DNA from: Patescibacteria group bacterium
Lineage (GTDB): Bacteria > Patescibacteriota > Microgenomatia > UBA8517
Direction: 5' to 3'
Length of the DNA: 64,000 nucleotides
Assembly: GCA_036381415.1 (NCBI GenBank)
Contig: DASVCV010000012.1
Location: 10,717 to 74,716, forward strand
The notes under the pieces are model-generated. The model ran no database searches, was not told the origin of the DNA, and worked only from the letters and a program-made list of their open reading frames with translations. A program made the position numbers and the translations under genes. Each line of letters starts with the position of its first letter. Position 1 is the first letter of the stretch. This document shows positions 1 through 64,000 of this stretch, one piece after another.

Positions 1-1032
1 TATAAACATATTTAATACTCTACTTATATTTTTCCCCGATACATCTATAAAAACACCAACACTCTCATCCATTGCCTCTACAATCGCGCCCCTTCTTGAT
101 CCAACAACTGGTGTCCCACAAGAAAGAGATTCAATTATAACTCTTCCAAACCCTTCTTCATGAGTCGATGGAACAATAACAACGTCACTAGCCGAATAAT
201 ATATAGGCAAATATCTATTATCTATTTTACCTATAAAATTTAAATTTGAAAGTTTCGCTTGTGCATCTCTTACATCATCTGCCATTGGCCCATCCCCAAT
301 AATCAAAAACTCTACAGTTTTTGTTATCCTTGCAGCATCAATTAAATCCATAATACCTTTAACCGCAACAAGTCTGCCAACAAACAAGCAGTAAAATTTC
401 TTACCACTTAATCCCAACTTCTTTCTAGCCCTTAACTTATTAATAGGAGAGAAAATTTTCTGGTTGACCCAGTATGTAAAAACTGAAACCTTCTCGCTAT
501 TCACATTTAGGTCAAGAACTTCACTTTTTGACTGCTTTGAAAGAGTTAAGACATGGTTGCTTCCATTAAAAAGCTTTTGACAAAACTTCGAATATAATCC
601 TGATTCTGGAAAACGATAAATTGAATGAGTAGATACCACCACCTTTTTACCAAACAATTTTCCCATGACAACACCTATTGCTCCAGCAACTAAACCTTGT
701 GCATGTATTACTTTAATCTTACTTCTATTCCAAAAAATAAAGATAAAACTCATCATAAATAGTCCTGGTGCTAAGTAAACAAACTCCAATATTGGATATT
801 TTTCCAAAAGTAAAAATAAATTTGCCCTAATCCATGGAAACCTGTATATAACATATCCTTTTCCTCTCTCAATATATTTACCCCTTGCCCTAGTTACCAA
901 AGGCTGATAAGTCAAAACAAAAAACTTCAATCCCTTCTTAACTCCTTCATCAATTAAATCATCCAAATGAGTCTCTACCCCTCCTACATTTGGACGAAAG
1001 GGTGTAGTTAAAAGTAAAACTCTACCCTTCAT
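1..1032 (-). CDS. GT4 (group 1) glycosyltransferase; 5' end at 1032, 3' end truncated by the window edge
   Basis: Reverse translation gives MKGRVLLLTTPFRPNVGGVETH... and a C-terminal EEGFGRVIIESLSCGTPVV E-x7-E motif typical of GT4. The ATG overlaps the stop of the upstream gene. Confidence 0.7.
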   Translation of the reverse strand, partial: MKGRVLLLTTPFRPNVGGVETHLDDLIDEGVKKGLKFFVLTYQPLVTRARGKYIERGKGYVIYRFPWIRANLFLLLEKYPILEFVYLAPGLFMMSFIFIFWNRSKIKVIHAQGLVAGAIGVVMGKLFGKKVVVSTHSIYRFPESGLYSKFCQKLFNGSNHVLTLSKQSKSEVLDLNVNSEKVSVFTYWVNQKIFSPINKLRARKKLGLSGKKFYCLFVGRLVAVKGIMDLIDAARITKTVEFLIIGDGPMADDVRDAQAKLSNLNFIGKIDNRYLPIYYSASDVVIVPSTHEEGFGRVIIESLSCGTPVVGSRRGAIVEAMDESVGVFIDVSGKNISRVLNMFI

Positions 1033-1855
1033 CTAACCTCCCTCTAACATATCCTACCAACCCTCCAGCCATTTCACACCCAAACATATAAAACATTGCA
1101 ATACTTAATAGTGGATTACTTACCAACTTTCTCCATTTTTTATAAAAAACAGGTCTTAAAAAATAAATAGTTTTACTACTAACTAGAGGAATGTTTTGTT
1201 TTTTTAAATATTTGTGTGCAAGCTTGGCATAATAGAATTTTTTCCTAACTAAAGAATATAAAGAAGGTATTCTTTCATAATGGTAAATAACTGACCTGAC
1301 CCTATCTATTTTGTATCCCATTTTTCCAACACTCTCTGGCAACTCCCAATCTTCAGGCCCAGTAATCAACTCATCGTATCCTCCTGCTTTATTAAATGTG
1401 CTTTTCCTGAAAAATCGAGCAGCATCTGTTGTTGCATCACCTGACTCATTGTAAAAAGATCTCTCATAAGCTTTAACTCTCTCCCAAAAATTTGATGCAA
1501 GAGACTCTTCAGGAATCACAATTCCCCCTATCTCCTTATTACCTTCAATCTTTTTTACACACTCCGATAAAACATTTTCAGTTAGTTCCATGTCAGCATC
1601 CAAAAATAAAAGATACTCTCCACTGGCTTTCTTTGCCCCAAAATTTCTCTGCGCAGATCTTTCAGGACCATAGGTATAAACTTTTCTTGTAAATTTTTTA
1701 GCAATACCTAAAGTATTATCTCTAGATCTATTATCAACTACTATTATTTCCTTACTCGCGTCTTTCTGACCTTTTACACTTTGTAAAAGCCGCCCCAATA
1801 CCTTTTCCTCATTCTTAGTCGTAACTACCACAGAGATTAAGTTTTTCTTTTTCAT
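1022..1855 (-). CDS. GT2 family glycosyltransferase
   Basis: SVVVTTKNEE...VVDNRSRDNT...LFLDADM: GT2 N-terminal signature with a DxD-type motif. Confidence 0.8.
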   Translation of the reverse strand: MKKKNLISVVVTTKNEEKVLGRLLQSVKGQKDASKEIIVVDNRSRDNTLGIAKKFTRKVYTYGPERSAQRNFGAKKASGEYLLFLDADMELTENVLSECVKKIEGNKEIGGIVIPEESLASNFWERVKAYERSFYNESGDATTDAARFFRKSTFNKAGGYDELITGPEDWELPESVGKMGYKIDRVRSVIYHYERIPSLYSLVRKKFYYAKLAHKYLKKQNIPLVSSKTIYFLRPVFYKKWRKLVSNPLLSIAMFYMFGCEMAGGLVGYVRGRLDEG

Positions 1856-1909
1856 TGGCTAAATGATATCATAAATAAATTTACTCCTTGAGAGCAAAAC
1901 AGTAGAGTT

Positions 1910-2473
1910 ATGTCTTTAGCAAACATCACATCAAAACATAGAGGCAAATTAATAATAAAAGCCTACAAAAATAGCTTAAAGAAAAATCACAAAGTAATTG
2001 ATATTGGTTGCGGTAACGGAGTGATTACTACTCAATTAAAAGACTTCTTCAAATTTAAAGTAATCGGGTGTGACATTATAAACTATCTTTTAACCGACAT
2101 TCCATTTAGAAAAATGACTAAAGACAGTCAGATCCCCTTTCGCAATAAGTCCTTTGACATTTCCATGTTTAACGACGTCCTTCACCATATGCCAAAAGAA
2201 GTACAAATTAAAATGTTGAAAGAAGCATTAAGAGTAAGCAAAAAAGTTTTAATATTTGAAGTTCAGCCAACTATTTCAGGAACCATTTTTGATTTCATAT
2301 TAAATAAAATTCACAATTTTAATATGTATATTCCTTTTACTTTTAGAAAAACTGAGGATTGGGCAAAAGTATTTGAAAACTTAAATTGTAATTATAAAGT
2401 TATAACTGTTGATAGACCAACTTTTTACCCGTTTTCTCATGTTGCTTTCGTTTTGACAAAAACAAAGGACTAA
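1910..2473 (+). CDS. Class I SAM-dependent methyltransferase
   Basis: [12 protein letters not shown] glycine-rich SAM motif I; 187 aa; the 3' end overlaps a convergent gene. Confidence 0.7.
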
Positions 2474-4886
2474 CCTTTAATCTCCAAAACCCAATACCGC
2501 ACATCTTTGCCAACACCAACCCATGCTTAAAGGCTTTCATCTTAGATTTTCCAGCGACTCTCTTTTTGTAATGAACAGGCACTTCAATTATATCCAAGTT
2601 GTTTTCAGCAGCTCCAAACAATAAATCAAAGTCTCCCCATGATTTTCCACTCATTTTAACCTTCTTGTAATCACTTTTATATAAAGCTTTAGTACCACAA
2701 AGCGTATCTGTTATTCTTACACCTAAAAGCCAGGAAAATATCCAGCTAAAAACTAAATTTCCCACCAAATTAAGCTGTCTCATGGCTTGATCTTCCATTG
2801 GATAAATTAATCGGGTGCCATTTACAAAAGTTCCCAGCCCTTTTTCAAAAATATTAAAAAATCTCGGCAATTCCTCCGGAGGAACAGCCATATCTGCATC
2901 TAAAATCATTACGACATCCCCTTTAGAAGCATTCATCCCTTCCTTAACAGCCCAACCCTTACCTCTATTAGGTTTATACGAAACAAGCCTCAAGTTCTTA
3001 TACTTTCTCATCAATTGTTTAACTTCTCTTGCAGTCTTGTCCTTCGATCCATCGTCTACCACAATTATCTCAGTTCCCTTACCCATCTTAGGCACTCTAC
3101 TAATACAGTTTTTAATATTTTCCTCTTCATTAAAACAAGGAATAACAACTGAACAGCTAAGTTTTTTAGTAACTGCCAAATCCGCCTTGCTTGCAACAAT
3201 ATACTGCTCCAAGCAAAAACGATTTAGGAATGGGGTTTGCTGAACAACTGAATTAACCCATCTGCTGACAAAAGGTATGTGGACAGGAAATATTAATTTA
3301 TATCCACACTCTTCAACTTGATAACCTGATATATTTACAATATTTTTTAAATCCTGGAGTCTTAACCAATTCTTCTCACCTTCTGCCCTTTTTAAATTAA
3401 ACTTTTCTAAAACGGAAAAAACTTGTATCCATTTTGGGTTCAAGGAAGTAAGGATTATTTTTGATTTTGTTGTTGTATTATCTTTTAGTTTTTCAAGAAC
3501 AGTTTGGATATCTTCTAAATGATCAACTGAGTTCGGCATTATAACATAGTCAAAGCTACCTCCTATATTTATATTTTCGGGCTTGGAATTAATAAATTTA
3601 ATCTGTGAGTATCTTCTTTTTGCAGAAAGCATAATGTTCTCATCAGTATCAACACTTACAGCTTTCTTTGGATAAAGACTCGCTAGAATATCTCCCAACC
3701 CATACCCTACTTGCAATACATTTGCCCCTTCAGGAATAGACGATTTAAAAATCTGCCGCAATGAGTTATGGAAGTACCAGTTCTTTTCTCTCCAATAATC
3801 AAGACTCTTACTCATTGAAAAAGAAACAGCTTCTCTAGAAAACGCACTGTTTTTAACAATATCTTCAATCGTTGTATCAATATCATATTCATACTTCCAT
3901 TTAGGATAATGACCCTTAAACTTTTCTACAGAAGAAACATACCAAATATGGTCTCCAGTTCTATTTTCGTCTTTATATTCTGTAATTGCCTTTTTACCAC
4001 TGATATCTTCAATCTTTTTAATCGCCTCAATCATAGAAATGTTGGCAAATCTTGAACCTCCCATGTTATAAACCTCACCAATTCTTGGTTTTTGGTAAAA
4101 ATTATAAAAAGCATTTAGTAGATCATGGGAGTGGATATTATCTCTTACTTGCTTTCCTTTATACCCATATATAGTGTACTTACGTTCAGTTAAAATACAC
4201 TTAACTAAATAAGATAAAAATCCATGTTGCTCTGTACCTGCATGCCCAGATCCGGTAAGACACCCTCCCCTAAAAACACCAGTTGCTAAGTTAAAATATC
4301 TTCCATATTCCTGAACCATAAGATCCGCTGCTGCTTTTGAAACACCAAATAAAGAATGAGTGCTATTATCAATAGACATTGTTTCATCAATACCGTTTTT
4401 ATATTGATGTTTTGGACTAATCTCGTATCTAGTTTTTAATTCAATTAAGGGAAGTCTGTTAGGAGTATCTCCATAAACTTTATTTGTTGATGTATATATA
4501 AATACTCCATCAGAAGCATGACGCTTAAAACATTCAAGCAAATTTAATGTTCCATTGGCATTTACTCCAAAGTCAGTAAGAGGCTCCTTCGCAGCCCAGT
4601 CATGCGATGGCTGCGCAGCAGTGTGAATAATTAAATCAAACTTATGTTTTTCAAATATTTCTTCTAACTTATCAAAATCCCTTATATCATTCGAATAGTG
4701 AGAATAGTTTTTATATATCCTAAGAAGCTTTTTTACGTTTGGCTCAGTACTTCCTTCACTACCAAAGTAGTATTCCCTCATATTGTTGTCTATTCCAACT
4801 ACTTTGTACCCTAGATTAGAAAAAAAATGTACCGACTCAGATCCTATTAGTCCGCCTGATCCGGTAACTAAAATTGTCTTTGCCAT
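2400..4886 (-). CDS. Trifunctional fusion: NAD-dependent sugar epimerase (possibly CDP-paratose 2-epimerase-like), class I SAM methyltransferase, and GT2 glycosyltransferase (Dpm1-like)
   Basis: N-terminus [13 protein letters not shown] Rossmann fold plus [11 protein letters not shown] and HIWYVSS. Middle region [17 protein letters not shown] motif. C-terminus [37 protein letters not shown]. 828 aa. Confidence 0.75.
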
Positions 4887-4932
4887 TTCGGGTCCATATT
4901 ATATACTTACCAATTAGAAGTCAACTGTAAAT
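4887..4932. promoter_or_regulatory. Short divergent intergenic region (probable bidirectional promoter)
   Basis: 46 bp of AT-rich sequence between the divergently oriented 2400-4886 (-) and 4933-5946 (+) genes; it is the only place transcription of both could start. Confidence 0.4.
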
Positions 4933-5946
4933 ATGTCAAAAAAATATAAAATTATTGTTACTGGATCAACAGGTTTTGTAGGAAGAAGATTAATAAAACT
5001 TCTAGTTAAAAAATATAACAGCAAAGATATTCTTTGTCTAATCTGGGACCGAAATAGCAATCTTGAAAAATCAGGAAGAAAAATTCTCAAAGACCTAAAA
5101 CTCAACACAAAAAAAATTGATTTAGTAACAGGGCAGGGACTTAAAAACCTTCCCAAATCTCCAAAGCTCATTATTCATCTCGCAGCCAACACAGATACAA
5201 ATGAAAAGGATCACAGAGTAAACGACATAGGAGTTAAAAATCTACTAGATGCTTTTAGCCCCATAGCACCAGACACACATATTATCCACATTAGTACCAT
5301 GGTAGCAATGAGTGGAAGAAAAAATTGTTCTAAACCTTTCAGTGAATCAAACCCTCTTTCTCCAAACAATGAATATACTAGAACAAAAGCAAATGGAGAA
5401 AAAATCATACTGGAAAGACAAAAAAAAGAAAACTTCAGGCTAACGATTTTAAGACCAAACACTATTTATGGTAGCGGTATGAGACCAGATAGTCTTTTTG
5501 ATTTTGTTAAAAAACTTATCCTTAAAAAGTCACTACTTGCTAGACTTAATTGGCCAGGACTTTCAAGTCTTATCTGTGTTGATGATGTAGCTAAAGCAAT
5601 ACTTCTAGCTGTAAATAACCCCCCAAAACCTGGTAAGAACAATATTTTCTTCTTGCATGGAGAAAACATAACTCTTGCTGAAATAAGTCGCCAGCTTCAT
5701 CAAAAGCTAAACACTCCCTATAAAGTGATAGTAATGCCAAAATTATTTTGGAGCATGGCTTCTTTAGAAAGATATTTCATACCAATACTAGAAAAGGTAA
5801 CAAACCCAAAAACTTTCAACCTCGCCTGGAGGGCTTCACTAATAGTTGAAAATGTAATCTATTGTAATTCAACCAAAATGAAAAAAACATTTCCTACCTG
5901 GTCACCTAGAAAATTAAGTGAGGAAATAAAAAGGATAACTATTTAA
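4933..5946 (+). CDS. NAD-dependent epimerase/dehydratase family protein
   Basis: IIVTGSTGFVGRRL Rossmann motif; 337 aa; specificity not determinable. Confidence 0.7.
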   Translation: MSKKYKIIVTGSTGFVGRRLIKLLVKKYNSKDILCLIWDRNSNLEKSGRKILKDLKLNTKKIDLVTGQGLKNLPKSPKLIIHLAANTDTNEKDHRVNDIGVKNLLDAFSPIAPDTHIIHISTMVAMSGRKNCSKPFSESNPLSPNNEYTRTKANGEKIILERQKKENFRLTILRPNTIYGSGMRPDSLFDFVKKLILKKSLLARLNWPGLSSLICVDDVAKAILLAVNNPPKPGKNNIFFLHGENITLAEISRQLHQKLNTPYKVIVMPKLFWSMASLERYFIPILEKVTNPKTFNLAWRASLIVENVIYCNSTKMKKTFPTWSPRKLSEEIKRITI

Positions 5947-5948
5947 GC

Positions 5949-6947
5949 CTACTTGAAGTATTTTTCTTTTACCTGTTCCTCTATCCACTTATATGTCTCC
6001 CCCAAACCTTCCTCTAGAGATATCTTTGGCTCCCATTTAAGAACCTTCTTCAAACGAGTATTATCAGAATTTCTTCCTCTTACTCCTTGTGGTCCTTCAA
6101 TATGTTTAATTTTAATTTTCACTCCTGCAATATTTGCAACCAATTTAGCTAGGTCATTTATACTTATTAACCTATCTTGTCCTAAATTAAGTGGTTTATC
6201 ATAATCAGATCTCATCAGCTTGAAAATTCCTTCAGTGCAATCATCAATATAACAAAAAGATCTTGTCTGTTTTCCATCTCCCCATATTTCAATCTCAGGA
6301 TTACCGCTTAATTTTGCAAAAGCAACTTTTCTACACATAGCAGCAGGAGCTTTTTCTCTCCCACCCTCCCATGTCCCATGAGGACCAAAAATATTATGAA
6401 ATCTCACAATCCTAGTTTCAATTCCAAAATCCTGCTTATAATGTGTACACAACCTCTCCATCACAAGTTTTTCCCATCCATATGCATCTTGTGGAAAAGC
6501 TGGATAAGCATCATCTTCTTTTAGAGGAACAACCTTTGCTTTAGTTTGTTTAAATTCAGGGTACACACAAGCCGAAGACGTGTAGAAATACCTCTTAGCC
6601 CCATTTACTCTTGCTGCTTCAAGAGTATGGGTATTAATTAAAGAATTATTGCGAAGAATAATAGAATGATTTGATGAGATAAATCCCATCCCACCCATAT
6701 CAGCTGCCAAACCAAAAACCTCCTCAATTCCTCTCGTTGCCTGCAAGCAATTATCCCATCTTCTTAAGTCTAAAATTTCAAATTCATCAGCATCACTTTC
6801 TTTATACTCAGGATACTTAATATCTACTCCTCTAACCCAATATCCTTTTCCTTTTAAGTAAGTCACCAAATGGTGTCCAATAAATCCACCTGCTCCAGTT
6901 ACTAAAACTCTTTTTCTATTGTTCTCTGCTTTTTTCTTTTTTGGCAT
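5949..6947 (-). CDS. GDP-mannose 3,5-epimerase (GME)-like NDP-sugar epimerase
   Basis: Long collinear matches to plant GME as I recall it: LAADMGGMGFISSNHS, SSACVYPEFKQ, RFHNIFGPHGTWEGGREKAPAAMCRK, WGDGKQTRSF, GPQGVRGRNSDN. Confidence 0.75.
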   Translation of the reverse strand: MPKKKKAENNRKRVLVTGAGGFIGHHLVTYLKGKGYWVRGVDIKYPEYKESDADEFEILDLRRWDNCLQATRGIEEVFGLAADMGGMGFISSNHSIILRNNSLINTHTLEAARVNGAKRYFYTSSACVYPEFKQTKAKVVPLKEDDAYPAFPQDAYGWEKLVMERLCTHYKQDFGIETRIVRFHNIFGPHGTWEGGREKAPAAMCRKVAFAKLSGNPEIEIWGDGKQTRSFCYIDDCTEGIFKLMRSDYDKPLNLGQDRLISINDLAKLVANIAGVKIKIKHIEGPQGVRGRNSDNTRLKKVLKWEPKISLEEGLGETYKWIEEQVKEKYFK

Positions 6948-7007
6948 TGTGAAACATTATAATACCAATCTCTACAATTTGTAAAAGGCAAAAATAAAAA
7001 TTGAAAT

Positions 7008-8120
7008 TTACAAGCTTTTGAGCAAATTTAAACTTTTATTTTGAGCCGATTTCCAATCAAACTTCTTGCTCCACATAATCGCATTTTTTTGAAACTTGTT
7101 ATATTTATTTCTATTAGACATTAACTCAATACAATTCTTTGCTAATTTTTCCACATCTCCTTGAGAACACAACAATCCAGTCTTGTTATTAATTACCGAG
7201 TCTTTTACTCCACTTACGTTGTAGCCCACTACTGGCACACCCATTGAGTTTGCCTCAATATTTACCAATCCCCAACCTTCTCTTACAGAAGGGTTAAGCA
7301 TAATATCAGCTCTACCCAACAGCTCAAATTTTTTTTCCTCGCTAACAAACCCCCAAAATTTAATTATTCTATCTAGACTCAGCTCTTTAGCTCTTAACTT
7401 TAAAAATCTAAGATACTGCGTTTCACCTTTTCCTACAACCCAGAACTTACAATTATCTTTTAGTTTATTTATCAAACTAAATACCTCAATAGCCTCCTCA
7501 ATTCCTTTATCCTTAGACAAAGCGCCTAAATAAATAACTGTAGTTGCTTTTTCTCTTTTAAATTTTTTCTCTATCTTAGTAAAACCATTGTAAATTACTA
7601 CAATGTTCTTTTTTGGAATTCCCCACTTTTCTAAATCGTTCTTTGTTGATTGAGAAACAGTCATAAATAAAGTGCTTTTATATAAAAGCTTAAAAATGAA
7701 GGGCTCAAGCATTGTACCAACAACAAATGGAATTGTATTAAAAGGCCTTGGCCAAGGATTAAGTTTCCACACCTCCTTTGCAACTTCATGAATATACGCA
7801 ATCTTTTTGCCTCTAACAAAAATTGGGGTAAAAAATGGTATCCCATGAAACTGGTCAACCACTACATCATAGTTCTCATGTTTTTCAAGTATGTACCACA
7901 AAAAAGCAGCTACCTGAACACCAAAAACTTCTGATCCCCTCCTGATGATCTCCACCCCATCGACAATCTCCCTAACCTTTCCTCCACTAAAATAGGAGGT
8001 AAAAAGAGTGACCTCATGTCCTGCATTTACCCACCCCTTCGCATGCTCGTGGGTTGCAATTTCTGCTCCTCCAAAATGTGGATGTCCTGGACCTCTCCAG
8101 CTAAAAATAAGTATTCTCAT
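7008..8120 (-). CDS. GT4 (group 1) glycosyltransferase
   Basis: 370 aa; C-terminal EGWGLVNIEANSMGVPVVGYN E-x7-E motif; ATGA overlap with the upstream gene. Confidence 0.75.
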   Translation of the reverse strand: MRILIFSWRGPGHPHFGGAEIATHEHAKGWVNAGHEVTLFTSYFSGGKVREIVDGVEIIRRGSEVFGVQVAAFLWYILEKHENYDVVVDQFHGIPFFTPIFVRGKKIAYIHEVAKEVWKLNPWPRPFNTIPFVVGTMLEPFIFKLLYKSTLFMTVSQSTKNDLEKWGIPKKNIVVIYNGFTKIEKKFKREKATTVIYLGALSKDKGIEEAIEVFSLINKLKDNCKFWVVGKGETQYLRFLKLRAKELSLDRIIKFWGFVSEEKKFELLGRADIMLNPSVREGWGLVNIEANSMGVPVVGYNVSGVKDSVINNKTGLLCSQGDVEKLAKNCIELMSNRNKYNKFQKNAIMWSKKFDWKSAQNKSLNLLKSL

Positions 8121-8944
8121 CTTCCTTTAAACGTTAAGTAATGTGGAGTAATCCAAATACTTTTATTATCGCTCCTATAATATCGCTTTATTCTTAATCT
8201 ATAAAAGATTGCTAAAGTATCCCAAAACATCCAAAAAACAGTTCTTAAAAAACCCTTTGAAGTTAAAACAGATGCTCCTCCAAACTCCATTTTTAACTCA
8301 ATAGGAGCTTCGTATATTCTCTTAAATCCCAAGTAGTTTGCAACAGCAAGCATTTCTACATCAAATGCCCAAGCTTTAACTAATAATCTTGGTAAAGTCT
8401 TTTCTAACACTTTTCTTCTAAAGAATTTTAATCCAACCTGAGTATCTTTAATGTTAAGACCAAATAGCACTCTCACAAATATTTGGTACCCAAAAGATAA
8501 TATTCTTCTCTGCCATGGGTAGACAACTTTAGAAACAGGATGTCTTTTTGAACCTACTATTATGTCTGCCCTATACCACTCAAAATGTTCAAGAAGTAAA
8601 GATAAACTGTTGGGGTTTATATCAAAACCAGCATCAATAAATCCAATAATATCCCCTTTTGATTGGGCCATACCGTATTTAACAGCATGCCCTTTCCCCA
8701 AATTATTGTCATATCCAACTACCTTAATTTTTCTTCTATATCTTTTTGCTAACTTCTCAGCTTTTTCAAAAGTACCGTCGACTCTACCATCAACAACACA
8801 AATTATTTCATATGGATATCTCGTATCATCTAAAACATCCTTAACTCTCTTTAAACTTTTCTGTATTATTTTCTCTGCTTTATAAGCAGGAATGATTACT
8901 GATAAAAAAAGTGTCTCAGGCTTTTTTTGACCTCGCTTCTTCAT
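8117..8944 (-). CDS. GT2 family glycosyltransferase
   Basis: LSVIIPAYKAE..VVDGRVDGT..IDAGFD. The track start at 8950 is a TTG codon; the first ATG is at 8944. Confidence 0.8.
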   Translation of the reverse strand: MKKRGQKKPETLFLSVIIPAYKAEKIIQKSLKRVKDVLDDTRYPYEIICVVDGRVDGTFEKAEKLAKRYRRKIKVVGYDNNLGKGHAVKYGMAQSKGDIIGFIDAGFDINPNSLSLLLEHFEWYRADIIVGSKRHPVSKVVYPWQRRILSFGYQIFVRVLFGLNIKDTQVGLKFFRRKVLEKTLPRLLVKAWAFDVEMLAVANYLGFKRIYEAPIELKMEFGGASVLTSKGFLRTVFWMFWDTLAIFYRLRIKRYYRSDNKSIWITPHYLTFKGR

Positions 8945-10169
8945 ATCCAAAGTATATTAGCAGACTCATAAGAAGAAAAGAAGTTACGGCTAAGTTAACT
9001 TTCGCTATATTAAGAATTGAATCATGTATCCCAACAATAGCTAAAATCTGAATGAACGCAAAAATAACAACAAAAATAACAACTTTTGTCTTCCCAATAG
9101 ATAGATAGAAGGATGCTACTAAAGTAGAAAGACTAAATACTGCAGCAAACAATCCAAACCAAATCAAATTGCCAGAAGCAACTAAATACTTCTGTCCATA
9201 GAGAATGCCAATTGGCAAAGATGGGGTAAACAAATAAACAGCCAGTGCAATAAGTGACAAAACTGATGTCAATGCAAAACTTAGAAGAAATATTTGGATA
9301 TAATTCTCTCCTTTTGAGTGTTTCTTTGAAATCATAGGAAACATTACAGCACCTATTGGGCCTGAACCATAAAGAATTATTTTACCCACAGTAGAAAGTG
9401 CATCATATAAAGCAGCATCATTGGAATTAATAAAATGCTTAACTAATATTATATCTGTAGTTAAAAAAGAAGTTGAAGCAAGTGAAAACAAAAATACAGG
9501 CACCGTATACTTAAAGACATCTCCGCCAGCCTTAAAACTATATTTAAATTTAAAATTTTTGTAATCAGAAAGTAGTACCCATGTTATGAAAACTGAAAGA
9601 ATAGATGAAAGTAATATTCCCAGCACTCCACCCATAACTTCCAATCCAACAACTATTAATACCACACCAAAAACAACCCTACCCAGATATTCCAAATTAA
9701 TTGCAAAAACAAATTGTCCAAACTTAAGTAGTCCTTGAAGAAAGGATTTAAAAACAAGGGAGAAAAGGGCAAAGAATAATATTGGTCCAACTAAAACCAT
9801 TGTTTTTTCATCAATATGCAAAAAGTTCGATATAGAAGAAGTAGCTAATACAATGACAACTATTATTATTAATCCTAAAATTAACACTCTTCTTAAAAAC
9901 CATCCGAATATCCCCTTCACCTCATCTTTATCTTTTGCTTGTGAAACAAACTTAACAATAACTAACCCTATGAAATTAAACATTGCAGTAAATACTGCAA
10001 TTACAGAAATAACTGCTGCAAGGTCTGCATATAAAGACAAACTTAAAAATCTAGCAAGAATAATATGATATATAGAAGCAAAAAAGTTTGCTAAGTTTGT
10101 TCCAAGTATCATAACCGCACTACCAGCAAAAAAAGGATGTTTAACTACCTTTAGTATGTAAGATTTCAT
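8916..10169 (-). CDS. MOP-superfamily oligosaccharide flippase (Wzx-like polysaccharide biosynthesis protein)
   Basis: 417 aa; about 12 predicted TM helices; the architecture and position between glycosyltransferases are typical of Wzx-type flippases. Confidence 0.6.
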   Translation of the reverse strand: MKSYILKVVKHPFFAGSAVMILGTNLANFFASIYHIILARFLSLSLYADLAAVISVIAVFTAMFNFIGLVIVKFVSQAKDKDEVKGIFGWFLRRVLILGLIIIVVIVLATSSISNFLHIDEKTMVLVGPILFFALFSLVFKSFLQGLLKFGQFVFAINLEYLGRVVFGVVLIVVGLEVMGGVLGILLSSILSVFITWVLLSDYKNFKFKYSFKAGGDVFKYTVPVFLFSLASTSFLTTDIILVKHFINSNDAALYDALSTVGKIILYGSGPIGAVMFPMISKKHSKGENYIQIFLLSFALTSVLSLIALAVYLFTPSLPIGILYGQKYLVASGNLIWFGLFAAVFSLSTLVASFYLSIGKTKVVIFVVIFAFIQILAIVGIHDSILNIAKVNLAVTSFLLMSLLIYFGYEEARSKKA

Positions 10170-11269
10170 TTGGCTAAGCTTTCATATACAGCCAACGTGC
10201 CTTGGGCTGTGTTTTGCCAGGAGTATTTTTTAACAGCTTCTCTCCCACTATCAATATATTTATTTCTAAGTTTTTTGTCTTCAATAATTCTTTTGAACTT
10301 AGTTGCAAAATCCTCAGGTTTTTTAGCATCTGCAAAATAAGCACCATCTCCTGCAATTTCAACAAGTGCTTGAGTTCTAGATGCAACCACTGGCGTACCA
10401 CAGGTCAGTGCATCAACTACTGGTATTCCATACCCTTCATAATATGAAGGTTGACAGTAAATTGATGCGAGGTTGTAAATAGCTACCAAATCCTCATCAG
10501 GAACAAATCCTAATCTTTTTATATTCTTTGATTTGTCAAAAGCTTTTAATATCTGTTTAAAATGTGCAAGCTCTGGATGTGGTTTGTTTAAAACAAATCT
10601 AAACCAGTCCTTTAAACCTTTTATGTCATTTATTCCCATCCCTTGAGTTTCAATATCCATTGCTTGTTTTCCAGCAATAACCAAAGGAATATCTGCAATT
10701 TCACAAGCTTTAATTAAGGTTGGAATATTTTTATTGTAATTAACATCCCCAACGTATAAAACAAATTTGTCAGGTAAGCCATATTTTTCTCTAGCTTTAT
10801 TTAAGGTCTTCTGATCACCAATTTTTCTATAAATTGGCTTAGGTGCCAAATAAACTACATGTATTTTTTCTGGTCTTATTCCCAAAAATCTTACAATATC
10901 TTTCTTTGAAGTCTCAGAAATAGTAATTACTGCGTCTGCTCTTTTAACAAGAAACTTATTCAAATTAAATTTAATCTTTCCCTTTAATCCAGGTGGATAG
11001 TGCTTAGGATAAATTAGAGGAATTAAATCATGGATAGTAACTACTGTTTTTGTTTTTTTTATTAAAGGAAGGTTTACAAAAAAAGGATTAAAAAACTGAT
11101 AATGTGCAACATCAAATTTTGATAAGTCAGTTTTTGTAAAATCAACTGCTTCGACTTTTACCCCATTAAGCTTCTCCAAATGCTCTATAAGAAGCCTAGT
11201 ATGCACACCAATCCCTCTTACTGAGTGTCCTGATGTTAATGGTCCTGTATCAATTGCAACTTTAATCAT
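10166..11269 (-). CDS. GT4 (group 1) glycosyltransferase
   Basis: N-terminus MIKVAIDTGPL, C-terminus EGYGIPVVDALTCGTPVVAS. The track start at 11287 is TTG; the ATG at 11269 makes an ATGA overlap with the upstream stop. Confidence 0.75.
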   Translation of the reverse strand: MIKVAIDTGPLTSGHSVRGIGVHTRLLIEHLEKLNGVKVEAVDFTKTDLSKFDVAHYQFFNPFFVNLPLIKKTKTVVTIHDLIPLIYPKHYPPGLKGKIKFNLNKFLVKRADAVITISETSKKDIVRFLGIRPEKIHVVYLAPKPIYRKIGDQKTLNKAREKYGLPDKFVLYVGDVNYNKNIPTLIKACEIADIPLVIAGKQAMDIETQGMGINDIKGLKDWFRFVLNKPHPELAHFKQILKAFDKSKNIKRLGFVPDEDLVAIYNLASIYCQPSYYEGYGIPVVDALTCGTPVVASRTQALVEIAGDGAYFADAKKPEDFATKFKRIIEDKKLRNKYIDSGREAVKKYSWQNTAQGTLAVYESLAK

Positions 11270-12141
11270 AGTGCTTCTCCTGACCAATATTTAAAATAGG
11301 CAATTGGAAAATGAAATGCAGAAAATATTGACCAAACAAACCCTCTCATTCCATCCTCAAAGCCTTTATTTTTAATATATAAATTAACAAACACTGAAAA
11401 AGGCTTTAGGAATGAATAATAAATAAGTGAAAGGAAATTCTTTGATACCTTTTTCACTTTAAATTCTGCTGCGGTTAAACTTGTATATCTATTAGCTCTA
11501 GACAAGTATCTACTAAAGGTAGGTGAGTCATAATGCTCTAAATCATTAAACAGCCAAGCCACTTCTCCTTGTATTTTCATCTGTTCATGAACCGATTTTG
11601 CAGGCAAATATGCCTTTCCATTCTTAATAAGTCTAATAACAGCATCAGGATAAACTCCTGCATGAATAAGTGGTTTTCCTAAAAACATGTTTAGTCTTGG
11701 TATAAAAAATGCAACAATCTCACCCTTCTCACCTAATTTGCCATCTCTTTCTTCAATAATGCTTTGGTGCCTTTGAAATAATCTCCATTTCTTCATACTA
11801 CTTGGTCTTCTCCTACATATTTCCTCACTAGTCATATTAATCACTTCTTTAATTTCTTCTGCAAGTTCTTTTATAACTACCTCATCAGCATCCAATTGAA
11901 GTATCCAATCACCCTTTGCTTTCTCAATTGCCTTTTGTTTAGTTATATGGAAAACATCATGATGAGGCTCTTCATAAACCTTCGCGCCCAATCTTTTTGC
12001 AATCTCTGCTGTCTTATCAGTTGAATATTCATCAACAACAATAATCTCATCAGCTATATTCTTAACTGACTTCAGGCACCTTTCTATATTAGCTTCTTCA
12101 TTTCTGGTAGCAAGCACTACTGACAATTTCATCTTATCCAT
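11266..12141 (-). CDS. GT2 family glycosyltransferase (with a C-terminal extension)
   Basis: LSVVLATRNEEANI..VVDEYSTDKT..LDADE; paralogous to 37922-38686 and 41077-41979. The track start at 12156 is TTG; the first ATG is at 12141. Confidence 0.8.
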   Translation of the reverse strand: MDKMKLSVVLATRNEEANIERCLKSVKNIADEIIVVDEYSTDKTAEIAKRLGAKVYEEPHHDVFHITKQKAIEKAKGDWILQLDADEVVIKELAEEIKEVINMTSEEICRRRPSSMKKWRLFQRHQSIIEERDGKLGEKGEIVAFFIPRLNMFLGKPLIHAGVYPDAVIRLIKNGKAYLPAKSVHEQMKIQGEVAWLFNDLEHYDSPTFSRYLSRANRYTSLTAAEFKVKKVSKNFLSLIYYSFLKPFSVFVNLYIKNKGFEDGMRGFVWSIFSAFHFPIAYFKYWSGEAL

Positions 12142-12145
12142 ATTA

Positions 12146-13801
12146 CTAGTTTGCAACTATTTTAAAAACAGGCTTTCCATCAGGTCCATATATTACTCTT
12201 ACTATATTAGCTTCATTTGGAATCTCAGTATCCGTCCCCACAATTAAAGTATTTGGATTATCCACCTTTGCCTCATCAAATCTTATGGTTGAGAAATAAT
12301 ATTTATCAAAGTGGTTAACAGTTGAAAATCCAAATCCATCCCTAGGTGTAAGTGTATGCTCAGCCTGGAACTTAGCAGGCGAATACTTCATGTAGAAAAG
12401 AAAAAGTATATATGGCTGGTCATATCTATCAGTAACCAATATTTTCTGGTATGCACTCGTATGCCCTTGCACATAACTTACTAAGTCTTTTAATCCATAC
12501 TGAGATGAGAATGGATACTCCTTTGCCATATGCACATAATACATGTGTAAGTATCTTCCAAAATTAAGACAAATAGCTGCAACAACAACTATGTAGAATG
12601 CATTCCTTAAATTTGTTCTACTCACTCTTTTTCTAAACTGTGCAACAATGCACATCAGTCCAAACTCACTTAATATCACAAGAGGAATTATCATATTATG
12701 AGCACGTAATGCTCCAGGTGCCTGAAAAGTAAGTGCAGAAGCAACAGGAGCAACAATTAGCCACCACATAATTGTGGCATGCTCCTTCTTCAAATTCCTC
12801 ACAATTACAATTAACCCAATTCCTACAAGCACAACATCATATATATACATCTCTCCTGTTTCTGGAACTTTATTTCTTTGCACTTCATCTCCTGACAAAA
12901 ACAAAAACTCTCCCCAATAATGCTTTCCCCAATTTTCCAAGAATGCCAGCGAATAGTTAACTGCTTTATTATGAAGAGATTTTGCAAGTAAACTGCTTAT
13001 GTTTGAGTGTTCTCCTCTTTGTTCCTCTAGCCTTGATTTAGGTCCCGGATCTGCAAAAAGACCAACTCCAGCTGCTCTGGATAATGCTCCTCCCTTTGTC
13101 AGATCAAGTGCCAGAGGAAGTACAAGAACTAATCCAACTACTGCAGCAATAATAATTGTTCTCTTGCTCTTTAAAATATCTTTAAAATAAATTGCAAAAA
13201 GTCCAATTCCCAGTAGTGGAACAACAACTCTTGCAGCATGGTATGTATATAAAGCCAAAACAAAAGAAACTAGACACCCATAATAATACTTAGGTTTCTT
13301 TAAACCCTTTAGGAAAAGAAGAACTCCTAGGGATATAAAAAAGGTTGCTACATTTGCTTCCCATCCCCCTCTTGAAAAATGTATATGCCAGGGTGATATT
13401 GCAAGAAAAAAGCTTGCAACAAGTGATCCTTCTTCATCATCAAATAATTCCTTGACAAGCATATACACAAGTAGCACCGTGACTACCCCTAAAAACGCAG
13501 CTGGAGCCCGCACCGACATCTCGTTTAATCCAAAAAGCTTTACAAAAGGAACAACAATGTAGAAATAAAGACCAGGTTTATAATCATTAAATGACTGAAA
13601 GTGAATCGGCCAAGGGTTGCCATGTTCATCTTTTCCAGTTTGAATTAAAGAATAAGCATTGTAGCCAATTGCTGCTTCATCTGCATTAAGAGCAGGATAT
13701 GAATCAAGTTGATAAAACCTTAGAGTAAAAGCTAGAAGAACAATAAGTATAAGTGTTATTCTTCTTTTGTTTGATATTAATCCTAATAATCTTTCTTTCA
13801 T
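12146..13801 (-). CDS. PMT/GT39-like GT-C membrane glycosyltransferase (paralog A1); polyprenol-phosphate-sugar dependent by family
   Basis: Loop-1 motif NADEAAIGYNAYSLIQTGKDEHG..FQSFNDYKPGLYFY resembles the PMT DE(V)HFGKFASYY pattern; about 11 TM helices plus a C-terminal soluble domain. Confidence 0.7.
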   Translation of the reverse strand: MKERLLGLISNKRRITLILIVLLAFTLRFYQLDSYPALNADEAAIGYNAYSLIQTGKDEHGNPWPIHFQSFNDYKPGLYFYIVVPFVKLFGLNEMSVRAPAAFLGVVTVLLVYMLVKELFDDEEGSLVASFFLAISPWHIHFSRGGWEANVATFFISLGVLLFLKGLKKPKYYYGCLVSFVLALYTYHAARVVVPLLGIGLFAIYFKDILKSKRTIIIAAVVGLVLVLPLALDLTKGGALSRAAGVGLFADPGPKSRLEEQRGEHSNISSLLAKSLHNKAVNYSLAFLENWGKHYWGEFLFLSGDEVQRNKVPETGEMYIYDVVLVGIGLIVIVRNLKKEHATIMWWLIVAPVASALTFQAPGALRAHNMIIPLVILSEFGLMCIVAQFRKRVSRTNLRNAFYIVVVAAICLNFGRYLHMYYVHMAKEYPFSSQYGLKDLVSYVQGHTSAYQKILVTDRYDQPYILFLFYMKYSPAKFQAEHTLTPRDGFGFSTVNHFDKYYFSTIRFDEAKVDNPNTLIVGTDTEIPNEANIVRVIYGPDGKPVFKIVAN

Positions 13802-15489
13802 TTTAATATTTCTACAACTCTAAAAGCTGTCTTTCCATCTAAATATTTTATTTCCTTAATCAGTTTAAACCTGTTTGGATCACTTGAATCCTGTACGGGC
13901 ATTTTAATTGGATCTGCAACAATTAATTCACCTTTGTGCCCCTGGTCAGCTGACCAATCAATTGCACTAAATTCAATATTGTCTAATTTTTCAACCAATC
14001 CCACATCCCCCATTGGGCTTTCAGTTAAATGAGCCTGTGCTTGGTATTTAGCTGGGTCATACTTTTCAAAAAATAAAAAGTAAATATATGGCTGAGCATA
14101 GCTCTGTTCTACCTTTATTTTCTTGTAGTTTCCTTGTACTGGATAAACTGCTTCAACTATTTGTTTGTAGCCATATTCCCAATAAATAGAATCATGTTTA
14201 GGTAAATGTACAAAATAAGAGTCTAAATAGTAAACATAATTAGCAGTATATATAAGAGCAAGGGCAACAAAGATAATTCTATACCTGCTAATAAGTAAAT
14301 AAGCTCCATGAGCCATAATAATTACAAAAGGAATTACCATATTGAACGCCCTAACAGCATGCACCTGATCCCTAGATAATATCGAAGGAAGTGTAGCTAA
14401 AATAAGCCAAAGTCCTACAAATAAATTTTCCTTCTTTATCAACGAAGTCGGCAAAGCTTTGCTTAGCTTTCCCTTTACCATTGCCGCAAACCCAACTGCC
14501 ACTAAGAAGGCATCGCTAACCAAGAACATCCCCATATTAGGAGGTGAATGTCTTGGGTTAGTCCAATCCCCTTCAAAAAACAAAAATCTAACGGAAAAAT
14601 GATTAAAGAATCTGCCTAGCACTCCTCTTGCAAAATTAAGCCACTCGGGATGAAATAAGTAATAGGATAAGCTTCCTTTCACTTCTTGTCCTTCATCCAA
14701 AAAATCTTGTAAATATTTTTCAGGTCTGGGATTCGAAAAAACACTAAAGATAGCAAGCCTGCCAGTCTGCCCATTAAATAAACTTAGTATTATTGGTATA
14801 CAAACCAATACCCCAACAGCAATCGACTGCAAAATAACTTTTCTTTCTATTTTTAATAACTCCTTAAGGTACAAAACCAAAAGAAGTAAAACTACAATTC
14901 CTGTTGAAAGTTTTGCCCCTTGATATGCAGTAAGGGTTAAAGCAAAAAATACTGCTGAAAATATCAAGTATTTTCCCTTCTTGAAAGATTTGAAAAAAAA
15001 GTAAATACCAATAAGTGTAAGGGTCAAAGAAAGATTTATCTCCCAAGCACCTCTTGAAAAATGTATATGCCAGGAATTAATTGCTAAAAGAAAAGCTCCT
15101 AGAAGTGCAAGCTTTTCCTCTTTCCAAACTTCTTTAAGTACTAAATAAAGAAGTACTACTGCAAGTATCCCTGCTATTGCACTTGGGAGCCTTACTGCAA
15201 ACTCATTGAGCCCAAATATTAAAACTGAAGGAATTGCAGCATAAACATAAAGACCTGGTTTAAAATCTCCAAAAGACTTAAAAATAATTGGGAAAAGTGT
15301 TCCATACTCATCTCTTCCTGTTTTTAAAATTGAATAGGCATTGTATCCCAATGATGCTTCATCAGCAGTCAGATGAGGTGGAACATTACTTAGATTAACC
15401 AACCTCAAAACTGCAGCAAGAATAATTATCAAAAACAAGAACACAGTTATTTTTGATTTAATTTTCATAATATTTTTAATAAATAACAT
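13798..15489 (-). CDS. PMT/GT39-like GT-C membrane glycosyltransferase (paralog A2)
   Basis: TADEASLGYNAYSILKTGRDEYG..FKSFGDFKPGLYVY; 563 aa. Confidence 0.7.
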   Translation of the reverse strand: MLFIKNIMKIKSKITVFLFLIIILAAVLRLVNLSNVPPHLTADEASLGYNAYSILKTGRDEYGTLFPIIFKSFGDFKPGLYVYAAIPSVLIFGLNEFAVRLPSAIAGILAVVLLYLVLKEVWKEEKLALLGAFLLAINSWHIHFSRGAWEINLSLTLTLIGIYFFFKSFKKGKYLIFSAVFFALTLTAYQGAKLSTGIVVLLLLVLYLKELLKIERKVILQSIAVGVLVCIPIILSLFNGQTGRLAIFSVFSNPRPEKYLQDFLDEGQEVKGSLSYYLFHPEWLNFARGVLGRFFNHFSVRFLFFEGDWTNPRHSPPNMGMFLVSDAFLVAVGFAAMVKGKLSKALPTSLIKKENLFVGLWLILATLPSILSRDQVHAVRAFNMVIPFVIIMAHGAYLLISRYRIIFVALALIYTANYVYYLDSYFVHLPKHDSIYWEYGYKQIVEAVYPVQGNYKKIKVEQSYAQPYIYFLFFEKYDPAKYQAQAHLTESPMGDVGLVEKLDNIEFSAIDWSADQGHKGELIVADPIKMPVQDSSDPNRFKLIKEIKYLDGKTAFRVVEILK

Positions 15490-15497
15490 ATCCGTTT

Positions 15498-17192
15498 CTA
15501 GTTGCTATATATTTCAAAAGCTTTCTTTCCATCTAAAAAGTCATATGTTTTCAACAGCTTCCATCCTTTGGGATAATTACCAGGACTTGTAATAAGTAAG
15601 CACTTAGTTTTTGAGCAATCCACATTCTCCTTTTTACTCTCCAGTACAAATGTAGTCCCTTCTTTAGGAATTTGCCAGTCATTCACAAAGTAAAATTTAT
15701 CAAACCTATCCACCCAATACCAGTTGCTTTGGAAAAATCGGATTAGATTTGGATCATTTCTATATTTTTCCGGACTCCACCCTGAAAAGAAAAGAAGAAA
15801 TTCATGTGGTTCTCCATACTTCTTAGTCACTATAATCTTTTCATATTGAGAAGAGTTCTCATTTGCATAGCTATACACCTCTTTGTATCCGTATTGCCAA
15901 GCCCAAGAATAGTTATTTCTATAGCTGTTAGCATACACATTCAAATAATTTCCAAGCAATATAAACATAACTCCGCCAAACAGCAAGCTCACAAAAACTC
16001 TATACTTAGGCATTCTCTTTATAACCTCAACCAAACCAACTGCACTAAGTATTTGCGGAATAGGTAGCAATGTAGTTGCCCTAATAAGAGCAGATTCATC
16101 TTGTGTAATGGCTGCAGGAATAGGCGCCAGAATTAGCCATAATAATAGTAATCTCCAGTCTCTGTCTTTTATAGCCTTCTTGATCAAAATAAATAGTCCT
16201 AAATAAAAAAACGGCAATTCAGCCAGATATAAAACTCCATGATTTGGAACACTAAATTGATACTGAGTTCCACCTTTTAAAAACAAAAAGCTCGGAGAAA
16301 AATAATTTATATAGTTTCTTGCAAAATTAACTGAAAGATATGTGGCTTTGTTATATAAAAGCGACTTAAACGGCAGCTTTGAGCTATTACGCAAATCGTT
16401 TATTTGATTAATAGCTCCCTGATCAATCAAAAAAACTACATTAGACCTTGCCCTAGCTTGAGGATTTAAAAGAATAAAAGGCAGAGGTGCAAAAAACAAG
16501 AGTATGAAAGCAAATGAAACAACAATCTCTACACTTCTTCTAGAAATCTTCTGGATAAACTCCTTTCTATAAATCAAAAGTAAACCAACCAATATTAATG
16601 GCGAAAAAATTCTAGTTGAATGATATGAAAAAAGAGTCGAACCCAGAAATAAAAATGAAATAGGTGTAAACCATCTGTTCTTTTCTCTATTAAAAAAGAC
16701 AGCCATTGCAGTTGTCAGAAAAAATACAGACAAGTTGGACTGAAAAACTGCCCTTGATGGAAACAAAAGCCACGGATCAATTGCAGCAAAAAAAGAACCA
16801 ATAAGTGCAATTTTGCGGTTTTTTGTTATCCCAAGAGCAAGAAAATATACAGAAACAATTGTCAAAGTGCCTAAAAACGCATGTGGAAAGCGTATTGCAA
16901 CCTCATTAAGCCCAAAAACAGCTATAAAAGGAATTGTTAAGTAAAGATTAAGAGGAAGGGGATAGTCTCCATAAGCTCTAAAATTTGCAATTGGGAAAGC
17001 CTGACCCCACTCATCCTTGCCTGTCTTAAGGATAGAATAGGCATTATATCCATGGCTTACCTCATCCCAATTAAGGGAAGGTGGAACAAAATTTAAGTAA
17101 GAAAATCTTAAAACCGCTCCAAGCACCAATATTAGAACTAAATATTTATTTTTAAGTAAAAAGCCAATAATGTTATTTTTTATTTTCTTCAT
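15498..17192 (-). CDS. PMT/GT39-like GT-C membrane glycosyltransferase (paralog A3)
   Basis: NWDEVSHGYNAYSILKTGKDEWG. The track start at 17228 is TTG; the ATG at 17192 gives MKKIKNN. Confidence 0.7.
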   Translation of the reverse strand: MKKIKNNIIGFLLKNKYLVLILVLGAVLRFSYLNFVPPSLNWDEVSHGYNAYSILKTGKDEWGQAFPIANFRAYGDYPLPLNLYLTIPFIAVFGLNEVAIRFPHAFLGTLTIVSVYFLALGITKNRKIALIGSFFAAIDPWLLFPSRAVFQSNLSVFFLTTAMAVFFNREKNRWFTPISFLFLGSTLFSYHSTRIFSPLILVGLLLIYRKEFIQKISRRSVEIVVSFAFILLFFAPLPFILLNPQARARSNVVFLIDQGAINQINDLRNSSKLPFKSLLYNKATYLSVNFARNYINYFSPSFLFLKGGTQYQFSVPNHGVLYLAELPFFYLGLFILIKKAIKDRDWRLLLLWLILAPIPAAITQDESALIRATTLLPIPQILSAVGLVEVIKRMPKYRVFVSLLFGGVMFILLGNYLNVYANSYRNNYSWAWQYGYKEVYSYANENSSQYEKIIVTKKYGEPHEFLLFFSGWSPEKYRNDPNLIRFFQSNWYWVDRFDKFYFVNDWQIPKEGTTFVLESKKENVDCSKTKCLLITSPGNYPKGWKLLKTYDFLDGKKAFEIYSN

Positions 17193-18669
17193 ATTTAAAT
17201 TTCTTCCAGGTAGCTGCAACCAGCACAACTGCCAAAACGCTCACCCAATTTCCAACAGTTCTGACAGGTGTATCTGAAAAAACCGCCCCGTCTGCAGGAA
17301 TCAAACCATTTTTATCAGGTTGGTAATTCCAACCTGGAAAATAGTTTATATACTTTCCATCAGAAATCTTATCCGGTAGTTTATGGCCAAAGTTTGGCCA
17401 ATAATCATTAATTGATGCAAACCTTGATTCTGTCCAAAAAGCCCCGCTCTCCAAATCACTATCTGTAACACTCTTCCATATATCTGGTCTGAAAAAATTG
17501 TAGTTAAGAGCTATTGCAATTACCACAACGACAACAGCCATCCATACTCCAAATTTCCCTAAGTATTTTACAATCAGCCCTGAGGCAAGTGCGAAAGAAA
17601 AAACAGCAACACTCAAAAATCTCCATGGGAACTGAATATATTTCATAAACATTAAGTTGTTCCAAATAAATGTTGATTTATTATGAGTCAAGAAAAGTGC
17701 AAAAACTCCTATTAAAACTAAGGCCACAAAAATCTTTACATCCTTAGTAAATTTTCTCCTTAAGAGGACAATTAAACCAACAAGAAAAGGTAGAACCCAC
17801 TGTATCTGTCCAACTGATAAGCTAAGCCCATCATCAGTTCCCCATACAGATCCTCCATAACCCCAAAATCTGGAAACAAAAAGCTGCCCAATCGTTACAA
17901 AATTGGCTCTCCAATCAAAATATCCGCTTGTTGTAGAACCGATATCTACAAATTTTGATTCAAAAATAACCGGCAAAATATAAAACGCAGAAATTACAAA
18001 AGAAAAAAGTCCCGCAATTGCAAGGTATACAAATGGTTTTACATTTTTATATGTTAATAGCCTAAAGATTGTCCATCCTATTAAAAAGGGTAAAAATAAA
18101 ACAACTGACAAACTATGATTTAAGAGTAGAAGAGCAAAGAATAGACTAAACAGGACTAGATACGTCTTCTTCTTTGTAGACAAATAGTTTTCTATTTCTA
18201 AAATTATCAATGGAAAGAAAACAAAACTCATGCTCTCAGCCAGATCTCCCCTTACCCAGACATCAACTGCCCGGTATGGAGCATACAGATAAATAGCAGA
18301 TGACACTATCGCCGCCCAATCACTTTTCCAAATCTTTTTGGCCAGTAAAAACATTGCAAAAGCTGACATTACAAAGGATAAGGTAAAAGCAATTTTTAAA
18401 GAGTCTATTTTGCTAAAACCAACTAAATGAAATATTTCTCCAACTGCAAATGACACCTGTCCGTAAAAATTAAAAAGAGGCTCTCCATAACCAGCCCCCA
18501 CATCCTGCGCCCATCTGCATGGAATCTGTAAAGCTCTAAAGCACTTGTCTAGCTCAACCAAACGGATGTAGGGAAAATCCTGCATTGAGTAAATGCCAAA
18601 CTGGAGCATTCTCCAAAAAGCAGGGACAGATATAGCTAAAACAAGTAGAATTAAAAGTTTCTTTTTCAC
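17173..18669 (-). CDS. Polytopic membrane protein, putative GT-C (resembles the 'PTPS-related'/COG5617-type family)
   Basis: N-terminal motif LQIPCRWAQDVGAGYGEPLFNFY is shared with the N-terminal module of 46697-49711; about 12 TM helices; GTG start overlapping the upstream stop. Confidence 0.5.
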   Translation of the reverse strand: MKKKLLILLVLAISVPAFWRMLQFGIYSMQDFPYIRLVELDKCFRALQIPCRWAQDVGAGYGEPLFNFYGQVSFAVGEIFHLVGFSKIDSLKIAFTLSFVMSAFAMFLLAKKIWKSDWAAIVSSAIYLYAPYRAVDVWVRGDLAESMSFVFFPLIILEIENYLSTKKKTYLVLFSLFFALLLLNHSLSVVLFLPFLIGWTIFRLLTYKNVKPFVYLAIAGLFSFVISAFYILPVIFESKFVDIGSTTSGYFDWRANFVTIGQLFVSRFWGYGGSVWGTDDGLSLSVGQIQWVLPFLVGLIVLLRRKFTKDVKIFVALVLIGVFALFLTHNKSTFIWNNLMFMKYIQFPWRFLSVAVFSFALASGLIVKYLGKFGVWMAVVVVVIAIALNYNFFRPDIWKSVTDSDLESGAFWTESRFASINDYWPNFGHKLPDKISDGKYINYFPGWNYQPDKNGLIPADGAVFSDTPVRTVGNWVSVLAVVLVAATWKKFKYEENKK

Positions 18670-20291
18670 TTTGTTGATACAATATAATACGCCGGCGTCA
18701 GATTAGGATAATTCACTACAAAATCAATTTTTGCACTTGTAGGAAATTCAGATGGCTTCCCAACTAAGATAATATTTTTCAGCTTGCTGTCCACATTATA
18801 ATTAATATCTCGAAAAATATACTTTCCTATATTGTAGCTTCCCTGCTGGTCCACCCAACCATTAACTAATTCCCAATTCCTGCTTGCGCTCTGATACTCT
18901 CTAGGGTCTATTTTTTTATAAAAAGCTAAATAAATTTGAGGCTCTGAAACTGACTTTGAAATAATAACTTCCTTCTTTCCACCTTCTTCTTTAGATATAA
19001 AATCCACCACTTCTTTCGTTCCATATATCATACTAGGAGCATAAGAAACCCTCTGAGCATACACATACTTCTCAAAATTAAAAGCAAACGAAAGAAAAAC
19101 AACAATTACACTAGCAAACACAATTGCCTGCTTATAAAATCTAGGAAACTTAAGAACATATCTTCTATACAAATAGACTAACCCAAATGCCAATAAAATT
19201 TGCAGTGCAGGCATCATAAAAGCTACTCTGTTTGCAGCAAAACCAGGCCCTGTTGTTAAACTTGCAGGTATTGGACTTATTAATACCCAAAAAATAAATA
19301 GCCCTGCATTTTTAATTTGCCCACGGATTAATCCAACAATCAGTCCCACCAAAGATACAATGTCAAACAAGTACAATACCCCCACTCCTGGAACCATCCC
19401 ATAAGTTCCCTCATTTGGACCATTTGTAAAAAGAAACTGAGGAGAAAAGTAACTTAGGTAGTTTTTTGTAAAAGTTGTTGCAAGAGTAATAAGCTTATTA
19501 TTAAATGTTCTTGCCACTATATTTGCCTCTCCAGCCAAAATTGCCTGATACCGGTCCTGAGCAGACCATCCAGAAACCAAAGAAAAAATAGAAGATGAGG
19601 CAATCCTTGAGCTTCCAATTATATAAAAATAAACCGCTGAAGCTAAAAATAAAAACACTACCACACAAGCAAATAGAGTGTATTTTTCAATTTTTATCTC
19701 TTTTCTATAATTAAATATTAAGTATCCAACAATTAATGGAGTAAGCAATCTTGCCGTGTGATATGAAAACATATTAAGTCCAAAAACTAATGCACTCACA
19801 ACCAACAGCTTTGGCCTTTTAATACCTTCTATAAATAGAAGTATCCCCAGTGGTAAAAAAAATGTAGTTAGATTAGCTTCAAATGCCCCTCTTGAAAGCA
19901 TGATATGCCAAGGTGAAATTGCAACTAAGAATGAGGCAAGTAAAGCAGTTTTGTCTGTACTTAGCTTCTTAACTAGAAAATAGACAGCTACTAAAGCTAA
20001 ACTGCCAAGTACTGCATTAGGAAGTCTTGTAGCAGTTTCATTAAGTCCAAAAACTGCAATAAAAGGTATATCTAGATAGCTGTATAAAGGAAGCTTAGAA
20101 TCTCCAAATGATCTTAATATTAACGGAAAACTCACTCCCCACTGATCTTTTCCCGTTTTTAAAATTGAATAGGCATCATAACCAAACGAAGCTTCATCAG
20201 GAGTAAACCCAGCAGGTACACTATTTAATCCTATAACTCTAAGTAAGAATCCTAAAGATACAATTAATACTAAAATCCACTTTCGTGCCAC
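18666..20291 (-). CDS. PMT/GT39-like GT-C membrane glycosyltransferase (paralog A4)
   Basis: TPDEASFGYDAYSILKTGKDQWG..LRSFGDSKLPLYSY; apparent GTG start. Confidence 0.7.
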   Translation of the reverse strand: MARKWILVLIVSLGFLLRVIGLNSVPAGFTPDEASFGYDAYSILKTGKDQWGVSFPLILRSFGDSKLPLYSYLDIPFIAVFGLNETATRLPNAVLGSLALVAVYFLVKKLSTDKTALLASFLVAISPWHIMLSRGAFEANLTTFFLPLGILLFIEGIKRPKLLVVSALVFGLNMFSYHTARLLTPLIVGYLIFNYRKEIKIEKYTLFACVVVFLFLASAVYFYIIGSSRIASSSIFSLVSGWSAQDRYQAILAGEANIVARTFNNKLITLATTFTKNYLSYFSPQFLFTNGPNEGTYGMVPGVGVLYLFDIVSLVGLIVGLIRGQIKNAGLFIFWVLISPIPASLTTGPGFAANRVAFMMPALQILLAFGLVYLYRRYVLKFPRFYKQAIVFASVIVVFLSFAFNFEKYVYAQRVSYAPSMIYGTKEVVDFISKEEGGKKEVIISKSVSEPQIYLAFYKKIDPREYQSASRNWELVNGWVDQQGSYNIGKYIFRDINYNVDSKLKNIILVGKPSEFPTSAKIDFVVNYPNLTPAYYIVSTK

Positions 20292-21592
20292 AAATATATT
20301 ATACTTATCTTGTGTTCATAACTCCACCGGTTGAATTACAAGAAATACAACTCCTTAATCTATTCCATCTAGCTCTCACTCCTCTTGCCTTAAGGCTAAT
20401 AGGAATTATCTTTCGTGTATTAGGAAGTCTTCTTTTTAGTCTAGTTGCCTTTTATTTTGTAAAACCTAATAAACATAAAAACCTATTTCTTGCAGCAACT
20501 GGATTAATGTTTTTTCTATCACCCTGGGAAAGTCTTATTTCAACATTTTATCTTGTTCAGAGCATATTAATTTTCTTGCTTTTAGTTGTCCTTAAGTTTA
20601 AAAAAAGAATTCTATTAATCCCGCTTCTTTTAATTTCGATTTTCTTTTTATACAAAACATACGCTCCAACATATCTATTTACAAACAAATTATCTTCTTC
20701 AAACCTCTTAATAGAAATAAATGACAGACAAAAAGCTGATTATTTAATAGAGGGAAGAAAATTTGTAATCCCTCGTCCAATTAGGGGAGTTATTTATAAT
20801 AAACAGTTTCTAGCAGGTAACAAAATTCTAAACCAATTCATTTCCTTTTTTGATTTTGAACATCTTGTTTCTCCTCTTGATTCATATGAGTTAATAAGAT
20901 TAAGTGGGATTTCCCCAAAAGGAAACCTTCCTCTTTTTTATCTCTGGGATATTCCACTTGTTATTTATGGAGTGTATCTTCTGACTAAAGAGAATAAGAA
21001 CAATAAGAAGTATGTAATCTTTTTGTTTTTCATTTCACTTATCCCTTATATGATATTTGAGAAAAAACTTCTTCCCCAAACTGCATTTCTAACTTTAATT
21101 CCAATTCTCTTAATAGAACCCTTAGCCATTTACAAAATAATAAAACTAAAAAACAAAATTCCCCTTCTTTTAGTTTCTCTACTTTTTGCACTTAGCATCT
21201 TTAGCTACTACACAACTTTTTACTTCTCTCCACAAACCTACCAAAAACCAGAATCCTACCTGTATGAAGAAATCTCCAAATGGCTGTATAACAATTACGA
21301 CCCTAGTAAAACATATATTATCACTAACAAATTTGGTCCAACAGACAAGATGGTTTCATTCTATCTTCAAAAAACTTACAGCAATGTAAATTTTGAAGAG
21401 TTTGATCTATCAGAAAAAATTCCTCAAAAAAACACTTATTATGTTGGACTTGAAGGAGAATTTGTAGGACACGGCAAAAACCTGGAACAAAGAACACTCC
21501 CCGAGCATCTAAATATTGTTGATAAAATAACTGGACAGGAAGAACCAGTCTTTGAATATGGAAAGGAAATATGGATAGGATTATACAAATAA
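20285..21592 (+). CDS. N-terminally truncated PMT-like paralog (lacks TM1 and the DE loop); possible pseudogene or accessory subunit
   Basis: Aligns with the family from TM2 onward (LFLAATGLMFFLSPWES vs ALLGAFLLAINSWH; LFTNKLSSSN vs FLFFEGD). The ORF begins with GTG at the strand-switch point; the first ATG is at about 20503. Confidence 0.45.
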   Translation: MPQIYYTYLVFITPPVELQEIQLLNLFHLALTPLALRLIGIIFRVLGSLLFSLVAFYFVKPNKHKNLFLAATGLMFFLSPWESLISTFYLVQSILIFLLLVVLKFKKRILLIPLLLISIFFLYKTYAPTYLFTNKLSSSNLLIEINDRQKADYLIEGRKFVIPRPIRGVIYNKQFLAGNKILNQFISFFDFEHLVSPLDSYELIRLSGISPKGNLPLFYLWDIPLVIYGVYLLTKENKNNKKYVIFLFFISLIPYMIFEKKLLPQTAFLTLIPILLIEPLAIYKIIKLKNKIPLLLVSLLFALSIFSYYTTFYFSPQTYQKPESYLYEEISKWLYNNYDPSKTYIITNKFGPTDKMVSFYLQKTYSNVNFEEFDLSEKIPQKNTYYVGLEGEFVGHGKNLEQRTLPEHLNIVDKITGQEEPVFEYGKEIWIGLYK

Positions 21593-23127
21593 CTAATAAG
21601 TACGGATTAATTCTTATTTTGCTGTTGGCGTTCTGTCTTAGAGTAGCCTGGATAAGTAAGTCCCCTCCATCCCTTAATTGGGATGAAGCATCTTTTGGAT
21701 ATAATGCCTACTCAATTCTTAAAACTGGTAAGGATGAATTTGGAGTTAAACTCCCCATATTTCTTAGGTCCTTTGACGACTACAAACCAGCCCTTTATTC
21801 ATACCTTACAATTCCCTTCATATATCTATTGGGGCTAAATGAAGCTTCAGTCAGACTGGTTTCCGTTTTTTCAGGCACTTTCTCAGTGATATTTATATAT
21901 CTATTAGCAAAAGAGCTCTTTAAAAACAAATACATTGGGCTTCTTTCAGCTCTATCTATAGCAATTGAACCCTGGGCCATCCACTTTTCAAGAGCCGCCT
22001 TTGAAGCAAACCTTGCCCTCACATTAGTTTTAGGTGGTATCTACTTTTTACTAAAATCAAAACTAAAAGATAACTACGTAGTATTAGGAACCCTACTTCT
22101 TTCTTTATCTCTATATGCATACACCGCAAGCCGTATACTCATAATCCCCATTCTTTTAGTTTTTCTTGCCATTTATGGAAAAAATCTATTTAAAATCAGA
22201 AAAACTTTATATTTAATAATTATTTTTAACTTAATTCTAGTTCTTCCAATAATAATAACTAACATTGTCCACCCAGAAACCTTGTTTAGGTTATCCTCAA
22301 CATTTTTAATTTCAAGTTCCACCCCGGCAAGATTTCTTTCCTACTTCTCACCAATAAATTTATTTGTAAGAGGTTCTTCAGAGCCAACCCAACATATTCC
22401 AAACTTCGGAATGTTTTTTAGTTTTGAATTTTTCTTCTGGGTAATAGGAATCTATTTTCTCTTAAAAAAGTACACAAAAGAAAAAATTTTAATCTTTCTA
22501 ATTCTTGTAGCTCCAATTCCAGCTGCAATAACATGGAATTGGTTTTATCCTGCCCGAGTTCTACCTTTGTTTTCGCTTTTTTCAATTCTAATAGGATTAG
22601 GCTCATACCAGACAATAATTTATCTTGCCACAAAACCAAAAATTATTTTTGCTTTTTCAATTCTTGCTATTGCATTCCTTACTCTGTACAACCTTGCCAA
22701 TCTGGTAACCACACTCCGTTATCTACTTCCATACGAGGATAGAGGAAACTGGCAATATGGAATGAGAGAAATAGTCCAAGAAATTGCAAAGAATGAATCT
22801 AACTACAACACAATTGTTTTCGAAACAAGAAACGCCCAGCCCTTTATCTTTGTACTTTTCTATTCCAAGTATCCGCCTGATATGTATCAAAAACAGATAG
22901 AAAACACCGCCAAACTCCAAATCCCAAGGAAAAGCTTTGATTTTGGAAAATACATCTTTAGAGATGTTTACTGGCCAAATGACAAGAAAGACCAAAGAAC
23001 TCTTCTTGTTGCTCCAGATTCATCACTGCCACTAGATAAGGTAAAATCAAACTCAAATCTAAACCTCATTAAAGAAGTTAATGATTTTGAAGGAAACCTT
23101 CTGGCAAGAATAGTAGGACTTAGATAA
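21571..23127 (+). CDS. PMT/GT39-like GT-C membrane glycosyltransferase (paralog A5)
   Basis: NWDEASFGYNAYSILKTGKDEFG..LRSFDDYKPALYSY; 518 aa. Confidence 0.7.
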   Translation: MDRIIQITNKYGLILILLLAFCLRVAWISKSPPSLNWDEASFGYNAYSILKTGKDEFGVKLPIFLRSFDDYKPALYSYLTIPFIYLLGLNEASVRLVSVFSGTFSVIFIYLLAKELFKNKYIGLLSALSIAIEPWAIHFSRAAFEANLALTLVLGGIYFLLKSKLKDNYVVLGTLLLSLSLYAYTASRILIIPILLVFLAIYGKNLFKIRKTLYLIIIFNLILVLPIIITNIVHPETLFRLSSTFLISSSTPARFLSYFSPINLFVRGSSEPTQHIPNFGMFFSFEFFFWVIGIYFLLKKYTKEKILIFLILVAPIPAAITWNWFYPARVLPLFSLFSILIGLGSYQTIIYLATKPKIIFAFSILAIAFLTLYNLANLVTTLRYLLPYEDRGNWQYGMREIVQEIAKNESNYNTIVFETRNAQPFIFVLFYSKYPPDMYQKQIENTAKLQIPRKSFDFGKYIFRDVYWPNDKKDQRTLLVAPDSSLPLDKVKSNSNLNLIKEVNDFEGNLLARIVGLR

Positions 23128-23135
23128 TCCCATTA

Positions 23136-24401
23136 TTAATTTATTAAAGAGTTAATTTTCTTTGTAAGATGTATAAGCTTTATAAATACAATAAGGTTAA
23201 TAATCGAAAGCGCTGTCTTTACACTATCTATCTTTAAAAGGCTCTCCAGGAAGGAAAAAGGAGGTGCCCAAAACAAATGATATAGATTTAAAAGACTTAA
23301 AATAGACAAAATAATATAAGAAATTAAAATTTCTGGGAAAAATCCAAGAGAAATAGTAGCCAGCGGAAAAAAGGGATAAAGATACCTCTCATGAATTCTT
23401 GTAAAAAACAAAAACGTAGCCAAAGCAGTCAAACTTAAAGCATAGAAAATATACTTTTCTTCAAATTTATGTTTCTTTAGCCATAATATTAGTGTAAGTA
23501 CTATCCCGATAACCAAAAGATACCCCCAAATATGTGCTGACAAGCCAAAATAAATGTAAGAATCAAGAACTTTTCCAGGATCAACTATCCACCAGAAATT
23601 AAAGGCATTGGCAGTTAAATACCCAATCTCCCCTGGAAATATTCTTTGATTATATAAATTAAATAGCCAAACAGGTAAATCAAAAGCTGGGTGGAACCAA
23701 ATTGATATTCCAACTACGCATATTGCACATGCTGCAAATGCCCTCACCCACTCCTTTACTTCATATTTCTGCCAAATCATTACCACAAAAAGAATTGGCA
23801 GAAAGATAGACAAAGACCCTTTAAACAGTAAGCTCAAAACTATAAATATCATGGATAAAACTAGTTTCCTCTTCATTAGAAAAAGAATACTCACTAGTCC
23901 TAATAAATTTACAATTGGATCTGTTTGCCCCCAAACAGCAGAGTTATATAAAATAACAGGATTAAATAGCCACAAAGCACTCAAAATAAACCCCCTTCTT
24001 TCCATCTTCTTTTCTTTAAAGTACTTATAAATAAGCCATCCAATCCCAAGATCAGCTAAAACTGACGGAAGCTTAACCAACAAGGTCATTCCTTGTCTTT
24101 CCCAATACCAAATAAACTTTGATGGAAAAAATGAAATGCGATTATTTAGGAACCAGGAACTATTATCAACAAAACTCCAAATATTATTAGTAAAAGCAAA
24201 TAGAAGTATAGTTAAAGGCGGCTGGTTTGGTGCTGAATTAGGCCAATCAGTCCCTTCATAAAAATTAGCTAGTCCTCTCTCACTAGCTAACTTTCCCCAA
24301 GAAATATTGTTATTTAAATCCCCGTGGAATGCAATTGGGATTAAAAGGAGTCTTAATATAAAAGCAGCTAGTATTAATATAATAAATTTTTTGCTCTTCA
24401 T
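23136..24401 (-). CDS. Polytopic membrane protein, putative GT-C mannosyltransferase-like (DUF2029/GT87-like)
   Basis: KLPSVLADLGIGWLIYK and NPVILYNSAVWGQTD motifs are shared with the C-terminal module of 46697-49711. Confidence 0.45.
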   Translation of the reverse strand: MKSKKFIILILAAFILRLLLIPIAFHGDLNNNISWGKLASERGLANFYEGTDWPNSAPNQPPLTILLFAFTNNIWSFVDNSSWFLNNRISFFPSKFIWYWERQGMTLLVKLPSVLADLGIGWLIYKYFKEKKMERRGFILSALWLFNPVILYNSAVWGQTDPIVNLLGLVSILFLMKRKLVLSMIFIVLSLLFKGSLSIFLPILFVVMIWQKYEVKEWVRAFAACAICVVGISIWFHPAFDLPVWLFNLYNQRIFPGEIGYLTANAFNFWWIVDPGKVLDSYIYFGLSAHIWGYLLVIGIVLTLILWLKKHKFEEKYIFYALSLTALATFLFFTRIHERYLYPFFPLATISLGFFPEILISYIILSILSLLNLYHLFWAPPFSFLESLLKIDSVKTALSIINLIVFIKLIHLTKKINSLIN

Positions 24402-26134
24402 TTATTACAATATACACTTTTGTTGGGTGTGCTTGCACACTTTAATCCCGGATTAGTTTTGTAACCAATAAATATTGGCCGATGAATAGGATCATCAATT
24501 TCAAAAACCTTGGTTAAAAAATGCTCCTTAGCCTGTTTAGAAGATATAGATAGCTCATCCCCTACCAAAATTTGATTTTTGTATATATCTTTTTCCCAAA
24601 TTATCCCTCGAGTTTCAACATTTTCAAATTGATGGTATGGATCAAACTTAGTATTACTATAATAATTATATTTTATCGTTTGATCTATGTTTTTTTGATA
24701 AATTAAAGGATCAATCTTCATAAAAAATGCCAATTCAATATATGGTATTTTTATTCTTTGATCTTCAACAATGTAGTGCGTCTCAGAATCCTTTCTAATT
24801 AATTGGGACAACTCCTCAAAGCCAAAGCTAAAATCTCTAGCTTTCTCATTAATAAACAAAACAAAATAAGATCTCCAGAAAAATGACAAGGAAATAAACA
24901 AAAATAAAATAACAAATAAACTCTTTACTAATAATTTAGGTTTAAATTTGTTTAGAAACACCATAACTTCATTTATTCCAAACGCAATAATAAGGCTTAT
25001 TGGAAAAACAACAGGCATTGCTCTGTGGGTTGACAATGGATCCTTAGTTAATGCCGCAGGGATAGGTGAAAGAAGTAAAACTAATAATATAAATTTTGAA
25101 TAATCCTCTTTTCTCTTTTTCCAAAGATAAACTACCCCAATCAAATAAGGAACAACCATCCAAACATAAAAAGGTGTCATTTCTGGCATATCCAAATCAT
25201 TTGATAAAAACAAACTTCTTGGAGAAAAATAGTTTACATATTGAGAAAGAAACTCTCGTAAAAAAGATAATACAAAAGCAACTAATTTGGGAAAAATATT
25301 AATTTTTTCTGCCTGTGACAAAATTGCAGAAGAAGACATTAAATCAGACTTAGGAAAAAAAGCAGGTGTAAAAACTATCATTAAGTTAGGTATCTGAGTC
25401 AAAAACAATATTGCAAAAGAAATAATAATATTTTTATAATTTTCTTTTTTAAGTATCTTTTTCCTAAAAATAACAAAAAAGAAAAGAATTAAAGGAGGAA
25501 TAATAAATCTTTCGGTATAGGCAGCATAAAGAGAAAATGAAAGAAAAACTGCAGAAGGAATTAAGTAGATGCTCTTTTTAAGAGAAAGCCAAAGAAATAA
25601 AGAACCTGCACAAAAAAGAAAGAACGCTAGCGACACTTCATATCCAACCCTGCTTTGGAATACAAGCCAAGGAGTTACTGCAAAAAACAAACTTCCAACT
25701 AGTGAAATTTTAAGGTTCTTAAGGAAAAAATAAAATACAAAAATTGACAAAAACCCGCTTAATGATGCAACAATTCTTACTGCATATGGATTTAACCCCC
25801 ATATTTTTATAGGAAGTGTAGTTAAGTAAATATATAAAGGCGCATTATAAGAGCCATACATCCTAAAAACTATCGGCAAGAACTTTCCATATTCATCCTT
25901 GCCAGTTTGGAGAATACTGTAAGCATTATACCCATGAAGTGCTTCATCCACATAAAACCCTTTCGGAACAGATTCTAGCTTAACAAAAAAGATTATAAAT
26001 CCAATAACACCTAGAAGTGTTAATATCAAAACTGATACCCAATTTCTTTTAATTTTAAAGTGTTGCATAAATAATAGTTTGAACAAAGACCAATAAATAG
26101 CAAACAATAAATAACCCAACCACGATCCTTTCAT
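24398..26134 (-). CDS. PMT/GT39-like GT-C membrane glycosyltransferase (paralog A6)
   Basis: YVDEALHGYNAYSILQTGKDEYG..FRMYGSYNAPLYIY; 578 aa. Confidence 0.7.
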   Translation of the reverse strand: MKGSWLGYLLFAIYWSLFKLLFMQHFKIKRNWVSVLILTLLGVIGFIIFFVKLESVPKGFYVDEALHGYNAYSILQTGKDEYGKFLPIVFRMYGSYNAPLYIYLTTLPIKIWGLNPYAVRIVASLSGFLSIFVFYFFLKNLKISLVGSLFFAVTPWLVFQSRVGYEVSLAFFLFCAGSLFLWLSLKKSIYLIPSAVFLSFSLYAAYTERFIIPPLILFFFVIFRKKILKKENYKNIIISFAILFLTQIPNLMIVFTPAFFPKSDLMSSSAILSQAEKINIFPKLVAFVLSFLREFLSQYVNYFSPRSLFLSNDLDMPEMTPFYVWMVVPYLIGVVYLWKKRKEDYSKFILLVLLLSPIPAALTKDPLSTHRAMPVVFPISLIIAFGINEVMVFLNKFKPKLLVKSLFVILFLFISLSFFWRSYFVLFINEKARDFSFGFEELSQLIRKDSETHYIVEDQRIKIPYIELAFFMKIDPLIYQKNIDQTIKYNYYSNTKFDPYHQFENVETRGIIWEKDIYKNQILVGDELSISSKQAKEHFLTKVFEIDDPIHRPIFIGYKTNPGLKCASTPNKSVYCNK

Positions 26135-26819
26135 TAAGCACTTTTGAAACTTTTATCTTTTCATAGACATACTTTACTCCTGATAAAATTGATAAGAATA
26201 TAAATGGGAACAAAACAAATGGACCAATAGGGTTTGATTGTCCAATTAATCCAATCAAAAAAATTGGAATAGCAAAAGACAAGAAAAATATCTTTTTTTC
26301 TTTCTTGTAATCAAAATTTAAAAATCCTATTACAAAAAATGGAAGTAGAATATAAGGAAACTTCTCAAACTCCTTAAATCCTACTCTTTCATTAGGATGG
26401 TTTGAGAAAAAATATAAATTTAAACTCAATGCATCACTAACATTGTTTTTAATTCTATATATGGACAACAACCAGGGTTTGTTTTCAAACCAATTAGCAG
26501 TAGGTATCCATAAATTTTTATTAAATATTTTTATATACACAGGTGGATATTCTTTTAATCTTTGTATCTGGTACAGTTTTTCTTGATCACCCAACTGGAC
26601 TAAAGGAATAGTCTTAGTAGTTGCAAACTGAAATGCAATAAGAATAAGCATGCTAATAATAAAAATCTTATTTATTTTTTTCTCTTTTACGCTTTTATAT
26701 ATAAAAAATGTTGCAGCTAAGACAGCAGTAAATATAAAGAAATTAAAATGTAGTATTTTCCAAATCCAAATATTTGCAAAAAGAAAAATAAAAAATAATT
26801 TTAAATTAAGATTAGTCAT
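26055..26819 (-). CDS. Internal fragment related to the PMT-like family (loop plus FSP/FLF region plus about 4 TM); lacks the DE loop and the C-terminal domain
   Basis: LNLYFFSNHPNERVG..FPYILLPFFVIGFLNF parallels YFSPSFLFLKGG..LYLAELPFFYLGLFIL; overlaps the 24398-26134 start by 80 nt. Confidence 0.35.
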   Translation of the reverse strand: MTNLNLKLFFIFLFANIWIWKILHFNFFIFTAVLAATFFIYKSVKEKKINKIFIISMLILIAFQFATTKTIPLVQLGDQEKLYQIQRLKEYPPVYIKIFNKNLWIPTANWFENKPWLLSIYRIKNNVSDALSLNLYFFSNHPNERVGFKEFEKFPYILLPFFVIGFLNFDYKKEKKIFFLSFAIPIFLIGLIGQSNPIGPFVLFPFIFLSILSGVKYVYEKIKVSKVLNERIVVGLFIVCYLLVFVQTIIYATL

Positions 26820-26835
26820 AAATTCTAAACATGTC

Positions 26836-28614
26836 TTACCAGAGAGAAGGGAAGTTATCTGGTATTATCCCATCAGGATATTTTGTATTTCTTTCTACTT
26901 CAACCATATATTTAAACCTACTAGGAGGAACAGGAAGTGGAGTCGGCATCTTAGATAGAGGATAAAATTCAATCATTGAATAGGCAGCTACTCCATCAGG
27001 ATAGTAGAAAGTCTTGACGACCTTTGAATTTTGAGGAATCTCCTCCCCCTTACACACATACAAAACATTTAATTTGCCACTCTTAGGGCAGTTAAATGTC
27101 ATCTTAAAATAAATATTATCCAACCTATCTACCCTCTCCCATTTACTTTCAGATACTGGCTTTATGACAGCTCTTTTAAGAAACTCCTGAGGAGTTATTG
27201 CTCCATAGAAAAGGAAAAATATGTAATCATCATTGTTTACAGCAACGGCTTTATAATTATCTTTAATTGCTAATATTTCCTTAGTCATGCTCTCATTTAC
27301 AGCTTCTTTAAACCAAGGTCTGTCAGTTGGCTTTTGCACAAAAATTTGGTTCAAAGCATAAAAAGAACTTAGAAGTCCAAACACAAAAATTCCAGCTAAA
27401 ACAACTTTCTTAACATTTCCTTTAAATAAATTACCAATGCTTAAAAAGCCATATGCTGAAATAAGGCAAATTGGAACAATCATAATAGAAGCTCTGTGAA
27501 TATATGGCCCTCCATCAGTTAGAGATGCAGCTACAGGAGCAGCTAGAAGCCAAGCAAATACAATAATGCCACTTTTAAAGTCACTTTTAAATAGAAAAAG
27601 TAACCCGGCAGGCAAAAGTACAACTTCCACCAAAAGTAAAACTCCCATGTCAGGAATTCTTTCTTTAGAATCCATTGCTCCAGTAAAAAATAAAAATTGA
27701 GGGCTAAAATATCTAGCATAGCGATCTAAAAGTCCAACAGCTCCAATCTCATATTTATTATGTAAAAACCAGGTTAATCTTGGAGCAATTTTTACAGGAG
27801 AAACACCCGCCTGAAAGTAAATCTCTTCCAAATGGCTTGCCTCATCTGATGTCATACCACTCCAAATATCTGCTCCAGCTCTTCCTCTATTTTCGGCAGG
27901 GATGAAAGAAAGAAAAATTATTAAACCCAAAGCTGCTGCAAACCCAGCTAAAACTTTTCTTTGTACTTTTAAATTAGAATTTTTAATAAAAGATATTCCA
28001 ACTAATCCTAAAAGGAATAAGGGTATAAAAACTCTTTGAGCTCCATATGTAAAAGATGAAATTAAAAATAAAACAAAGGCTGTAGCAATAAGTATTCTTC
28101 GCTTTTTTATTTCTTTTGCATTCTTAAATTTAAACGCAGCAAAAAGAGCAACAACTGCTCCTGTGGTTAAAACCATAGCAATATGGTTTTCATACCCCAA
28201 CCTAGATTCAAGAATGCTCCATGGTGACAAAGCAGCAAGCCAGGAGGCAACAAGCCCCATTTTAGGATTTGAAAATATCAAAACAGCTAGTGCATATAAT
28301 AGTAATATGAGAATAACTCCAGATGCTGCATCCCAAAACCGAATCTCCACATTTTTCATTCCAAAAATAGCAGCAGGGATTGCATTTAAGTAGGCAAGTC
28401 CAGGATATTTAAAATCTCCAATAGATGCAAAATTAAGTGGAAGTACCTTGCCATACTCATCAGTTCCAAAATGAAGTAAGCTCCAACCGTAGTATCCAAA
28501 AGCAACTTCATCTCCATCTGGCGGAAACGGTAGAGTGGTAATTCTCCAGAAGCGGGTACCGACACCAACTAATACTGCAAGTATTAGTAAGATCTTAACC
28601 CAATTCATTTTCAT
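26836..28614 (-). CDS. PMT/GT39-like GT-C membrane glycosyltransferase (paralog A7, most divergent)
   Basis: DGDEVAFGYYGWSLLHFGTDEYG. The track start at 28620 is GTG; ATG codons lie at 28614 and 28608. Confidence 0.65.
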   Translation of the reverse strand: MKMNWVKILLILAVLVGVGTRFWRITTLPFPPDGDEVAFGYYGWSLLHFGTDEYGKVLPLNFASIGDFKYPGLAYLNAIPAAIFGMKNVEIRFWDAASGVILILLLYALAVLIFSNPKMGLVASWLAALSPWSILESRLGYENHIAMVLTTGAVVALFAAFKFKNAKEIKKRRILIATAFVLFLISSFTYGAQRVFIPLFLLGLVGISFIKNSNLKVQRKVLAGFAAALGLIIFLSFIPAENRGRAGADIWSGMTSDEASHLEEIYFQAGVSPVKIAPRLTWFLHNKYEIGAVGLLDRYARYFSPQFLFFTGAMDSKERIPDMGVLLLVEVVLLPAGLLFLFKSDFKSGIIVFAWLLAAPVAASLTDGGPYIHRASIMIVPICLISAYGFLSIGNLFKGNVKKVVLAGIFVFGLLSSFYALNQIFVQKPTDRPWFKEAVNESMTKEILAIKDNYKAVAVNNDDYIFFLFYGAITPQEFLKRAVIKPVSESKWERVDRLDNIYFKMTFNCPKSGKLNVLYVCKGEEIPQNSKVVKTFYYPDGVAAYSMIEFYPLSKMPTPLPVPPSRFKYMVEVERNTKYPDGIIPDNFPSLW

Positions 28615-28616
28615 CT

Positions 28617-30344
28617 TCACCTTCCGCTAAAAATATAAAATGCAGGAGCTCCTGAGGGATAGGCAATTGCTTTTATCAGCTTTAAATCCCCTGGTGTCCT
28701 TTCTGGCTCATGAATTAAGTCAACCTTAACCTCATTGGCAGTAGCTACATATAAAGTATTTTTATCTAGTAGCTTTCCAAATCCATACACTCCCTCACCA
28801 GCAACACTTGCTGTCCCAAAATAATATTTATCAATATAGGAAACATTTCCAAACCCCTTCACTTCAGTCTTCTTAAATGGATATCCTTCGTGCCATTTGG
28901 CAGGTGGATATGGGTAAAACCCTGCAAAAAATATCCAAGGAGGTTCAGAATATGTTGAAATTATAACTTTACTATAATTTCCTTCTACTTCTTTCATGGC
29001 ACTAATTGCTTCCTTAAATCCATAATGCCACATCCGCTCATTGTCCCAAGGGTTATGTACAAAGTATCCATGAAGGAAAAATATAATAGACACAACCCAA
29101 ACTGCTCCGTATACTAAAACTAAATATTTTCTATAATTCTTTTTTACTAATTTAATCCCTTCAACAATTCCATACGAAATTAAAATTACTAATGGAGGCA
29201 GTATTAGAATTAAGCGTGTTGAGTGTGTTCCACCATCACGGGTTAACGCCGAAGGAAGTACACCTGCTAATATCCAAAAACCAATCAAGGCTTTTAATCT
29301 TTTGTTTTTAGTCTTTACAAAAAACAAAAACAGTCCAGCAACAAGCGGAATTGCTTCTAATTTATAAAACTGACCAATCTCTTGTATTGAGTGCCTTGAG
29401 TTAGGATCTCCAGTATTAAATAAATAATCAGCACCTAATGCCTGGAAATAGTTTCTGGTAATAACTGTTCCAATGATAGTAAATTTATTGTGTAACAACC
29501 TGTCTATTATCGTTGGGTTCACTCCTATTTGAGTTTCTCCCCTCATTAAAGCATCTCTTTGTCTAGCAAAACCTACCTCAGACTCAATTGTAGGATCAGT
29601 AAAAATACCTATATAATCAAATCTTGCCGTTCCTCCTCCAAACATTGTGCTAAATGCAATTGGAACACCAACAATAAGTCCTGCTATGGCTGTATAAACA
29701 AGTTGCCTTCTAGGAAGTGAAAATATCTCTTTTCTCCAAACTAATGTTAAAAATACAATTAAAAACGGTGTAAATAATTTGGCAGTGCTGTAAATCCACG
29801 GGGTAAGACAAAAACAAACTGCAGCAAGCCACATCCATTTTCCATTCTTTAGACCCTTAAAAAAGAAATACAAGCCTAACATTAAAAAAAACAAAAGCTC
29901 AGTAACTTCAAACCCAGCCCTGCTGTACTGAAAATGCCATGGGGAAAAAGTAAGTACCAGTGCTGAAAGAAGTGCCAGCTTTTCACTTTTAAACAACTCC
30001 TTTACTAAAAGGTAAAATGCCCAAATCCCTAAAACTCCAAAAATAACTGCAGGAAGCCTTACCCCATAAGGACTAATTCCAAATAAAGCTACCGTAGGTA
30101 CTGCACTATATAAATAAAGAGGAGTTCTCCACTCAGCTAGTGAATTAAAATGAAGAGGGAGTATATTCCCAGAGTAATCTTTTCCAGTTTTTAAAAATGA
30201 ATAAGCCTGATACCCCAAGTCCACTTCATCTCCAAACAAAGAAACAGGCACTTTTGTTATATTCCAAAACCTTAGAATAAAGGCTAAAGCAAGAATTGCA
30301 ATTAAAATGTGAATAGGTTTTATCTTTTTGACTATTTTTTCCAT
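28617..30344 (-). CDS. PMT/GT39-like GT-C membrane glycosyltransferase (paralog A8)
   Basis: FGDEVDLGYQAYSFLKTGKDYSG..FNSLAEWRTPLYLY; 575 aa. Confidence 0.7.
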   Translation of the reverse strand: MEKIVKKIKPIHILIAILALAFILRFWNITKVPVSLFGDEVDLGYQAYSFLKTGKDYSGNILPLHFNSLAEWRTPLYLYSAVPTVALFGISPYGVRLPAVIFGVLGIWAFYLLVKELFKSEKLALLSALVLTFSPWHFQYSRAGFEVTELLFFLMLGLYFFFKGLKNGKWMWLAAVCFCLTPWIYSTAKLFTPFLIVFLTLVWRKEIFSLPRRQLVYTAIAGLIVGVPIAFSTMFGGGTARFDYIGIFTDPTIESEVGFARQRDALMRGETQIGVNPTIIDRLLHNKFTIIGTVITRNYFQALGADYLFNTGDPNSRHSIQEIGQFYKLEAIPLVAGLFLFFVKTKNKRLKALIGFWILAGVLPSALTRDGGTHSTRLILILPPLVILISYGIVEGIKLVKKNYRKYLVLVYGAVWVVSIIFFLHGYFVHNPWDNERMWHYGFKEAISAMKEVEGNYSKVIISTYSEPPWIFFAGFYPYPPAKWHEGYPFKKTEVKGFGNVSYIDKYYFGTASVAGEGVYGFGKLLDKNTLYVATANEVKVDLIHEPERTPGDLKLIKAIAYPSGAPAFYIFSGR

Positions 30345-31120
30345 AATCGAGAAATTTTAATGACTAGATTAATAATATAGTATCCAGTAAGTCCGTGGTA
30401 GGTCTTGCTGCTTTTAACTAAAAAATCCATCTTTCCACCACTTGCTCCATGGTAGTGAATTATTTGAGAGGAAGGTACATAGTAAACTTTCAATCCCATC
30501 CTTCTTACTTTTCTGCAATAGTCTAGATCCTCAAAATACATAAAATATCTTTCATCCAAAAACCCTACTTCACCAATTGCCCGAGGCGTAAGTAGAAATG
30601 CAGCACCAACAACCGACTCAACCTCAACAGGGTCATCCCCCTTTGGTGCATATTTATCTAAAATCTTTTTACCAAACCAATAATGCATTACTGCTCTGTA
30701 AATAGTAGGGAGTCTAAAAACAGAAGATTGTATAGACCTGTCAGGATTTAAAAGTCTTGCTCCAACTACACCTGCAAAACTTTTTCCACTCGCAAACTTA
30801 TATAAATTATATATTGAATCTTTCTTTACCTTTGTATCAGAATTAAGAAGAAGAACATATCTCCCATGTGCAGATTTAATTCCAATATTATTAGCCTTCG
30901 AAAATCCTAAATTTACTTCGTTTTCAATAATTCTTAATTTTGCACCCAGCCTCTTAGCTGATTTATATTTTTCAAAAGCTTCTACCGACTCATCACCTGA
31001 TGCATTATCAACTACAACAATTTCATAACGAACCTTAACATCTGAACTTAAAATGGATTTAAGACACTCCAAAGTAAGCTTTTTTGTGTTAAAGTTAACA
31101 ATTATTATAGATAAATCCAT
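30332..31120 (-). CDS. GT2 family glycosyltransferase
   Basis: LSIIIVNFNTKK..VVDNASGDES..LLLNSDT. Confidence 0.8.
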   Translation of the reverse strand: MDLSIIIVNFNTKKLTLECLKSILSSDVKVRYEIVVVDNASGDESVEAFEKYKSAKRLGAKLRIIENEVNLGFSKANNIGIKSAHGRYVLLLNSDTKVKKDSIYNLYKFASGKSFAGVVGARLLNPDRSIQSSVFRLPTIYRAVMHYWFGKKILDKYAPKGDDPVEVESVVGAAFLLTPRAIGEVGFLDERYFMYFEDLDYCRKVRRMGLKVYYVPSSQIIHYHGASGGKMDFLVKSSKTYHGLTGYYIINLVIKISRLWKK

Positions 31121-31155
31121 TTATTGCATATTTCCCAACTTGGCAACAAACTTTC

Positions 31156-32637
31156 TTACTGCCTTCCTATTATAAGTGATGTTGAATCTCCCATATATTT
31201 CCAAACTTCCTGTTGGTTATTAATAATTCTTGTATTCAAAAATACCGACACCAAAAACAATGTTAAAAGCATGCCACTTTGAATGAATTGTACTTTTCTC
31301 GTCCTTGTAATAAAAGAAATAGACATAACACCAATAACAACAAGTATAAATAGTCTGTACTGAAAAATATAGGGAACCCAATTATATATTCCAATTCCCC
31401 AAAACAAACTTGTTGAAAAAGCAGTAAACAAAAACAATATACCTGTAAAAAAATCAGGCTTGAAAATTATTTCAACAATTAGATAACCTGCAGCAATTAA
31501 AAGAAATGGATATAAAGGCAGTCTGTACCATCCAAAATCCTCTCCTCCAAAAAACATAAGACCAATTAGATATGAAAATACTGGAATCATCAGTGCCTTA
31601 TGTTTGTTCTCTTTTGCAAAAGCAAGAATAAACAAAGCCATCCAACCAAAAAATATCCACCCATCAAGAAATATTTTTGTTACTCTGGGAATTAATATTT
31701 TGGTTAAAAGAAGCGTAGGACCTGCAAAAAACCTGGTTCCATTGTAAATAGCTGCTGCAACAAAAGTGTTTTTATCATAAAAAAATCCGTAAGCTGTATA
31801 AATAACTAGAGATGCCACTCCCGCTCCCAAAAAATAAAGAGCCATCCTTTTGTTTCTAATAATCCAAATAAAATAACCAATTCCAATAAGAGCTGCAGAT
31901 AACCCAAACAACTTAACAAGAGGTGCAGCAAATGAAATCATAAGTGCCATTACAACAAGATAGTTCTTCTTAGTTCTTCTGTAGTACTCAAGAAGAACAA
32001 CTTCCAAAAGAAGCATTAAGGTTAAAACATTTTCAGGCAATGCAAGTCTTGATCCAAAAATAACAGTTGGAACAGTAGCATAAATTAACCCGGAAACAAC
32101 TGCAACCTTCTTTCCATACCATAGGTAAGAAAGTATAATAACTAGCAAAGTCGAAAAAGTTCCATAGAGTACGAAAGGCTTCCTTATCAAACTTAAAGTA
32201 ACTTCCGAAAATTCCCTAATACCACCAAGGTATGCAGGCATTCCAACAATAATTCCACCCAAAGGCGGATGCTCTAAATAAGGACTGACAATATCAAAAT
32301 GAGATTTATATCCTTCTAAGCTTATTTCCTTTGTCAAACTAATTGGTTTAGGAAAGCTGCCGTAATTTTCCAAAGTCGGAACAATATTATTCACACTTAT
32401 CTTTGTACCGACAAGATCAAGCTTAGAGTCCTTCACAATCGCCCCTTTATAAACTGTCAAGAATGACCACGATGTTGGGACACCACTTCTTAATAAGGAT
32501 AAACCTAGCCAGGAGGAAGCATATTCATCAAAGGTATCTGCAACTGGAGGATAACTCCAATAATATTTATTTCGGTAGACAAAAGAAACAACCAAACAAA
32601 TTAATGCTAAGAATACAAAAATACCTTTTTTACTCAT
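31156..32637 (-). CDS. Polytopic membrane protein, PMT_2/ArnT-like putative GT-C
   Basis: First-loop DEYASSWLGLSLLRSG acidic DE motif; about 12 TM helices. Confidence 0.5.
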   Translation of the reverse strand: MSKKGIFVFLALICLVVSFVYRNKYYWSYPPVADTFDEYASSWLGLSLLRSGVPTSWSFLTVYKGAIVKDSKLDLVGTKISVNNIVPTLENYGSFPKPISLTKEISLEGYKSHFDIVSPYLEHPPLGGIIVGMPAYLGGIREFSEVTLSLIRKPFVLYGTFSTLLVIILSYLWYGKKVAVVSGLIYATVPTVIFGSRLALPENVLTLMLLLEVVLLEYYRRTKKNYLVVMALMISFAAPLVKLFGLSAALIGIGYFIWIIRNKRMALYFLGAGVASLVIYTAYGFFYDKNTFVAAAIYNGTRFFAGPTLLLTKILIPRVTKIFLDGWIFFGWMALFILAFAKENKHKALMIPVFSYLIGLMFFGGEDFGWYRLPLYPFLLIAAGYLIVEIIFKPDFFTGILFLFTAFSTSLFWGIGIYNWVPYIFQYRLFILVVIGVMSISFITRTRKVQFIQSGMLLTLFLVSVFLNTRIINNQQEVWKYMGDSTSLIIGRQ

Positions 32638-33542
32638 GCTCTCTCAAACATTGCAAAAATCGCTTCATCAGAAATCTTAGCCTCTTTTTTTTCTCTCGCT
32701 CTAAGTTTTCCAACTAACTTGAGCTTCTTTAAAGCCATTATAAAAATCCTAATATACCCAGGATGTTTAATAATCCTATTAAGCAATCCCTTTATATGCT
32801 TCCTAAAAAGTCTTCTGCTTGTTAAATTTTTCCATATAAAAAGAAGTTGGTTTCTTTCTCTAATACCCGACACATAATCCTTAGGAAGTTTACCCACTGT
32901 AGATTCATGTTCATGAACAACCACTGCATTTGGCTCCCACAAAATTCTATATCCTCTTTTATGTGCTCTATATCCCAAATCCACATCTTCCCAATAAAAA
33001 GGTGAAAGAAGTGCTTCATCAAATCCTTTTAATTCCATCCAAACACTTCGTCTCATAACTGCACTTCCACCACTTGCCCAAAAAGACTCTGTTGCCACAC
33101 TTGCCTCAGGCCTTCCACTGTGTTCAATAAACCCATCCTTGAAACTCCCTCCTGCAGGACCATATCCTTTTTCATGAAGTGAAACTGCAAAAACTTTTTC
33201 ATCATCAAAGTGACCTATTACATTCTCTAAAAAATCTTTGCTAGGAATAACATCACTGTTAAGAAGGCAAATTAACTCTCCTTTGGCACTTCTTACTCCA
33301 GTGTTAACAGCTGAAGCAAATCCTCTATTTTCTTTGTGAACAACAATTCTAATTTGGTCTTCATAACTCTTTTTCAAAAAGCTTACTGACTCATCAGTTG
33401 AAGCATCATCAATCACTATAATTTCCAAAATATGATTCTTCTTGTTATTTTTTGCTGCAACTAGGCTAGGAGCATTTTTCCTAAGCAGCTCTATCCCATT
33501 CCAATTTGGTATTACAACACTTACTGTAATATTTTTATTCAT
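32634..33542 (-). CDS. GT2 family glycosyltransferase
   Basis: VSVVIPNWNGIELL..VIDDASTDES..LLNSDV; ATGA overlaps on both sides. Confidence 0.8.
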   Translation of the reverse strand: MNKNITVSVVIPNWNGIELLRKNAPSLVAAKNNKKNHILEIIVIDDASTDESVSFLKKSYEDQIRIVVHKENRGFASAVNTGVRSAKGELICLLNSDVIPSKDFLENVIGHFDDEKVFAVSLHEKGYGPAGGSFKDGFIEHSGRPEASVATESFWASGGSAVMRRSVWMELKGFDEALLSPFYWEDVDLGYRAHKRGYRILWEPNAVVVHEHESTVGKLPKDYVSGIRERNQLLFIWKNLTSRRLFRKHIKGLLNRIIKHPGYIRIFIMALKKLKLVGKLRAREKKEAKISDEAIFAMFERA

Positions 33543-34219
33543 TTTCTTACCTTTACTAAATGAAGCATCCCTAATATAAACTTCTTGCTCACTTCAACTT
33601 TTAGACCTGATTTAGCAACTACTTTATCTAGCGGATTTTTGCTAGAAAACGATTGAACATGGCAATCTTTCCAAATTCTTGCCCACCAAAATCTTGTTAT
33701 AAATCCCCAAATAATATTAAAAAGAAAATTGTCAGAAGGAACAAGAAACACTGCATATCCACCTTTTTTAAGTATTCTTTTTATTTCTAAAAAAACCTTT
33801 TCCGGTTCAAACACATGCTCTAAAACTTCTAAGGCAAATACAGCATCAAAAGTATTTGAGTCAAAATTAAGTTTGTGAGCATCCCCAACCTGAAACTTAA
33901 GTTCTTTATACTTTTTCCAGTGGTTATTTGCCCAATCAACTGATGCTTTTAATACATCAATTCCAATAATCTTGCCAGCGTGTGATTTATCTAGAATCAC
34001 TTTGGTAAACATCCCATCAGCACTTCCTATATCAAGTATTTTTCCACCAGTTGGCTCAATCACCCTTCCCACTTCATCAAACCTTCTTTTGTGCCAATAT
34101 CTCTGGAACAGATTCCTCTTAATAGACTGAAAATACCAGTCAGGAGGAACATTCTCATGTAAAGCTGCTGCATCAACTACATTCTTGTGTTTTACCATGT
34201 TTTTTACTTTGCTTGCCAT
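33539..34219 (-). CDS. Class I SAM-dependent methyltransferase
   Basis: ILDIGSADGMFT SAM motif I; 226 aa. Confidence 0.7.
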   Translation of the reverse strand: MASKVKNMVKHKNVVDAAALHENVPPDWYFQSIKRNLFQRYWHKRRFDEVGRVIEPTGGKILDIGSADGMFTKVILDKSHAGKIIGIDVLKASVDWANNHWKKYKELKFQVGDAHKLNFDSNTFDAVFALEVLEHVFEPEKVFLEIKRILKKGGYAVFLVPSDNFLFNIIWGFITRFWWARIWKDCHVQSFSSKNPLDKVVAKSGLKVEVSKKFILGMLHLVKVRK

Positions 34220-34223
34220 TTTT

Positions 34224-36593
34224 CTATATAACTATTCTTTTTCTAGCCAAAAACACCACCAGCCCAACTATAACAGAAACACCAGAAATTTTTAAGCCAT
34301 TAAAAAATGATTCAGGCTTATACACCATTTCAACAGTATGCTTACCTTCAGAAACCGAGATTGCCCTAAAAGCAAAATCTGCTCTTAGTATTTTTGTCTC
34401 TTTTCCATCAACATATGCTTTCCACCCCGGATAATAAGTATCTGAAACGAATAAAAAACCGTCTTTGGTACTCTGAACGCTATACATACTTTCATTCTCG
34501 TTGTAACTAACAACTTCTACTTTATCGCTAGTTGCACCACCTGATATTCCAACCTGAACCGGCTCCTCAAAAATAATCTTTTTCCCCAATGGAAAATTAC
34601 TCTCAAGAAGAGACATCATTGCAACTTTTTCATCTTTCTCAACTTCCCAATCATGTACCACAAAAGCTCTCGGCAAAACTTCTCTATTCTCCAAAATCGT
34701 CACACTCTTATCAGTAAAAACAGAGGTAAACCTTTTCTTGTCATATAAACTACCCGTCTTTATAAATAAATACTTCATATTCATTAAATTTGTAAGTTTG
34801 GAGGTTGGATTACTTACTATTCCAAACCTATCTTGCGGAGTGCCATTTGAATTGCCGCTATTAACAGCAGCTATAAATTTGGCCTCAACCAATGGATAAA
34901 CTGCCTCATAACCTCCAAGGAATTCAATTTTATAAGGTACATTTAAATTAACCGATGTAATATCTCCTCCCGAAACTCTAAATGGAACTCCTTTCCCCTT
35001 TTCTTTAATCAAAAAGTCCCAAACAGGAGTTGTAGGATAAACTATATCCTTTGAAACAAAGGGACTAAATTTCCAGCCAAACCTAAAAAGCTCCACTATC
35101 ATCAGTACAAAAAGTAAAAGCACTCCAATTTTTCTTAGGTTTTTAAATCTTTGCATTACAAACAAAAGACCTCCCACCATAACCAAAACAACCCCTGGAA
35201 ATACTAAGTTCCTAAGACCAACAGTATATTTTGGCGTGCCCCTAAGCAAAGATAATTCTGGATTACCCTTGGTCGTCTGGTAAAGATAGAATGTAATTAG
35301 GATATAGATAACAATTACTAACAAGGGAATAATAAGGGGAAGAACAACTTTTACCTTTTGTTTCACGGAAAGTAAAATATCTACTCCAAAACCAGCACCA
35401 ACAGAGACTGCAAGGATAAACAAAGACAATGACTTATAAAAAACTCCAGCTTTAAGCCCTAATACATTCCTATCCCACAGAAATACTGAAATAGGATTTT
35501 GGAAAGCTAGGATTAACGACAAAACTAATGATAACCACAGAAACTTAACTTCTCTTCTTTTTACATTTCTGAGCCCAACTACAGCCAGTGTAAACGCTAC
35601 TATCCCTACATATCCAATAGTACCTAGATAATTTTTTGGCCCCCAATAATTTTGCGTTGCATGGTTTCCAAAATAGTCAGGAGCAAACAATGTAATTACT
35701 TCCTTAGGGAATAAAAACACCCATTCATATGTTAACGACTCAACATTCCTCTGTGAGTAAGTAACCAACTCATTTGCAGGAAGAACCTGGAAAGCCGCCA
35801 ATCCAATTCCCAAAGCCACAAATATACTCAAAAATAACGATTTTAAAACCCACTTTTTATCTCCCCAAATCCGCACCAACCAAAGTATCCCCATCCCCAT
35901 CAATGTATATAAAACTATCTGAGGATAACCAGAAAAAATCTGTAGGCACAAAGATATTGAAATGCCCACACCATACTTATACTTTTTCGTAATCAAAAAT
36001 TGGTCCTCAAAATACAAAATAAGCGGAAGAAATGCGGTAGCAAGTGCATGAGCATTCCACTGCGACCAAATGATGAAAAATCCAGAAAACGCAAATGAAA
36101 ATGATCCAATTAAACTTCCCAATTTTGAGGCTTTCCAGTGTCGAAGAAGAATATAGCAAAATACAAAACCTACAATATGTTGCAACACAACCTGCCAACT
36201 CCAAGCAGTCACATTATTAAACAAAAGGTAAAGAATATTGGTCGGAGAAAATGGCGCTGATTGAAAATCAGCCAAAAGCGGAGTCCCTTGCAATAAATAT
36301 GGATTCCAGAGTGGCCATTGGTTGGACTTAAGAAGATCTACTCCTAATATTCGTAAAGGATAAGTAAAAGAAATTGAATCAGACACAATCGGGTTTTTCA
36401 CTGGCACCCCTGTTGAATATCCCCATTTATAATCAGACCATGGGAGATATGCACCAACCAGTAAATCCGCAGGAACAGGAACAAACCCCCTTAATACCAC
36501 TTTCCAGAAAAATATAAAAACAAGTCCAATTATCACAACCAGTGGAGTTAACTTATTAAATAAGTGAAAGTAGTTCTTTTTCAAATCTTTCAT
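34224..36593 (-). CDS. YfhO-family membrane protein (putative GT-C glycosyltransferase)
   Basis: 789 aa; the N-terminus (PVPADLLVGAYLPW..WPLWNPYLLQGTPLLADFQSAPFSP) resembles YfhO N-terminal motifs; many TM helices plus a C-terminal extracytoplasmic domain. Confidence 0.55.
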   Translation of the reverse strand: MKDLKKNYFHLFNKLTPLVVIIGLVFIFFWKVVLRGFVPVPADLLVGAYLPWSDYKWGYSTGVPVKNPIVSDSISFTYPLRILGVDLLKSNQWPLWNPYLLQGTPLLADFQSAPFSPTNILYLLFNNVTAWSWQVVLQHIVGFVFCYILLRHWKASKLGSLIGSFSFAFSGFFIIWSQWNAHALATAFLPLILYFEDQFLITKKYKYGVGISISLCLQIFSGYPQIVLYTLMGMGILWLVRIWGDKKWVLKSLFLSIFVALGIGLAAFQVLPANELVTYSQRNVESLTYEWVFLFPKEVITLFAPDYFGNHATQNYWGPKNYLGTIGYVGIVAFTLAVVGLRNVKRREVKFLWLSLVLSLILAFQNPISVFLWDRNVLGLKAGVFYKSLSLFILAVSVGAGFGVDILLSVKQKVKVVLPLIIPLLVIVIYILITFYLYQTTKGNPELSLLRGTPKYTVGLRNLVFPGVVLVMVGGLLFVMQRFKNLRKIGVLLLFVLMIVELFRFGWKFSPFVSKDIVYPTTPVWDFLIKEKGKGVPFRVSGGDITSVNLNVPYKIEFLGGYEAVYPLVEAKFIAAVNSGNSNGTPQDRFGIVSNPTSKLTNLMNMKYLFIKTGSLYDKKRFTSVFTDKSVTILENREVLPRAFVVHDWEVEKDEKVAMMSLLESNFPLGKKIIFEEPVQVGISGGATSDKVEVVSYNENESMYSVQSTKDGFLFVSDTYYPGWKAYVDGKETKILRADFAFRAISVSEGKHTVEMVYKPESFFNGLKISGVSVIVGLVVFLARKRIVI

Positions 36594-37581
36594 ATGAATA
36601 CTTTAAAGCATCCTTTTTACCACTTATCACCATTTTTCTTGTCAGCTTAGGATCCTCCATCAATTTGATAGTTTTAGATATCAGTCCTTCCTCACTTTTC
36701 CACAAATACCCATTCTCGCCATTTACTATTACCTCTTTGTGTCCACCTGCCTCATATACTAGGGCAACTGCCCCTGAAGCCATTGCCTCAACTGTTGTAA
36801 TACCAAAATGTTCCACTTTTTCAGGTTCTTTTAATTCATCAACTCCATAACCACTAGCACTCCAAAAAAACATAGCAGTGGAATAAAGTTTCTTAATTTC
36901 ATTAAATGAAGGACTTTGAATAATTTTTATTGGATAATTTCGAGATCTTTCTTTTAGATTTTCTATATACTCCTTTGCACCAATCTCAGCCCCTCCCGCC
37001 AAAACTAATTTCCATCCTTTTCCCTGTGTATCAAAGAATCTTTTAAAACAGCTAACCAAAATGTCCTGTCTTTTTGCTTGAAGTAATCCTGAAAATCTTC
37101 CAACAGAAAGTATTACATTCTCCTTTTTCTTTGGCCTAAATTGACTAACCGAAACAGGAGGGTATAAAACCACACTATTTATTCCAAACTCCTTGTCTAT
37201 AATTTTCTTAGTAAAATTAGAATTACAAATTACTTTTGAAATTCTAAAAAGCTTCATTCTAGAAAGAAGCGTTCTTCCCCCAACATTCTTAAAAGGAACT
37301 TGAAAATGAAGAAAATTTTTTCTTGCTTGAAGCGTTGGAATGCTTCCATCAGATACCCAAAAACAAACATCATATCCATCACCCCTTTTAACACTATCTA
37401 CTATATTAATTCCTTCTAAATCTACTCCAAATCTTCCCTGAAGTTCATTTTTTAAATTTGAGTCCTTCCACTCAACATCAACTGCATATCCATTTTTTGC
37501 CAAAACCTGTGCAACAGAAATAGCATATCTTTCTCCTCCTCCTAATGTGTCCCAGTAAGGATTTACAATTGCTGCCTTCAT
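36556..37581 (-). CDS. GT4 (group 1) glycosyltransferase
   Basis: EHFGITTVEAMASGAVALV E-x7-E motif; 341 aa. Confidence 0.75.
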   Translation of the reverse strand: MKAAIVNPYWDTLGGGERYAISVAQVLAKNGYAVDVEWKDSNLKNELQGRFGVDLEGINIVDSVKRGDGYDVCFWVSDGSIPTLQARKNFLHFQVPFKNVGGRTLLSRMKLFRISKVICNSNFTKKIIDKEFGINSVVLYPPVSVSQFRPKKKENVILSVGRFSGLLQAKRQDILVSCFKRFFDTQGKGWKLVLAGGAEIGAKEYIENLKERSRNYPIKIIQSPSFNEIKKLYSTAMFFWSASGYGVDELKEPEKVEHFGITTVEAMASGAVALVYEAGGHKEVIVNGENGYLWKSEEGLISKTIKLMEDPKLTRKMVISGKKDALKYSYERFEKELLSLI

Positions 37582-37925
37582 TTGATCCTAGCCAAAGGAT
37601 ATCATATAATGATCGCTATATGAAAGACAGGTTGCCAGAAATGTATGGAGGGCAAAAACAAGATAACTCCTCAGATCTTCTAAAAAGACAAAAAGTGGAT
37701 ATAGGAATTCTAGGTGCATCAGCACTAGCTTTGGTAACATCCCTTGCAGCAGGTGGAACAAGTGCATCAACTAAAGACCAATTGTTGCTGCTTTCCTCTG
37801 CAGGATCTATTTTTGTAGGATCTTCTGCAGCTTTTCTTGCAATAATTAACGACCCCAAAACAAGACAAACTGTAGATAAATTAGTAGACCGTTTTATCTC
37901 CTCAACTGACAACAAAAAATATTAA
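37545..37925 (+). CDS. Hypothetical small membrane protein (true start probably an internal Met, about 37618 or about 37642)
   Basis: It is the only ORF filling the 340-bp gap between minus-strand genes; it has two hydrophobic segments (IGILGASALALVTSLAAGG, AGSIFVGSSAAFLAII); a competing antisense ORF exists. Confidence 0.3.
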   Translation: MCPSKDLQLLPSFDPSQRISYNDRYMKDRLPEMYGGQKQDNSSDLLKRQKVDIGILGASALALVTSLAAGGTSASTKDQLLLLSSAGSIFVGSSAAFLAIINDPKTRQTVDKLVDRFISSTDNKKY

Positions 37926-38686
37926 TTCTTAGAAGTTTGTTGCTGCATCTCCCAAAGCTTGGCATATGACACAAATCTGCTAAACACTTGATATATTATT
38001 TCAATGATTCCAACTGGCCCATCCAAAAACCCAAGTTTAATAATCCCTCTATACCAAAACTCTCTAAACATGGCAGTCATGAATCTAATAACATTCATTG
38101 GAGGGTGATTTGCCTCAAACATAAGCCTTGCTTCAATTTCAGACCATTTATTAGTTTTCTCAACCATTTCAGTTAAAGACCTATGAGTTATATGAATAAA
38201 TGGTTCTTTAAGTTTCCCAACCTCACCCTCAATTTCAGGTTGCTCGTGCACCTCACCTCTATAACCTTTTACTTTCTCTTTTCTTAAAAGTCTTAAAACA
38301 TAATCAGGCCACCAACCTCCATGCCTCATCTCGTGACCTAAAAACACATTTCTTCTTGGAATAGCATATGCACTAAAGCCACCGGATTCCTCTATGGTCT
38401 TTCTAATTTCATCTTTTAACCCAGGTGTCACTCTTTCATCAGCATCAACAAATAATATCCAATCATTACTAACAAGCTTTAAAGCATAATTTCTCCATTC
38501 AGAGTAATTTTTCCCTTTTAAGTATGAAACAACCTTAACTCCATGCTTTTTTACAATCTCTTTTGTTGCATCATTTGATCCTGTATCAATTACTATTACT
38601 TCATCTGCCCACCCGACAGACTCCAAACACTCTCCAATCATTTTTTCTTCATTTTTAGCAATAATTAAAACAGATAGCTTGTTCAT
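37922..38686 (-). CDS. GT2 family glycosyltransferase
   Basis: LSVLIIAKNEEKMI..VIDTGSNDAT..VDADE; paralog of 11266-12141. Confidence 0.8.
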   Translation of the reverse strand: MNKLSVLIIAKNEEKMIGECLESVGWADEVIVIDTGSNDATKEIVKKHGVKVVSYLKGKNYSEWRNYALKLVSNDWILFVDADERVTPGLKDEIRKTIEESGGFSAYAIPRRNVFLGHEMRHGGWWPDYVLRLLRKEKVKGYRGEVHEQPEIEGEVGKLKEPFIHITHRSLTEMVEKTNKWSEIEARLMFEANHPPMNVIRFMTAMFREFWYRGIIKLGFLDGPVGIIEIIYQVFSRFVSYAKLWEMQQQTSKN

Positions 38687-40155
38687 TTAATACGCTCCTC
38701 TACATTAACATCATGATATTTGTCGCTTGCTACTACAACCCCTAAATCCTTCTCTGCCTTCTTTTTCCATTCATCTAGTCTGTACCCTGCATCCGGATCT
38801 CTCTCCCATAAATCAAACATAACTCTCTCAGTACTTTTGCTAGGCAAATATCCATATTTACTTTGACCATACCACAAAAATACATAATCCCAAGGTTCAT
38901 CCTTAAAATATGGAATTGTATAAATCCAAAGTCCAAATGGCTTGCCTTCCGCTTTTGTGTAAACAAAGTCCACAGCCTTCTTTCTATCCTCCAATGTAAT
39001 TAAGCTATTTGTTCCAATAGGTATAAGTGCATGTGAAGGTTCACTAAAAAACTTCAAATCATTTGAAATATTAAATTTTGCAAATAAAAATAAAATTATA
39101 ATAGCTGGTAATATAAACATTGGTTTTTTAATAAAGTAAGAAAAAGACCCTGCAGTAAAAAGCACAACAAGCGGGAGTATTCCTAAATAGAAAAAGTCAG
39201 CAGTTCCTCTTTTATAAAAAAGAAGCCCAACTAAAGGAATAACAAAAATTAAAACTAAAAATCTTATTCCTTTTTCTTTCTTCCTTAAAAGAAGAATTAC
39301 TCCTACAACTGTTGACCCAATCACAACTCCAGTAAATAAATTATTCCCATATGAGAAAAAATTAACAATCTCTCTAGAGAGCACTCCCAAACTATCTCCA
39401 ACTTTAGAAGAAATCCCCAACCCATTAGTACCAAAAACCATTTTTACAATACTTTTAGTAACCAAAAACGAATGCCTTAAATCAAAAAGAAATAATGGAA
39501 TGCTTGGGACTAAAAATGTTCCAACTGAAATACTAAATATCTTTTTGTTTTCCAAAAAATAATTTCTTTGTCTAAAAAATAAAACTGCCATTAGCGGTAC
39601 AAAGAAAAACCCAATAGCTCCATTAAGCTGTATTATTATTCCTGCAGTTAATGTAGCAAGAGGCCATAAATAATTTTTCTTCTCCATTTCAATCTTTACC
39701 AAAAAGAAGTAGAAAAGAATAGCAAAAAAAGAAATAGGTGTTACATTTGAAACCCATCTTGAGTAGCTAATAGTAAGTAAGGAAAAACCCCAGATAATAG
39801 CTGCAATTAATCCTGCTAAATCAGACTTAAAAAGTTTCTTTGCAGTTTTAAAAAGAAAAAATATGCCTACTACATCAAGAATTACCATAAACATGCTCAC
39901 TCCAACTGGATCCCCTCTAAATAGTGCATAAACAGGTGCCAAAAAGTAATAAAAGAATGCTCCATGAAACACCCCTTCAACATCAGTTGGATGTCCTAAA
40001 AGAACAAAATGATGGTCATGCCATATATTCCAAATTCCTAGTGCATGAAGCCCTTGATCATAGTGAAAAAGAAGATCAGTATCTATTCTATAAAGCCTAA
40101 GAATTGCTGAAGCAGTAATTACTAGAATAAGTAAGATTTTAACTACCCTATTCAT
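38683..40155 (-). CDS. PMT-like GT-C membrane glycosyltransferase, subfamily B (B1)
   Basis: YDQGLHALGIWNIWHDHHFVLLGHPT..GAFFYY resembles the PMT DE../HPPLG loop. The track start at 40227 is TTG; the ATG at 40155 gives MNRVVKILL. Confidence 0.6.
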   Translation of the reverse strand: MNRVVKILLILVITASAILRLYRIDTDLLFHYDQGLHALGIWNIWHDHHFVLLGHPTDVEGVFHGAFFYYFLAPVYALFRGDPVGVSMFMVILDVVGIFFLFKTAKKLFKSDLAGLIAAIIWGFSLLTISYSRWVSNVTPISFFAILFYFFLVKIEMEKKNYLWPLATLTAGIIIQLNGAIGFFFVPLMAVLFFRQRNYFLENKKIFSISVGTFLVPSIPLFLFDLRHSFLVTKSIVKMVFGTNGLGISSKVGDSLGVLSREIVNFFSYGNNLFTGVVIGSTVVGVILLLRKKEKGIRFLVLIFVIPLVGLLFYKRGTADFFYLGILPLVVLFTAGSFSYFIKKPMFILPAIIILFLFAKFNISNDLKFFSEPSHALIPIGTNSLITLEDRKKAVDFVYTKAEGKPFGLWIYTIPYFKDEPWDYVFLWYGQSKYGYLPSKSTERVMFDLWERDPDAGYRLDEWKKKAEKDLGVVVASDKYHDVNVEERIK

Positions 40156-41071
40156 TTCTAAAGCTTCCCTTCCCAAACTTGCCTCCGTAAAAGTCCGACA
40201 CTCCTCTCTTCTGCCACTTCCTTCCAACCAGCATAAACTTAATACTCTCTCTTATAAGTGCCACTCTTGCCCTAATAGGTGCATACTTCATTCCAAACAT
40301 AAGTCTATTTCTAGTTATAAAATAATCATTTAAATTGCTTCCAATTCCTGAGGACTGTGACACTTTATGCCAAACAATTGCTTTTGGTGCATATTTTACC
40401 TTCCATCCTTTTTTCTTTAATCTTAATGACAAATCAGCATCTTCTAAATACAAAAAATACTTTTCATCAAACATTCCAACTTCTCTAATTGCCTGTGAAG
40501 ATAAAAACATACATGCTCCTGTTGCAAATCCAGTATTTGAAATATTTTGAAACTGCCCGCTGTCAACTTCATCCACTCCTCTATTTTCTCCATACACATT
40601 CTTCCAATCAATTTTTCCACCTGCATACCAAACCACTTTCCCTAACTCATTTTTCTTATACCTGTCTTTATGAAATTCAAATCCTTCAGCAAAATAAATC
40701 TTTGGACTAACTGCCCCAACCTTTTCTTTCTTTGCCACCTTCAAAAGTTCTGTTATTAAATTTTTATCAACAATTGTGTCATTGTTAAGAATCATTACAT
40801 AATCAGCTCCACTTTCTAATGCATACTTAATGCCTACATTATTTCCACCAGCAAATCCCAGATTAGTAGTTGTAGTAACCAGTCTAAAATCAATTTCGCG
40901 AAACACAAGCTTCCTTAATTTTTCTACTGAATCATCAGTGGAGCCGTTATCTACAACTATCACTCCAAGCCCACAATCTTTCACATTTAATTTTTTGATG
41001 CTTTCAAGACATGCGAGAGTATCATCTATTCCATTCCAGTTAAGTATTATTATGAAGACTTTTGGTAGCAT
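40148..41071 (-). CDS. GT2 family glycosyltransferase
   Basis: VFIIILNWNGIDDT..VVDNGSTDDS..ILNNDT. Confidence 0.8.
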   Translation of the reverse strand: MLPKVFIIILNWNGIDDTLACLESIKKLNVKDCGLGVIVVDNGSTDDSVEKLRKLVFREIDFRLVTTTTNLGFAGGNNVGIKYALESGADYVMILNNDTIVDKNLITELLKVAKKEKVGAVSPKIYFAEGFEFHKDRYKKNELGKVVWYAGGKIDWKNVYGENRGVDEVDSGQFQNISNTGFATGACMFLSSQAIREVGMFDEKYFLYLEDADLSLRLKKKGWKVKYAPKAIVWHKVSQSSGIGSNLNDYFITRNRLMFGMKYAPIRARVALIRESIKFMLVGRKWQKRGVSDFYGGKFGKGSFRNE

Positions 41072-41076
41072 GAATA

Positions 41077-41979
41077 TTATCTAAGCTTAAACTTCCTCTT
41101 AAATTTGTTTATTACTCCACCTTCATTTTTTACTAGTGCGTCTGCTTGCCAGTAATTAACTTCAGATTGTGATTCATTAATAGCTCCAATTACTTCATGG
41201 ACGCTTATTTTCTTCTCTTCAAACTGTTCCTTCTGCCAAATCTTTAAATAGACAACCAATTCTGAAAATCCTTGTAATAGTGATAAAGATAATCCGTGTA
41301 GTCCATCTTTATATCCCTCACCTGCAAAATACCTGCTTACAAATTCAGCAGTTGGTTTAGATATTAAGTCCTTCCACTCAAATTTATAATCCTTTGCCTT
41401 AAGATCAGCCTGTACTGAAGTATATCTATTCATTCTTGATATATACTGTTCTATAGATTCATAGTGGTGATGAACTATTGCAAATTCCTCTTTATCACCT
41501 AAATCAATTCCTCTCCCCTCAGTAGTAGGCACCCCATGAATAATCTCATTCCAAAACACTTTTCCATTCTTAAAAAAGCGGATATTATAATCAGGCCACC
41601 ATCTAGCTCTTGTTACCCACTTTCCAAATACCACATTTTTCCTAGGAATCCTTACATAATCAGCTTCATTGTTATTAACAATCTCTTTAAGCCTCTCACT
41701 TAAGCTATGAGGAACCTCCTCATCAGGATCTAAAATTAAAAGCCAGTTGCCTTCTTCTGCTTTAGATATTCCAAAGTTCCTTACAGGCTCAACATAATTG
41801 ACTAAATCATGCTTAAAAACCCTAGCTCCATACTTTTTAGCAACAGCTGAAATTTTAGACTCCCCGCTCATATCAACAATTACAATTTCACCCACCAAAC
41901 CCTTAATTGAAGCTAAAGCCTGGGGTAAGTACTTTTCCTCTCCAGCTACAGTTGTAATAATGGCTGATACGTTTTTCAC
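41077..41979 (-). CDS. GT2 family glycosyltransferase
   Basis: VSAIITTVAGEEKYL..LDPDE; GTG start; related to 11266-12141 and 37922-38686. Confidence 0.7.
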   Translation of the reverse strand: MKNVSAIITTVAGEEKYLPQALASIKGLVGEIVIVDMSGESKISAVAKKYGARVFKHDLVNYVEPVRNFGISKAEEGNWLLILDPDEEVPHSLSERLKEIVNNNEADYVRIPRKNVVFGKWVTRARWWPDYNIRFFKNGKVFWNEIIHGVPTTEGRGIDLGDKEEFAIVHHHYESIEQYISRMNRYTSVQADLKAKDYKFEWKDLISKPTAEFVSRYFAGEGYKDGLHGLSLSLLQGFSELVVYLKIWQKEQFEEKKISVHEVIGAINESQSEVNYWQADALVKNEGGVINKFKRKFKLR

Positions 41980-41983
41980 TATA

Positions 41984-43735
41984 CTATTTTATCACTTTAT
42001 AGATGATCACCTCTGAATTTTCAAAAATATTGTCTAGTCCCAAACCTTTCTCATTTAGATTTATGTTTTGAGCCTTAACCAGATAAATATATGTAATATT
42101 ATTATTACTTAAAAACTTCACAGCTTCACCCCGGTCTAAAGTTTCAAAAAACTTCGCCACAACATCTCTTCTTTCTTTCCAATCAAATCCCATAATATCC
42201 AAATTCCCATCGCTTCCATCATCTTCCAAAAATACCTGCTTATTAGACAATGCGGCTACATAGCTTGTTGACGCATACAAATAGAGTGGCCTTGGAGGAT
42301 TATTTATTGCTCTATCTGCCGCCTCTTTATCAAATGGAAATGTCAGGACCACACCATCTTCTTGTTTTGAAAGAAAACTTAATGCCGATAGTTCATCTAT
42401 AGAAACCTTTGCCGGTGGACGACCAGGTATGTAGTTGTTAACCAAAGTCGACAGAGACGTAGGAACAGTAAAAAGCACAATCAAAACCGAAAGAAAAATA
42501 ACCAAACTTCTTCTATTTTTCTTGCTAAATAAATCTCCAATAAATATTCCACCCAAAACTCCTGCAAAAACTAAGGAATAATAAAAAAACTGTATGGTAT
42601 TCCAAGCTGTGGACTTTTGAAGAAATAAGGTTGGAATTGCTACTCCACCAAAAATAACAACTATAAAAAACACATCAAAAGAATCTAAGCTTTTCAGCCT
42701 TTTAACTATCTTGTTTGCCACATAAACGGACCCTAGCAACCTACTACTCATATTTCCAATCCAAAAAATTACAAAAGCAAACAGATAGGCCAGTATAAAT
42801 TTACTAAGGACACCTTGGCTTTTATAACTAGCCATAGCTTCAGCAAGTTTTGGCCAATTTAACCTGTCATAACTTGCAACCATAGACTCCAAAAACCAAA
42901 ACGGCTGAAATATAAAAGGAAAAGTAGAGTTTCTACTAAAAATAGCAAAAACAATTAAAGATACTGCTGTTGAACCTACAAACAACTTAATAAAGTTGGT
43001 TTTTTTCTCCCTAAACAATTCATACAATCCTGCCACAAAAAGCCCACCGAGTACCAATATCCCCGCATATGCCTTAATCTCAAATAGTGAACCAAATAAG
43101 AATATTCCAAACAAATAGTTTAAAAGCGTAAATTTAGTTTTGATTTTCCAAATCAAGATCAATCCTAAAAAAATAACAAGTACAGAAAGTGCAAGAGGCG
43201 GGTTTACTAGTGTTGAAACGGCCTGCTGTCCCCAAAAAGTAGATTCACCTCCAAAATTTTTATCTCTCAAAAAAGTTATTATCCACCCAAGATCTCCACC
43301 AAAGTAAACAAAAAAAATCGCCCAAAGCGCTTGCGCACTCCCTTTCCATTTTTTAACAAAAACATAAACAAACGCCCCTATCAGGATAGCCATAACTGGA
43401 GGGGCAATTTGAAAATAAAGTTGAAAAGCAGGGATACTAGTTAGTCTATGAACTACTGCAATCAATAAATCAAAACCAATATGATAATTTTGTATCATAT
43501 GTCCTGCAAATACAGGCATCTCCAAACTTCCTTTAGAAAGAGAATTAATTAAAGCCAAATGCCAAATTCCATCATGTCCGTTTGCTCCCCAAAATCCCAT
43601 CCCAAATGAATAAATTACTCCGCTTTTTACCATGGTAATACACCACGAAATAGATCCTAATACTATTAGAAGTAAGGCTTTTTTATCCTTTGCTAAACTA
43701 CCTTGAGAAAATTTCTTTAAAGCTCCTTTTAGCAT
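41984..43735 (-). CDS. Polytopic membrane protein with a C-terminal extracytoplasmic domain (possible GT-C or polymerase/ligase-like); unknown family
   Basis: About 13 TM helices followed by a soluble tail of about 150 aa. The track start at 43741 is TTG; the ATG at 43735 gives MLKGALKKF. Confidence 0.45.
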   Translation of the reverse strand: MLKGALKKFSQGSLAKDKKALLLIVLGSISWCITMVKSGVIYSFGMGFWGANGHDGIWHLALINSLSKGSLEMPVFAGHMIQNYHIGFDLLIAVVHRLTSIPAFQLYFQIAPPVMAILIGAFVYVFVKKWKGSAQALWAIFFVYFGGDLGWIITFLRDKNFGGESTFWGQQAVSTLVNPPLALSVLVIFLGLILIWKIKTKFTLLNYLFGIFLFGSLFEIKAYAGILVLGGLFVAGLYELFREKKTNFIKLFVGSTAVSLIVFAIFSRNSTFPFIFQPFWFLESMVASYDRLNWPKLAEAMASYKSQGVLSKFILAYLFAFVIFWIGNMSSRLLGSVYVANKIVKRLKSLDSFDVFFIVVIFGGVAIPTLFLQKSTAWNTIQFFYYSLVFAGVLGGIFIGDLFSKKNRRSLVIFLSVLIVLFTVPTSLSTLVNNYIPGRPPAKVSIDELSALSFLSKQEDGVVLTFPFDKEAADRAINNPPRPLYLYASTSYVAALSNKQVFLEDDGSDGNLDIMGFDWKERRDVVAKFFETLDRGEAVKFLSNNNITYIYLVKAQNINLNEKGLGLDNIFENSEVIIYKVIK

Positions 43736-45188
43736 CTTCAATTAAAGAGGCGCCTATTATTGCAACCATCAATACTCCATATACAACAACTCCAACACTT
43801 GCCAAAATCCAAATGGAGTAGAAATTTACAGGAAGTGCTCCTCTTAAAATAATAAGAACAGTTCCCATAAGAAGTGTTGCAATACCTGGCTTGACTACAG
43901 CATCGTTAACTGAAAAGTTAACATATTTCTTTGCAATAAATATTGCTACAACCGAAGAAGCTCCAACCAAAGCATATCCTAATGCTGCTCCATCTACTCC
44001 ATATAACTTGGCTAGTACTGGAATGAAAACCCAAGTAAGAACTGTCCACATAATCATTAAATAAAATGTAATTCTGATTTTTCCAATAGCATTTAATAGA
44101 TTAGTAAGTTGGGTAGTAGCTGCTGCAAACATGAAATTGATAGAAACAAAAGTTAGTGGCACAAGTGCAGGAAGCCACTGATTATATCTTGGAATAACTT
44201 CTACTATTAATGGAGCAAGAATAACTAGTCCAACCAAACTTGGAAAAACAAGAAAACAGATAAAAAAGATAGATCTTGTCACACTTCGCTCTAAATGTCC
44301 CTTAGCATCCTGCATTCTAGAAAATGCTGGAAACGTAACTTTTGTAACTGTATCCATAAAAAATGTTAGTGGATATCTTGCAAACTTCTGAGCAGTACCT
44401 AAAAACCCAATACCAACAGGCCCCAATATTCCACCCAACACCAAAGTCATCCCGTCATCTTTTAAAGCAGCAAGCAGAGTATTTATTTGGTATGGAATTC
44501 CAAACTTAAATAACCCTGACAAAGTCTTTTTTGAAAATGCAATTCCAGGCTTCCAAGGTTGAAGTATATATATTGTTACTAATCCAACAACATCTCGAAT
44601 TATTACAGCAATAGTAAAACTTTTAATTCCATAACCCCTTATGGCCAAAAATACCAAGATCACATAATAAATTACTTGCTCAAGAATTTGTGGGAAAGTA
44701 AGTTTCACAAATTCCAGCTTTCTCTCCAAGAGTATTGACGGAATGCTTTTAAGTGAAGATAGTAAGAATGAAAAGGCCAAAGCATATAACAGAACTACCC
44801 CATCTTGGCTTAAATGATATTGCCTTGTAAAAAATGGACTAAGAAGAACTACTATTCCAATAATAGCTAAAACCAAAACCTGCTGGACAAAAAACGTTGT
44901 TCTTAAATCAGTCTCAGTTAATTTTTCTTTCTTTTGAATTAAAGCCGCAGCCAGCCCTATATCAGAAAAATAATTTAGGAAATTAATAACAGCATTCAGT
45001 ATAAAAAACACACCTAACTCAGTTGGGGCTAAATAGGCCCACATAAGACCTGAAGCTACAAATGCAACTACCTGTAGAAAAAAAGTTCTCCCAGTAAGAA
45101 CCACCACACCACGCACCGAGCGTGCTTTAACAGTCTCAAGAGTAATCTCACTAGTTGGGTCTAAATGCTCTCTTTCTAATTCATCCAC
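43698..45188 (-). CDS. MOP-superfamily oligosaccharide flippase (Wzx-like)
   Basis: 496 aa; about 12-14 TM helices; apparent GTG start. Confidence 0.6.
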   Translation of the reverse strand: MDELEREHLDPTSEITLETVKARSVRGVVVLTGRTFFLQVVAFVASGLMWAYLAPTELGVFFILNAVINFLNYFSDIGLAAALIQKKEKLTETDLRTTFFVQQVLVLAIIGIVVLLSPFFTRQYHLSQDGVVLLYALAFSFLLSSLKSIPSILLERKLEFVKLTFPQILEQVIYYVILVFLAIRGYGIKSFTIAVIIRDVVGLVTIYILQPWKPGIAFSKKTLSGLFKFGIPYQINTLLAALKDDGMTLVLGGILGPVGIGFLGTAQKFARYPLTFFMDTVTKVTFPAFSRMQDAKGHLERSVTRSIFFICFLVFPSLVGLVILAPLIVEVIPRYNQWLPALVPLTFVSINFMFAAATTQLTNLLNAIGKIRITFYLMIMWTVLTWVFIPVLAKLYGVDGAALGYALVGASSVVAIFIAKKYVNFSVNDAVVKPGIATLLMGTVLIILRGALPVNFYSIWILASVGVVVYGVLMVAIIGASLIEDAKRSFKEIFSR

Positions 45189-45203
45189 CCCTAAATTGTA
45201 GCA

Positions 45204-46718
45204 TTAAAATACCTTTACTGTGAGCTCAAAAACATCTTTATTTTTATATGCAGCCATTGGCACTCCACCCAAATCTTCATAATAAACCATTATGTTTTTC
45301 CCCTTATATAATAGATTAATTGCATCTTGTCCATTAAGAATAAAAAATGCCTGTTTTGAACTACTTCCCCACTCACTAGAAATAAAAGGATAGTCAGGAT
45401 CATTCCTTAGATAAAGAATTGAACCATAGGGTAATTCTGGATACTTTGCTTGTATTTGACTGATAATCTGCTTTGCATAATCTCCCCTGGTCTTTGCCCA
45501 ATAAGTAGATTGTGCAAGTTGTGATGTAGATAGTGAAAGGCAGATAAGACCAGCAACGAACAGCATAACTAAAATCAATCCAATCTTTGTTTTTTTCTTT
45601 AGTAAATCATATGCACTAAATACAATATAAAAAACCACTCCCCAAAAGGCAGGAAGTGAAACTGCAAGGTAATAAGCAGATTTGTGAAGGGGAAGTAAGG
45701 CTAAAGGTAAAATACTTGCAGGAAACCAAATAAGAAGTAAAAGAAAGTTTCTATTAGATAATAATTTTATTTTCTTTACTACTATATAAAAAATAGAAGT
45801 AGCAATTACTATAACTGAATAAAAAAATGTAGGAAATATTACTCTGTAATAGTTGCTCCAATATTTTAAAAGATTTGGATTTAGTTTTAAGCCAGACCCA
45901 ACAAAATCAATTAAGCTTTCAGGAAGTCCAACTGCCCACACAATATACCAAGAAAATGTATTTGCAATTGTCTTCAAATTAAAAACAGGATGGTACTGTA
46001 CTTCTCCCTCTGAAAATCCAATTACTTTTACTTCTAAATAAAGATAGATTAAAGAAAAACCAAGTGGAATCAAATATCCTCTTACTGATTTTAATATATT
46101 GTTTATATTAATTTTATCCCAACTACTTACATCCAAAAATAGAATCACAGGAATAAGTGCAATTGAAGTCTCATGACTAGCAAGTGCCAAAAAGAAAGTT
46201 AGAAAAGAAATTAATTTCCATTTTAGTATTCTTTTTTCTAAATATTTTAAATACAAAAGTACTGTTAGAAGTACAAAAAAAGTAGCTCCCAGTGCTTGTA
46301 CTCCTCCTGCAAGATAATAAAGAATACTCACATTAGCTCCGCTTATTCCAACCATCAAAGAAACTAAATAAGACAACGATTTTCTTTTAAATAGTTTGTT
46401 CATTAAAAGATATGTAAGTGCTATGTTTGAAAAAAGAAGTACAAACTGCAAAATCCTAAAAGGAAGTGCGTTTAGTCCAAACAAATTGTAAAAGTTTAAA
46501 TAGAGAAGCTCTCTAAATATTGGTCTATAAAAAGCAATTCCACGCTCGCTAAAAGGATGAAATCCAAATAAATAAACAAGTCCTTTACTTCCAGCTTCCT
46601 GTGCAACTCTAAAATGGAAAAAATCATCCCCGCTAAAGTAAGTAGTAAGAACAGGCAGATAAAAAAGAAGAGTAACTAAAAATATGGGAAGTAGTATTAA
46701 GAAAGTCTTCTTGTACAT
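45204..46718 (-). CDS. Polytopic membrane protein, putative GT-C (unknown family)
   Basis: 504 aa; N-terminal loop FSGDDFFHFRVAQEAG has acidic residues after TM1; many TM helices. Confidence 0.4.
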   Translation of the reverse strand: MYKKTFLILLPIFLVTLLFYLPVLTTYFSGDDFFHFRVAQEAGSKGLVYLFGFHPFSERGIAFYRPIFRELLYLNFYNLFGLNALPFRILQFVLLFSNIALTYLLMNKLFKRKSLSYLVSLMVGISGANVSILYYLAGGVQALGATFFVLLTVLLYLKYLEKRILKWKLISFLTFFLALASHETSIALIPVILFLDVSSWDKININNILKSVRGYLIPLGFSLIYLYLEVKVIGFSEGEVQYHPVFNLKTIANTFSWYIVWAVGLPESLIDFVGSGLKLNPNLLKYWSNYYRVIFPTFFYSVIVIATSIFYIVVKKIKLLSNRNFLLLLIWFPASILPLALLPLHKSAYYLAVSLPAFWGVVFYIVFSAYDLLKKKTKIGLILVMLFVAGLICLSLSTSQLAQSTYWAKTRGDYAKQIISQIQAKYPELPYGSILYLRNDPDYPFISSEWGSSSKQAFFILNGQDAINLLYKGKNIMVYYEDLGGVPMAAYKNKDVFELTVKVF

Positions 46719-49711
46719 TTGATATAAGAAATAACATTAGCCAAAGACAAAATCTTAATAAGCAAAAACCCATTATCTGTAAATGGCCTTCCTATTTCAT
46801 CAGAACTCCTTCTATAGAAAGCCCAGATTAGATTTAAAAATAAAGTTATATTTATAAGTACCAAGTAAACAGCCAGCTTTGGTTTAGTAAAAATAAGTAT
46901 AACTAAAGGAGCAAATGCTGCAAAGAAGTATCTCTCAAGCATTCCAGTCATAAATAGAAAACTTCCTAATCCAATCGTAAATATTCCTACAACAACTGAC
47001 AAAAGATTGTTCTTTTGTTTTGAAATCCACTTAAATGTAAACACATTTATAACAAGATAGAATAATAAGCCCCACAAGTTGGCTGGAATTAAAAAGTATC
47101 TTGAAAAATCAAAATCACGGTCAATTTTTGCAAAAATAGTCCAGAAATTAAATGCTGAGTTGGAAATTTTTTGTATTCCTTTTGACCCGGGTAAAATATT
47201 ATTAAAAATATATTTAGTACTAAAACCAAATAAATCCCCATTCGCAAAAGGATTTGTGGTTATATAAAAAATAACAACAGATATGACAAGGCCAACCAAT
47301 ATTTGTTTCCTACTCACCTTAAATCTCCAAAGCAAAAACAAAAACAAAGGTCCAAAAACAATCCAGGTTGGCTTTATATAGATACTAATAAATAAAAGGG
47401 GGATTGCAAGCCATGCTTTTTTTGATGCCAATAACACAAATGATCCTAATCCAAAAATAGCAATTACACTCTCAGTTTGTCCCCAAACTCCAGCAAGAAA
47501 TATTGTTACAGGATTTAAAAGATAAAAAGATGCGGCTAAAGCTGCTTTTTTAGAATCTTTTGTTAAATCTTTAACTACTTTAAAAATAAGGGCACCTAAT
47601 CCAACATCAGCTAGTATTACAGGAAGTTTTAAAAGTAAATTGTATCCACTCGAGTAGAAATCAATTATAAAAGAAGACGGGGGAATCTTAATTTTATTGT
47701 GTAACTGAGAAAGCACATACTTTGAGTCAAACATTTTACCCAAATATCCATACATTAAAGAAGATAGAGGGGGATAGGTTGGTCTTGAAAACTCCCAACT
47801 AGTATCCGTATAGAAATTCTTTGTACCTATCTTTTCAAACTTTGCTCCCCACTCTCCAACTGCATTTAAATCACCATTAATATTAAAATCTCCATAGGGA
47901 AGTAGACTATACCTAATAATCACTCCCAAAACTACTGCTCCTGCAAAAACTAATCTAACTGAAAATTTTAAGCTTTTTTTTTTACTCTTATTCTTACCCT
48001 TAAGTTTATTTTCTCTGATATTTCTAACAATTAATATCGCAAGTATTACCCAAGTAACAAGTGAAATTATATTCCCTAAGGTTCTTGGCAATGTATCATA
48101 TAGTCTTACATACACTTGATGCACCCCTTTTGGAACATTTACATATATTCTTCCCCATTTCTCTTCCTTTGCAGTCTTAACTTGTGCTTCAGTTCCATCT
48201 ATAAATACTCTCCAATTTGGAAACTGAAATATATTAATTCTAACTAATCCGTAATCAGTTACTACATTTGCATTAAATGTAGCCCAATTAGTACTTTCCT
48301 TTGGACTTGTAATTTCGCCTTTGCCATCTATAAACTCAGCCAAAATCCTCTGTGGACTATTTGGCGCCATTTCAGCAGTAATTGGAAGGTAATCATAAAT
48401 GCCAGCTGTCTGCTGTAAATCCCATGCAAGACCGCTAAACTTTTCATGATCAGTTAGAGGTCCTAAATGTCCATGTTCTGGTAGGAAATAATTCCAGTTC
48501 CAAACAATAAGTCCAACTGCCAAAATACCTGCAATATATATTCCTATTTTTTTAGGCAAAAGTGTAGGAAGTATTCCTGCCAAAAAAGAGAAGCAAAAAA
48601 TAACAATTGTTAAAAATCTCCAAGGGAACTGGACATAGTTTAAAGTCTTAAACATCTGCCAGATAGGCGTTGATTTTGAGTGGATCATAAAAGCCGCAAA
48701 CCAACCTCCAACAAACAAAAGTAAAACCATAAGTGTCACATCATCTATTTTTCTTTTCTTAAGTGTTCTTAAACCAACAATGGCAAGCACTACTAAAGAA
48801 AGTATCCAGTGAAGCTGTCCAATCTGGAATGGCATTCCATCATTTGGCCCCCAAATAGAAGGACCATATCCCCAGAAGCGTGAAGTCAAAATCTGCCCCA
48901 CAGTTGCAAAATGAGCAGTGTACTCATAATAACCCTGAATAAGGCTGTTAGCATGTGTATATTTCTGCTCAACTACTACAGGAATTGTAAAAAATGCCAC
49001 CAAACCAAATGCCAAAATTCCGCTAACTATAAGAGGAAGTATTTTTCTCCAACCATTTCTTCTAACAACCCAAAGTAAACACCAGAGAGAAAACAAAGGT
49101 GCAAATATCATAGCCATTAAATTGTGCGACGTAAGAAGTCCTGCCCAAGCAAGACCAAGACCCACAATCCATCCAAACCTCTTACCCTTTGCAGTTATAA
49201 GTTTATATGAAGTCCAAAAAATTAATGGAAACCAAGTTAGTGCCCATGCTTCATTCATAGCTCCCCTTACATAGATATCAACTGAATGGTATGGAGCCCA
49301 AACATAAAAAATAGCTGCAATAATTCCGCCATATTTGCCAAAAAATTCTTTTCCCAAAAAGTACATTGTCACACTTGATGTGACAAAAGCTAAAATAAAC
49401 ACAAGCTTTATAGTATCTACAAAAGATACTCCAAATAGTCTAATCGCCTCCCCTATTAAATAGGGAAGGGGTGGGTAAAAATTAAATAAAGGAAAACCAA
49501 ATCCATATCCCATATCAGGAACCCATCTGCATGGAATCTGAAGAGACAAAAAGCACTTCTCCATTTCAAGTTGCCTCATCATCTGAAGATCATCATGCAT
49601 GTTGAAATATCCAGATCCAATAAGTCCTTTGCCAGCTAATATCCCCACAAAGATAACGATAAGAAGCGGTACAAAACCAGGATTAGAAATAATTTTTCGA
49701 ATAAACTTCAT
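46697..49711 (-). CDS. 1004-aa fusion of two GT-C-like membrane modules ('PTPS-related'-like N-terminal module plus DUF2029-like C-terminal module)
   Basis: N-terminus LQIPCRWVPDMGYGFGFPLFNFY matches 17173-18669; C-terminus KLPVILADVGLGALIFK..NPVTIFLAGVWGQTE matches 23136-24401; the two modules are joined by a Lys-rich linker. Confidence 0.6.
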   Translation of the reverse strand: MKFIRKIISNPGFVPLLIVIFVGILAGKGLIGSGYFNMHDDLQMMRQLEMEKCFLSLQIPCRWVPDMGYGFGFPLFNFYPPLPYLIGEAIRLFGVSFVDTIKLVFILAFVTSSVTMYFLGKEFFGKYGGIIAAIFYVWAPYHSVDIYVRGAMNEAWALTWFPLIFWTSYKLITAKGKRFGWIVGLGLAWAGLLTSHNLMAMIFAPLFSLWCLLWVVRRNGWRKILPLIVSGILAFGLVAFFTIPVVVEQKYTHANSLIQGYYEYTAHFATVGQILTSRFWGYGPSIWGPNDGMPFQIGQLHWILSLVVLAIVGLRTLKKRKIDDVTLMVLLLFVGGWFAAFMIHSKSTPIWQMFKTLNYVQFPWRFLTIVIFCFSFLAGILPTLLPKKIGIYIAGILAVGLIVWNWNYFLPEHGHLGPLTDHEKFSGLAWDLQQTAGIYDYLPITAEMAPNSPQRILAEFIDGKGEITSPKESTNWATFNANVVTDYGLVRINIFQFPNWRVFIDGTEAQVKTAKEEKWGRIYVNVPKGVHQVYVRLYDTLPRTLGNIISLVTWVILAILIVRNIRENKLKGKNKSKKKSLKFSVRLVFAGAVVLGVIIRYSLLPYGDFNINGDLNAVGEWGAKFEKIGTKNFYTDTSWEFSRPTYPPLSSLMYGYLGKMFDSKYVLSQLHNKIKIPPSSFIIDFYSSGYNLLLKLPVILADVGLGALIFKVVKDLTKDSKKAALAASFYLLNPVTIFLAGVWGQTESVIAIFGLGSFVLLASKKAWLAIPLLFISIYIKPTWIVFGPLFLFLLWRFKVSRKQILVGLVISVVIFYITTNPFANGDLFGFSTKYIFNNILPGSKGIQKISNSAFNFWTIFAKIDRDFDFSRYFLIPANLWGLLFYLVINVFTFKWISKQKNNLLSVVVGIFTIGLGSFLFMTGMLERYFFAAFAPLVILIFTKPKLAVYLVLINITLFLNLIWAFYRRSSDEIGRPFTDNGFLLIKILSLANVISYIKCTRRLS
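47974..47983. repeat. T10 homopolymer (A10 on the coding strand) inside 46697-49711, encoding KKK in the interdomain linker
   Basis: Read directly: agc followed by ten T then actc; it is the longest homopolymer I noticed in the window. Confidence 0.85.
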
Positions 49712-49738
49712 GTTAATTATATTATCACGTTGAATGCT

Positions 49739-51316
49739 CTACTTCCCAGAGTCAACCAATTCAAATAAATAAAGTGTCTCTCTAGGCCCTAAGTTTTTAT
49801 ATTCCTTTGCATTTTTATCTAGTCTAAATGCTTTAGGATAAGCTGCTATTAACCTTAGTCCTTTTGACTCAGGATTTGTAAACTTCAATCTGTCATTATT
49901 AACAACCAAATAAGTAAAGTTTCCACTCCTTTTTGAATTAACTAAGTTTGAAGGAACTTTATCTAAATCAAGTCCCACTCCAACAACTGTAAGATTAGGA
50001 ATCTCATTTAAATAAATTTGAAGTCCATCAGGCAAAGTACCAAATAATCCTTCAGTCCCAACAACTATTCCTTTGCCAGGATTTTGAGAGTGAACTCCTT
50101 TTATATAATCACTCACCTCTTTAATCCCAGTCCCGCTTGTCCACTCTTCTAAATACCCACTTCTTTCACTAGAAGGAATTGGTGCTACCTCTATATTAGT
50201 TGCAAATAAGTAATCAATTCTTAATGAATTTATAACTAGGAATATAAAAACAATTGTAAGTATCTTTGTATAGATTTTGTTCCTTTCCAAAAAGGCACTA
50301 GCCAAAAGCATATAAAAAGGAGGAAGAGTATATAAAATATATCTAGCTGTAAAAACCTTTCCAAATTCGCTTGTTGCAAGAAGTGGAACTATAAACCAGG
50401 CAAAAATTAATACCACTTCCCATTTATGTTTCCTTACTGTTGTAAAAATTCCTGGAAAGAAAAAGAGTGTAAGAAGTCCTGGCCCCCAAGCCATAAACCA
50501 ATCAGTGAATACTTCTTTAAAGTGAAATGTAAATGGATCCCACCAGCCACTCCCAAACAAATGGCTTATTGGATAAACATAGTCCATATTCCTTATTGTT
50601 ATAAATTGAGAGTTAGGACCCAATCTTAAAATTCCATACATTCCATATCCAATAACATAGGTAACCAACAATAACCCAACTAAATGAAATACATGAGTTA
50701 GAACATCCATTCTCTTCTTTGGCCACTTTGAAACGACAAGCGTTAAAGGAAGCAGCACTGCAAAAAATAATGCTGGAGATTTAGTAAGAAGTGCTCCACC
50801 TAAACTAAACCCGGTTAGCATTGCCATATCCAATCTTTTTGTTTTGGCAGTAATAATTCCCAATAGTAGTGTCCACATACCAAACATAGTTAAAAGTGAA
50901 TCCACAAGTGCCATCCTGTCAAAAAAGAAAGAGAAAGGAACAATGGCTGTCATAAAAGAAGCTATTAAAGCCACCTTTTTTGATTTAAACAATGAATATG
51001 AAATTCCAAATGTTGCAGCAATTGTTCCAATTCCACTAAATACCGAAATAACTCTTCCCAAAAACAAAGGATCAAAACGTTTATTCATCAAAAACATAAG
51101 TATCCACATATAAAAGGGCTGTTTGCCGTCTGACAAAGGCAAAAACCTTAATGTATTATCAGCTGCCATTACTTGAGACCATCTTATGTAAATTGCTTCA
51201 TCTGCAAACACCGGCATGGAAGTTAAGTGGTATATCCTAATTAGAAATGCAAAAAGAAGTATTAAAAAAAGAATTATCCCTGTCTTTTTCCAATTAATCA
51301 AAAACTTTTTAACCAT
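49739..51316 (-). CDS. PMT_2/ArnT-like GT-C membrane glycosyltransferase
   Basis: First loop MPVFADEAIYIRWSQ (DE motif); 12 or more TM helices. Two ATG starts are possible (51346 MHLAG.. or 51316 MVKKFL..). Confidence 0.6.
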   Translation of the reverse strand: MVKKFLINWKKTGIILFLILLFAFLIRIYHLTSMPVFADEAIYIRWSQVMAADNTLRFLPLSDGKQPFYMWILMFLMNKRFDPLFLGRVISVFSGIGTIAATFGISYSLFKSKKVALIASFMTAIVPFSFFFDRMALVDSLLTMFGMWTLLLGIITAKTKRLDMAMLTGFSLGGALLTKSPALFFAVLLPLTLVVSKWPKKRMDVLTHVFHLVGLLLVTYVIGYGMYGILRLGPNSQFITIRNMDYVYPISHLFGSGWWDPFTFHFKEVFTDWFMAWGPGLLTLFFFPGIFTTVRKHKWEVVLIFAWFIVPLLATSEFGKVFTARYILYTLPPFYMLLASAFLERNKIYTKILTIVFIFLVINSLRIDYLFATNIEVAPIPSSERSGYLEEWTSGTGIKEVSDYIKGVHSQNPGKGIVVGTEGLFGTLPDGLQIYLNEIPNLTVVGVGLDLDKVPSNLVNSKRSGNFTYLVVNNDRLKFTNPESKGLRLIAAYPKAFRLDKNAKEYKNLGPRETLYLFELVDSGK

Positions 51317-51317
51317 A

Positions 51318-52067
51318 TTAAACTTGATATTTCCCGCTAAGTGCATTTATTCTTACCTTTATTAATCCCTTAAACCCATCCCAGGAGTCTTTAATTGGAC
51401 TCACTTCTTTTCTTAATCCCTTTTCATGCCAATCAACTGGCACTTCAGCAACTTTTAATCCTAGCTTTCTTGCAATATATAAAATCTCAAGATCAAAACC
51501 AGCATTCACTGCCGCCCCTTTAATGCGTGCCGTATCATTAAAAACTTTCATTCTCTTAAATATTTCATGAGCTTTTTCCTTCTTAAAAGCTTTAAATCCA
51601 CACTGAGTATCTTTATATGGAAGATTAAGAATTAATTTTCTTAAAATCATAAATCCGTAAGCCATTAACTTTCTTACCATTGGATAACCTTCTCTTCCAT
51701 GCCTTGATCCAATTACTCCATCATATCCACTCTCAAATTTAGGAAAGAACTTCTCAATTTCTCTCAAAGGTGTTGCCTGGTCCATATCAGAAAATAAAAT
51801 TATTTCTCCTTCTGCTTTTAACATCCCGGCAATTACAGTTCCTGCTTTTCCTCTGTGTGGTTCTTCATAGAAAGTAAAATTTTTGTGGCTTTTGGCATAG
51901 CTGGAAAGAAGAGTTGGTGTTTCATCAGTTGATCCATCATCAACCAAAAGTACATTCCAAATATATTTTTGCTTCTTTAAATACTCATTAACCTCATCCA
52001 AAACTCCATTCTGGATATTTTTAACTTCATTGTATGCTGGAATTACTACTGATAATTTGTACTTCAT
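51318..52067 (-). CDS. GT2 polyprenol-phosphate sugar synthase (Dpm1/GtrB-like)
   Basis: LSVVIPAYNEVKNI..LVDDGSTDET..FSDMDQ..DTQCGFKAFKKE, typical of dolichyl/undecaprenyl-phosphate hexosyltransferases. Confidence 0.75.
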   Translation of the reverse strand: MKYKLSVVIPAYNEVKNIQNGVLDEVNEYLKKQKYIWNVLLVDDGSTDETPTLLSSYAKSHKNFTFYEEPHRGKAGTVIAGMLKAEGEIILFSDMDQATPLREIEKFFPKFESGYDGVIGSRHGREGYPMVRKLMAYGFMILRKLILNLPYKDTQCGFKAFKKEKAHEIFKRMKVFNDTARIKGAAVNAGFDLEILYIARKLGLKVAEVPVDWHEKGLRKEVSPIKDSWDGFKGLIKVRINALSGKYQV

Positions 52068-52072
52068 ATATC

Positions 52073-53623
52073 TTATTTGTCTATATTAAATCTAACCCTT
52101 CTTTGCACACTCACCCCTCCAAATTTTACCTCTTCTTGAATACTTCCGATACCAGCTTGTCTAACCATCCAAGATTGAAGCCTTTCGGGATGGGGTGGAT
52201 CAGTCTCAAATACTGTATAAAGTAAACTAACGTGTTTATCTAGCTTCATGTTGCATAAATCCACTCCACACCTTTTAGTTGCCTGCCAAACAAATAAGTA
52301 GTTATAAGAATAAGGAATAACTGGCGGAACATAGCTATCAAAATTAAACTCCCTTCCTCCAGCATCTTTAAAAGCCCAATCAACTGCTTGAAGTTCATTA
52401 CCCATTGCAACAGTAGTAGGACCATCAACACCAGAAACTACATAATTTCTATCTAGGAGTAAATTCTGCTGGAAAAAGACAATCAAAAATAATGCTGGGA
52501 TTACAAATCTTGCCCTGCCTTGCACAAAATTCACAACCAATATTGAGAATACTAAAACAAATATAAAGTAATACCCTGTAAAGTAGTAATCATAGACATT
52601 CCCAAAATTTCCCTGGAAGAAAAACATACCAATTAAAGGAGAAACAAGTAAAAGTAAAATCACTTTAAAATATTTGTTAGCCCAAAGACTTCTCCAGTTA
52701 ATTAGAAGTGATGCAAACATAAAAGCAGTTGCAACCAATTTTCCTTTTTCACCACTTGGATTAATTTTAGACATAAATACATCCTGATAAAAAGGAACTC
52801 TAATCTTTACCATTTCCCAGAAAGAAACCTTAAAAGATTTGTCTGTAAATAAAAACTTGGCAATTGCAGTTCTTAAAATACCCTGATGAATAAGATCAAA
52901 AATAATTTGTGGGACAAATGCAAAAAAAATTAGAAAAATGCTTGCAATCATTATTTTCTTACTACCAAGATTGCGTCTTTGCCAGATTGCAAAAATAACT
53001 ACAGCAGGAAAGTAAAAAACTTCAGCTGCACTTCCAAACTGCATTGCCATACCAATTAAAAACCCAATAGCAAGCCAAGCCCACTTTTTTCCTTCCATCG
53101 CCAAAAACATACTAAAAATAAGTAACATGCTAATTAAAAGCATTGGAGTGGGATTTGATAGCCAACGGGAGGCCAAAAGTAAATAATATGATAATCCTGC
53201 AATTGCTGCAGCAAATACACCAGTTGACCTATCTGCCACTTTAGAAGCAATAATGTAAACAAATACAACAGCTACAAGTGTTGTTAACGAAAGAAAAACC
53301 GCTGGAAATCCAGGATCTCCACCACCAATTAAATAAAAAGGGGCAATTAGCCAGTAATACCAAGGTCCACGAAATATTCCAGCTATCCCAGTAGTAGGTC
53401 CAATTAAAAACATTTTTCCCTTGTGCCAGAAATCCCAAATTACCTGCGCATCTCTTCCTTGGTCATAATAGAACCCTAGAAGCTGGTCTACTCTATAAAC
53501 CCTAAAAAATAAGGCAGCAATTAAAACTATAAAAAGTAAAATATAGATAACATGATGATCTTTTACTTCTCTTTTAAATCTTCCCATCCACTCTTTTATG
53601 TTCCCTTTTATTTTCTTAATCAT
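52073..53623 (-). CDS. PMT-like GT-C membrane glycosyltransferase, subfamily B (B2)
   Basis: YDQGRDAQVIWDFWHKGKMFLIGPTTGIAGIFRGPWYYW parallels B1 and B3. Confidence 0.6.
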   Translation of the reverse strand: MIKKIKGNIKEWMGRFKREVKDHHVIYILLFIVLIAALFFRVYRVDQLLGFYYDQGRDAQVIWDFWHKGKMFLIGPTTGIAGIFRGPWYYWLIAPFYLIGGGDPGFPAVFLSLTTLVAVVFVYIIASKVADRSTGVFAAAIAGLSYYLLLASRWLSNPTPMLLISMLLIFSMFLAMEGKKWAWLAIGFLIGMAMQFGSAAEVFYFPAVVIFAIWQRRNLGSKKIMIASIFLIFFAFVPQIIFDLIHQGILRTAIAKFLFTDKSFKVSFWEMVKIRVPFYQDVFMSKINPSGEKGKLVATAFMFASLLINWRSLWANKYFKVILLLLVSPLIGMFFFQGNFGNVYDYYFTGYYFIFVLVFSILVVNFVQGRARFVIPALFLIVFFQQNLLLDRNYVVSGVDGPTTVAMGNELQAVDWAFKDAGGREFNFDSYVPPVIPYSYNYLFVWQATKRCGVDLCNMKLDKHVSLLYTVFETDPPHPERLQSWMVRQAGIGSIQEEVKFGGVSVQRRVRFNIDK

Positions 53624-54618
53624 ATTTTTCCTTCTTTCTCCTTCATAAGCTCTTTTGCAGTATCTAACACTTTCTCTACAGCTTTTTCAAATGGCAAATC
53701 TAAAATCTTTGCAGCAGCTGCCCACCTGTGTCCACCTCCACCAAGCTTTGCTGCAATTTTAGACACATCCACTCCGGTCCTAGATCTAAAACTTACATCC
53801 AATCTTTTATCTTCTCCAATCATCACAATTCCAATCTTGCTTCCAGACACACTTTGAAATATTAAATCTGCAATTTCACTTTTAGCTCCAACTGGTCTTT
53901 CATATTTTTTGTATATCTCAAACTTCGTAGCCGACCAAGCAATTCCACTCTCCTCATCTATTTTCAAATTATTTAGAACCTCAACCCAAAACTTAATTGT
54001 TAATAATTCATAACTTTGAAACAGATTTAAAATTATTGTTTCTCTATCAGCTCTTTTTGTCATTAAATCAGCAACCACTACAAAAGTACTCTCCTTAGTT
54101 TCTCTAAACCTTAACCCTCCTGTATCTCCCATCACACCTGTTAATAGTGAAGTAGAAAGATTCGCATCCATGTTTATTCCCCAACCTCTAAAAAGCCAAA
54201 ATAAAATCTCGCAGTTTGATGGAGAACTCTCATCAACCATATTAATTTTCCCAAATTTTTCATTTGTTTCATGGTGATCAATCACAATAATAGGAATTGA
54301 AGGGATGCTGACTTTTTTATTTCCAGTAACTCTTTCCCAGCTTGCAGAATCTAAAACTACAAAAAGATCCCAAGCAGTAAAATCAAACTTTTCATAGTCT
54401 ACTATCTCTATATCTTTCGTTTCTTTTAAAAAAGAAAGATTTTTAGGAATTGGACTTGGGCTTACTATTTTTGCTTCCTTTCCTAACCCCTTCACAAAAT
54501 GCAAAAACGAAACTGCACTTCCAACACTGTCTGCATCACAATTAGCATGACAATTAATAAGAACTTTTTCTGATTTTTTTACTTCATCCAAAATTTCCTG
54601 TGAGTGAGGATAATTCAT
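53620..54618 (-). CDS. nrnA: DHH-family phosphoesterase (NrnA-like nanoRNase/pAp phosphatase)
   Basis: DHH motif VIDHHETN and DHHA1 GGGGHRWAAAAK; ATGA overlap on the upstream side and an adjacent stop/start on the downstream side. Confidence 0.7.
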   Translation of the reverse strand: MNYPHSQEILDEVKKSEKVLINCHANCDADSVGSAVSFLHFVKGLGKEAKIVSPSPIPKNLSFLKETKDIEIVDYEKFDFTAWDLFVVLDSASWERVTGNKKVSIPSIPIIVIDHHETNEKFGKINMVDESSPSNCEILFWLFRGWGINMDANLSTSLLTGVMGDTGGLRFRETKESTFVVVADLMTKRADRETIILNLFQSYELLTIKFWVEVLNNLKIDEESGIAWSATKFEIYKKYERPVGAKSEIADLIFQSVSGSKIGIVMIGEDKRLDVSFRSRTGVDVSKIAAKLGGGGHRWAAAAKILDLPFEKAVEKVLDTAKELMKEKEGKI

Positions 54619-54619
54619 T

Positions 54620-56173
54620 TCACTTATTGTGGCCTAACTTATAAACAATAACTCCTGATACTTCCCATTGGTCAAGTATTTTGCTCCAGCCAAAGTTGGC
54701 AATCCATGCAGAAGGATCATGGGTTGGGTCACACTTTTCCTTAGGTTTCTCACAAACCACAAATAACTGATCAGTAACTGTGTAGGCCACTGCATTTGGG
54801 TCAGTATCTACTACCTTTGCTCCCCATACCTGGAAAAAGTACTGATACACATCTCTATTATTTCTTTCAGAAATAGTTGCAATATTAAACCTTTGTCCAT
54901 TTGCCCTATCCCTTATAAAAGCTGCAATATCTTGTGATCTTTTAAGCTGATTGTTTGGTCCAACATTCAAAGCACTATTTGAAAAATTAGCATAAGCTAA
55001 AATCAAAAACCCAATTACAAGTAATATTTTTACAATATTATTTTTATATAGCTTCTGATAAATAGCTCCAGTAAGAATAAATGGAACAGCAAAAACAAAT
55101 CCGTAATAGTGATCAAAAATATTTTGTTTATACAATCCAAATCCAAGTAGTGCAAATCCCATCCACACAATAAGAAGATAAAATGCACTCCCCAATTTTT
55201 TTCTTTTTGTAAGAACAAGAAAAGCGCAAATTCCTGTTACAATAATTGTCGTCCACTTCCCAACCTCAACATCCCTCCCTGCTATTAGTCTTGCATTTAT
55301 ATCTTCAAATCTTGGATACATCTTTGGAATTGCATTCCAGGGTTTAATTGAAACTGTATCTTGTCTTACAGTAAAGAACTGCTTTATTGCATTAAAGTTT
55401 TGCCAATTATGTCTAATATCAAAGATAAGAAGGGGAGACATCAAAATTGCAAAAGCAGCTACCCCCCAAATAGTATTCATAATTAATTTTCTTTTCTCTT
55501 TTTTATCCTTCTTGGCCTGCCAAAAAGTAAGAAGCCACAAAATTCCCATTACAGGAATAAGCGCCAGTCCTAAGTAGTGTGACTGCACAACAAATGCAAA
55601 AGAAATCCCAGCTAGAATTAAAAGTCTTAATTCTTTCTTACTCCACACTCTCCACATTAAATAAATTGAAGCCAATGCAAAAAAAGGCATGATGTTGGGG
55701 TTCCAAGAAGATCTTGAATAAATTACAACTGTAGGACTGATAGCATAAAAAAATGCTGCAAAAAAAGCTGCAATGCCTCCAAACCACTCTCTTGCTACCC
55801 ACCAAACCAAAAATATAGTTAAAACTCCAAGCAAAGCAACCATTACAGCTGGCCCAACAGGCGAGTAGTTGGCAATTAAAAGTGGAATTGCCATCATGTA
55901 GTAGTAAAGAGGACCTAAATACATATTTCCAATTGAAGTTCCAGGTCCAATTAATGGAGGATGCGCCTCTACCCAAAGACGCCTTACTATAATCACATCT
56001 CTTCCTTCATCTCCCAAAAAAGTCATGTATTGATCAATTTTGTAAAGTCTTAGAAATGCACCAACCAAAATAATTAAAACTAATAAAACTGTTTCCTTTG
56101 GGTGATCTTTAACCCATCCCTTAGTTTTTTTAAATATCTGATTTATCCTTTTACCTAATTCAATTTTTGCCAT
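54620..56173 (-). CDS. PMT-like GT-C membrane glycosyltransferase, subfamily B (B3)
   Basis: GDEGRDVIIVRRLWVEAHPPLIGPGTSIGNMYLGPLYYY; HPPL as in eukaryotic PMT loop 1. Confidence 0.6.
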   Translation of the reverse strand: MAKIELGKRINQIFKKTKGWVKDHPKETVLLVLIILVGAFLRLYKIDQYMTFLGDEGRDVIIVRRLWVEAHPPLIGPGTSIGNMYLGPLYYYMMAIPLLIANYSPVGPAVMVALLGVLTIFLVWWVAREWFGGIAAFFAAFFYAISPTVVIYSRSSWNPNIMPFFALASIYLMWRVWSKKELRLLILAGISFAFVVQSHYLGLALIPVMGILWLLTFWQAKKDKKEKRKLIMNTIWGVAAFAILMSPLLIFDIRHNWQNFNAIKQFFTVRQDTVSIKPWNAIPKMYPRFEDINARLIAGRDVEVGKWTTIIVTGICAFLVLTKRKKLGSAFYLLIVWMGFALLGFGLYKQNIFDHYYGFVFAVPFILTGAIYQKLYKNNIVKILLVIGFLILAYANFSNSALNVGPNNQLKRSQDIAAFIRDRANGQRFNIATISERNNRDVYQYFFQVWGAKVVDTDPNAVAYTVTDQLFVVCEKPKEKCDPTHDPSAWIANFGWSKILDQWEVSGVIVYKLGHNK

Positions 56174-56850
56174 AATTTGATTAAATCAGTAATACTTTTG
56201 AGAACTACTTTCATATCTGCTCCTGTCTGCTTCCCAAACTTTCTTGGATAATGATGTACTCCAACCTCAGCAAATCTGTACCCTTTTCTTTTTGCTTTAG
56301 TTAGCATCTCAATTTTAGTTACCTTTTCTTCTCCCACTAAAGGTTGAATAGAATCAAACACTTCTTTCTTTATTACCCAAAACCCACATGAATAATCTTT
56401 TATGGTAAGTCCAAAAATAACTCTTGGGAAAATTCTCCATCCCCATGTAAAAACCTTTCTCATAAATGGATCTGCTCTATGAAGTCTGTAGCCCAAAATT
56501 AAATCCGCTTTGTCTGTATACTCTAAAAACTTTGTAATTTCTCCAAAATCAAACTGTCCATCACTGTCTGCAAAAGCAACCCAGGGATATTTTGCATTTC
56601 TGTATCCTGTCTTCAATGCTCCTCCATATCCAGCATTAGCTTGGTTTACAACCTTAATTCTCTTGTCCTTTTTAGCTAAGGCTTCTGCTATTTCCCTTGT
56701 TCTATCTTTAGATCCATCATTAACAACAATAATTTCCCACTTATTTGCAACCTTCTCTAAAACCTCTTTAGCAGATGTAACTGTAGTTTTTATATTTCCC
56801 TCCTCATTGTAGGCTGGAAAAAATACTGAAAGTGAATCTATTTTTGCCAT
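56155..56850 (-). CDS. GT2 polyprenol-phosphate sugar synthase (Dpm1/GtrB-like)
   Basis: LSVFFPAYNEEGNI..VVNDGSKDRT..FADSDGQ..DYSCGFWVIKKE. Confidence 0.75.
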   Translation of the reverse strand: MAKIDSLSVFFPAYNEEGNIKTTVTSAKEVLEKVANKWEIIVVNDGSKDRTREIAEALAKKDKRIKVVNQANAGYGGALKTGYRNAKYPWVAFADSDGQFDFGEITKFLEYTDKADLILGYRLHRADPFMRKVFTWGWRIFPRVIFGLTIKDYSCGFWVIKKEVFDSIQPLVGEEKVTKIEMLTKAKRKGYRFAEVGVHHYPRKFGKQTGADMKVVLKSITDLIKLWQKLN

Positions 56851-56905
56851 TTGTCATCAAAGTCTAGCATAAAATAAGCCTAGCGTGCTAATATTTGATA
56901 GTTCC

Positions 56906-58054
56906 ATGAAAAAATTAACAAATATTGTCCCCATCCTCTTTTTAGCCATAATTCCAACTCTTTTAATCTGGCTCCCTTTCTTTTTGAGGCTAGATAATAT
57001 TGCAAATGTACCTTTAGCTAAAAATGGAATGGCTACAATTGTTGCAAACTATGATGGCCCTCTTTATTTAATTGTTGCTAAAACTCTCTATAATCTTCCT
57101 CAAATTGCTCAAAATTATCAGTTTCCACTTCCGCTTGAGTATTACGCAGCCCACTTTCCACTCTTTCCTCTTCTTATTAGGCTATTTTCTCCTGTCTTTG
57201 GATATCCCTACTCAATGCTGTTTCTTACAGTTGCCTCATCCTTCCTTGCCCTCTTCTTCTTCCACAAACTAATTTTAAAATATGTTAAACCCCATGATGC
57301 TCTTTGGATTACCCTTGTCTTTGCCCTCTTTCCAGGCAGATGGCTGGTGGTTAGATCAGTTGGCTCTCCAGAGCCCCTTTTTGTAGCTGCAATTATTGCA
57401 TCTCTTTACTACTTTACCGAAAAAAAGTATCTGTATGCAGCTTTCTGGGGAGTAGTAGCACAATTAACAAAATCCCCAGCTATTCTGTTGTTTATTGCAT
57501 ACTTAGGATCAATTGCAGCTCCCCAACTAAACAATATTATTACTGGCAAATTCAAAAAGATTAATTTAAAACCTCTTGCTATAGTTGCCATCCCCCTTTC
57601 CCTTCTTGCCGTCTTTTACTTTTTTGGTTTAAAAACAACCTTTAATGATTTTCTTGCCTACTTCCACTCAGGTGACAATATTCATCTTCTTTTTCCACCT
57701 TTCCAGATCTTTAACTATTCTGCACCTTGGGTAGGAACATTTTGGCTAGAAGAAGTACTATTTATATACCTATTTGGAGCAGCAACAGTAGCAACATTCA
57801 TTAAAAGAAAAGAATACACACTTGCATGGTTTACTGGAATATTTTTCACCTCTCTTCTTTTTGTATCGCACCGAGACTTACTAAGATATGCTCTTCCTTT
57901 AGTACCTTTTACTTTCGTAGCATTTCATAAATACTTAACTATGAAGGAATTTAAATACATTTTTGCCCTTCTTATCATCCCCACCTATTTATTTGCTCTT
58001 GCCTTCATTTCCCAAAATGTAATGCCAATTGCAAACTGGGGACCATTCCTATAA
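56906..58054 (+). CDS. Polytopic membrane protein, possible GT-C (DUF2029-like)
   Basis: About 11 TM helices; loose pattern match to 23136-24401 (LFPGRWLVVRSVGSPEPLFVAAIIAS vs LFNPVILYNSAVWGQTDPIVNLLGLVS). The track start at 56885 is GTG; the ATG is at 56906. Confidence 0.35.
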   Translation: MKKLTNIVPILFLAIIPTLLIWLPFFLRLDNIANVPLAKNGMATIVANYDGPLYLIVAKTLYNLPQIAQNYQFPLPLEYYAAHFPLFPLLIRLFSPVFGYPYSMLFLTVASSFLALFFFHKLILKYVKPHDALWITLVFALFPGRWLVVRSVGSPEPLFVAAIIASLYYFTEKKYLYAAFWGVVAQLTKSPAILLFIAYLGSIAAPQLNNIITGKFKKINLKPLAIVAIPLSLLAVFYFFGLKTTFNDFLAYFHSGDNIHLLFPPFQIFNYSAPWVGTFWLEEVLFIYLFGAATVATFIKRKEYTLAWFTGIFFTSLLFVSHRDLLRYALPLVPFTFVAFHKYLTMKEFKYIFALLIIPTYLFALAFISQNVMPIANWGPFL

Positions 58055-58093
58055 ATCTTCTAGGCTTGCAACCTCTGCTATAATTATATCTAC

Positions 58094-58522
58094 ATGAGTC
58101 CTGACAGGGGATTTTTCCATATAGCTCAAAACTGGAGAGTAAGAAACGAAAGGCTAACACTAACTGGCAAAGAATGTTCGCATTGCGGCTCTAAGATATT
58201 TCCTCCTAGGCCGATTTGTCCTACTTGTGATTATGAAGTAGAGGGAGAATTCCTTGGAATGGGAACTTTAAAAGTAGCACTTTCCCACATTAAATCTTCT
58301 AAAAGACAAATTGAATTTTGCATTTCTATTGTTAAGGATAATGTAGAAATGACTATTAATTTAAATGGTAAGTCACACACTCTTGGACTAAAAGCTGGAA
58401 TGCAGATTCCTGTCTTTGTAAGAAAATCAAGAAACGGAGGAGATCCTTATTATAGTTTTGATCTTAACCAACCAGCTTCTGAAGCCAACCAAGACCTGGG
58501 ATCTTCCAAGTCTTCCAAATAA
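58094..58522 (+). CDS. Zn-ribbon/OB-fold protein (DUF35/COG1545-like)
   Basis: CSHCGSKIFPPRPICPTCDY matches the C-x2-C..PPR..CP-x-C rubredoxin-like ribbon of DUF35; the 3' end overlaps a convergent gene by 59 nt. Confidence 0.5.
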   Translation: MSPDRGFFHIAQNWRVRNERLTLTGKECSHCGSKIFPPRPICPTCDYEVEGEFLGMGTLKVALSHIKSSKRQIEFCISIVKDNVEMTINLNGKSHTLGLKAGMQIPVFVRKSRNGGDPYYSFDLNQPASEANQDLGSSKSSK

Positions 58523-59633
58523 GAATATTGTAGGCTGCATAGTTATATGGAAGTACAAAAAATCCAACAGCAATTATAAGCATAATCTGCCTATACTGAT
58601 TCCCAAATAATTTGGTTCCTACTCCAACTACCACTGCCTGAATTAAAATTGCCCCCAATGATGTAAAGTTAAATTGCAAAAACTTGACTATTAACTTGCC
58701 AACAGAAGTAATCTTTCTTTCTGAAAATGTCCAAAAATTATTTAACGTAAAGTTTGAAATAATAGCAAGCTCAGCTCCAAGTGCTGCTGCAATTGCAGTT
58801 GCAAGTCCCAATCTATAAAAAACTTCTAAACCGCCTGCATTAATTAAATATCCAATAAAACCTACTGTTGCAAACTTGAAAAATCTAAGTATTTTTGGAT
58901 TATGTATTTGGAAAAGAAAAATGACTTTAAGGCTTTCAATCATTTCATTTTTAATAATCTTAGATTCCCCAGCTGTCCTTGCCATAAAAGTAATTGGAAC
59001 CTCAGCTACCTTAGCACCATTATTAAGGCATGCTGCCAAAATATGTAGTTTATATGCAAAACTGTTTGAGTAAAGGTGATCCAAATCAACTTTATCTAAA
59101 ACTCCCTTTACCTTAGTTAATTTAAAACCAGTTGTAAGATCATGAACACCAAATCTTAAAAGTCCTACTCTTGCAATTAAATTTCCCACAACACTTAAAA
59201 ACTTTCTGTTAAATCCCCACTCCTTTGGAATTGACCCGCCTGGTATGTATCTTGATCCAATAATATATTCATAACCTTCGTCAATTTTCTCAACTAGTCT
59301 GTGCATCTCATCAGGCCTGTGTTGAAAATCTCCATCAAATTCCATCACATAGTCAGCATTCATTTCTTTCATGGCATATTTAAATCCTTTAGCATATGCC
59401 TTCCCTAATCCTTCTTTTTTAGGATTTAGAAGAAGATGCACCCATTTATATTTCTTTGCATAGTCTCTTACTACCTCATATGTTTTATCAGGTGAAGTAT
59501 CATCAACTACCAACAATTCCATTTTATGAGACAAAGACTTTTCTATCTTTGGAAACTCATCAGCCAAAGCTTCAATCATTTTGGAGATATTATCCCTCTC
59601 ATTATAAGTAGGGATTACAACGACAACTTTCAT
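58464..59633 (-). CDS. GT2 polyprenol-phosphate sugar synthase fused to a C-terminal GtrA-like 4-TM domain
   Basis: VVVIPTYNERDNI..VVDDTSPDKT..EFDGDFQ..TTGFKLTK, then FFKFATVGFIGYLINAGGLEVF (GtrA-like). The track start at 59654 is GTG; the ATG is at 59633. Confidence 0.75.
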   Translation of the reverse strand: MKVVVVIPTYNERDNISKMIEALADEFPKIEKSLSHKMELLVVDDTSPDKTYEVVRDYAKKYKWVHLLLNPKKEGLGKAYAKGFKYAMKEMNADYVMEFDGDFQHRPDEMHRLVEKIDEGYEYIIGSRYIPGGSIPKEWGFNRKFLSVVGNLIARVGLLRFGVHDLTTGFKLTKVKGVLDKVDLDHLYSNSFAYKLHILAACLNNGAKVAEVPITFMARTAGESKIIKNEMIESLKVIFLFQIHNPKILRFFKFATVGFIGYLINAGGLEVFYRLGLATAIAAALGAELAIISNFTLNNFWTFSERKITSVGKLIVKFLQFNFTSLGAILIQAVVVGVGTKLFGNQYRQIMLIIAVGFFVLPYNYAAYNILIWKTWKIPGLGWLQKLVG

Positions 59634-59634
59634 T

Positions 59635-60195
59635 TTATTGTTGATTAGCAGCACTCATTAAGAAGGTGGGCAATAAAGCTACAAATGCAAATGCAAGGAT
59701 AATAGACAAAAGAGTAATTATCACTGCAGGAACTGCAAAAACAAGAATTGATTTCTTCATACTAAATTTATGCATCACAGTTCCCCCGATTACAAAAATA
59801 ACTAACGCATAAATAGATCCAGCAAGAGGACCTATGATTGGAATAAAATTAAGTAATGGCTTAGGAGTATTTGAATACACATATAACTGATATGTGTTCA
59901 CAAAGGTTCCTGTACCTCCAAAGATCTTTGCCCAAACATGAATAATTGCAATTACTATAAAAATAAGTAGAAGTGTAAGTATATAAACTACAACTAAGGC
60001 AGGAATATTTAAACCCTTGCCTCCCTGAAGAACAACTGCTGCCAAAGTTTGCAATATTGTGCCAACCAAAGATAAAACTGCATAATAGATAAATGCATCC
60101 TTAATACCGTCTTCCTTCTTTGCTCCCTCAAAAAATATCTTTGGCTTTGTAAGAACCAATTTTGCTTTTTTTACAATTTCTTTCACAAATTCCAT
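59635..60195 (-). CDS. Small polytopic membrane protein (Yip1-domain-like)
   Basis: 186 aa; a cytosolic N-terminus followed by about 5 TM helices. Confidence 0.4.
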   Translation of the reverse strand: MEFVKEIVKKAKLVLTKPKIFFEGAKKEDGIKDAFIYYAVLSLVGTILQTLAAVVLQGGKGLNIPALVVVYILTLLLIFIVIAIIHVWAKIFGGTGTFVNTYQLYVYSNTPKPLLNFIPIIGPLAGSIYALVIFVIGGTVMHKFSMKKSILVFAVPAVIITLLSIILAFAFVALLPTFLMSAANQQ

Positions 60196-60236
60196 ATCTT
60201 AGAATATAATAACACTAGCGTATAAGAAATCAAACT

Positions 60237-60902
60237 ATGAAAATACAAATACTAACTTTATTTCCTAACATGTTTGTTGGTCCTTTTGATGAATCAATAA
60301 TTAAAAGAGCAAAAGACAAAAAGCTAGTAAATATTGAAATAAAAGACTTAAGATCTTGGGGGTTAACTGAAAGAAAAACTGTAGATGATAGACCATATGG
60401 AGGTGGAGTTGGAATGGTCATGATGGTAGAACCTATCTACAATGCTTTAAAAGACCTAAAAACCAAAGATACTACAGTAATACTTCTTACTCCTCAAGGA
60501 AAAGTATTTAATCAAAGTATTGCAAAAGATCTATCTAAACAAAAAGATATTATTTTAATCTGCGGCCACTATGAAGGGTTTGATGAAAGAATAAGAAGTC
60601 TTGTTGATGAAGAAATATCAGTTGGAGACTTTGTACTAACAGGAGGAGAACTTCCTGCAATGCTTATTGCAGATACAATTGTAAGACTTATTCCAGGAGT
60701 GTTGGAAAAGGAAGATGCTGTAAAATTTGAATCTTTCTCAGATAATCTTCTTGAGTACCCTCAATACACTCGTCCTGAAGATTTTAAAGGAATGACAGTT
60801 CCCAAAGTTCTTCTTTCAGGCAATCACAAAGAAATTGAAAACTGGAGAAAAGAAGAGTCTCTCAAAAAAACAAAGAAAAATAGATCGGACCTTCTGAAAT
60901 GA
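60237..60902 (+). CDS. trmD: tRNA (guanine37-N1)-methyltransferase TrmD
   Basis: MKIQILTLFPNMF..RPYGGGVGMVMMVEPI..ICGHYEGFDERI..TGGELPAMLIADTIVRLIPGVL: canonical TrmD motifs across the full length. Confidence 0.95.
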   Translation: MKIQILTLFPNMFVGPFDESIIKRAKDKKLVNIEIKDLRSWGLTERKTVDDRPYGGGVGMVMMVEPIYNALKDLKTKDTTVILLTPQGKVFNQSIAKDLSKQKDIILICGHYEGFDERIRSLVDEEISVGDFVLTGGELPAMLIADTIVRLIPGVLEKEDAVKFESFSDNLLEYPQYTRPEDFKGMTVPKVLLSGNHKEIENWRKEESLKKTKKNRSDLLK

Positions 60903-60903
60903 A

Positions 60904-61911
60904 CTATTTTTGCCCAGTCTTTGAATAAAGTTTTTCTGCTTTATTCTTCAATGGTCTCCACCACCACTCATTATCTTTATACCAATCAACAGTCTTTATC
61001 AGCCAATCAGAAAAGGTATATTTTGGTTTCCACCCCAACTCGGTTGTAATCTTTCTCCAATCAACAGCATATCTCCTATCATGCCCCTTCCTATCTTGAA
61101 CAAATTTTATCCATGATGAATCTTTCCTAAAAATACCAAGGAGCATATTAGCAACTTCTAAATTGCTAATATCTTTTGTTAAACCTCCAACAACATATGT
61201 TTCTCCTACTTTTCCTTTTTTTATAACCTTTTCAATCGCTCTCACATGGTCCTCTACATAGAGCCAATCTCGAATATTTAGCCCATCTCCATATACTGGC
61301 AGCTTTTGACCATCTATTAGATTAGTAATCAAACGTGGTAGGAATTTCTCTGGATCTTGGTATGGACCAAAATTGTTAGAACAATTGGTTATTGTCACAC
61401 CAAGTCCATATGTAAAAAAATAAGCTCTCACTAGATGATCAGCAGCAGCTTTACTTGCAGAATATGGACTTCTAGGATTATATAAAGTATTCTCATTAAA
61501 TTTCTTTTTAGAATTTAAATCTAAACTTCCAAAAATTTCATCAGTTCCCACAAAATGAAATCTCTTAACTTTATTCTGACATGCTGAGTCTAAAAGTATT
61601 TGAGTTCCCAAGACATTTGTTTTTATAAACACTCCAGGTCCAACAATAGATCTGTCAACATGACTTTCAGCAGCAAAGTGCACAACAATGTCTACACCTT
61701 TCATTGCCTTATCAACAATTTTTCGATCACAAATATCGCCTTTAATAAACAAATAACCTTTCTTCTTTGAAAAATCTTTCGTAGAAGTTAAATGTCCAGC
61801 ATATGTAAGCTTATCTAAATTAACAATCTTATCCTGAGGATATTTATCTAACCAATATCTAATAAAATTAGACCCTATAAACCCAGCCCCTCCTGTTACC
61901 AAAATCTTCAT
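60904..61911 (-). CDS. rfbB: dTDP-glucose 4,6-dehydratase
   Basis: MKILVTGGAGFIGSNF..HFAAESHVDRSI..YSASKAAADHLVRAY..NCSNNFGPYQ..RDWLYVEDH: RmlB signature. Confidence 0.9.
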   Translation of the reverse strand: MKILVTGGAGFIGSNFIRYWLDKYPQDKIVNLDKLTYAGHLTSTKDFSKKKGYLFIKGDICDRKIVDKAMKGVDIVVHFAAESHVDRSIVGPGVFIKTNVLGTQILLDSACQNKVKRFHFVGTDEIFGSLDLNSKKKFNENTLYNPRSPYSASKAAADHLVRAYFFTYGLGVTITNCSNNFGPYQDPEKFLPRLITNLIDGQKLPVYGDGLNIRDWLYVEDHVRAIEKVIKKGKVGETYVVGGLTKDISNLEVANMLLGIFRKDSSWIKFVQDRKGHDRRYAVDWRKITTELGWKPKYTFSDWLIKTVDWYKDNEWWWRPLKNKAEKLYSKTGQK

Positions 61912-62174
61912 TTATTGTTTTTGTGTTCTACTATTTTTACTTTGAAGACAAATTCATCGCCTGGTTTAATTTCTCCTAAATCAGAAACTTCTATCTCGTT
62001 AGACCCATTTTCCTGTGTGTGAATAAACAACTGATACCGATGTCCTTTTGAAGATAGTTTTCCATTAAGAGCTGTACCAAACTGTTCCGGGTCATACTCA
62101 ATTTCAATTGGAACTTCTTTAGGACCAGCCATATTTACAGTAATATTTATTATACACGAGCTTGCAAGTCTCAA
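61908..62174 (-). CDS. Hypothetical small protein (probable start at the internal ATG giving MAGPKEV, about 62132)
   Basis: ORF only; its stop overlaps the rfbB start (ATGA). Confidence 0.35.
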   Translation of the reverse strand: MRLASSCIINITVNMAGPKEVPIEIEYDPEQFGTALNGKLSSKGHRYQLFIHTQENGSNEIEVSDLGEIKPGDEFVFKVKIVEHKNNK

Positions 62175-62184
62175 AAACTATAAG

Positions 62185-62688
62185 TTAGGTATGTTTGTCA
62201 GCTACAGATGAAGCTCCCCATGAATCAGGTTTCGTCTTTGCTACAAATCCATTTCCGCTTACCATTCCAACAACTTCCTTAATCATTTCCCTAGTTTTTC
62301 CTATTGGCCCTACATCAATATGAATCTCTAAATCATATTTAGCAGGAGTAACCTGGCTTCTAAGTGCTGGAACAAGCTCATGTGCAGTCTCAAGTGACCT
62401 TGTAGTCTCATTGTAGATTTTTTCCCTTAAAACAGGTGCCCTCATTACTTTATCTTTCTTCCAAAAATACCTTGCCCCTTTGCCTTTTCTGTGAATTACA
62501 ATAGCTGTTACAAAATCACACTCGCCTTTTCCATTGTTGTATTTAATCTGAGAGTCAGTTCCAATAACTAAGCTGTAGAAACTTCCTGGCTCTTCACTCA
62601 CAAAGTTAGAAATCTCTTTTAACATTTTTCTCACAGTCAAACTCCCTTTGGAAGGGCTATAAAATCCATTTTTGTCTAAATCAACCAT
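62185..62688 (-). CDS. YkuK/DUF458-like RNase H-fold protein
   Basis: LVIGTDSQ motif characteristic of the DUF458/YkuK family; 167 aa. Confidence 0.5.
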   Translation of the reverse strand: MVDLDKNGFYSPSKGSLTVRKMLKEISNFVSEEPGSFYSLVIGTDSQIKYNNGKGECDFVTAIVIHRKGKGARYFWKKDKVMRAPVLREKIYNETTRSLETAHELVPALRSQVTPAKYDLEIHIDVGPIGKTREMIKEVVGMVSGNGFVAKTKPDSWGASSVADKHT

Positions 62689-62732
62689 GCCTAATTATAC
62701 CATGGTTTGAAGCTAAAAATGCCCTCTCGGAG

Positions 62733-63002
62733 TTACCTTAAAAGTAGAGTCACTCCAATTACAAAACCAAGCAATGCAAAGGCTAAATACTCAATTATCA
62801 CTGCAATTGTTAAATCATCATGAATAAGGTGGTGCACCACTCCCCAGGTAACATAGGCACTCGCCGCTGCTGCAAGTGCTGAAACCTGCACAGCTTTGTT
62901 AAATGAAAACAGTACAAAAATAACAGCAGTAATTAAAAACACCCCATATAAAGAGGCAATATGTGGAAGGTGTTTAATAGCTCTTTCAAAACTTTTTGTC
63001 AT
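62733..63002 (-). CDS. Hypothetical small membrane protein (2-3 TM)
   Basis: 89 aa; hydrophobic segments LYGVFLITAVIFVLF and IIEYLAFALLGFVIGVTLLL. Confidence 0.4.
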   Translation of the reverse strand: MTKSFERAIKHLPHIASLYGVFLITAVIFVLFSFNKAVQVSALAAAASAYVTWGVVHHLIHDDLTIAVIIEYLAFALLGFVIGVTLLLR

Positions 63003-63030
63003 AAGTAAAACTTATACTTAACTTTGTTAA

Positions 63031-63939
63031 TCATAGTATTTGTCCTACCTTAGCAATAATTAGTATTGCCAAAATCATCCCCAAAAAGGCAAAGTGTGCG
63101 TAAGCTCTTCCTCCTGCTCTTACCAGTCTTTTCTTCTCAATAACAAAGGTATCAACTACCAAAGCTATAATTAAAACTGAAATTACTCCTAAAGATATGC
63201 TTCTAGTTATGTTAAATGGTGAAACCTGAAGTTGAGGTGAAGTAGCAGCAACTGCTGGTGTTGCAGTAGGCAAGACAGTTGGGTTAACAGTTGGAAGTGG
63301 CGTTGCAGCCTTTACTTGTCCAACAATAGGAGCAACTGTTGGTTCAGCTTTTGCAACAGGTTGTACTGGAATGGTATCAGCCATTTTAGTTCCAAAAAAC
63401 TGAACTATTATGGTAGTATCTACTCCCGCTAGTTTTCCATCTACTACTCCAATTCCTATTTCTCTGTATTTGCTGGATAGCATATTCTCCCTGTGTGAGG
63501 AAGAGGCCATCCATGCATCCACCGCACTTGCTGGATCTGAAAAATCTCTTGCCAAATTTTCTCCAGCGTATCTATAGTCATACCCAAAATCTCCAAAAAA
63601 CTTCCATGGTTGTATTCCATCAGGTGAAACATGAGCCCAATAGCCTTTATTAATCATGTCAGTTCCCTTAGCAAGAGCAGCCTGATCAAGAGTTTTATTC
63701 TCAACTAGAGGAGAAAGTCCATTTTCTTGTCTTTTTAAATTAGTAAGTCTAATTACTTCACTTGGAGATATGTTTGCTGCAAATCCTAAAACCAGTCCCT
63801 TTTTTGCAGCAAAATTAACAGCGATCTGAACAGAAAGTAGTGTAAGTACTATGAAAAAAATGGATGTGGAATGAAGGATTTTAGCCTTGTGTCCATTAGA
63901 ATGTCTGGGTATAAAAAAGTGAGCAGGATTAAGGTTCAT
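63031..63939 (-). CDS. Membrane-anchored CAP (SCP/PR-1) domain protein with a Pro/Thr/Val-rich linker
   Basis: CAP motifs YWAHVSPDG, GENLARDF, HRENMLSSKYREIGIGVV; N-terminal signal anchor; linker KAEPTVAPIVGQVKAATPLPTVNPTVLPTATPAVAATSPQ; C-terminal TM segments. Confidence 0.7.
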   Translation of the reverse strand: MNLNPAHFFIPRHSNGHKAKILHSTSIFFIVLTLLSVQIAVNFAAKKGLVLGFAANISPSEVIRLTNLKRQENGLSPLVENKTLDQAALAKGTDMINKGYWAHVSPDGIQPWKFFGDFGYDYRYAGENLARDFSDPASAVDAWMASSSHRENMLSSKYREIGIGVVDGKLAGVDTTIIVQFFGTKMADTIPVQPVAKAEPTVAPIVGQVKAATPLPTVNPTVLPTATPAVAATSPQLQVSPFNITRSISLGVISVLIIALVVDTFVIEKKRLVRAGGRAYAHFAFLGMILAILIIAKVGQIL

Positions 63940-64000
63940 TGCTCACTCATTATCTATTTGATTGCACTTTCAGTCAACAGGATCAGCATATACCACCAAC

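Follow-up and report, generated by a model that had tools for sequence, protein, structure and literature searches.

Gene content and organization of the cluster

We analyzed a 64,000-nucleotide stretch of DNA (hereafter the window) by means of an ORF map and Pfam/NCBIfam profile scans. Positions 1-60195 were ~100% coding, as was the interval 1022-60195, and ten gene junctions had 4-nt overlaps, in agreement with the start/stop packing described in the first-pass annotation. That annotation had placed the cluster at 1-60200, which captures the dense coding but not the left limit, because the window edge cuts the cluster, which continues leftwards. A total of 21 GT-C-like polytopic genes were identified (about 20 had been proposed), occupying 35,088 nt, or 58% of ~60.2 kb. 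Thirteen polytopic proteins scored above Pfam gathering cut-offs: 11 for PMT and/or PMT_2 (g11, g12, g13, g15, g17, g21, g22, g31, g38, g40 and g42), one for YfhO (g27) and one for PTPS_related (g37). These four families had been expected, whereas the expected DUF2029 (PF09594) gave no match, and g18 and g44 are better described as PIG-V/Gpi18-like. There were also 12 GT2 domains (g01, g03, g07, g10, g23, g25, g30, g32, g33, g39, g43 and g46), four GT4 enzymes (a partial gene at 1-1032, g06, g09 and g28), two Wzx/MOP flippases (g08 and g35) and three methyltransferase domains (g02, g03 and g26), all in the numbers first reported. On the other hand, three rather than four SDR sugar-nucleotide enzymes (g03N, g04 and g05) lay inside 1-60195, the fourth being RmlB, outside it at 60904-61911. 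Only two of the ~24 polytopic proteins were transporters, both Wzx/MOP, and the others were GT-C or GT-C-derived. This inventory is far beyond chance, given that every assignment is backed by an E-value of its own and that synteny of the block extends to more than 20 genomes. Every enzyme class in the locus is of a known kind.

Sugar-nucleotide, methyltransferase, GT2 and GT4 enzymes

The features of these classes, together with one embedded phosphoesterase, were as follows.

1-1032, minus strand: GT4, cut by the window edge (Pfam Glycos_transf_1 88 bits, Glyco_transf_4 53 bits)
1022-1855, minus strand: g01, GT2 (Pfam Glycos_transf_2 96 bits)
1910-2473, plus strand: g02, SAM methyltransferase (Pfam Methyltransf_11/25)
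2400-4886, minus strand: g03, 828-aa fusion protein with three domains (SDR epimerase/dehydratase, SAM methyltransferase, AglJ/Dpm1-like GT2)
4933-5946, plus strand: g04, SDR epimerase/reductase (Pfam Epimerase 86 bits)
5949-6947, minus strand: g05, SDR resembling GDP-fucose synthase (Pfam Epimerase 149 bits; NCBIfam Fcl 130 bits, below cut-off)
7008-8120, minus strand: g06, GT4 (Pfam Glycos_transf_1 132 bits)
8117-8950, minus strand: g07, Dpm1/GtrB-like GT2 (BLAST 35% identity to g43, E 7e-28; NCBIfam PgfS/PpgS/ArnC)
10166-11287, minus strand: g09, GT4 (Pfam)
11266-12156, minus strand: g10, GT2 (Pfam)
30332-31120, minus strand: g23, GT2, rhamnosyltransferase-like (Pfam; TIGR01556 63 bits, sub-threshold)
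32634-33542, minus strand: g25, GT2 (Pfam)
33539-34219, minus strand: g26, SAM methyltransferase (Methyltransf_11 79 bits)
36556-37581, minus strand: g28, GT4 (Pfam)
37922-38686, minus strand: g30, GT2 (Pfam)
40148-41979, minus strand: g32 and g33, two GT2s, g32 rhamnosyltransferase-like
51318-52067, minus strand: g39, Dpm1/GtrB-like polyprenol-P-sugar synthase (best NCBIfam matches PgfS, ArnC and Dol-P hexose transferase)
53620-54618, minus strand: g41, NrnA-like DHH/DHHA1 phosphoesterase lying within the cluster (Pfam/NCBIfam)
56155-56850, minus strand: g43, ArnC/Dpm1-like polyprenol-P-sugar synthase (PDB ArnC, E 7e-15, full length; NCBIfam)
58464-59654, minus strand: g46, GT2 of polyprenol-phosphate-mannose-synthase type with a fused GtrA/DPMS transmembrane domain (Pfam GT2, GtrA_DPMS_TM)
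60904-61911, minus strand: g49, dTDP-glucose 4,6-dehydratase RmlB (TIGR01181 453.6 bits, cut-off 365)

Mutual BLAST (26-35% identity over >195 aa) defined a group of five Dpm1/AglJ/ArnC-type polyprenol-phosphate-sugar-synthase GT2s (g03C, g07, g39, g43 and g46), two more than the three originally claimed. In g03, Pfam placed Epimerase at residues 5-276, Methyltransf at 382-525 and GT2 at 579-708, and the GT2 part matched AglJ best (101 bits; Dol-P hexose transferase, 81 bits). From its sequence matches, g07 is a probable polyprenol-P-sugar synthase. Residues 6-345 of g46 matched the P. furiosus Dol-P-Man synthase, transmembrane domain included (PDB 5mlz, E 1e-48); GtrA was present only as the domain fused in g46. 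The RmlB gene, just past the 1-60195 span, is a probable source of sugar supply. A counterpart of g41 was found at the equivalent place in L031.

GT-C enzymes

The largest group, family A, comprised PMT/ArnT-like genes and their derivatives.

12146-17228, minus strand: three paralogous family-A GT-Cs (PMT/PMT_2), DE invariant after TM1, namely
12146-13801, minus strand: g11, PMT and/or PMT_2
13798-15489, minus strand: g12, PMT and/or PMT_2
15498-17228, minus strand: g13, PMT and/or PMT_2
18666-20291, minus strand: g15, family-A GT-C (PMT_2 57 bits)
20285-21592, plus strand: g16, family-A derivative (hhalign 98% to residues 124-507 of the g13 family)
21571-23127, plus strand: g17, family-A GT-C (PMT_2 41 bits, PMT 24 bits)
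24398-26134, minus strand: g19, family-A GT-C without Pfam match (BLAST E 1e-47 to 6e-53 to family A; DE motif)
26055-26819, minus strand: g20, 5-TM protein (hhalign 36-39% only, weak)
26836-30344, minus strand: two family-A GT-Cs (Pfam; paralogy), namely
26836-28620, minus strand: g21, PMT and/or PMT_2
28617-30344, minus strand: g22, PMT and/or PMT_2

The remaining GT-Cs, apart from g34, belonged to family B or to other types.

17173-18669, minus strand: g14, PTPS_related/YfhO-like GT-C (BLAST to g37, E 2e-89; Pfam sub-threshold, 20-21 bits)
23136-24401, minus strand: g18, small PIG-V/PIG-U-like GT-C (BLAST to g37 residues 593-933, E 2e-38; hhalign 95% to the g13 family)
31156-32637, minus strand: g24, probable GT-C (PMT_2 E 0.0097; hhalign 78% to g14, 71% to g13)
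34224-36593, minus strand: g27, YfhO-family GT-C (Pfam YfhO 91 bits)
38683-40227, minus strand: g31, family-B GT-C (PMT_2; paralogy with g40 and g42)
45204-46718, minus strand: g36, GT-C with GDD motif (PMT_2 21 bits; hhalign 97-98% to family A)
46697-49711, minus strand: g37, 1004-aa fusion of PTPS_related GT-C and g18-like small GT-C modules (Pfam PTPS_related 32 bits; BLAST to g14, g18)
49739-51346, minus strand: g38, GT-C (PMT_2/PMT)
52073-53623, minus strand: g40, family-B GT-C (PMT_2 56 bits)
54620-56173, minus strand: g42, family-B GT-C (PMT and/or PMT_2)
56885-58054, plus strand: g44, small Gpi18/PIG-V-like GT-C (NF046093 E 3.6e-12)

The eight PMT/ArnT-like paralogues shared 25-36% identity with one another, and each had an orthologue at 40-64% identity, in the same order, in ~20 genomes; by sequence comparison, they are ancient paralogues. 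Acidic loop motifs after TM1 (DE, DD, DQ, HGD and QD) were conserved in GT-C orthologues, and the D-E/D-D/D-Q motif at this position was invariant in the GT-Cs. The K/R-rich N-termini, as read from the sequence, place the TM1 catalytic loop outside the cell. Alignment showed that g16 lacks TM1 and the DE loop, and it is probably non-catalytic or a remnant; g20, which adjoins g19 in three genomes (L013, L014 and L021), possibly derives from the central part of a family-A gene. Together with g24, which has an FDE motif after TM1, these two were weak or degenerate GT-C members.

Both g14 and g18 were paralogues of parts of g37 (its N-half and C-half, respectively), and the two modules of g37 are separate genes in L031. 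A conserved HGD(L/I)NN motif was observed in g18, the probable counterpart of which in L033, paired by size and position alone, is a 415-aa protein with a weak PIG-U match. The C-terminus of g27 matched PgfM1/PgfM2, and homologues of g44 are named 'Gpi18-like mannosyltransferase', some with PF13231.

The g34 protein and the flippases

Three further genes encode an orphan GT-C and the two flippases.

8916-10169, minus strand: g08, second Wzx/MOP flippase (Pfam Polysacc_synt 68 bits, Polysacc_synt_3 61 bits)
41984-43741, minus strand: g34, orphan GT-C, with STT3/AglB/PglB/DPY19 as the nearest folds of its predicted structure
43698-45188, minus strand: g35, first Wzx/MOP flippase (Polysacc_synt_3 180 bits; NCBIfam MOP flippase 127 bits)

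The previously unannotated g34 was highly conserved, and it was modelled as a GT-C whose C-terminal globular domain is of AglB type (OST type); a g11 control model gave no match to 3vu0. The WWDYG motif was not found in g34, which has T-Y/F-P-F/Y-D at the equivalent place, and no STT3 profile matched; thus, a classical N-X-S/T oligosaccharyltransferase is excluded. In each of the five genomes examined, the Wzx gene and the g34-family gene overlapped by 38-44 nt, and there is one natural fusion that contains Wzx. However, polyprenyl-P-monosaccharides can also be flipped by MOP-family flippases (PMC11127046), and therefore the Wzx genes are no proof of an oligosaccharide intermediate.

Conservation among Microgenomates

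The closest relatives belonged to Candidatus Microgenomates/Woesebacteria (50-62% identity), and a 100%-identical protein is on record as 'Patescibacteria group bacterium', which confirms that the DNA is of CPR origin. The synteny comparison proposed for related CPR genomes revealed that gene order is kept in more than 20 independent genomes of this group. A closed 810,692-bp chromosome carries the block, spanning at least 44 kb, with its two halves adjoining (327183-371344); the right half is kept in this chromosome and in a 749-kb contig. The locus is a chromosomal one that Microgenomates (Woesebacteria-like Patescibacteria) have in common. The core paralogues g11, g12, g13, g15, g18, g22, g34 and g27 had orthologues in fixed order in genomes diverged to ~50-60% identity.

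Proposed pathway and alternative explanations

Glycosylation with lipid-linked sugars at the outer face, as first suggested, is very likely, and is supported by the g46/5mlz and g43/ArnC matches and by the invariant acidic motif after TM1. The first-pass annotation had also noted a misfit with O-antigen, LPS and teichoic-acid operon models, and indeed none fits: initiating phosphoglycosyltransferase (PGT), Wzy, Wzz, ligase, LCP, TagF and ABC exporter genes were not found in the window by Pfam/NCBIfam scans, and Bac_transf, Glycos_transf_4, Wzy_C, LytR_cpsA_psr, Wzz and Glyphos_transf had no match in the window or in the L030-L034 gene tables. Closer analogies are the Agl pathway of haloarchaea, Gtr-type three-component systems and the GT-C machinery of mycobacteria.

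Our best explanation of the whole, which we consider reasonably probable, is a lineage-conserved extracytoplasmic glycosylation factory run on polyprenyl-phosphate-linked sugars. Its staging is more tentative, with chances near even at best. Nucleotide sugars would be tailored by SDR enzymes (g03N, g04, g05 and RmlB) and methyltransferases, and g03C, g07, g39, g43 and g46 would attach single sugars to polyprenyl phosphate on the cytoplasmic side of the membrane. The remaining seven GT2s and the four GT4s may build one or two lipid-linked oligosaccharides; as the window has no diphosphate-oligosaccharide initiating enzyme, this branch would depend either on a monophosphate start of AglJ type or on a gene located elsewhere in the genome. 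Transfer to the outer face would involve the two flippases and the GtrA-type domain of g46. The g34 enzyme could then move the flipped glycan en bloc onto a surface acceptor, for which our preferred but weakly supported guess is a protein, for instance a pilin or S-layer protein; protein as the main acceptor is a rather doubtful proposition. About 20 further GT-Cs (eight PMT/ArnT-like paralogues, three family-B, YfhO, PTPS_related and PIG-V-like) might add individual sugars from lipid-monophosphate donors, each with its own linkage or acceptor specificity. Because there are only ~5 donor synthases against ~20 transferases, and because relatives retain an orthologue of every paralogue, it is probably the acceptor or the linkage, and not the donor, that distinguishes the paralogues from one another.

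The same excess of GT-Cs over lipid-monophosphate donor synthases characterizes mycobacterial GT-C pathways (PMC3485146, PMC2440535), and would also suit a non-protein surface polymer, either a membrane-anchored lipoglycan or a wall-linked polysaccharide, made as in corynebacterial/mycobacterial LM/LAM/arabinogalactan synthesis. Successive GT-Cs would polymerize and branch it outside the membrane, and g34 would act on a glycan or lipid acceptor, which agrees with the lack of WWDYG and with AftA being among the top structural matches of g34. Elsewhere, many homologues of g34 carry, as a fusion, a DUF3863-like extracytoplasmic domain (PDB 3lm3, E 4e-7), which we take to belong to a glycoside-hydrolase/deacetylase-type superfamily and which, if so, would hint that the acceptor is a glycan and not a protein. 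Moreover, YfhO enzymes glycosylate teichoic acids, and public records label family A ArnT-like/COG1807; yet family A matches Pfam PMT and carries the PMT-style DE motif, g34 comes closest in structure to peptide-directed GT-Cs and has a C-terminal domain of OST type, and the window lacks LCP, Wzy, chain-length, export and lipid-anchor synthesis genes in Pfam scans. We regard such a polymer as rather unlikely.

Another possibility, which appears quite improbable, is that independent three-component modules (GtrB-like synthase, flippase and GT-C), a type of system that is widespread (PMC11127046), decorate one pre-existing glycan with variable side-chain sugars, giving surface or antigenic diversity that evades phages or hosts, with no integrated pathway. 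The local triads g38-g39-g40, g42-g43 and g44/g46 resemble Gtr modules and gene content differs between genomes (~14 GT-Cs in the 44-kb block of OZ246419.1 versus 21 in the window; g16-g17 and g19-g22 absent from some relatives' blocks), but the fixed order of the core paralogues across diverged genomes is the opposite of serotype-converting modules, which are strain-variable. Furthermore, no phage or mobile-element genes (Pfam scans) and no tRNA were found in the window, the glycan that is decorated would still need to be synthesized somewhere, and the GT-Cs are interspersed with Wzx and with cytoplasmic GT2/GT4 genes. Finally, an artefact, in which the assembly is chimeric or polytopic transporters are mistaken for glycosyltransferases, was tested and rejected, and its probability is negligible. 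No support for it was found, although seven polytopic ORFs lacked a Pfam match at E <= 0.001; for six of them, paralogy, structure or profile comparison gives a link to GT-C (a weak one for g24), with g20 uncertain. GC was even throughout (0.30-0.38), each of the 32 two-kb windows had a negative GC skew, and the gene order recurs in independent MAGs and the closed chromosome.

The extracytoplasmic glycosylation factory that we favor is essentially undescribed, its sugar coat not being found described in the literature searched. An uncultured bacterium with a tiny genome devotes ~60 kb to sugar-attaching genes, 21 of which are membrane GT-C enzymes, the class that attaches sugars at the outer face of the cell.

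Gene content and layout of the cluster

Of the 57 ORFs in the window that reached 100 aa or more, 51 were not nested inside larger ones (genes are numbered g01-g49 from left to right). Between positions 1 and 60195 the genes lay nearly all on the minus strand and covered approximately 100% of the DNA, and the tight packing with 4-nt start/stop overlaps described in the first-pass annotation was found, as exact overlaps, at ten gene junctions. A scan of all window ORFs revealed that 13 polytopic proteins passed the Pfam gathering cut-offs of GT-C families (PMT and/or PMT_2, 11; YfhO, one; PTPS_related, one). Pfam also detected 12 GT2-domain proteins, four GT4 proteins (one truncated by the left window edge), two Wzx/MOP flippases and three methyltransferase domains. 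Altogether, 21 GT-C-like genes (22 modules) occupied 35.1 kb, or 58% of the region; this total counts g24 as probable and g16 as degenerate, and does not include g20.

The glycosylation cluster dominated by GT-Cs that had been proposed for positions 1-60200 is real, and its interpretation in terms of lipid-linked sugars is supported. The gene counts first given were essentially right in the Pfam scans of every ORF. Of the four NDP-sugar epimerase/dehydratases claimed, three SDR domains fell within the span, whereas RmlB was located just beyond it. Among the Pfam families originally named, PMT, PMT_2, YfhO and PTPS_related passed their cut-offs, whereas the DUF2029-like label had to be abandoned for g18, g44 and the C-terminal part of g37 (g37C), since PF09594 gave no match even at E <= 10. 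The nearest labels for these three were Gpi18-like/COG5542, PIG-U (weak) and NF046093; homologues of g44 carried the JGI name 'Gpi18-like mannosyltransferase', and some of them PF13231. The right flank (60237-63939) consisted of housekeeping or unrelated genes and contained the window's only long intergenic gaps (273 and 342 nt):

60237-60902, TrmD
60904-61911, RmlB (equivalog-level match)
62185-62688, PF04308 RNaseH-like protein
63031-63939, CAP-domain secreted/membrane protein

No tRNA or Rfam element was found in this flank or elsewhere in the whole window. Nested ORFs at 2815-3243, 8562-8885, 26650-26958, 37545-37925, 53552-53857, 55638-55976 and 56510-56812 were judged to be spurious. The sole sizeable non-coding stretch of the cluster was a 340-nt gap (37582-37921), the site of an extra methyltransferase gene in the related-genome locus L031; tblastn found no remnant of that gene in the gap, and the plus-strand ORF across it (37545-37925) matched no family and is probably spurious. 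An NrnA-like DHH/DHHA1 phosphoesterase gene, g41 (53620-54618), was situated within the GT-C array, where it overlapped g40 by 4 nt; its counterpart occupied the same place in L031. It may be a hitch-hiker or may have a role in, e.g., carrier-lipid or nucleotide turnover.

Conservation across Microgenomates

Scanning a single genome from each species, we identified 26 loci with a relative of g11 (30-62% identity, most 50-62%), including those in MAGs of Candidatus Microgenomates, Woesebacteria, Shapirobacteria and Gottesmanbacteria. When all window proteins were mapped onto these loci, a recurrent order was observed in about 20 genomes: g25-g23-g22-(g20-g19)-g18-g15-(g14)-g13-g12-g11-g10-g09-g08-g07-g06. 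Three further sequences shared the right half (g41 to g26), namely a 749-kb contig, a JGI contig and Woesebacteria RIFCSPHIGHO2. Both halves adjoined in the closed 810,692-bp chromosome OZ246419.1, where the block spanned 44 kb or more (327183-371344). Orthologues were 40-64% identical, as against 25-36% for paralogues within the window, so the duplications are older than the split between these genomes, and each copy has been kept; the copies are therefore arguably non-redundant. GC content was 0.30-0.38 per 2-kb window and GC skew was negative throughout. The possibility that the locus is a chimeric assembly of several genomes, raised with the original proposal, is ruled out by the conserved gene order and the kept copies.

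Several TPA MAG records (L004, L005, L009, L012, L014-L016, L021, L024 and L025) were titled 'uncultured Gammaproteobacteria bacterium' yet carried a Microgenomates-type locus; the closed chromosome OZ246419.1 was one such record. These titles are almost certainly a taxonomic mislabel.

GT-C families and their motifs

All-against-all BLAST grouped g11, g12, g13, g15, g17, g19, g21 and g22 into one family (family A; 25-36% identity over the full length) and g31, g40 and g42 into another (family B). Profile-profile comparison of orthologue alignments tied g36 (97-98%) and g18 (95%) to family A, whereas the link of g24 to GT-C was weaker (71-78%). The g16 gene was a family-A copy that lacked the first ~110 residues, and hence TM1 and the catalytic DE loop. 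The small g20 (26055-26819; 254 aa, 5 TM) showed only a weak alignment (36-39%), confined to the central part of family A, and three further genomes also had it upstream of g19. In addition, g16-g17 (20285-23127, plus strand) were inverted between g15 and g18; because g15 and g18 directly adjoin in relatives, this pair resembles a local inverted duplication. The Pfam YfhO model was passed by g27 with 91 bits (cut-off 28.5). Many of these genes are labeled 'glycosyltransferase family 39' in public records.

The loop after TM1 contained an acidic motif that was retained in orthologues: DE in family A, g38 and g24, DD in g36, DQ/DE in family B, HGD in g18, QD/HD in g14 and g37, and GHD in g34. 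The K/R-rich N-termini place this loop outside the cell. With regard to actinobacterial and eukaryotic PMT (GT39), six of the eight family-A members (all but g15 and g19) matched the N-terminal Pfam PMT domain, the loop-1 DE was invariant in all eight and in their orthologues, and a DPMS-type synthase (g46) was present. However, the PMT scores were low (23-45 bits), PMT_2 (ArnT-like) scores were equal or higher, and no match to the C-terminal PMT_4TMC (PF16192) or MIR was found in family A by Pfam. Instead, a predicted structure showed a C-terminal soluble alpha/beta domain of its own (residues 437-551).

The 1004-aa g37 (46697-49711) was a fusion of an N-terminal PTPS_related/YfhO-like GT-C module, matched by g14 (35% identity, E 2e-89), and a small C-terminal PIG-V-like GT-C module, matched by g18 (30%, E 2e-38). 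The two modules were separate genes in L031 (4003-7028; 582 and 439 aa) with a 43-nt overlap, and four other loci (L004, L009, L012 and L019) had a pair resembling the two parts of g37 at the g14 position. This 'Rosetta-stone' arrangement hints that the two module types might work as a pair, although a frameshift or assembly error may also be involved.

An orphan GT-C with an oligosaccharyltransferase-like domain

The AlphaFold model of g34 (pLDDT 89, pTM 0.90) predicted a fold that is unmistakably GT-C. Similar to STT3/AglB/PglB (GT66), g34 had multiple TM segments, an external loop 1 with a conserved acidic position and a C-terminal globular (central-core) domain of OST type; the top 20 Foldseek matches were OST catalytic subunits, DPY19 and AftA. 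On the other hand, no Pfam family, STT3 (PF02516) included, matched g34 even at E <= 10, no NCBIfam model matched, and neither a full-length nor a C-terminal-domain profile matched OST sequences in the PDB. No WWD was present among 50 sequences of the g34 family, whose consensus after the last TM was ...GVVLTYPFD...; T-(Y/F)-P-(F/Y)-D stands in what we take to be the position of WWDYG in PglB, the motif that opens the C-terminal domain of OSTs and reads the sequon's +2 Ser/Thr. Given the lack of an STT3 profile match and the replacement of WWDYG, g34 falls outside the STT3/AglB/PglB family as defined, though it may nevertheless act as an OST does, on a different acceptor signature. When compared with family A by hhalign, g34 aligned only across TM5-8, at a probability of no more than 60%.

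Close homologues of g34 (~50% identity) numbered more than 1188, all without a name, and an exhaustive profile search yielded 1626 clusters at 50% identity (827 at E <= 1e-30). One database protein was 100% identical to g34; it is listed as hypothetical, is encoded on a contig of 125,647 bp and is assigned to a 'Patescibacteria group bacterium'. In all five genomes compared (the window and four others), a Wzx gene overlapped the g34-family gene by 38-44 nt, and the order beyond g34 was GT2-GT2-(GT-C)-GT2-GT4-YfhO. A single database fusion, P0401 (1639 aa), comprised Wzx, a DUF3863-like domain and g34. Many g34-family proteins of ~1000-1150 aa (P0362, P0366, P0381, P0383 and others) had an N-terminal signal-anchored soluble domain of ~430 aa related to DUF3863 (PDB 3lm3, E 4e-7; Pfam PF12979, weak); no counterpart of this domain was encoded in the window. 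In L033 (Woesebacteria MGGS01000003), a Csm6/Cas02710-like gene (9701-11077) immediately follows the g34 orthologue in the opposite orientation, indicating that the block tolerates insertions at this junction.

Donor synthases and other GT2 enzymes

Five GT2s, rather than the three of Dpm1/GtrB type claimed previously, look like polyprenol-phosphate-sugar synthases in sequence comparisons. One of them, g46, matched the Pyrococcus furiosus dolichol-phosphate-mannose synthase 5mlz (E 1e-48) over residues 6-345, including the membrane domain, and in Pfam contained GT2 and GtrA_DPMS_TM (54 bits). Over its full length, g43 matched ArnC (E 7e-15). The best NCBIfam matches of g39 were PgfS, ArnC and Dol-P hexose transferase, and those of the GT2 domain of g03 (g03C) were AglJ and Dol-P hexose transferase. 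Finally, BLAST put g07 in one group with the preceding four (its identity to g43 was 35%), and g07 also matched PgfS, PpgS and ArnC. No free-standing GtrA-size ORF was found in the cluster, as coding was already close to 100%. The remaining seven GT2s formed two groups, g01/g10/g30/g33 and g23/g25/g32; g23 and g32 resembled rhamnosyltransferases, consistent with the nearby RmlB.

The single 828-aa ORF of g03 (2400-4886) joined an SDR epimerase/dehydratase, a SAM methyltransferase and the AglJ/Dpm1-like GT2, and is a candidate enzyme for modifying a sugar and loading it onto a lipid carrier, which recalls ArnA/ArnC logic. The Dol-P-Man-synthase-like g46 was flanked by g45 (58094-58522), a zf-ChsH2/DUF35-type zinc ribbon, and g47 (59635-60195), a Yip1-domain membrane protein. 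In the mevalonate pathways of archaea, DUF35 proteins are partners of HMG-CoA synthase and thiolase; a link of g45 and g47 to isoprenoid carrier supply is speculative.

Comparison with known glycosylation systems

The first-pass annotation held that the locus did not fit known operon models such as those for O-antigen or teichoic acid, and our searches agreed with this. No Bac_transf or Glycos_transf_4 (MraY-like) match indicative of an initiating phosphoglycosyltransferase (PGT; WbaP/WecA type) was detected in the window or in loci L030-L034. Wzy_C, LytR_cpsA_psr and Poly_export gave no match, Wzz (0.2) was not significant, and the sole trace of a polymerase was the match of g20 to EpsG (E 0.045). 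Neither the window nor the annotated relatives contained a Wzy polymerase, Wzz, an O-antigen ligase, an LCP ligase, a TagF-type enzyme, or an ABC or OPX exporter. With regard to the TagO/TagF-type primases and polymerases and the TagGH exporter of teichoic-acid loci, the window gave no Glyphos_transf or ABC-transporter match. Since these genes are lacking, the locus is not of the O-antigen, capsule or teichoic-acid type.

The locus comes nearest to four kinds of system: the haloarchaeal Agl cluster, three-component Gtr/Arn-type systems, mycobacterial GT-C machinery and YfhO/Pgf systems. It has logic in common with each and belongs to none of them. The Agl N-glycosylation cluster of Haloferax volcanii consists of AglJ/G/I/E, AglD, AglR, AglS, AglB and AglP (PMC3871713). 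Shared features are a Dpm1-like GT2 that starts or charges polyprenol monophosphate (here g03C resembles AglJ, and g39 and g43 Dol-P hexose transferase), further GT2s for extension, a SAM methyltransferase, a Wzx/MOP-type flippase, an adjoining STT3-fold enzyme, a PMT_2-type GT-C for the last sugar from polyprenol-P-sugar outside the cell, and dTDP-rhamnose genes nearby. In contrast, g34 lacks WWDYG and an STT3 profile match, about 20 GT-Cs are present here versus two, the organism is bacterial, a peptidoglycan-containing monoderm, and no glycoprotein is known.

Three-component systems (GtrA/GtrB/Gtr-GT-C; pentofuranose systems, PMC11127046; ArnC/ArnT) have in common with this locus a polyprenyl-P-sugar synthase, a GT-C that acts outside the membrane and a flippase that can be of MOP/MATE type, together with auxiliary epimerases. 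The window encodes the five GtrB/Dpm1-type synthases as well as flippases, namely the GtrA_DPMS_TM domain of g46 and the two MOP/Wzx proteins. However, five synthases and 21 GT-Cs exceed such a system, and the genes are chromosomally fixed and kept as orthologues rather than serotype-variable. No base-glycan pathway (O-antigen or lipid A) for the GT-Cs to decorate was recognizable. With respect to YfhO/CsbB/GtcA teichoic-acid glycosylation and Streptococcus mutans Pgf (PgfS, PgfM1, PgfE, PgfM2), the C-terminus of the YfhO-family g27 matched PgfM1/PgfM2, PgfS was matched by g39, g46 and g07, and an epimerase was present; but the scores were far below equivalog cut-offs, teichoic-acid synthesis genes were lacking and YfhO accounted for only one of the 21 GT-Cs.

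Proposed pathway and acceptor

Beyond the gene families, motifs, synteny and absences, which are observed, we infer that SDR enzymes and methyltransferases would tailor nucleotide sugars, from which the five Dpm1-like GT2s would make polyprenyl-P-monosaccharides, while the remaining GT2 and GT4 enzymes would build one or two lipid-linked oligosaccharides. The latter might start on a monophosphate, as with AglJ in Haloferax (PMC3871713). Both MOP flippases would carry out export along with the GtrA-type domain; polyprenyl-P-monosaccharides, too, can be moved by MOP/MATE flippases (PMC11127046). The flipped glycan would be passed to a surface acceptor by g34, and each of the other ~20 GT-Cs, acting on the outer side of the membrane, would attach sugars singly through a linkage or to an acceptor of its own. 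As about five donors face ~20 conserved, non-redundant transferases, diversity probably resides on the acceptor side.

Our tentative choice of primary acceptor is protein (S-layer or pili), a possibility favored by the OST-type domain of g34, the PMT-type features of family A, the Pgf-like matches of g27, g39 and g46, and the lack of polymer-attachment genes. The main rival is a mycobacterial-style lipoglycan or wall polymer. The Corynebacterineae LM/LAM/arabinogalactan machinery (Ppm1, PimE, MptA-D, EmbA-C, AftA-D; PMC3485146, PMC2440535, PMC12041525) likewise combines many GT-C paralogues with very few polyprenyl-P-sugar donors to form a complex glycan outside the membrane, g18 and g44 are small PimE/PIG-V-like GT-Cs, structure-search matches included AftA, AftB, AftD, EmbA and PimE, and the DUF3863-like fusions of g34 homologues may point to a carbohydrate acceptor. 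However, no mycobacterial Pfam family was detectable by sequence and a decaprenyl-P-arabinose pathway was absent; moreover, the genes here form one block rather than being dispersed, in a genome about five times smaller. A bolder version of the protein-acceptor reading, which we consider rather unlikely, is that the g34 family represents an unrecognized bacterial STT3/AglB branch without the WWDYG sequon reader, transferring flipped glycans en bloc to non-canonical sites on surface proteins. It and the eight PMT-like paralogues would then provide archaeal/eukaryote-style general protein glycosylation in Microgenomates and build a heavily glycosylated surface where episymbionts meet their hosts.

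Novelty and biological implications

Each enzyme class in the locus is already known. What is new is that GT-C density, a fixed array of eight paralogues, an OST-like family that is large, unannotated and coupled to Wzx, and class-wide conservation in ultra-small bacteria occur in combination. This is the highest GT-C gene density known to us; M. tuberculosis has roughly 15-20 GT-Cs in 4.4 Mb. The searchable literature on CPR/Patescibacteria/Microgenomates GT-Cs, mannosyltransferases, oligosaccharyltransferases and GT39/GT83 contained no description of the locus and only passing remarks, such as a mention of '29 glycosyl transferases' for one genome of Microgenomates (PMC7143001) and of 'unexplored glycosylation processes in Saccharibacteria' (bioRxiv 10.1101/2024.11.25.624915).

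The genomes of the relatives are ~0.8-1 Mb in size, of which a glycosylation block of 44-60 kb makes up ~5-7%. Patescibacteria live attached to other cells. That such a block has been kept in order across the class in a stripped-down genome implies that its product is central to the envelope or to host contact. With this locus, the surface glycoconjugate of these organisms can be approached through a concrete set of testable genes, and new enzymes for glycoengineering may be among them. The large unannotated g34-type GT-C family with its OST-like C-terminal domain would deserve its own Pfam and CAZy family, and the eight ancient GT-C paralogues represent a natural series for the evolution of acceptor and linkage specificity.

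Follow-up and report, generated by a model that had tools for sequence, protein, structure and literature searches.

In several described glycosylation systems, including the Arn pathway (ArnA, ArnC, ArnT) and the Rgt, Pgf and Gtr three-component systems, an SDR-type modifier of an NDP-sugar operates with a GT2-family lipid-phosphate sugar synthase, a flippase, and a glycosyltransferase of the GT-C type. Lipid-phosphate sugars are the donors of the GT-C enzymes ArnT, PMT and EmbC, and ArnA is an SDR fused to a group-transfer domain. A similar cluster with an SDR, a DPMS-like enzyme and RgtA-D-like enzymes has been described in Methanothermobacter (PMC12820599). Pentofuranose three-component systems (Citrobacter youngae O1/O2; DprE1/E2) include an SDR epimerase as an accessory enzyme, which diversifies the lipid-phosphate-linked donor used by GT-C enzymes (PMC11127046). 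The gene described here, from an uncultured Patescibacteria bacterium, resembles all of these systems, but differs from the Arn, Rgt, Pgf and Gtr systems in that modifier, methyltransferase and synthase lie on one chain and the SDR lacks the catalytic Tyr. It differs likewise from the pentofuranose systems, in which the synthase is a phosphoribosyltransferase rather than a GT2, the SDR keeps its YxxxK motif, and there is no methyltransferase.

The gene (2400-4886, minus strand) lies in a 64-kb window, by which we mean the whole stretch of DNA analysed, and is a single uninterrupted ORF with an ATG start, encoding 828 aa followed by a stop codon. As a first-pass annotation had proposed, it combines three domains, with Pfam matches to Epimerase, class I methyltransferase and Glycos_transf_2; these form an extended SDR (aa 1-345), a class I SAM methyltransferase (MT; about 358-570) and a GT2 (578-790), in that order. 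An AlphaFold model of the protein has three folded blocks and a low-confidence linker at 350-360. A member of the same protein cluster, also of 828 aa and from a Patescibacteria group MAG, has been deposited as "NAD-dependent epimerase/dehydratase family protein". Around the gene, sites resembling promoters or terminators are no commoner than in shuffled sequence. The first-pass annotation knew of no characterized enzyme with this architecture; we likewise found none, and found no description of the architecture in the literature.

The three-domain protein is a real single polypeptide and not an assembly artefact. Assemblies from four sources (NCBI, ENA, JGI and Logan) together yield no fewer than 54 protein clusters (804-833 aa) with the same collinear domains, and both linkers are ungapped across homologs (gap fraction 0.004 or less). 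Because there are so many independent collinear homologs, an assembly artefact is excluded, and we consider it vanishingly improbable that a sequencing or assembly error joined three genes. Two further observations argue against such an error: the MT-GT2 pair already constitutes a widespread two-domain family, and the junctions are free of homopolymer runs, the sole homopolymer of at least 7 bases in the ORF being an A8 at 4820, distant from both junctions. The junctions had earlier been placed at 3900-3950 and 3350-3450, positions that fall inside the SDR and MT domains; we place them at the short SDR/MT linker (aa 346-365; 3792-3851, minus strand), within which MT-family homology begins already at about aa 358, and at about 3156-3176 for MT/GT2. 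The homologs thus indicate that the fusion is both real and old.

The N-terminal domain (aa 1-345; 3852-4886, minus strand), which we call SDR-F, is a predicted CDP-tyvelose-2-epimerase-like domain with Phe in place of the catalytic Tyr. It matches Epimerase (PF01370; aa 5-276, 126.7 bits) and GDP_Man_Dehyd (6-342) in Pfam. Its best sequence and fold match is TyvE/RfbE of the SDR1E group (Salmonella, 1ORR; Thermodesulfatator TaTyvE, 9RL0), with E values of 5e-35 and 4e-33, a Foldseek E value of 1.5e-21, and a TM-score on the target of 0.80. The Rossmann and NAD-ribose features of SDR1E enzymes are retained: GxxGxxG is present at aa 9-15, T8-G9-S-G-G12-L-I-G15 and D33 are invariant in homologs, and the fold matches that of 1ORR. 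Also retained are the catalytic Thr and Lys and the TNK segment (134-136), in which SDR1E Asn125 is essential; T134-N135-K136 and K184 are invariant. By contrast, the position of the catalytic Tyr in YxxxK is occupied by Phe180 (codon at 4347-4349, minus strand; HSLFGVSK versus HSPYGCSK in 1ORR and 9RL0), which aligns with Tyr164 of both enzymes. The earlier description of a complete NAD-dependent epimerase domain is thus only partly supported, as the domain is not complete. This Phe is invariant in 27/27 full-length homologs and is found in 112 of 114 motif-bearing relatives. In TaTyvE, the closest characterised enzyme, Y164F is inactivating, with a loss of activity of at least 10^4-fold, while NAD stays bound (PMC9207888). 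The classical Tyr-based mechanism of hydride transfer would therefore be closed to SDR-F.

SDR-F also differs from TyvE in the segments that position the sugar. The subfamily-invariant QPSHDW sequence (aa 92-97; 4596-4613, minus strand) places P93-S94-H95 where TaTyvE has its sugar-contact segment Val83-Ala84-Met85, and the lid loop S213-F223 (4218-4250, minus strand; low pLDDT in the model), equivalent to Gly197-Trp207 of TaTyvE, has an invariant His221 in place of the lid residue Gln205. SDR-F is moreover fused here to other domains, and is a putative enzyme known from sequence. No NCBIfam equivalog exists for it, and we found no literature description of a TyvE-like family lacking the Tyr.

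Beyond the fusion, SDR-F occurs as a stand-alone protein with about 60% identity in many phyla of bacteria and archaea, and is either fused to, or encoded next to, GT2, GT4, GT6, GT8 and GT26 enzymes; in Azospirillum, its gene overlaps a GT26 gene. Across many phyla, a Dpm1-like GT2 lies within 2.5 kb of SDR-F in 37/80 loci, and Acidobacteriota have a split form in which the SDR-F gene is followed directly by an MT-GT2 gene (L052, L042). GT-C genes, sought with an HMM built from the GT-C paralogs of the window, are near stand-alone SDR-F in only 7/80 loci, and for this reason we claim no general link between SDR-F and GT-C outside CPR. Matches on Sinorhizobium and Rhizobium plasmids were mostly rejected as SDR-F, being generic SDRs with 30% identity.

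Given the universal presence of Phe at the Tyr164 position in the members seen, and the ability of TaTyvE Y164F to retain NAD despite its loss of activity, SDR-F might be a non-catalytic pseudoenzyme: a scaffold that binds NAD and NDP-sugar, or tetramerises, and recruits or presents the donor to the attached glycosyltransferase, leaving all chemistry to MT-GT2. Consistent with this, 30/80 loci pair SDR-F with a second, Tyr-keeping TyvE-like SDR (SDR2; no NCBIfam equivalog), which could be the active partner. Nonetheless, no SDR2 ortholog is present in the 64-kb window. The two adjacent SDR genes, one RmlD/HpnA-like (4933-5946, plus strand) and one GDP-fucose-synthase-like (5949-6947, minus strand), were rejected as Tyr-bearing partners; the best match to SDR2 in the window is the SDR domain of the fusion itself. 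The pattern of conservation also argues against a pseudoenzyme. Of the three domains, SDR-F varies least, with a mean pairwise identity among full-length homologs of 75%, versus 56% for MT and 47% for GT2, and its conservation also exceeds that of its Tyr-bearing neighbour (68% versus 53%, in loci that were chosen by SDR-F similarity). Rather than drifting, its sugar-pocket positions have become invariant His (VAM to PSH, Gln205 to His221). On balance, we regard a pseudoenzyme as a lesser, though serious, possibility. A bolder idea, which we put forward tentatively and would not expect to hold in full, is that SDR-F is an unrecognised, very widespread TyvE-like SDR subfamily that has lost the universal Tyr and rebuilt its pocket with invariant histidines, and that it either performs a Tyr-independent reaction on NDP-sugars or serves as a dedicated module for delivering donors to glycosyltransferases of at least five CAZy families, with obligatory coupling through fusion or overlapping genes. 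In that case the CPR three-domain protein would carry out by itself the whole production of a methylated, lipid-linked sugar donor of a new kind.

The MT domain (aa 366-570; 3177-3791, minus strand) was assigned from Pfam and a family profile. Its Pfam matches, at about 382-525, are marginally above the gathering scores (Methyltransf_31, 30.8 versus 27 bits; Methyltransf_25, 27.7 versus 27; Methyltransf_11, 24.0 versus 21.2). Motif I spans residues 390-399, with GYGLG (394-398) present and invariant, as is D413, the acidic residue that ends beta-2; Gln392 stands where a leading acidic residue is usual, the equivalent residue being Glu in stand-alone relatives. The C-terminal lid is family-specific (NPxW...LKR.E..NWL). 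When the family profile was compared with the PDB, it matched many solved class I methyltransferases, all generic (best E value 2.7e-16), and no substrate can be inferred from this comparison, the closest solved proteins having unknown or unrelated substrates. A PDB Foldseek list was filled by SDR matches and was uninformative on this domain. A word-index search with MT alone returned one fragment, and relatives were therefore collected by an exhaustive search.

Together with the GT2 domain, MT aligns as one HSP with stand-alone proteins of 430-510 aa, with 28-44% identity and E values down to 1e-144. The MT-GT2 unit, which exists by itself as a protein of about 470-490 aa, also matches the C-terminal half of three PMT_2 (GT-C)-MT-GT2 proteins. 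These stand-alone and GT-C-fused proteins (P0131-P0258, P0172, P0184, P0250) align collinearly with aa 357-805 and have the MT lid motifs and a DAD[LM]T.P motif in common with the fusion, but lack SDR-F; they are uncharacterised, and none is named. A better description of the 828-aa protein is that SDR-F has been joined to an MT-GT2 two-domain family that existed already, and its gene is a join of two separately widespread modules, SDR-F and MT-GT2.

The GT2 domain (aa 578-790; 2517-3155, minus strand) has Glycos_transf_2 at 579-708 (104.1 bits) and the DDGS-type and DxD motifs of a GT-A fold: VVDDGS (609-614), a segment at 663-672 that includes D663-A-D665, and TD..CG (726-730). In more distant full-length homologs these motifs are degenerate (VDGSP, YDD, EAE). 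It had been called Dpm1-like, and we agree: among solved structures, the closest to it are PfDPMS (5MLZ; E value 3e-17 across 210 aa), ArnC and GtrB (5EKP), and in NCBIfam it matches AglJ and Dol-P hexose transferase best, with a match to ArnC as well. With these enzymes, and with PgfS and PpgS, it shares the GT-A fold, the DDGS and DAD..PPE..PR motifs (here DAD..PPEE.PR), a hydrophobic interface helix (705-723) before the TD motif, and a genomic association with GT-C. It differs in that an Ala replaces the Gln of DADLQxPPE (DADxQ in DPMS, ArnC and GtrB), in that MT and SDR precede it, and in that its scores are far below every NCBIfam equivalog cut-off (AglJ, 101 versus 325 bits). The fusion also lacks the C-terminal transmembrane helices, or the GtrA/DPMS transmembrane domain, by which polyprenyl-phosphate glycosyltransferases are anchored in the membrane. 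No transmembrane segment is predicted in the protein, no 19-residue window exceeding KD 1.61, and its only hydrophobic elements are the interface helix and the poorly conserved C-terminal amphipathic helices (aa 791-828; 2403-2516, minus strand). Another GT2 in the window (58464-59654) does carry PF04138.

The gene closes a conserved cluster consisting of a GT-C array, GT2, GT4, Wzx, GT2, GT4 and SDR. On the minus strand, the conserved upstream part (7008-12156) comprises a GT4 (7008-8120), a Dpm1-like GT2 (8117-8950), a Wzx flippase (8916-10169), a second GT4 (10166-11287) and a GT2 (11266-12156). PMT_2/ArnT-like GT-C paralogs, which presumably take lipid-phosphate sugars as donors, follow in a first block (12146-30344) and at 38683-40227 and 45204-56173, making about 13 within this glycosylation island. 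Synteny with Daviesbacteria is conserved, and orthologs of the two adjacent SDR genes flank the fusion gene there (49% and 72% identity, for 4933-5946 and 5949-6947, respectively).

The GT2 domain could also be read differently. Fusions of MT and GT2 with capping roles are known, WsaE being an example, and the gene sits in a Wzx/GT4/GT2 cluster; these observations, together with the missing transmembrane domain and equivalog score, would fit an ordinary Leloir transferase acting on a growing lipid-PP-linked or protein-linked glycan, with MT capping or decorating the chain in the manner of WsaE or WbdD-type terminators, and with no synthesis of lipid-phosphate sugars. We consider this unlikely, although worth keeping in mind, since the best full-length GT2 matches in the PDB and NCBIfam are all lipid-phosphate sugar synthases, the MT-GT2 unit is fused to GT-C in three independent clusters, and the many GT-C enzymes of the island need lipid-phosphate sugars as donors. 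Most likely, the protein produces a polyprenyl-phosphate sugar that is modified, and perhaps methylated, and that serves as donor for the numerous membrane glycosyltransferases whose genes lie close by.

The MT-GT2 unit would then most likely be a DPMS/ArnC/GtrB-type polyprenyl-phosphate glycosyltransferase bound peripherally to the membrane, moving a sugar from an NDP-sugar to a lipid carrier at the cytoplasmic face, with the built-in SAM methyltransferase methylating the sugar before or after transfer. SDR-F may bind NAD and an NDP-sugar in its CDP-tyvelose-2-epimerase-like pocket and supply or alter the donor; its remodelled pocket residues (His95, His221, Lys184) might run a different reaction, or the donor might merely be held. 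After flipping, the lipid-linked product would serve the island's GT-C enzymes as donor. Our analysis shows the architecture and its conservation, the state of the motifs, and the patterns of fusion and gene neighbourhood, whereas our proposals on substrates, step order, lipid acceptor and possible channeling are inferred. For channeling, which the first-pass annotation had suggested, with modification and methylation of the sugar ahead of its transfer, support is only partial: the AlphaFold model (pTM 0.56) gives no confident inter-domain geometry. An alternative order is that the SDR acts after transfer, on the lipid-linked sugar, like DprE2, Citrobacter ORF13 and Gnu. There are precedents in GT-C pathways for SDR epimerases with undecaprenyl-phosphate-linked sugars as substrates (PMC11127046), and physical fusion to a lipid-sugar synthase would fit. 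Nonetheless, SDR-F is also fused or coupled to GT4, GT8, GT6 and GT26 enzymes, none of which are lipid-phosphate sugar synthases, and it retains the NDP-binding C-terminal domain of extended SDRs and can be aligned with TyvE from end to end; we therefore think action after transfer rather improbable. Taken as a whole, our proposal, in which MT-GT2 loads the lipid carrier and methylates the sugar, SDR-F supplies the donor and GT-C enzymes use the product, stands in our judgement at about an even chance of being correct.

Patescibacteria have tiny genomes, and yet this 64-kb window is devoted to glycosylation. Insight into how donors are made for its GT-C enzymes, about 13 in number, brings us closer to understanding the surfaces that these episymbionts use for host attachment. 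The fusion also serves as a Rosetta stone that links two large uncharacterised families, the Tyr-less SDR-F and MT-GT2, both of which are found in cultured genera, including Azospirillum, Deinococcus, Nostoc and Emticicia, and are testable there. If SDR-F is catalytically active, it would challenge the rule that NDP-sugar SDRs need the tyrosine of YxxxK; if it is inactive, it would be a strikingly conserved pseudoenzyme partner of glycosyltransferases.

The minus-strand gene at 2400..4886 is a single unbroken ORF with an ATG start, encoding 828 aa. Pfam matches bear out the first-pass annotation in placing three domains on this one polypeptide: an NAD-dependent epimerase/dehydratase domain (aa 5-276, 126.7 bits, with GDP_Man_Dehyd, a longer model, spanning aa 6-342), a class I methyltransferase domain (~aa 382-525, matched by several models, each barely over its gathering score) and Glycos_transf_2 (aa 579-708, 104.1 bits). 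An AlphaFold2 prediction with 27 homologs as input (mean pLDDT 76.9, pTM 0.56) has three folded blocks, with a low-confidence segment (350-360) between. The junctions fall at ~nt 3792-3851 and 3156-3176, slightly away from the 3900-3950 and 3350-3450, respectively, first proposed. A convergent plus-strand ORF for a 187-aa class I methyltransferase (1910-2473) overlaps the 3' end of the gene by 74 nt, and the final ~25 residues of the fusion protein are weakly conserved. At the other end, only 46 bp (4887-4932) separate its start from that of a divergent plus-strand SDR gene (4933-5946); promoter-like hexamers in this interval (TTGACT, 17 nt, TAATAT) are not enriched over shuffled sequence.

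A word-index search for the same architecture elsewhere returned at least 54 clusters, defined at the 90% identity level, of 804-833 aa proteins with the same three Pfam domains (54-88% identity, 96-100% coverage). They come from four data sources (NCBI, ENA, JGI and Logan assemblies), and those with an organism name belong to Woesebacteria, Daviesbacteria or "Patescibacteria group". P0001, the closest homolog at 88% identity, shares its cluster with an 828-aa protein, P0272, deposited as "NAD-dependent epimerase/dehydratase family protein" (HEX6977547.1). Given these independent collinear clusters, the 828-aa P0272, linkers that are both practically gap-free in an alignment of 27 homologs, and a sole long homopolymer (A8 at 4820) that lies close to the 5' end of the ORF, the fusion is not an artefact; it is genuine and conserved among Microgenomates-type Patescibacteria.

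The N-terminal domain had been described as a complete epimerase. Among solved structures, both sequence and fold comparisons rank the CDP-tyvelose 2-epimerases 1ORR, from Salmonella, and 9RL0, from Thermodesulfatator (TaTyvE), as its best matches, but it is not a canonical epimerase: in the alignment, Phe180 (HSLFGVSK) stands opposite the catalytic Tyr164 (HSPYGCSK). We refer to it as SDR-F. Phe occupies the Tyr position in 27/27 full-length fusion homologs, in 112 of the 114 motif-bearing proteins among the best 120 matches, and in all 77 stand-alone relatives taken from GTDB genomes. In TaTyvE, Y164F leaves NAD+ tightly bound and lowers activity at least 10^4-fold, even at high pH (PMC9207888). 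Residues from the 2026 TaTyvE structure paper (PMC13098431) were transferred to SDR-F through sequence alignment with TaTyvE. The Thr124-Asn125-Lys126 segment, essential in TaTyvE (PMC13098431), is shared (T134-N135-K136), whereas Val83-Ala84-Met85 is replaced by Pro93-Ser94-His95 and, within the lid (Gly197-Trp207 in TaTyvE, S213-F223 in SDR-F), Gln205 is replaced by His221. All of these replacements are invariant in the 27 full-length homologs, and the SDR is the most conserved part of the fusion protein (mean pairwise identity 75%, against 56% for the methyltransferase and 47% for GT2). The sugar pocket would appear to have been rebuilt rather than to have decayed.

SDR-F modules are widespread and are coupled to glycosyltransferases. 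Scanning one genome per GTDB species, we found at least 600 SDR-F-like stretches, the best 80 of which are mainly stand-alone genes of ~350 aa (57-66% identity) from Proteobacteria, Bacteroidota, Cyanobacteria, Verrucomicrobia, Planctomycetes, Acidobacteria, CPR and archaea. Among these 80 loci, 37 have a homolog of the window's GT2 domain no more than 2.5 kb away, 30 have a second CDP-tyvelose-epimerase-like SDR that keeps the Tyr (SDR2; best PDB match 9RL0), and 21 have both. The trio of SDR-F, SDR2 and Dpm1-like GT2 recurs in varying order (L006, L008, L011, L014, L016, L028, L030 and other loci), from Saccharibacteria to Nostoc and Methanoperedens; none of its members has an NCBIfam equivalog, and an SDR2 ortholog is absent from the 64-kb window. 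Across 17 loci that contain the whole trio, conservation is 68% for SDR-F, 53% for SDR2 and 52% for GT2, a comparison biased by the choice of loci by SDR-F similarity. Word-index matches also place Tyr-less SDR-F N-terminal to GT4 (PF00534), GT26 WecB/TagA/CpsF (PF03808), GT8 (PF01501), GT6 (PF03414) and plain GT2 domains. On plasmid p2 of Azospirillum brasilense MTCC4039 (L085 8989-10871), a stand-alone SDR-F gene with both the Phe and QPSHDW is preceded by an undecaprenyl-phosphate glucose phosphotransferase gene and has a 4-bp overlap with a WecB/TagA/CpsF GT26 gene; SDR-F could be tested in this species, which is cultured and genetically tractable.

The remainder of the protein belongs to a two-domain family that predates the fusion. 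Searching exhaustively with HMMER, we found 1449 relatives of aa 350-575, 594 of them at E 1e-10 or better, comprising stand-alone methyltransferases of ~225-260 aa together with many longer proteins (430-510 aa) in which Pfam finds a methyltransferase followed by GT2 (MT-GT2); aa 357-805 of the fusion protein align with such proteins as one HSP, with 28-44% identity and E values reaching 1e-144. Two Acidobacteriota MAGs (L052, L042) show the architecture in split form, with an MT-GT2 gene directly after a stand-alone SDR-F gene. Two Pfam-scanned proteins, P0172 (936 aa) and P0184 (913 aa), have a PMT_2 (GT-C) domain ahead of MT-GT2, and P0250 (952 aa) has the same layout by BLAST alignment only; all three presumably join a donor synthase and a donor user on a single chain. 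Motif I of the methyltransferase family is of the normal class I kind (VLExGCGTGD); in the window's clade it reads [10 protein letters not shown], and the Asp of beta-2 is retained. The family profile matched only generic class I methyltransferases in the PDB.

The best solved relatives of the GT2 domain are Pyrococcus dolichyl-phosphate mannose synthase (5MLZ, E 3e-17, 210 residues), ArnC and GtrB, and its best NCBIfam alignments (AglJ, Dol-P hexose transferase, PgfS, ArnC, PpgS) are all far under the equivalog cut-offs. It carries [20 protein letters not shown] and TDTLCG. A hydrophobicity scan detected no transmembrane domain in the fusion protein; its peak (705-723, KD 1.6) is the helix before the TD motif. 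The GT2 motifs are degenerate in more distant full-length homologs. The ortholog in Daviesbacteria GCA_016187025.1 (L001 10001-12496) has lost DxD (YEAEM) and DDGS (VDYGS), and two genes upstream lies an intact stand-alone 241-aa GT2 (L001 8510-9235) that shares 58% identity with the window's GT2 domain, suggesting decay within the fusion with the stand-alone enzyme as back-up.

The window is a glycosylation island. About 13 PMT_2/ArnT-like GT-C paralogs (12146-30344, 38683-40227, 45204-46718 and 49739-56173; 500-590 aa, 25-35% mutual identity) follow one another with hardly any space between them, all but a few on the minus strand, an unusually big outlay for small-genome Patescibacteria. There are also about 12 GT2 genes, five resembling the fusion's GT2 domain and one a classical GT2 fused to a GtrA/DPMS transmembrane domain (58464-59654), together with GT4s, two Wzx-type flippases, further methyltransferases and further SDRs, including a bona fide dTDP-glucose 4,6-dehydratase, RmlB (60904-61911; 453.6 bits against a cut-off of 365.1). 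Both Daviesbacteria and a further Microgenomates contig show synteny with the order GT-C array, GT2, GT4, Wzx, GT2, GT4, SDR, fusion. Large membrane proteins of a second family, with weak YfhO, PTPS_related or DUF6044 matches (17173-18669, 23136-24401, 46697-49711, 34224-36593), may represent additional GT-C-like enzymes; one, of 1004 aa, resembles a fusion of two shorter paralogs. A DHH/DHHA1 phosphoesterase gene (53620-54618) sits amid the GT-C array. The window's GC content is ~34%, GC skew is negative in all 2-kb bins (cumulative -7.0), and ~43 of the 49 ORFs of at least 150 aa are on the minus strand.

We propose that the MT-GT2 unit would act as a peripheral-membrane polyprenyl-phosphate glycosyltransferase whose methyltransferase modifies the sugar, that SDR-F would provide or alter the NDP-sugar donor without the classical tyrosine, and that the product would go to the GT-C enzymes. 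The Arn (ArnA, ArnC, ArnT), Rgt, Pgf and Gtr systems follow the same logic. So do pentofuranose three-component systems (PMC11127046), and Methanothermobacter has a comparable cluster of SDR, DPMS-like and RgtA-D-like genes (PMC12820599). SDR-F could instead act on a lipid-linked sugar; we favour the NDP-sugar because GT4, GT8, GT6 and GT26 enzymes also partner SDR-F. Manno-type transferases (Dpm1-like, GT26) are frequent among its partners; speculatively, a C-2 epimer product would suit them, but such a product is at odds with the missing Tyr. The observation of a three-domain fusion thus stands, while its earlier interpretation is only partly supported: no result in this analysis supports channeling, nor was the epimerase found to be canonical. 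The architecture, though uncharacterised, represents a variation on a known strategy; the bigger surprise is a Tyr-less, strongly conserved SDR-F family coupled to glycosyltransferases.

What the first reader, a model, noticed from the sequence alone, without database searches (positions are those of the whole stretch)
5949..6947. Bacterial homolog of plant-type GDP-mannose 3,5-epimerase: a hint of L-galactose or L-gulose in the glycan
Long collinear identity to GME motifs (LAADMGGMGFI.SNHS, SSACVYPEFKQ, RFHNI.GP.GTW.GGREKAPAA.CRK, GP.GVRGRNSDN). GME makes GDP-L-galactose and GDP-L-gulose and is uncommon in bacteria. Together with rfbB (dTDP-6-deoxyhexose route) and two further epimerases, the locus likely builds an unusual sugar repertoire.
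Basis: partly seen in the sequence, partly recalled or inferred. Interest (0 to 1): 0.55.

Follow-up and report, generated by a model that had tools for sequence, protein, structure and literature searches.

The report
Ordinary bacterial GDP-mannose 3,5-epimerase gene
[quoted passage not shown] It sits in a large surface-glycan locus of an uncultured Patescibacteria bacterium, but the enzyme family is already known, characterised and widespread in environmental bacteria.

Summary
Window 5949..6947 is one 332-aa ORF on the minus strand, and it carries all four quoted motifs. It matches crystallised plant GDP-mannose 3,5-epimerases (GM35E/GME) end to end: E = 6e-121, 407 bits, 55% identity. The next SDR family scores only 110 bits. 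All eight residues that define GM35E are present: Ser/Tyr/Lys triad, Cys/Lys acid-base pair, Arg306, Arg243 and Asn203 equivalents. A predicted model superposes best on GME structures, and dN/dS against a 92%-identical relative is about 0.03.

The rarity claim needs softening. A capped search gave 8000 database clusters, and at least 598 species genomes from many phyla and some archaea encode 64-81%-identical proteins. A bacterial GM35E (Methylacidiphilum) was characterised in 2019.

The window comes from a Patescibacteria MAG (Woesebacteria/Daviesbacteria-like). The gene closes a Wzx-GT2-GT4 block inside a conserved glycan module. Two of seven related loci have that module without GME, so GME looks like an exchangeable sugar-supply cassette. 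rfbB is real but lies 54 kb away. The neighbouring "epimerase" is a Patescibacteria-specific SDR whose conserved partner is a methyltransferase-GT2 protein, not GME. L-Gal or L-Gul in the glycan is a reasonable inference but untested.

Verdict: a new member of a known kind, of low interest.

The parts
5949..6947 (-). GDP-mannose 3,5-epimerase (GM35E/GME) homologue, 332 aa. Cofactor motif GAGGFIG (G18/G21/G24). Defining residues: S125, C127, Y156, K160, N185, K199, R229, R292.
   Evidence: ORF and translation. PDB phmmer E = 6e-121 to 2c59 and 8sg0. Residue mapping, with the residues invariant in 120 homologues. AF2 model pTM 0.80, with the top 14 Foldseek hits all GME at TM 0.80-0.86. dN/dS about 0.03.
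6956..6985 (-). Promoter-like site TTTACA-18-TATAAT (11 of 12 matches) in the 60-bp gap upstream of GME. Its -10 element ends 8 nt before the ATG and no Shine-Dalgarno is visible, so the gene may have its own promoter and a near-leaderless mRNA. This is a consensus match only.
   Evidence: The sequence is nearly identical in L081, but that locus is closely related throughout, so this adds little.
7008..8120 (-). GT4 glycosyltransferase immediately upstream of GME and co-directional with it. It is the conserved neighbour of GME in all five GME-containing related loci, and is also present in the two related loci without GME.
   Evidence: Pfam Glycos_transf_1 / Glyco_transf_4. Synteny.
8117..8950 (-). 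GT2 glycosyltransferase; its gene overlaps those of the GT4 and the flippase, in the same co-directional run.
   Evidence: synteny.
8916..10169 (-). Wzx-like polysaccharide flippase (Polysacc_synt). It marks the module as lipid-linked oligosaccharide assembly.
   Evidence: synteny.
10166..12156 (-). A further GT4 (10166..11287) and GT2 (11266..12156) of the same overlapping minus-strand gene run.
4933..5946 (+). Extended SDR of 337 aa with TGxxGxxG and YxxxK motifs, convergent with GME (stop codons 2 nt apart). It belongs to a Patescibacteria-restricted family of unknown specificity. Its conserved partner is the methyltransferase-GT2 gene, not GME.
   Evidence: only 113 clusters, every source name given is Patescibacteria, and P0121 is 100% identical. 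Synteny.
2400..4886 (-). 828-aa fusion protein: N-terminal extended SDR (GalE/RfbB-like, below all NCBIfam cut-offs), a SAM methyltransferase, and a GT2. Part of the conserved module.
   Evidence: Orthologues are 827-831 aa in L081 and L085, and 447-464 aa without the SDR domain in L082 and L087-L089.
It is genuine but 54 kb from GME and not in the same gene run.
   Evidence: TIGR01181, 453.6 bits against a cut-off of 365.1; Pfam.

Best explanation
The ORF encodes a cytosolic, NAD+-bound extended short-chain dehydrogenase that works as a GDP-D-mannose 3,5-epimerase.

Mechanism, taken from the plant and Methylacidiphilum enzymes and inferred here from complete conservation of the catalytic residues:
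- Cys127 and Lys199 then remove and re-add protons at C5 and C3 from opposite faces, with Arg292 lowering the pKa of the Cys.
- The 4-keto group is reduced back.

In this Patescibacteria genome the gene is the last one of a co-directional Wzx-GT2-GT4 block inside a 64-kb glycosylation island. Most likely it supplies GDP-L-Gal (or GDP-L-Gul) to one of the locus's glycosyltransferases for a lipid-linked surface glycan. Related genomes carry the same assembly module without GME, or with another SDR in its place. GME therefore behaves as an exchangeable sugar-supply cassette that varies glycan composition between lineages.

Shown: family membership, catalytic residues, fold, purifying selection, synteny. 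Inferred: substrate, products, and that the product enters the glycan built by this locus.
For: Sequence:
- 407 bits (E = 6e-121) over the full length to AtGME and Myrciaria GME; the next family scores 110 bits.
- 55% identity to AtGME. The biochemically proven bacterial MfGM35E is 50.5% identical to AtGME (PMC6678494).

Residues:
- The equivalents of S143, C145, Y174, K178, N203, K217, R243 and R306 are all present, and invariant in the 120 best homologues. These are the features the GM35E review uses to separate GM35E from GMER and GalE (PMC8787198).

Fold and selection:
- AF2 model pTM 0.80.
- Foldseek ranks 14 GME chains first (E = 1e-37 to 1e-34, TM 0.80-0.86), then GalE at 1e-23.
- dN/dS is about 0.03.
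- GME is the best-conserved gene of the syntenic block: 78% against 34-64% for its neighbours when compared with Woesebacteria L082.

Context:
- The gene run has overlapping genes: GT2-GT4-Wzx-GT2-GT4-GME.
- The same module occurs in L081, L082, L085 and L089 with GME, and in L087 and L088 without it.
- Across other phyla, GME homologues sit beside Wzz/tyrosine-kinase, Wza, Wzm/Wzt, GT2, WecG and UGDH genes.
- JGI already annotates many homologues as GDP-D-mannose 3',5'-epimerase.
Against: - No enzyme assay exists for this protein or for any Patescibacteria homologue.
- No GDP-mannose supply genes (manB, manC) and no identifiable L-galactosyl or L-gulosyl transferase were found in the 64-kb window. 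The rest of the genome could not be inspected.
- The AF2 model has low confidence (pLDDT < 50) over residues 83-91, 127-153 and 194-196. These segments contain or flank active-site residues, so active-site geometry is supported by sequence only.
- The GT4 next to GME is also present in loci lacking GME, so no glycosyltransferase can yet be tied to the GME product.
- The gene may have its own promoter, which weakens the operon argument.
Confidence: 0.85

Rival explanations
1. The protein belongs to the GM35E clade but has a different physiological substrate or a different used product. Possibilities include another GDP-hexose, the minor C3 product GDP-altrose, or GDP-L-gulose only, as proposed for BlmG in bleomycin biosynthesis. 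'L-galactose in the glycan' would then be wrong even though the chemistry is the same.
For: Characterised GM35Es give a product mixture, and the consuming transferase decides which product is used (PMC6678494; PMC8787198). No GDP-mannose genes are in the window.
Against: Every substrate-contacting motif named in the review is identical to the plant enzyme. Overall identity of 55% to AtGME is higher than that of the proven bacterial enzyme.
Confidence: 0.1
2. It is a mis-assigned member of a neighbouring SDR family: GDP-L-fucose synthase (GMER), UDP-glucose 4-epimerase, UDP-xylose synthase or a GDP-sugar 4-epimerase.
For: NCBIfam has no GME model, and its best hit is GDP-L-fucose synthase (130.6 bits). 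Some sources name homologues only 'NAD-dependent epimerase/dehydratase'.
Against: The GDP-fucose synthase hit is far below its 500-bit cut-off, and GalE scores 73 bits against a cut-off of 262. PDB scores for these families are 98-110 bits, against 407 for GME. The catalytic base is Lys, not the His of GMER. The Cys-acidifying residue is Arg, not the Lys of GMER. GalE lacks the Cys/Lys pair.
Confidence: 0.02
3. The enzyme is a true GM35E, but its product is not used by this glycan locus. It could feed a soluble L-galactose pathway, a lipid head group or another glycoconjugate encoded elsewhere, and the gene would be here only by cassette insertion.
For: A possible own promoter lies directly upstream. 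The module works without GME in L087 and L088. No transferase co-varies visibly with GME.
Against: GME occupies the same position, after the GT4, in five independent Patescibacteria loci. In other phyla it is embedded in polysaccharide export loci. No GDP-L-galactose phosphorylase or other ascorbate-pathway gene is in the window.
Confidence: 0.05

Closest known systems
Arabidopsis thaliana GDP-mannose 3,5-epimerase (AtGM35E/GME; PDB 2C54, 2C59, 2C5A, 2C5E) and Myrciaria dubia GME (8SG0, 8SKB)
   Same: Full-length collinear alignment with 55% identity. The catalytic triad, the Cys/Lys acid-base pair and the Arg306, Arg243 and Asn203 equivalents are identical. The predicted fold is the same (TM 0.86).
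   Different: It has a GxxGxxG cofactor motif instead of the Arabidopsis GxxGxxA. It lacks about 27 N-terminal and about 30 C-terminal residues of the plant protein (332 aa against 377 aa). It sits in a prokaryotic glycan-locus context rather than in ascorbate or cell-wall metabolism.
Methylacidiphilum fumariolicum SolV MfGM35E (UniProt I0K0X9), the first characterised bacterial GM35E (PMC6678494)
   Same: A bacterial enzyme with a GxxGxxG motif and the conserved Cys, Lys and Arg residues. Its hypothesised role is in cell-surface polysaccharide or LPS synthesis. It gives the 80:15:5 GDP-Man: L-Gal: L-Gul equilibrium expected here.
   Different: The phylum differs (Verrucomicrobiota against Patescibacteria). 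MfGM35E is thermostable. The window protein is uncharacterised.
GDP-L-fucose synthase (GMER/Fcl/WcaG)
   Same: An extended SDR that also performs 3,5-epimerisation on a GDP-sugar with a catalytic Cys. It is the best NCBIfam hit.
   Different: GMER uses His as its base and a Lys to acidify the Cys, and it reduces with NADPH. The window protein has Lys199 and Arg292 at those positions. It scores only about 98-130 bits against GMER.
BlmG/TlmG-type sugar epimerases of bleomycin-family clusters
   Same: Predicted bacterial GM35E homologues that supply an L-sugar (GDP-L-gulose) to a glycosyltransferase. This is cited in PMC8787198 and otherwise rests on my own knowledge.
   Different: They sit in a secondary-metabolite context, not a Wzx/GT surface-glycan locus. 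No comparison was made here.

Membership tests
GDP-mannose 3,5-epimerase (GM35E/GME, EC 5.1.3.18) | [quoted passage not shown] | tested here: met
   GAGGFIG at residues 18-24. Pfam PF01370 at 149.5 bits. The AF2 model has alternating strand-helix topology and pTM 0.80.
GDP-mannose 3,5-epimerase (GM35E/GME, EC 5.1.3.18) | Catalytic triad [ST]xnYxxxK for C4 oxidation and reduction (At S143, Y174, K178) | tested here: met
   S125, Y156 and K160 are present, and invariant in 120 homologues.
GDP-mannose 3,5-epimerase (GM35E/GME, EC 5.1.3.18) | Cys/Lys acid-base pair for C5 and C3 epimerisation (At C145, K217). Lys rather than His separates GM35E from GMER; presence of the pair separates it from GalE. 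| tested here: met
   C127 in SSACVYPEF and K199 in GGREKAPAA. The criterion comes from PMC8787198.
GDP-mannose 3,5-epimerase (GM35E/GME, EC 5.1.3.18) | Arg that acidifies the catalytic Cys (At R306; Lys in GMER), the diphosphate-binding Arg (R243), and the conserved Asn (N203) | tested here: met
   R292 (GVRGRNSDN), R229 (QTRSF) and N185 (RFHNI).
GDP-mannose 3,5-epimerase (GM35E/GME, EC 5.1.3.18) | Closer in sequence and fold to characterised GM35Es than to any other nucleotide-sugar SDR | tested here: met
   407 bits to GME against at most 110 bits to the next family. Foldseek ranks 1-14 are all GME.
GDP-mannose 3,5-epimerase (GM35E/GME, EC 5.1.3.18) | [quoted passage not shown] | not testable with these tools
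   This needs recombinant enzyme with HPLC or NMR analysis. The proven bacterial precedent is MfGM35E.
GDP-mannose 3,5-epimerase (GM35E/GME, EC 5.1.3.18) | GDP-mannose is available in the organism (manB/manC or equivalent) | tested here: inconclusive
   Pfam found no nucleotidyltransferase or phosphomannomutase among the 49 ORFs of at least 150 aa; ten had no Pfam match. Only 64 kb of the genome is visible.
GDP-L-fucose synthase (GMER) | Score above the NCBIfam NF047922 cut-off, a His catalytic base, and a Lys acidifying the Cys | tested here: not met
   130.6 bits against a cut-off of 500. Lys199 and Arg292 stand at those positions.
UDP-glucose 4-epimerase (GalE) | Score above the TIGR01179 cut-off, and no additional acid-base pair | tested here: not met
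   73.4 bits against a cut-off of 262.3. The Cys/Lys pair is present.

The most novel reading that the evidence does not exclude
Microgenomates-type Patescibacteria (Woesebacteria/Daviesbacteria-like) may decorate their surface with an L-galactose- or L-gulose-containing glycan. It could also be O-methylated, since several methyltransferases sit in the module. The glycan would be built by a conserved Wzx-GT2-GT4 / methyltransferase-GT2 / lineage-specific SDR module, into which GME is swapped in or out as a sugar-supply cassette. That would be the first L-Gal or L-Gul glycan described in the Candidate Phyla Radiation, and a handle on strain-level surface variation in these episymbionts.
Probability: 0.45. 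Interest if true: 0.35.

Novelty: new member of a known kind. Interest (0 to 1): 0.2.

Why it matters
The practical value is modest. The finding adds a confidently assignable GM35E from Patescibacteria to a family of biotechnological interest, since it offers a one-enzyme route to L-sugars. It also shows that close GM35E homologues are far more widespread in uncultured bacteria and some archaea than the 18-43 sequences cited in the literature.

For Patescibacteria biology, it nominates L-Gal or L-Gul as a variable component of a conserved surface-glycan module. This could be tested by expressing the enzyme and the neighbouring transferases. It does not reveal a new mechanism or a new kind of system.

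Tried and rejected
- **Exact-sequence look-ups.** Look-ups of the window GME and of P0121 (100% identical to the neighbouring SDR) found no contig. The source contig itself could not be retrieved. Origin was inferred from the name attached to P0121 ('Patescibacteria group bacterium') and from synteny.
- **Literature searches.** Two searches failed on term syntax or returned nothing. The structure paper of Major et al. 2005 (PMC3315049) is not held, so guanine-contact residues could not be listed and checked.
- **A universal partner gene for GME.** I clustered 1259 ORFs from 84 loci plus the window. No universal partner emerged. The commonest neighbour, a Wzz/tyrosine-kinase gene, occurs in only 18 loci.
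- **The convergent SDR (4933..5946) as a second step acting on the GME product.** Rejected as the leading idea. Its invariant neighbour in seven loci is the methyltransferase-GT2 gene, and it is present in L087 and L088, which lack GME.
- **An intrinsic terminator between the convergent genes.** None was found; the stop codons are 2 nt apart.
- **NCBIfam.** It has no GME model, so it could neither confirm nor refute the assignment.
- **Searches not run.** I did not run the 1.84-billion-representative search, because its E-value bins would mix GME with other SDRs. The second structure job and the third homologue search were judged unnecessary.

Full report
**1. Observation**

Window 5949..6947 is a single ATG-initiated ORF of 332 codons on the minus strand. 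An 83-aa antisense ORF at 5953..6204 lies wholly inside the gene; I treat it as spurious and did not test it.

**2. What the protein is**

*Sequence.* A phmmer search of all PDB sequences puts the crystallised GDP-mannose 3,5-epimerases first.
- Arabidopsis GME (2c59, 2c54, 2c5a, 2c5e) scores E = 6e-121 to 4e-120, about 405 bits. Myrciaria dubia GME (8sg0) scores E = 1.5e-120.
- Both align end to end, query 12-329 against chain 30-345.
- The next families follow after a gap of about 300 bits: UDP-xylose synthase 110 bits, GDP-sugar 4-epimerase 103, GDP-fucose synthase 98-100, GalE 98.
- Identity to AtGME is 174/314 = 55%. That is slightly higher than the 50.5% reported for the one biochemically characterised bacterial enzyme, MfGM35E of Methylacidiphilum fumariolicum (PMC6678494).

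*Family libraries.* Pfam sees only the generic Epimerase family. NCBIfam has no GME model. Its best hits are far below their cut-offs: GDP-fucose synthase 130.6 against 500, and GalE 73.4 against 262.3.

*Defining residues.* The GM35E review (PMC8787198) lists the residues that define the family and separate it from GMER and GalE:
- the S143/Y174/K178 triad;
- the C145/K217 acid-base pair (GMER has His in place of the Lys; GalE has neither residue);
- R306, which acidifies the Cys (Lys in GMER);
- R243, which binds the diphosphate;
- N203.

I mapped these through a MAFFT alignment, allowing for the +2 offset of the 2c59 SEQRES numbering. The window protein has S125, C127, Y156, K160, N185, K199, R229 and R292. 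All eight are invariant in the 120 best database homologues. The cofactor motif is GxxGxxG, as in MfGM35E, and not the Arabidopsis GxxGxxA.

*Fold.* An AlphaFold2 model built on 32 homologues has pTM 0.80 and mean pLDDT 78. Confidence is low in three active-site loops (residues 83-91, 127-153, 194-196), so active-site geometry rests on sequence alone. Foldseek against PDB returns 14 GME chains first (E = 2e-37 to 4e-34, TM 0.80-0.86). GalE and UXS follow only at E of about 1e-23.

*Selection.* The gene is under strong purifying selection. Against the 92%-identical orthologue in L081, dN = 0.052 and dS = 1.53, so dN/dS is about 0.03, with dS close to saturation. It is also the most conserved gene of its syntenic block: 78% identity against 34-64% for its neighbours when compared with Woesebacteria L082.

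**3. How common it is**

A 2011 survey did find only 43 bacterial and 2 archaeal close homologues, the fewest of any plant nucleotide-sugar enzyme family (PMC3220709). The 2019 paper counted 18 annotated bacterial sequences in UniProt. Present data look different.
The best 120 are all 75-92% identical and full length, and many are already named 'GDP-D-mannose 3',5'-epimerase' by JGI.
The best 80 are 64-81% identical.
- Those 80 come from Chloroflexota, Acidobacteriota, Gemmatimonadota, Planctomycetota, Myxococcota/'delta proteobacteria', Actinomycetota, Rhodothermales, Pseudomonadales and Saccharibacteria, and from the archaeal Methanomicrobiales/Methanoregula.

So the family is a minority trait: at least 0.3% of species, as a lower bound. 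It is nevertheless phylogenetically broad and well known.

**4. Organism and locus**

*Organism.* The neighbouring SDR (4933..5946) is 100% identical to P0121, named 'MAG TPA: NAD(P)-dependent oxidoreductase [Patescibacteria group bacterium]'. The syntenic relatives include a Candidatus Woesebacteria bacterium (P0016/L082) and a Candidatus Daviesbacteria bacterium (P0157/L085). G+C is 30-38%.

*Locus.* The whole 64-kb window is a glycosylation island, almost entirely on the minus strand. It contains:
- ten PMT_2/PMT-type GT-C proteins recognised by Pfam, plus at least two or three divergent paralogues;
- many GT2 and GT4 genes;
- two Wzx-like flippases;
- a YfhO protein;
- several methyltransferases.

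*Position of GME.* GME is the last gene of a run with overlapping genes: GT2 (11266..12156), GT4, Wzx (8916..10169), GT2, GT4 (7008..8120), then GME. A 60-bp gap precedes GME. It holds a strong sigma-70-like match, TTTACA-18-TATAAT, whose -10 element ends 8 nt before the ATG. This is a consensus match only. If real, GME could also be transcribed by itself as a near-leaderless mRNA.

**5. Conserved module and the cassette idea**

Seven Patescibacteria loci share a core. It comprises a Wzx, a GT2, a GT4, the lineage-specific SDR next to a methyltransferase-GT2 protein (divergent in six loci, co-directional in L085), a 187-aa methyltransferase, a GT2 and a further GT4.
- Five of the seven have GME directly after the GT4: the window, L081, L082, L085 and L089.
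- L087 has no GME.
- L088 has an unrelated 337-aa SDR in GME's position.

I read GME as an exchangeable sugar-supply cassette within a conserved assembly module, comparable to sugar-pathway swapping in O-antigen loci. That reading is an inference from seven loci.

In other phyla, GME homologues also lie in polysaccharide loci. Their recurring neighbours are Wzz/tyrosine-kinase (18 loci, often immediately upstream), Wza-type export protein (13), Wzm and Wzt ABC transporter (12 and 10), GT2s, WecG/TagA (10) and UDP-glucose/GDP-mannose dehydrogenase (10). No single partner gene is universal.

**6.

- *rfbB.* 60904..61911 is a bona fide dTDP-glucose 4,6-dehydratase (TIGR01181, 453.6 bits against a cut-off of 365.1). 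It is 54 kb away, beside trmD and an RNaseH-like gene, and no rmlA/C/D is in view.
- *The convergent SDR.* 4933..5946 has intact TGxxGxxG and YxxxK motifs but no informative relative. Its best PDB hit scores 43 bits and all NCBIfam hits are far below cut-off. Its family has only 113 clusters, and every source name given is Patescibacteria. Its constant neighbour is the methyltransferase-GT2 gene, not GME.
- *The second 'epimerase'.* This is the N-terminal domain of the 828-aa SDR-methyltransferase-GT2 fusion.

**7. Mechanism and confidence**

By homology, the protein oxidises C4 of GDP-mannose with its bound NAD+. It epimerises C5 and C3 through Cys127 and Lys199, then re-reduces C4. [quoted passage not shown] I hold the enzyme assignment at about 0.9, and the claim that the product enters the glycan built by this locus at about 0.6.

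Three things are missing:
- any assay of this protein or a Patescibacteria homologue;
- a GDP-mannose source in the window (none among the 49 ORFs of at least 150 aa);
- an identifiable L-galactosyl transferase.

**8. Novelty**

Bacterial GM35Es are known, one is characterised, and annotation pipelines already name close homologues. No paper in the searchable library links GME to Patescibacteria; the three papers returned for those terms have titles and abstracts on other topics, and I did not read them. The finding is therefore a new member of a known kind, and of low interest. The only mildly novel angle is an L-sugar-containing, variable surface glycan in Microgenomates.

Noticed in passing
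window 12146..30344, 38683..40227, 49739..56173: There is a very large paralogous array of GT-C glycosyltransferases (PMT_2/PMT, about 500-590 aa each). Ten are recognised by Pfam. At least two more (24398..26134 and 26836..28620) are recognisable only by BLAST to their neighbours, at 25-34% identity. Several are paired with small GT2 genes resembling polyprenyl-phosphate hexose synthases (51318..52067, 56155..56850).
   Followed up: partly
window 2400..4886 (-): An 828-aa three-domain fusion: extended SDR (residues 5-342), SAM methyltransferase (about 382-525) and GT2 (579-790). The orthologues in L081 and Daviesbacteria L085 are also 827-831 aa. Those in L082 and L087-L089 are 447-464 aa and lack the SDR domain, so the SDR domain was gained or lost within the lineage.
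   Followed up: partly
window 4933..5946 (+): An extended SDR family that appears restricted to Patescibacteria: only 113 clusters in 5.8 billion proteins, and no solved structure above 43 bits. It always lies next to the methyltransferase-GT2 gene. One member (P0216, WWE3) is itself fused to a methyltransferase. Its function is unknown.
   Followed up: partly
L082 17164..18501 (also L083, L084): The Woesebacteria relative encodes a 445-aa protein of Pfam family RGP (PF03214), the reversibly glycosylated polypeptide / UDP-arabinopyranose mutase family. It lies in the same glycan locus, near a UDP-glucose dehydrogenase fragment and further SDRs. This is another enzyme family best known from plants in a CPR glycan locus.
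   Followed up: no
window 46697..49711 (-), 17173..18669 (-), 23136..24401 (-): A 1004-aa membrane protein with a PTPS_related domain (PF10131). It has two shorter paralogues in the window (35% and 29% identity) that have no Pfam hit of their own.
   Followed up: no
window 1910..2473 (+) and 2400..4886 (-): The convergent methyltransferase and fusion-protein ORFs overlap by 74 nt at their 3' ends. GME and the SDR are convergent with stop codons only 2 nt apart, and no terminator-like hairpin was found in 4700..8300. The genome is very compact and shows no obvious intrinsic terminators.
   Followed up: no
L001-L080 (e.g. L012 Saccharibacteria, L051/L053 Methanomicrobiales): GME homologues from unrelated phyla, and from methanogenic archaea, are 64-81% identical to the Patescibacteria protein. 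Neighbouring genes are only 34-64% identical, even between two Patescibacteria. This suggests extreme constraint, horizontal transfer, or both.
   Followed up: no
L087 511..1524: The GME-less version of the module carries a GT10 (fucosyltransferase-family) gene together with an SIS-domain protein and a 360-aa SDR. This fits the idea that alternative sugar-supply sets are plugged into the same assembly module.
   Followed up: no
window 58464..59654 (-): A GT2 fused to a GtrA/DPMS transmembrane domain, of the polyprenyl-phosphate sugar synthase type. It lies next to a Yip1-domain membrane protein. It may be the donor-forming step for the GT-C array.
   Followed up: no
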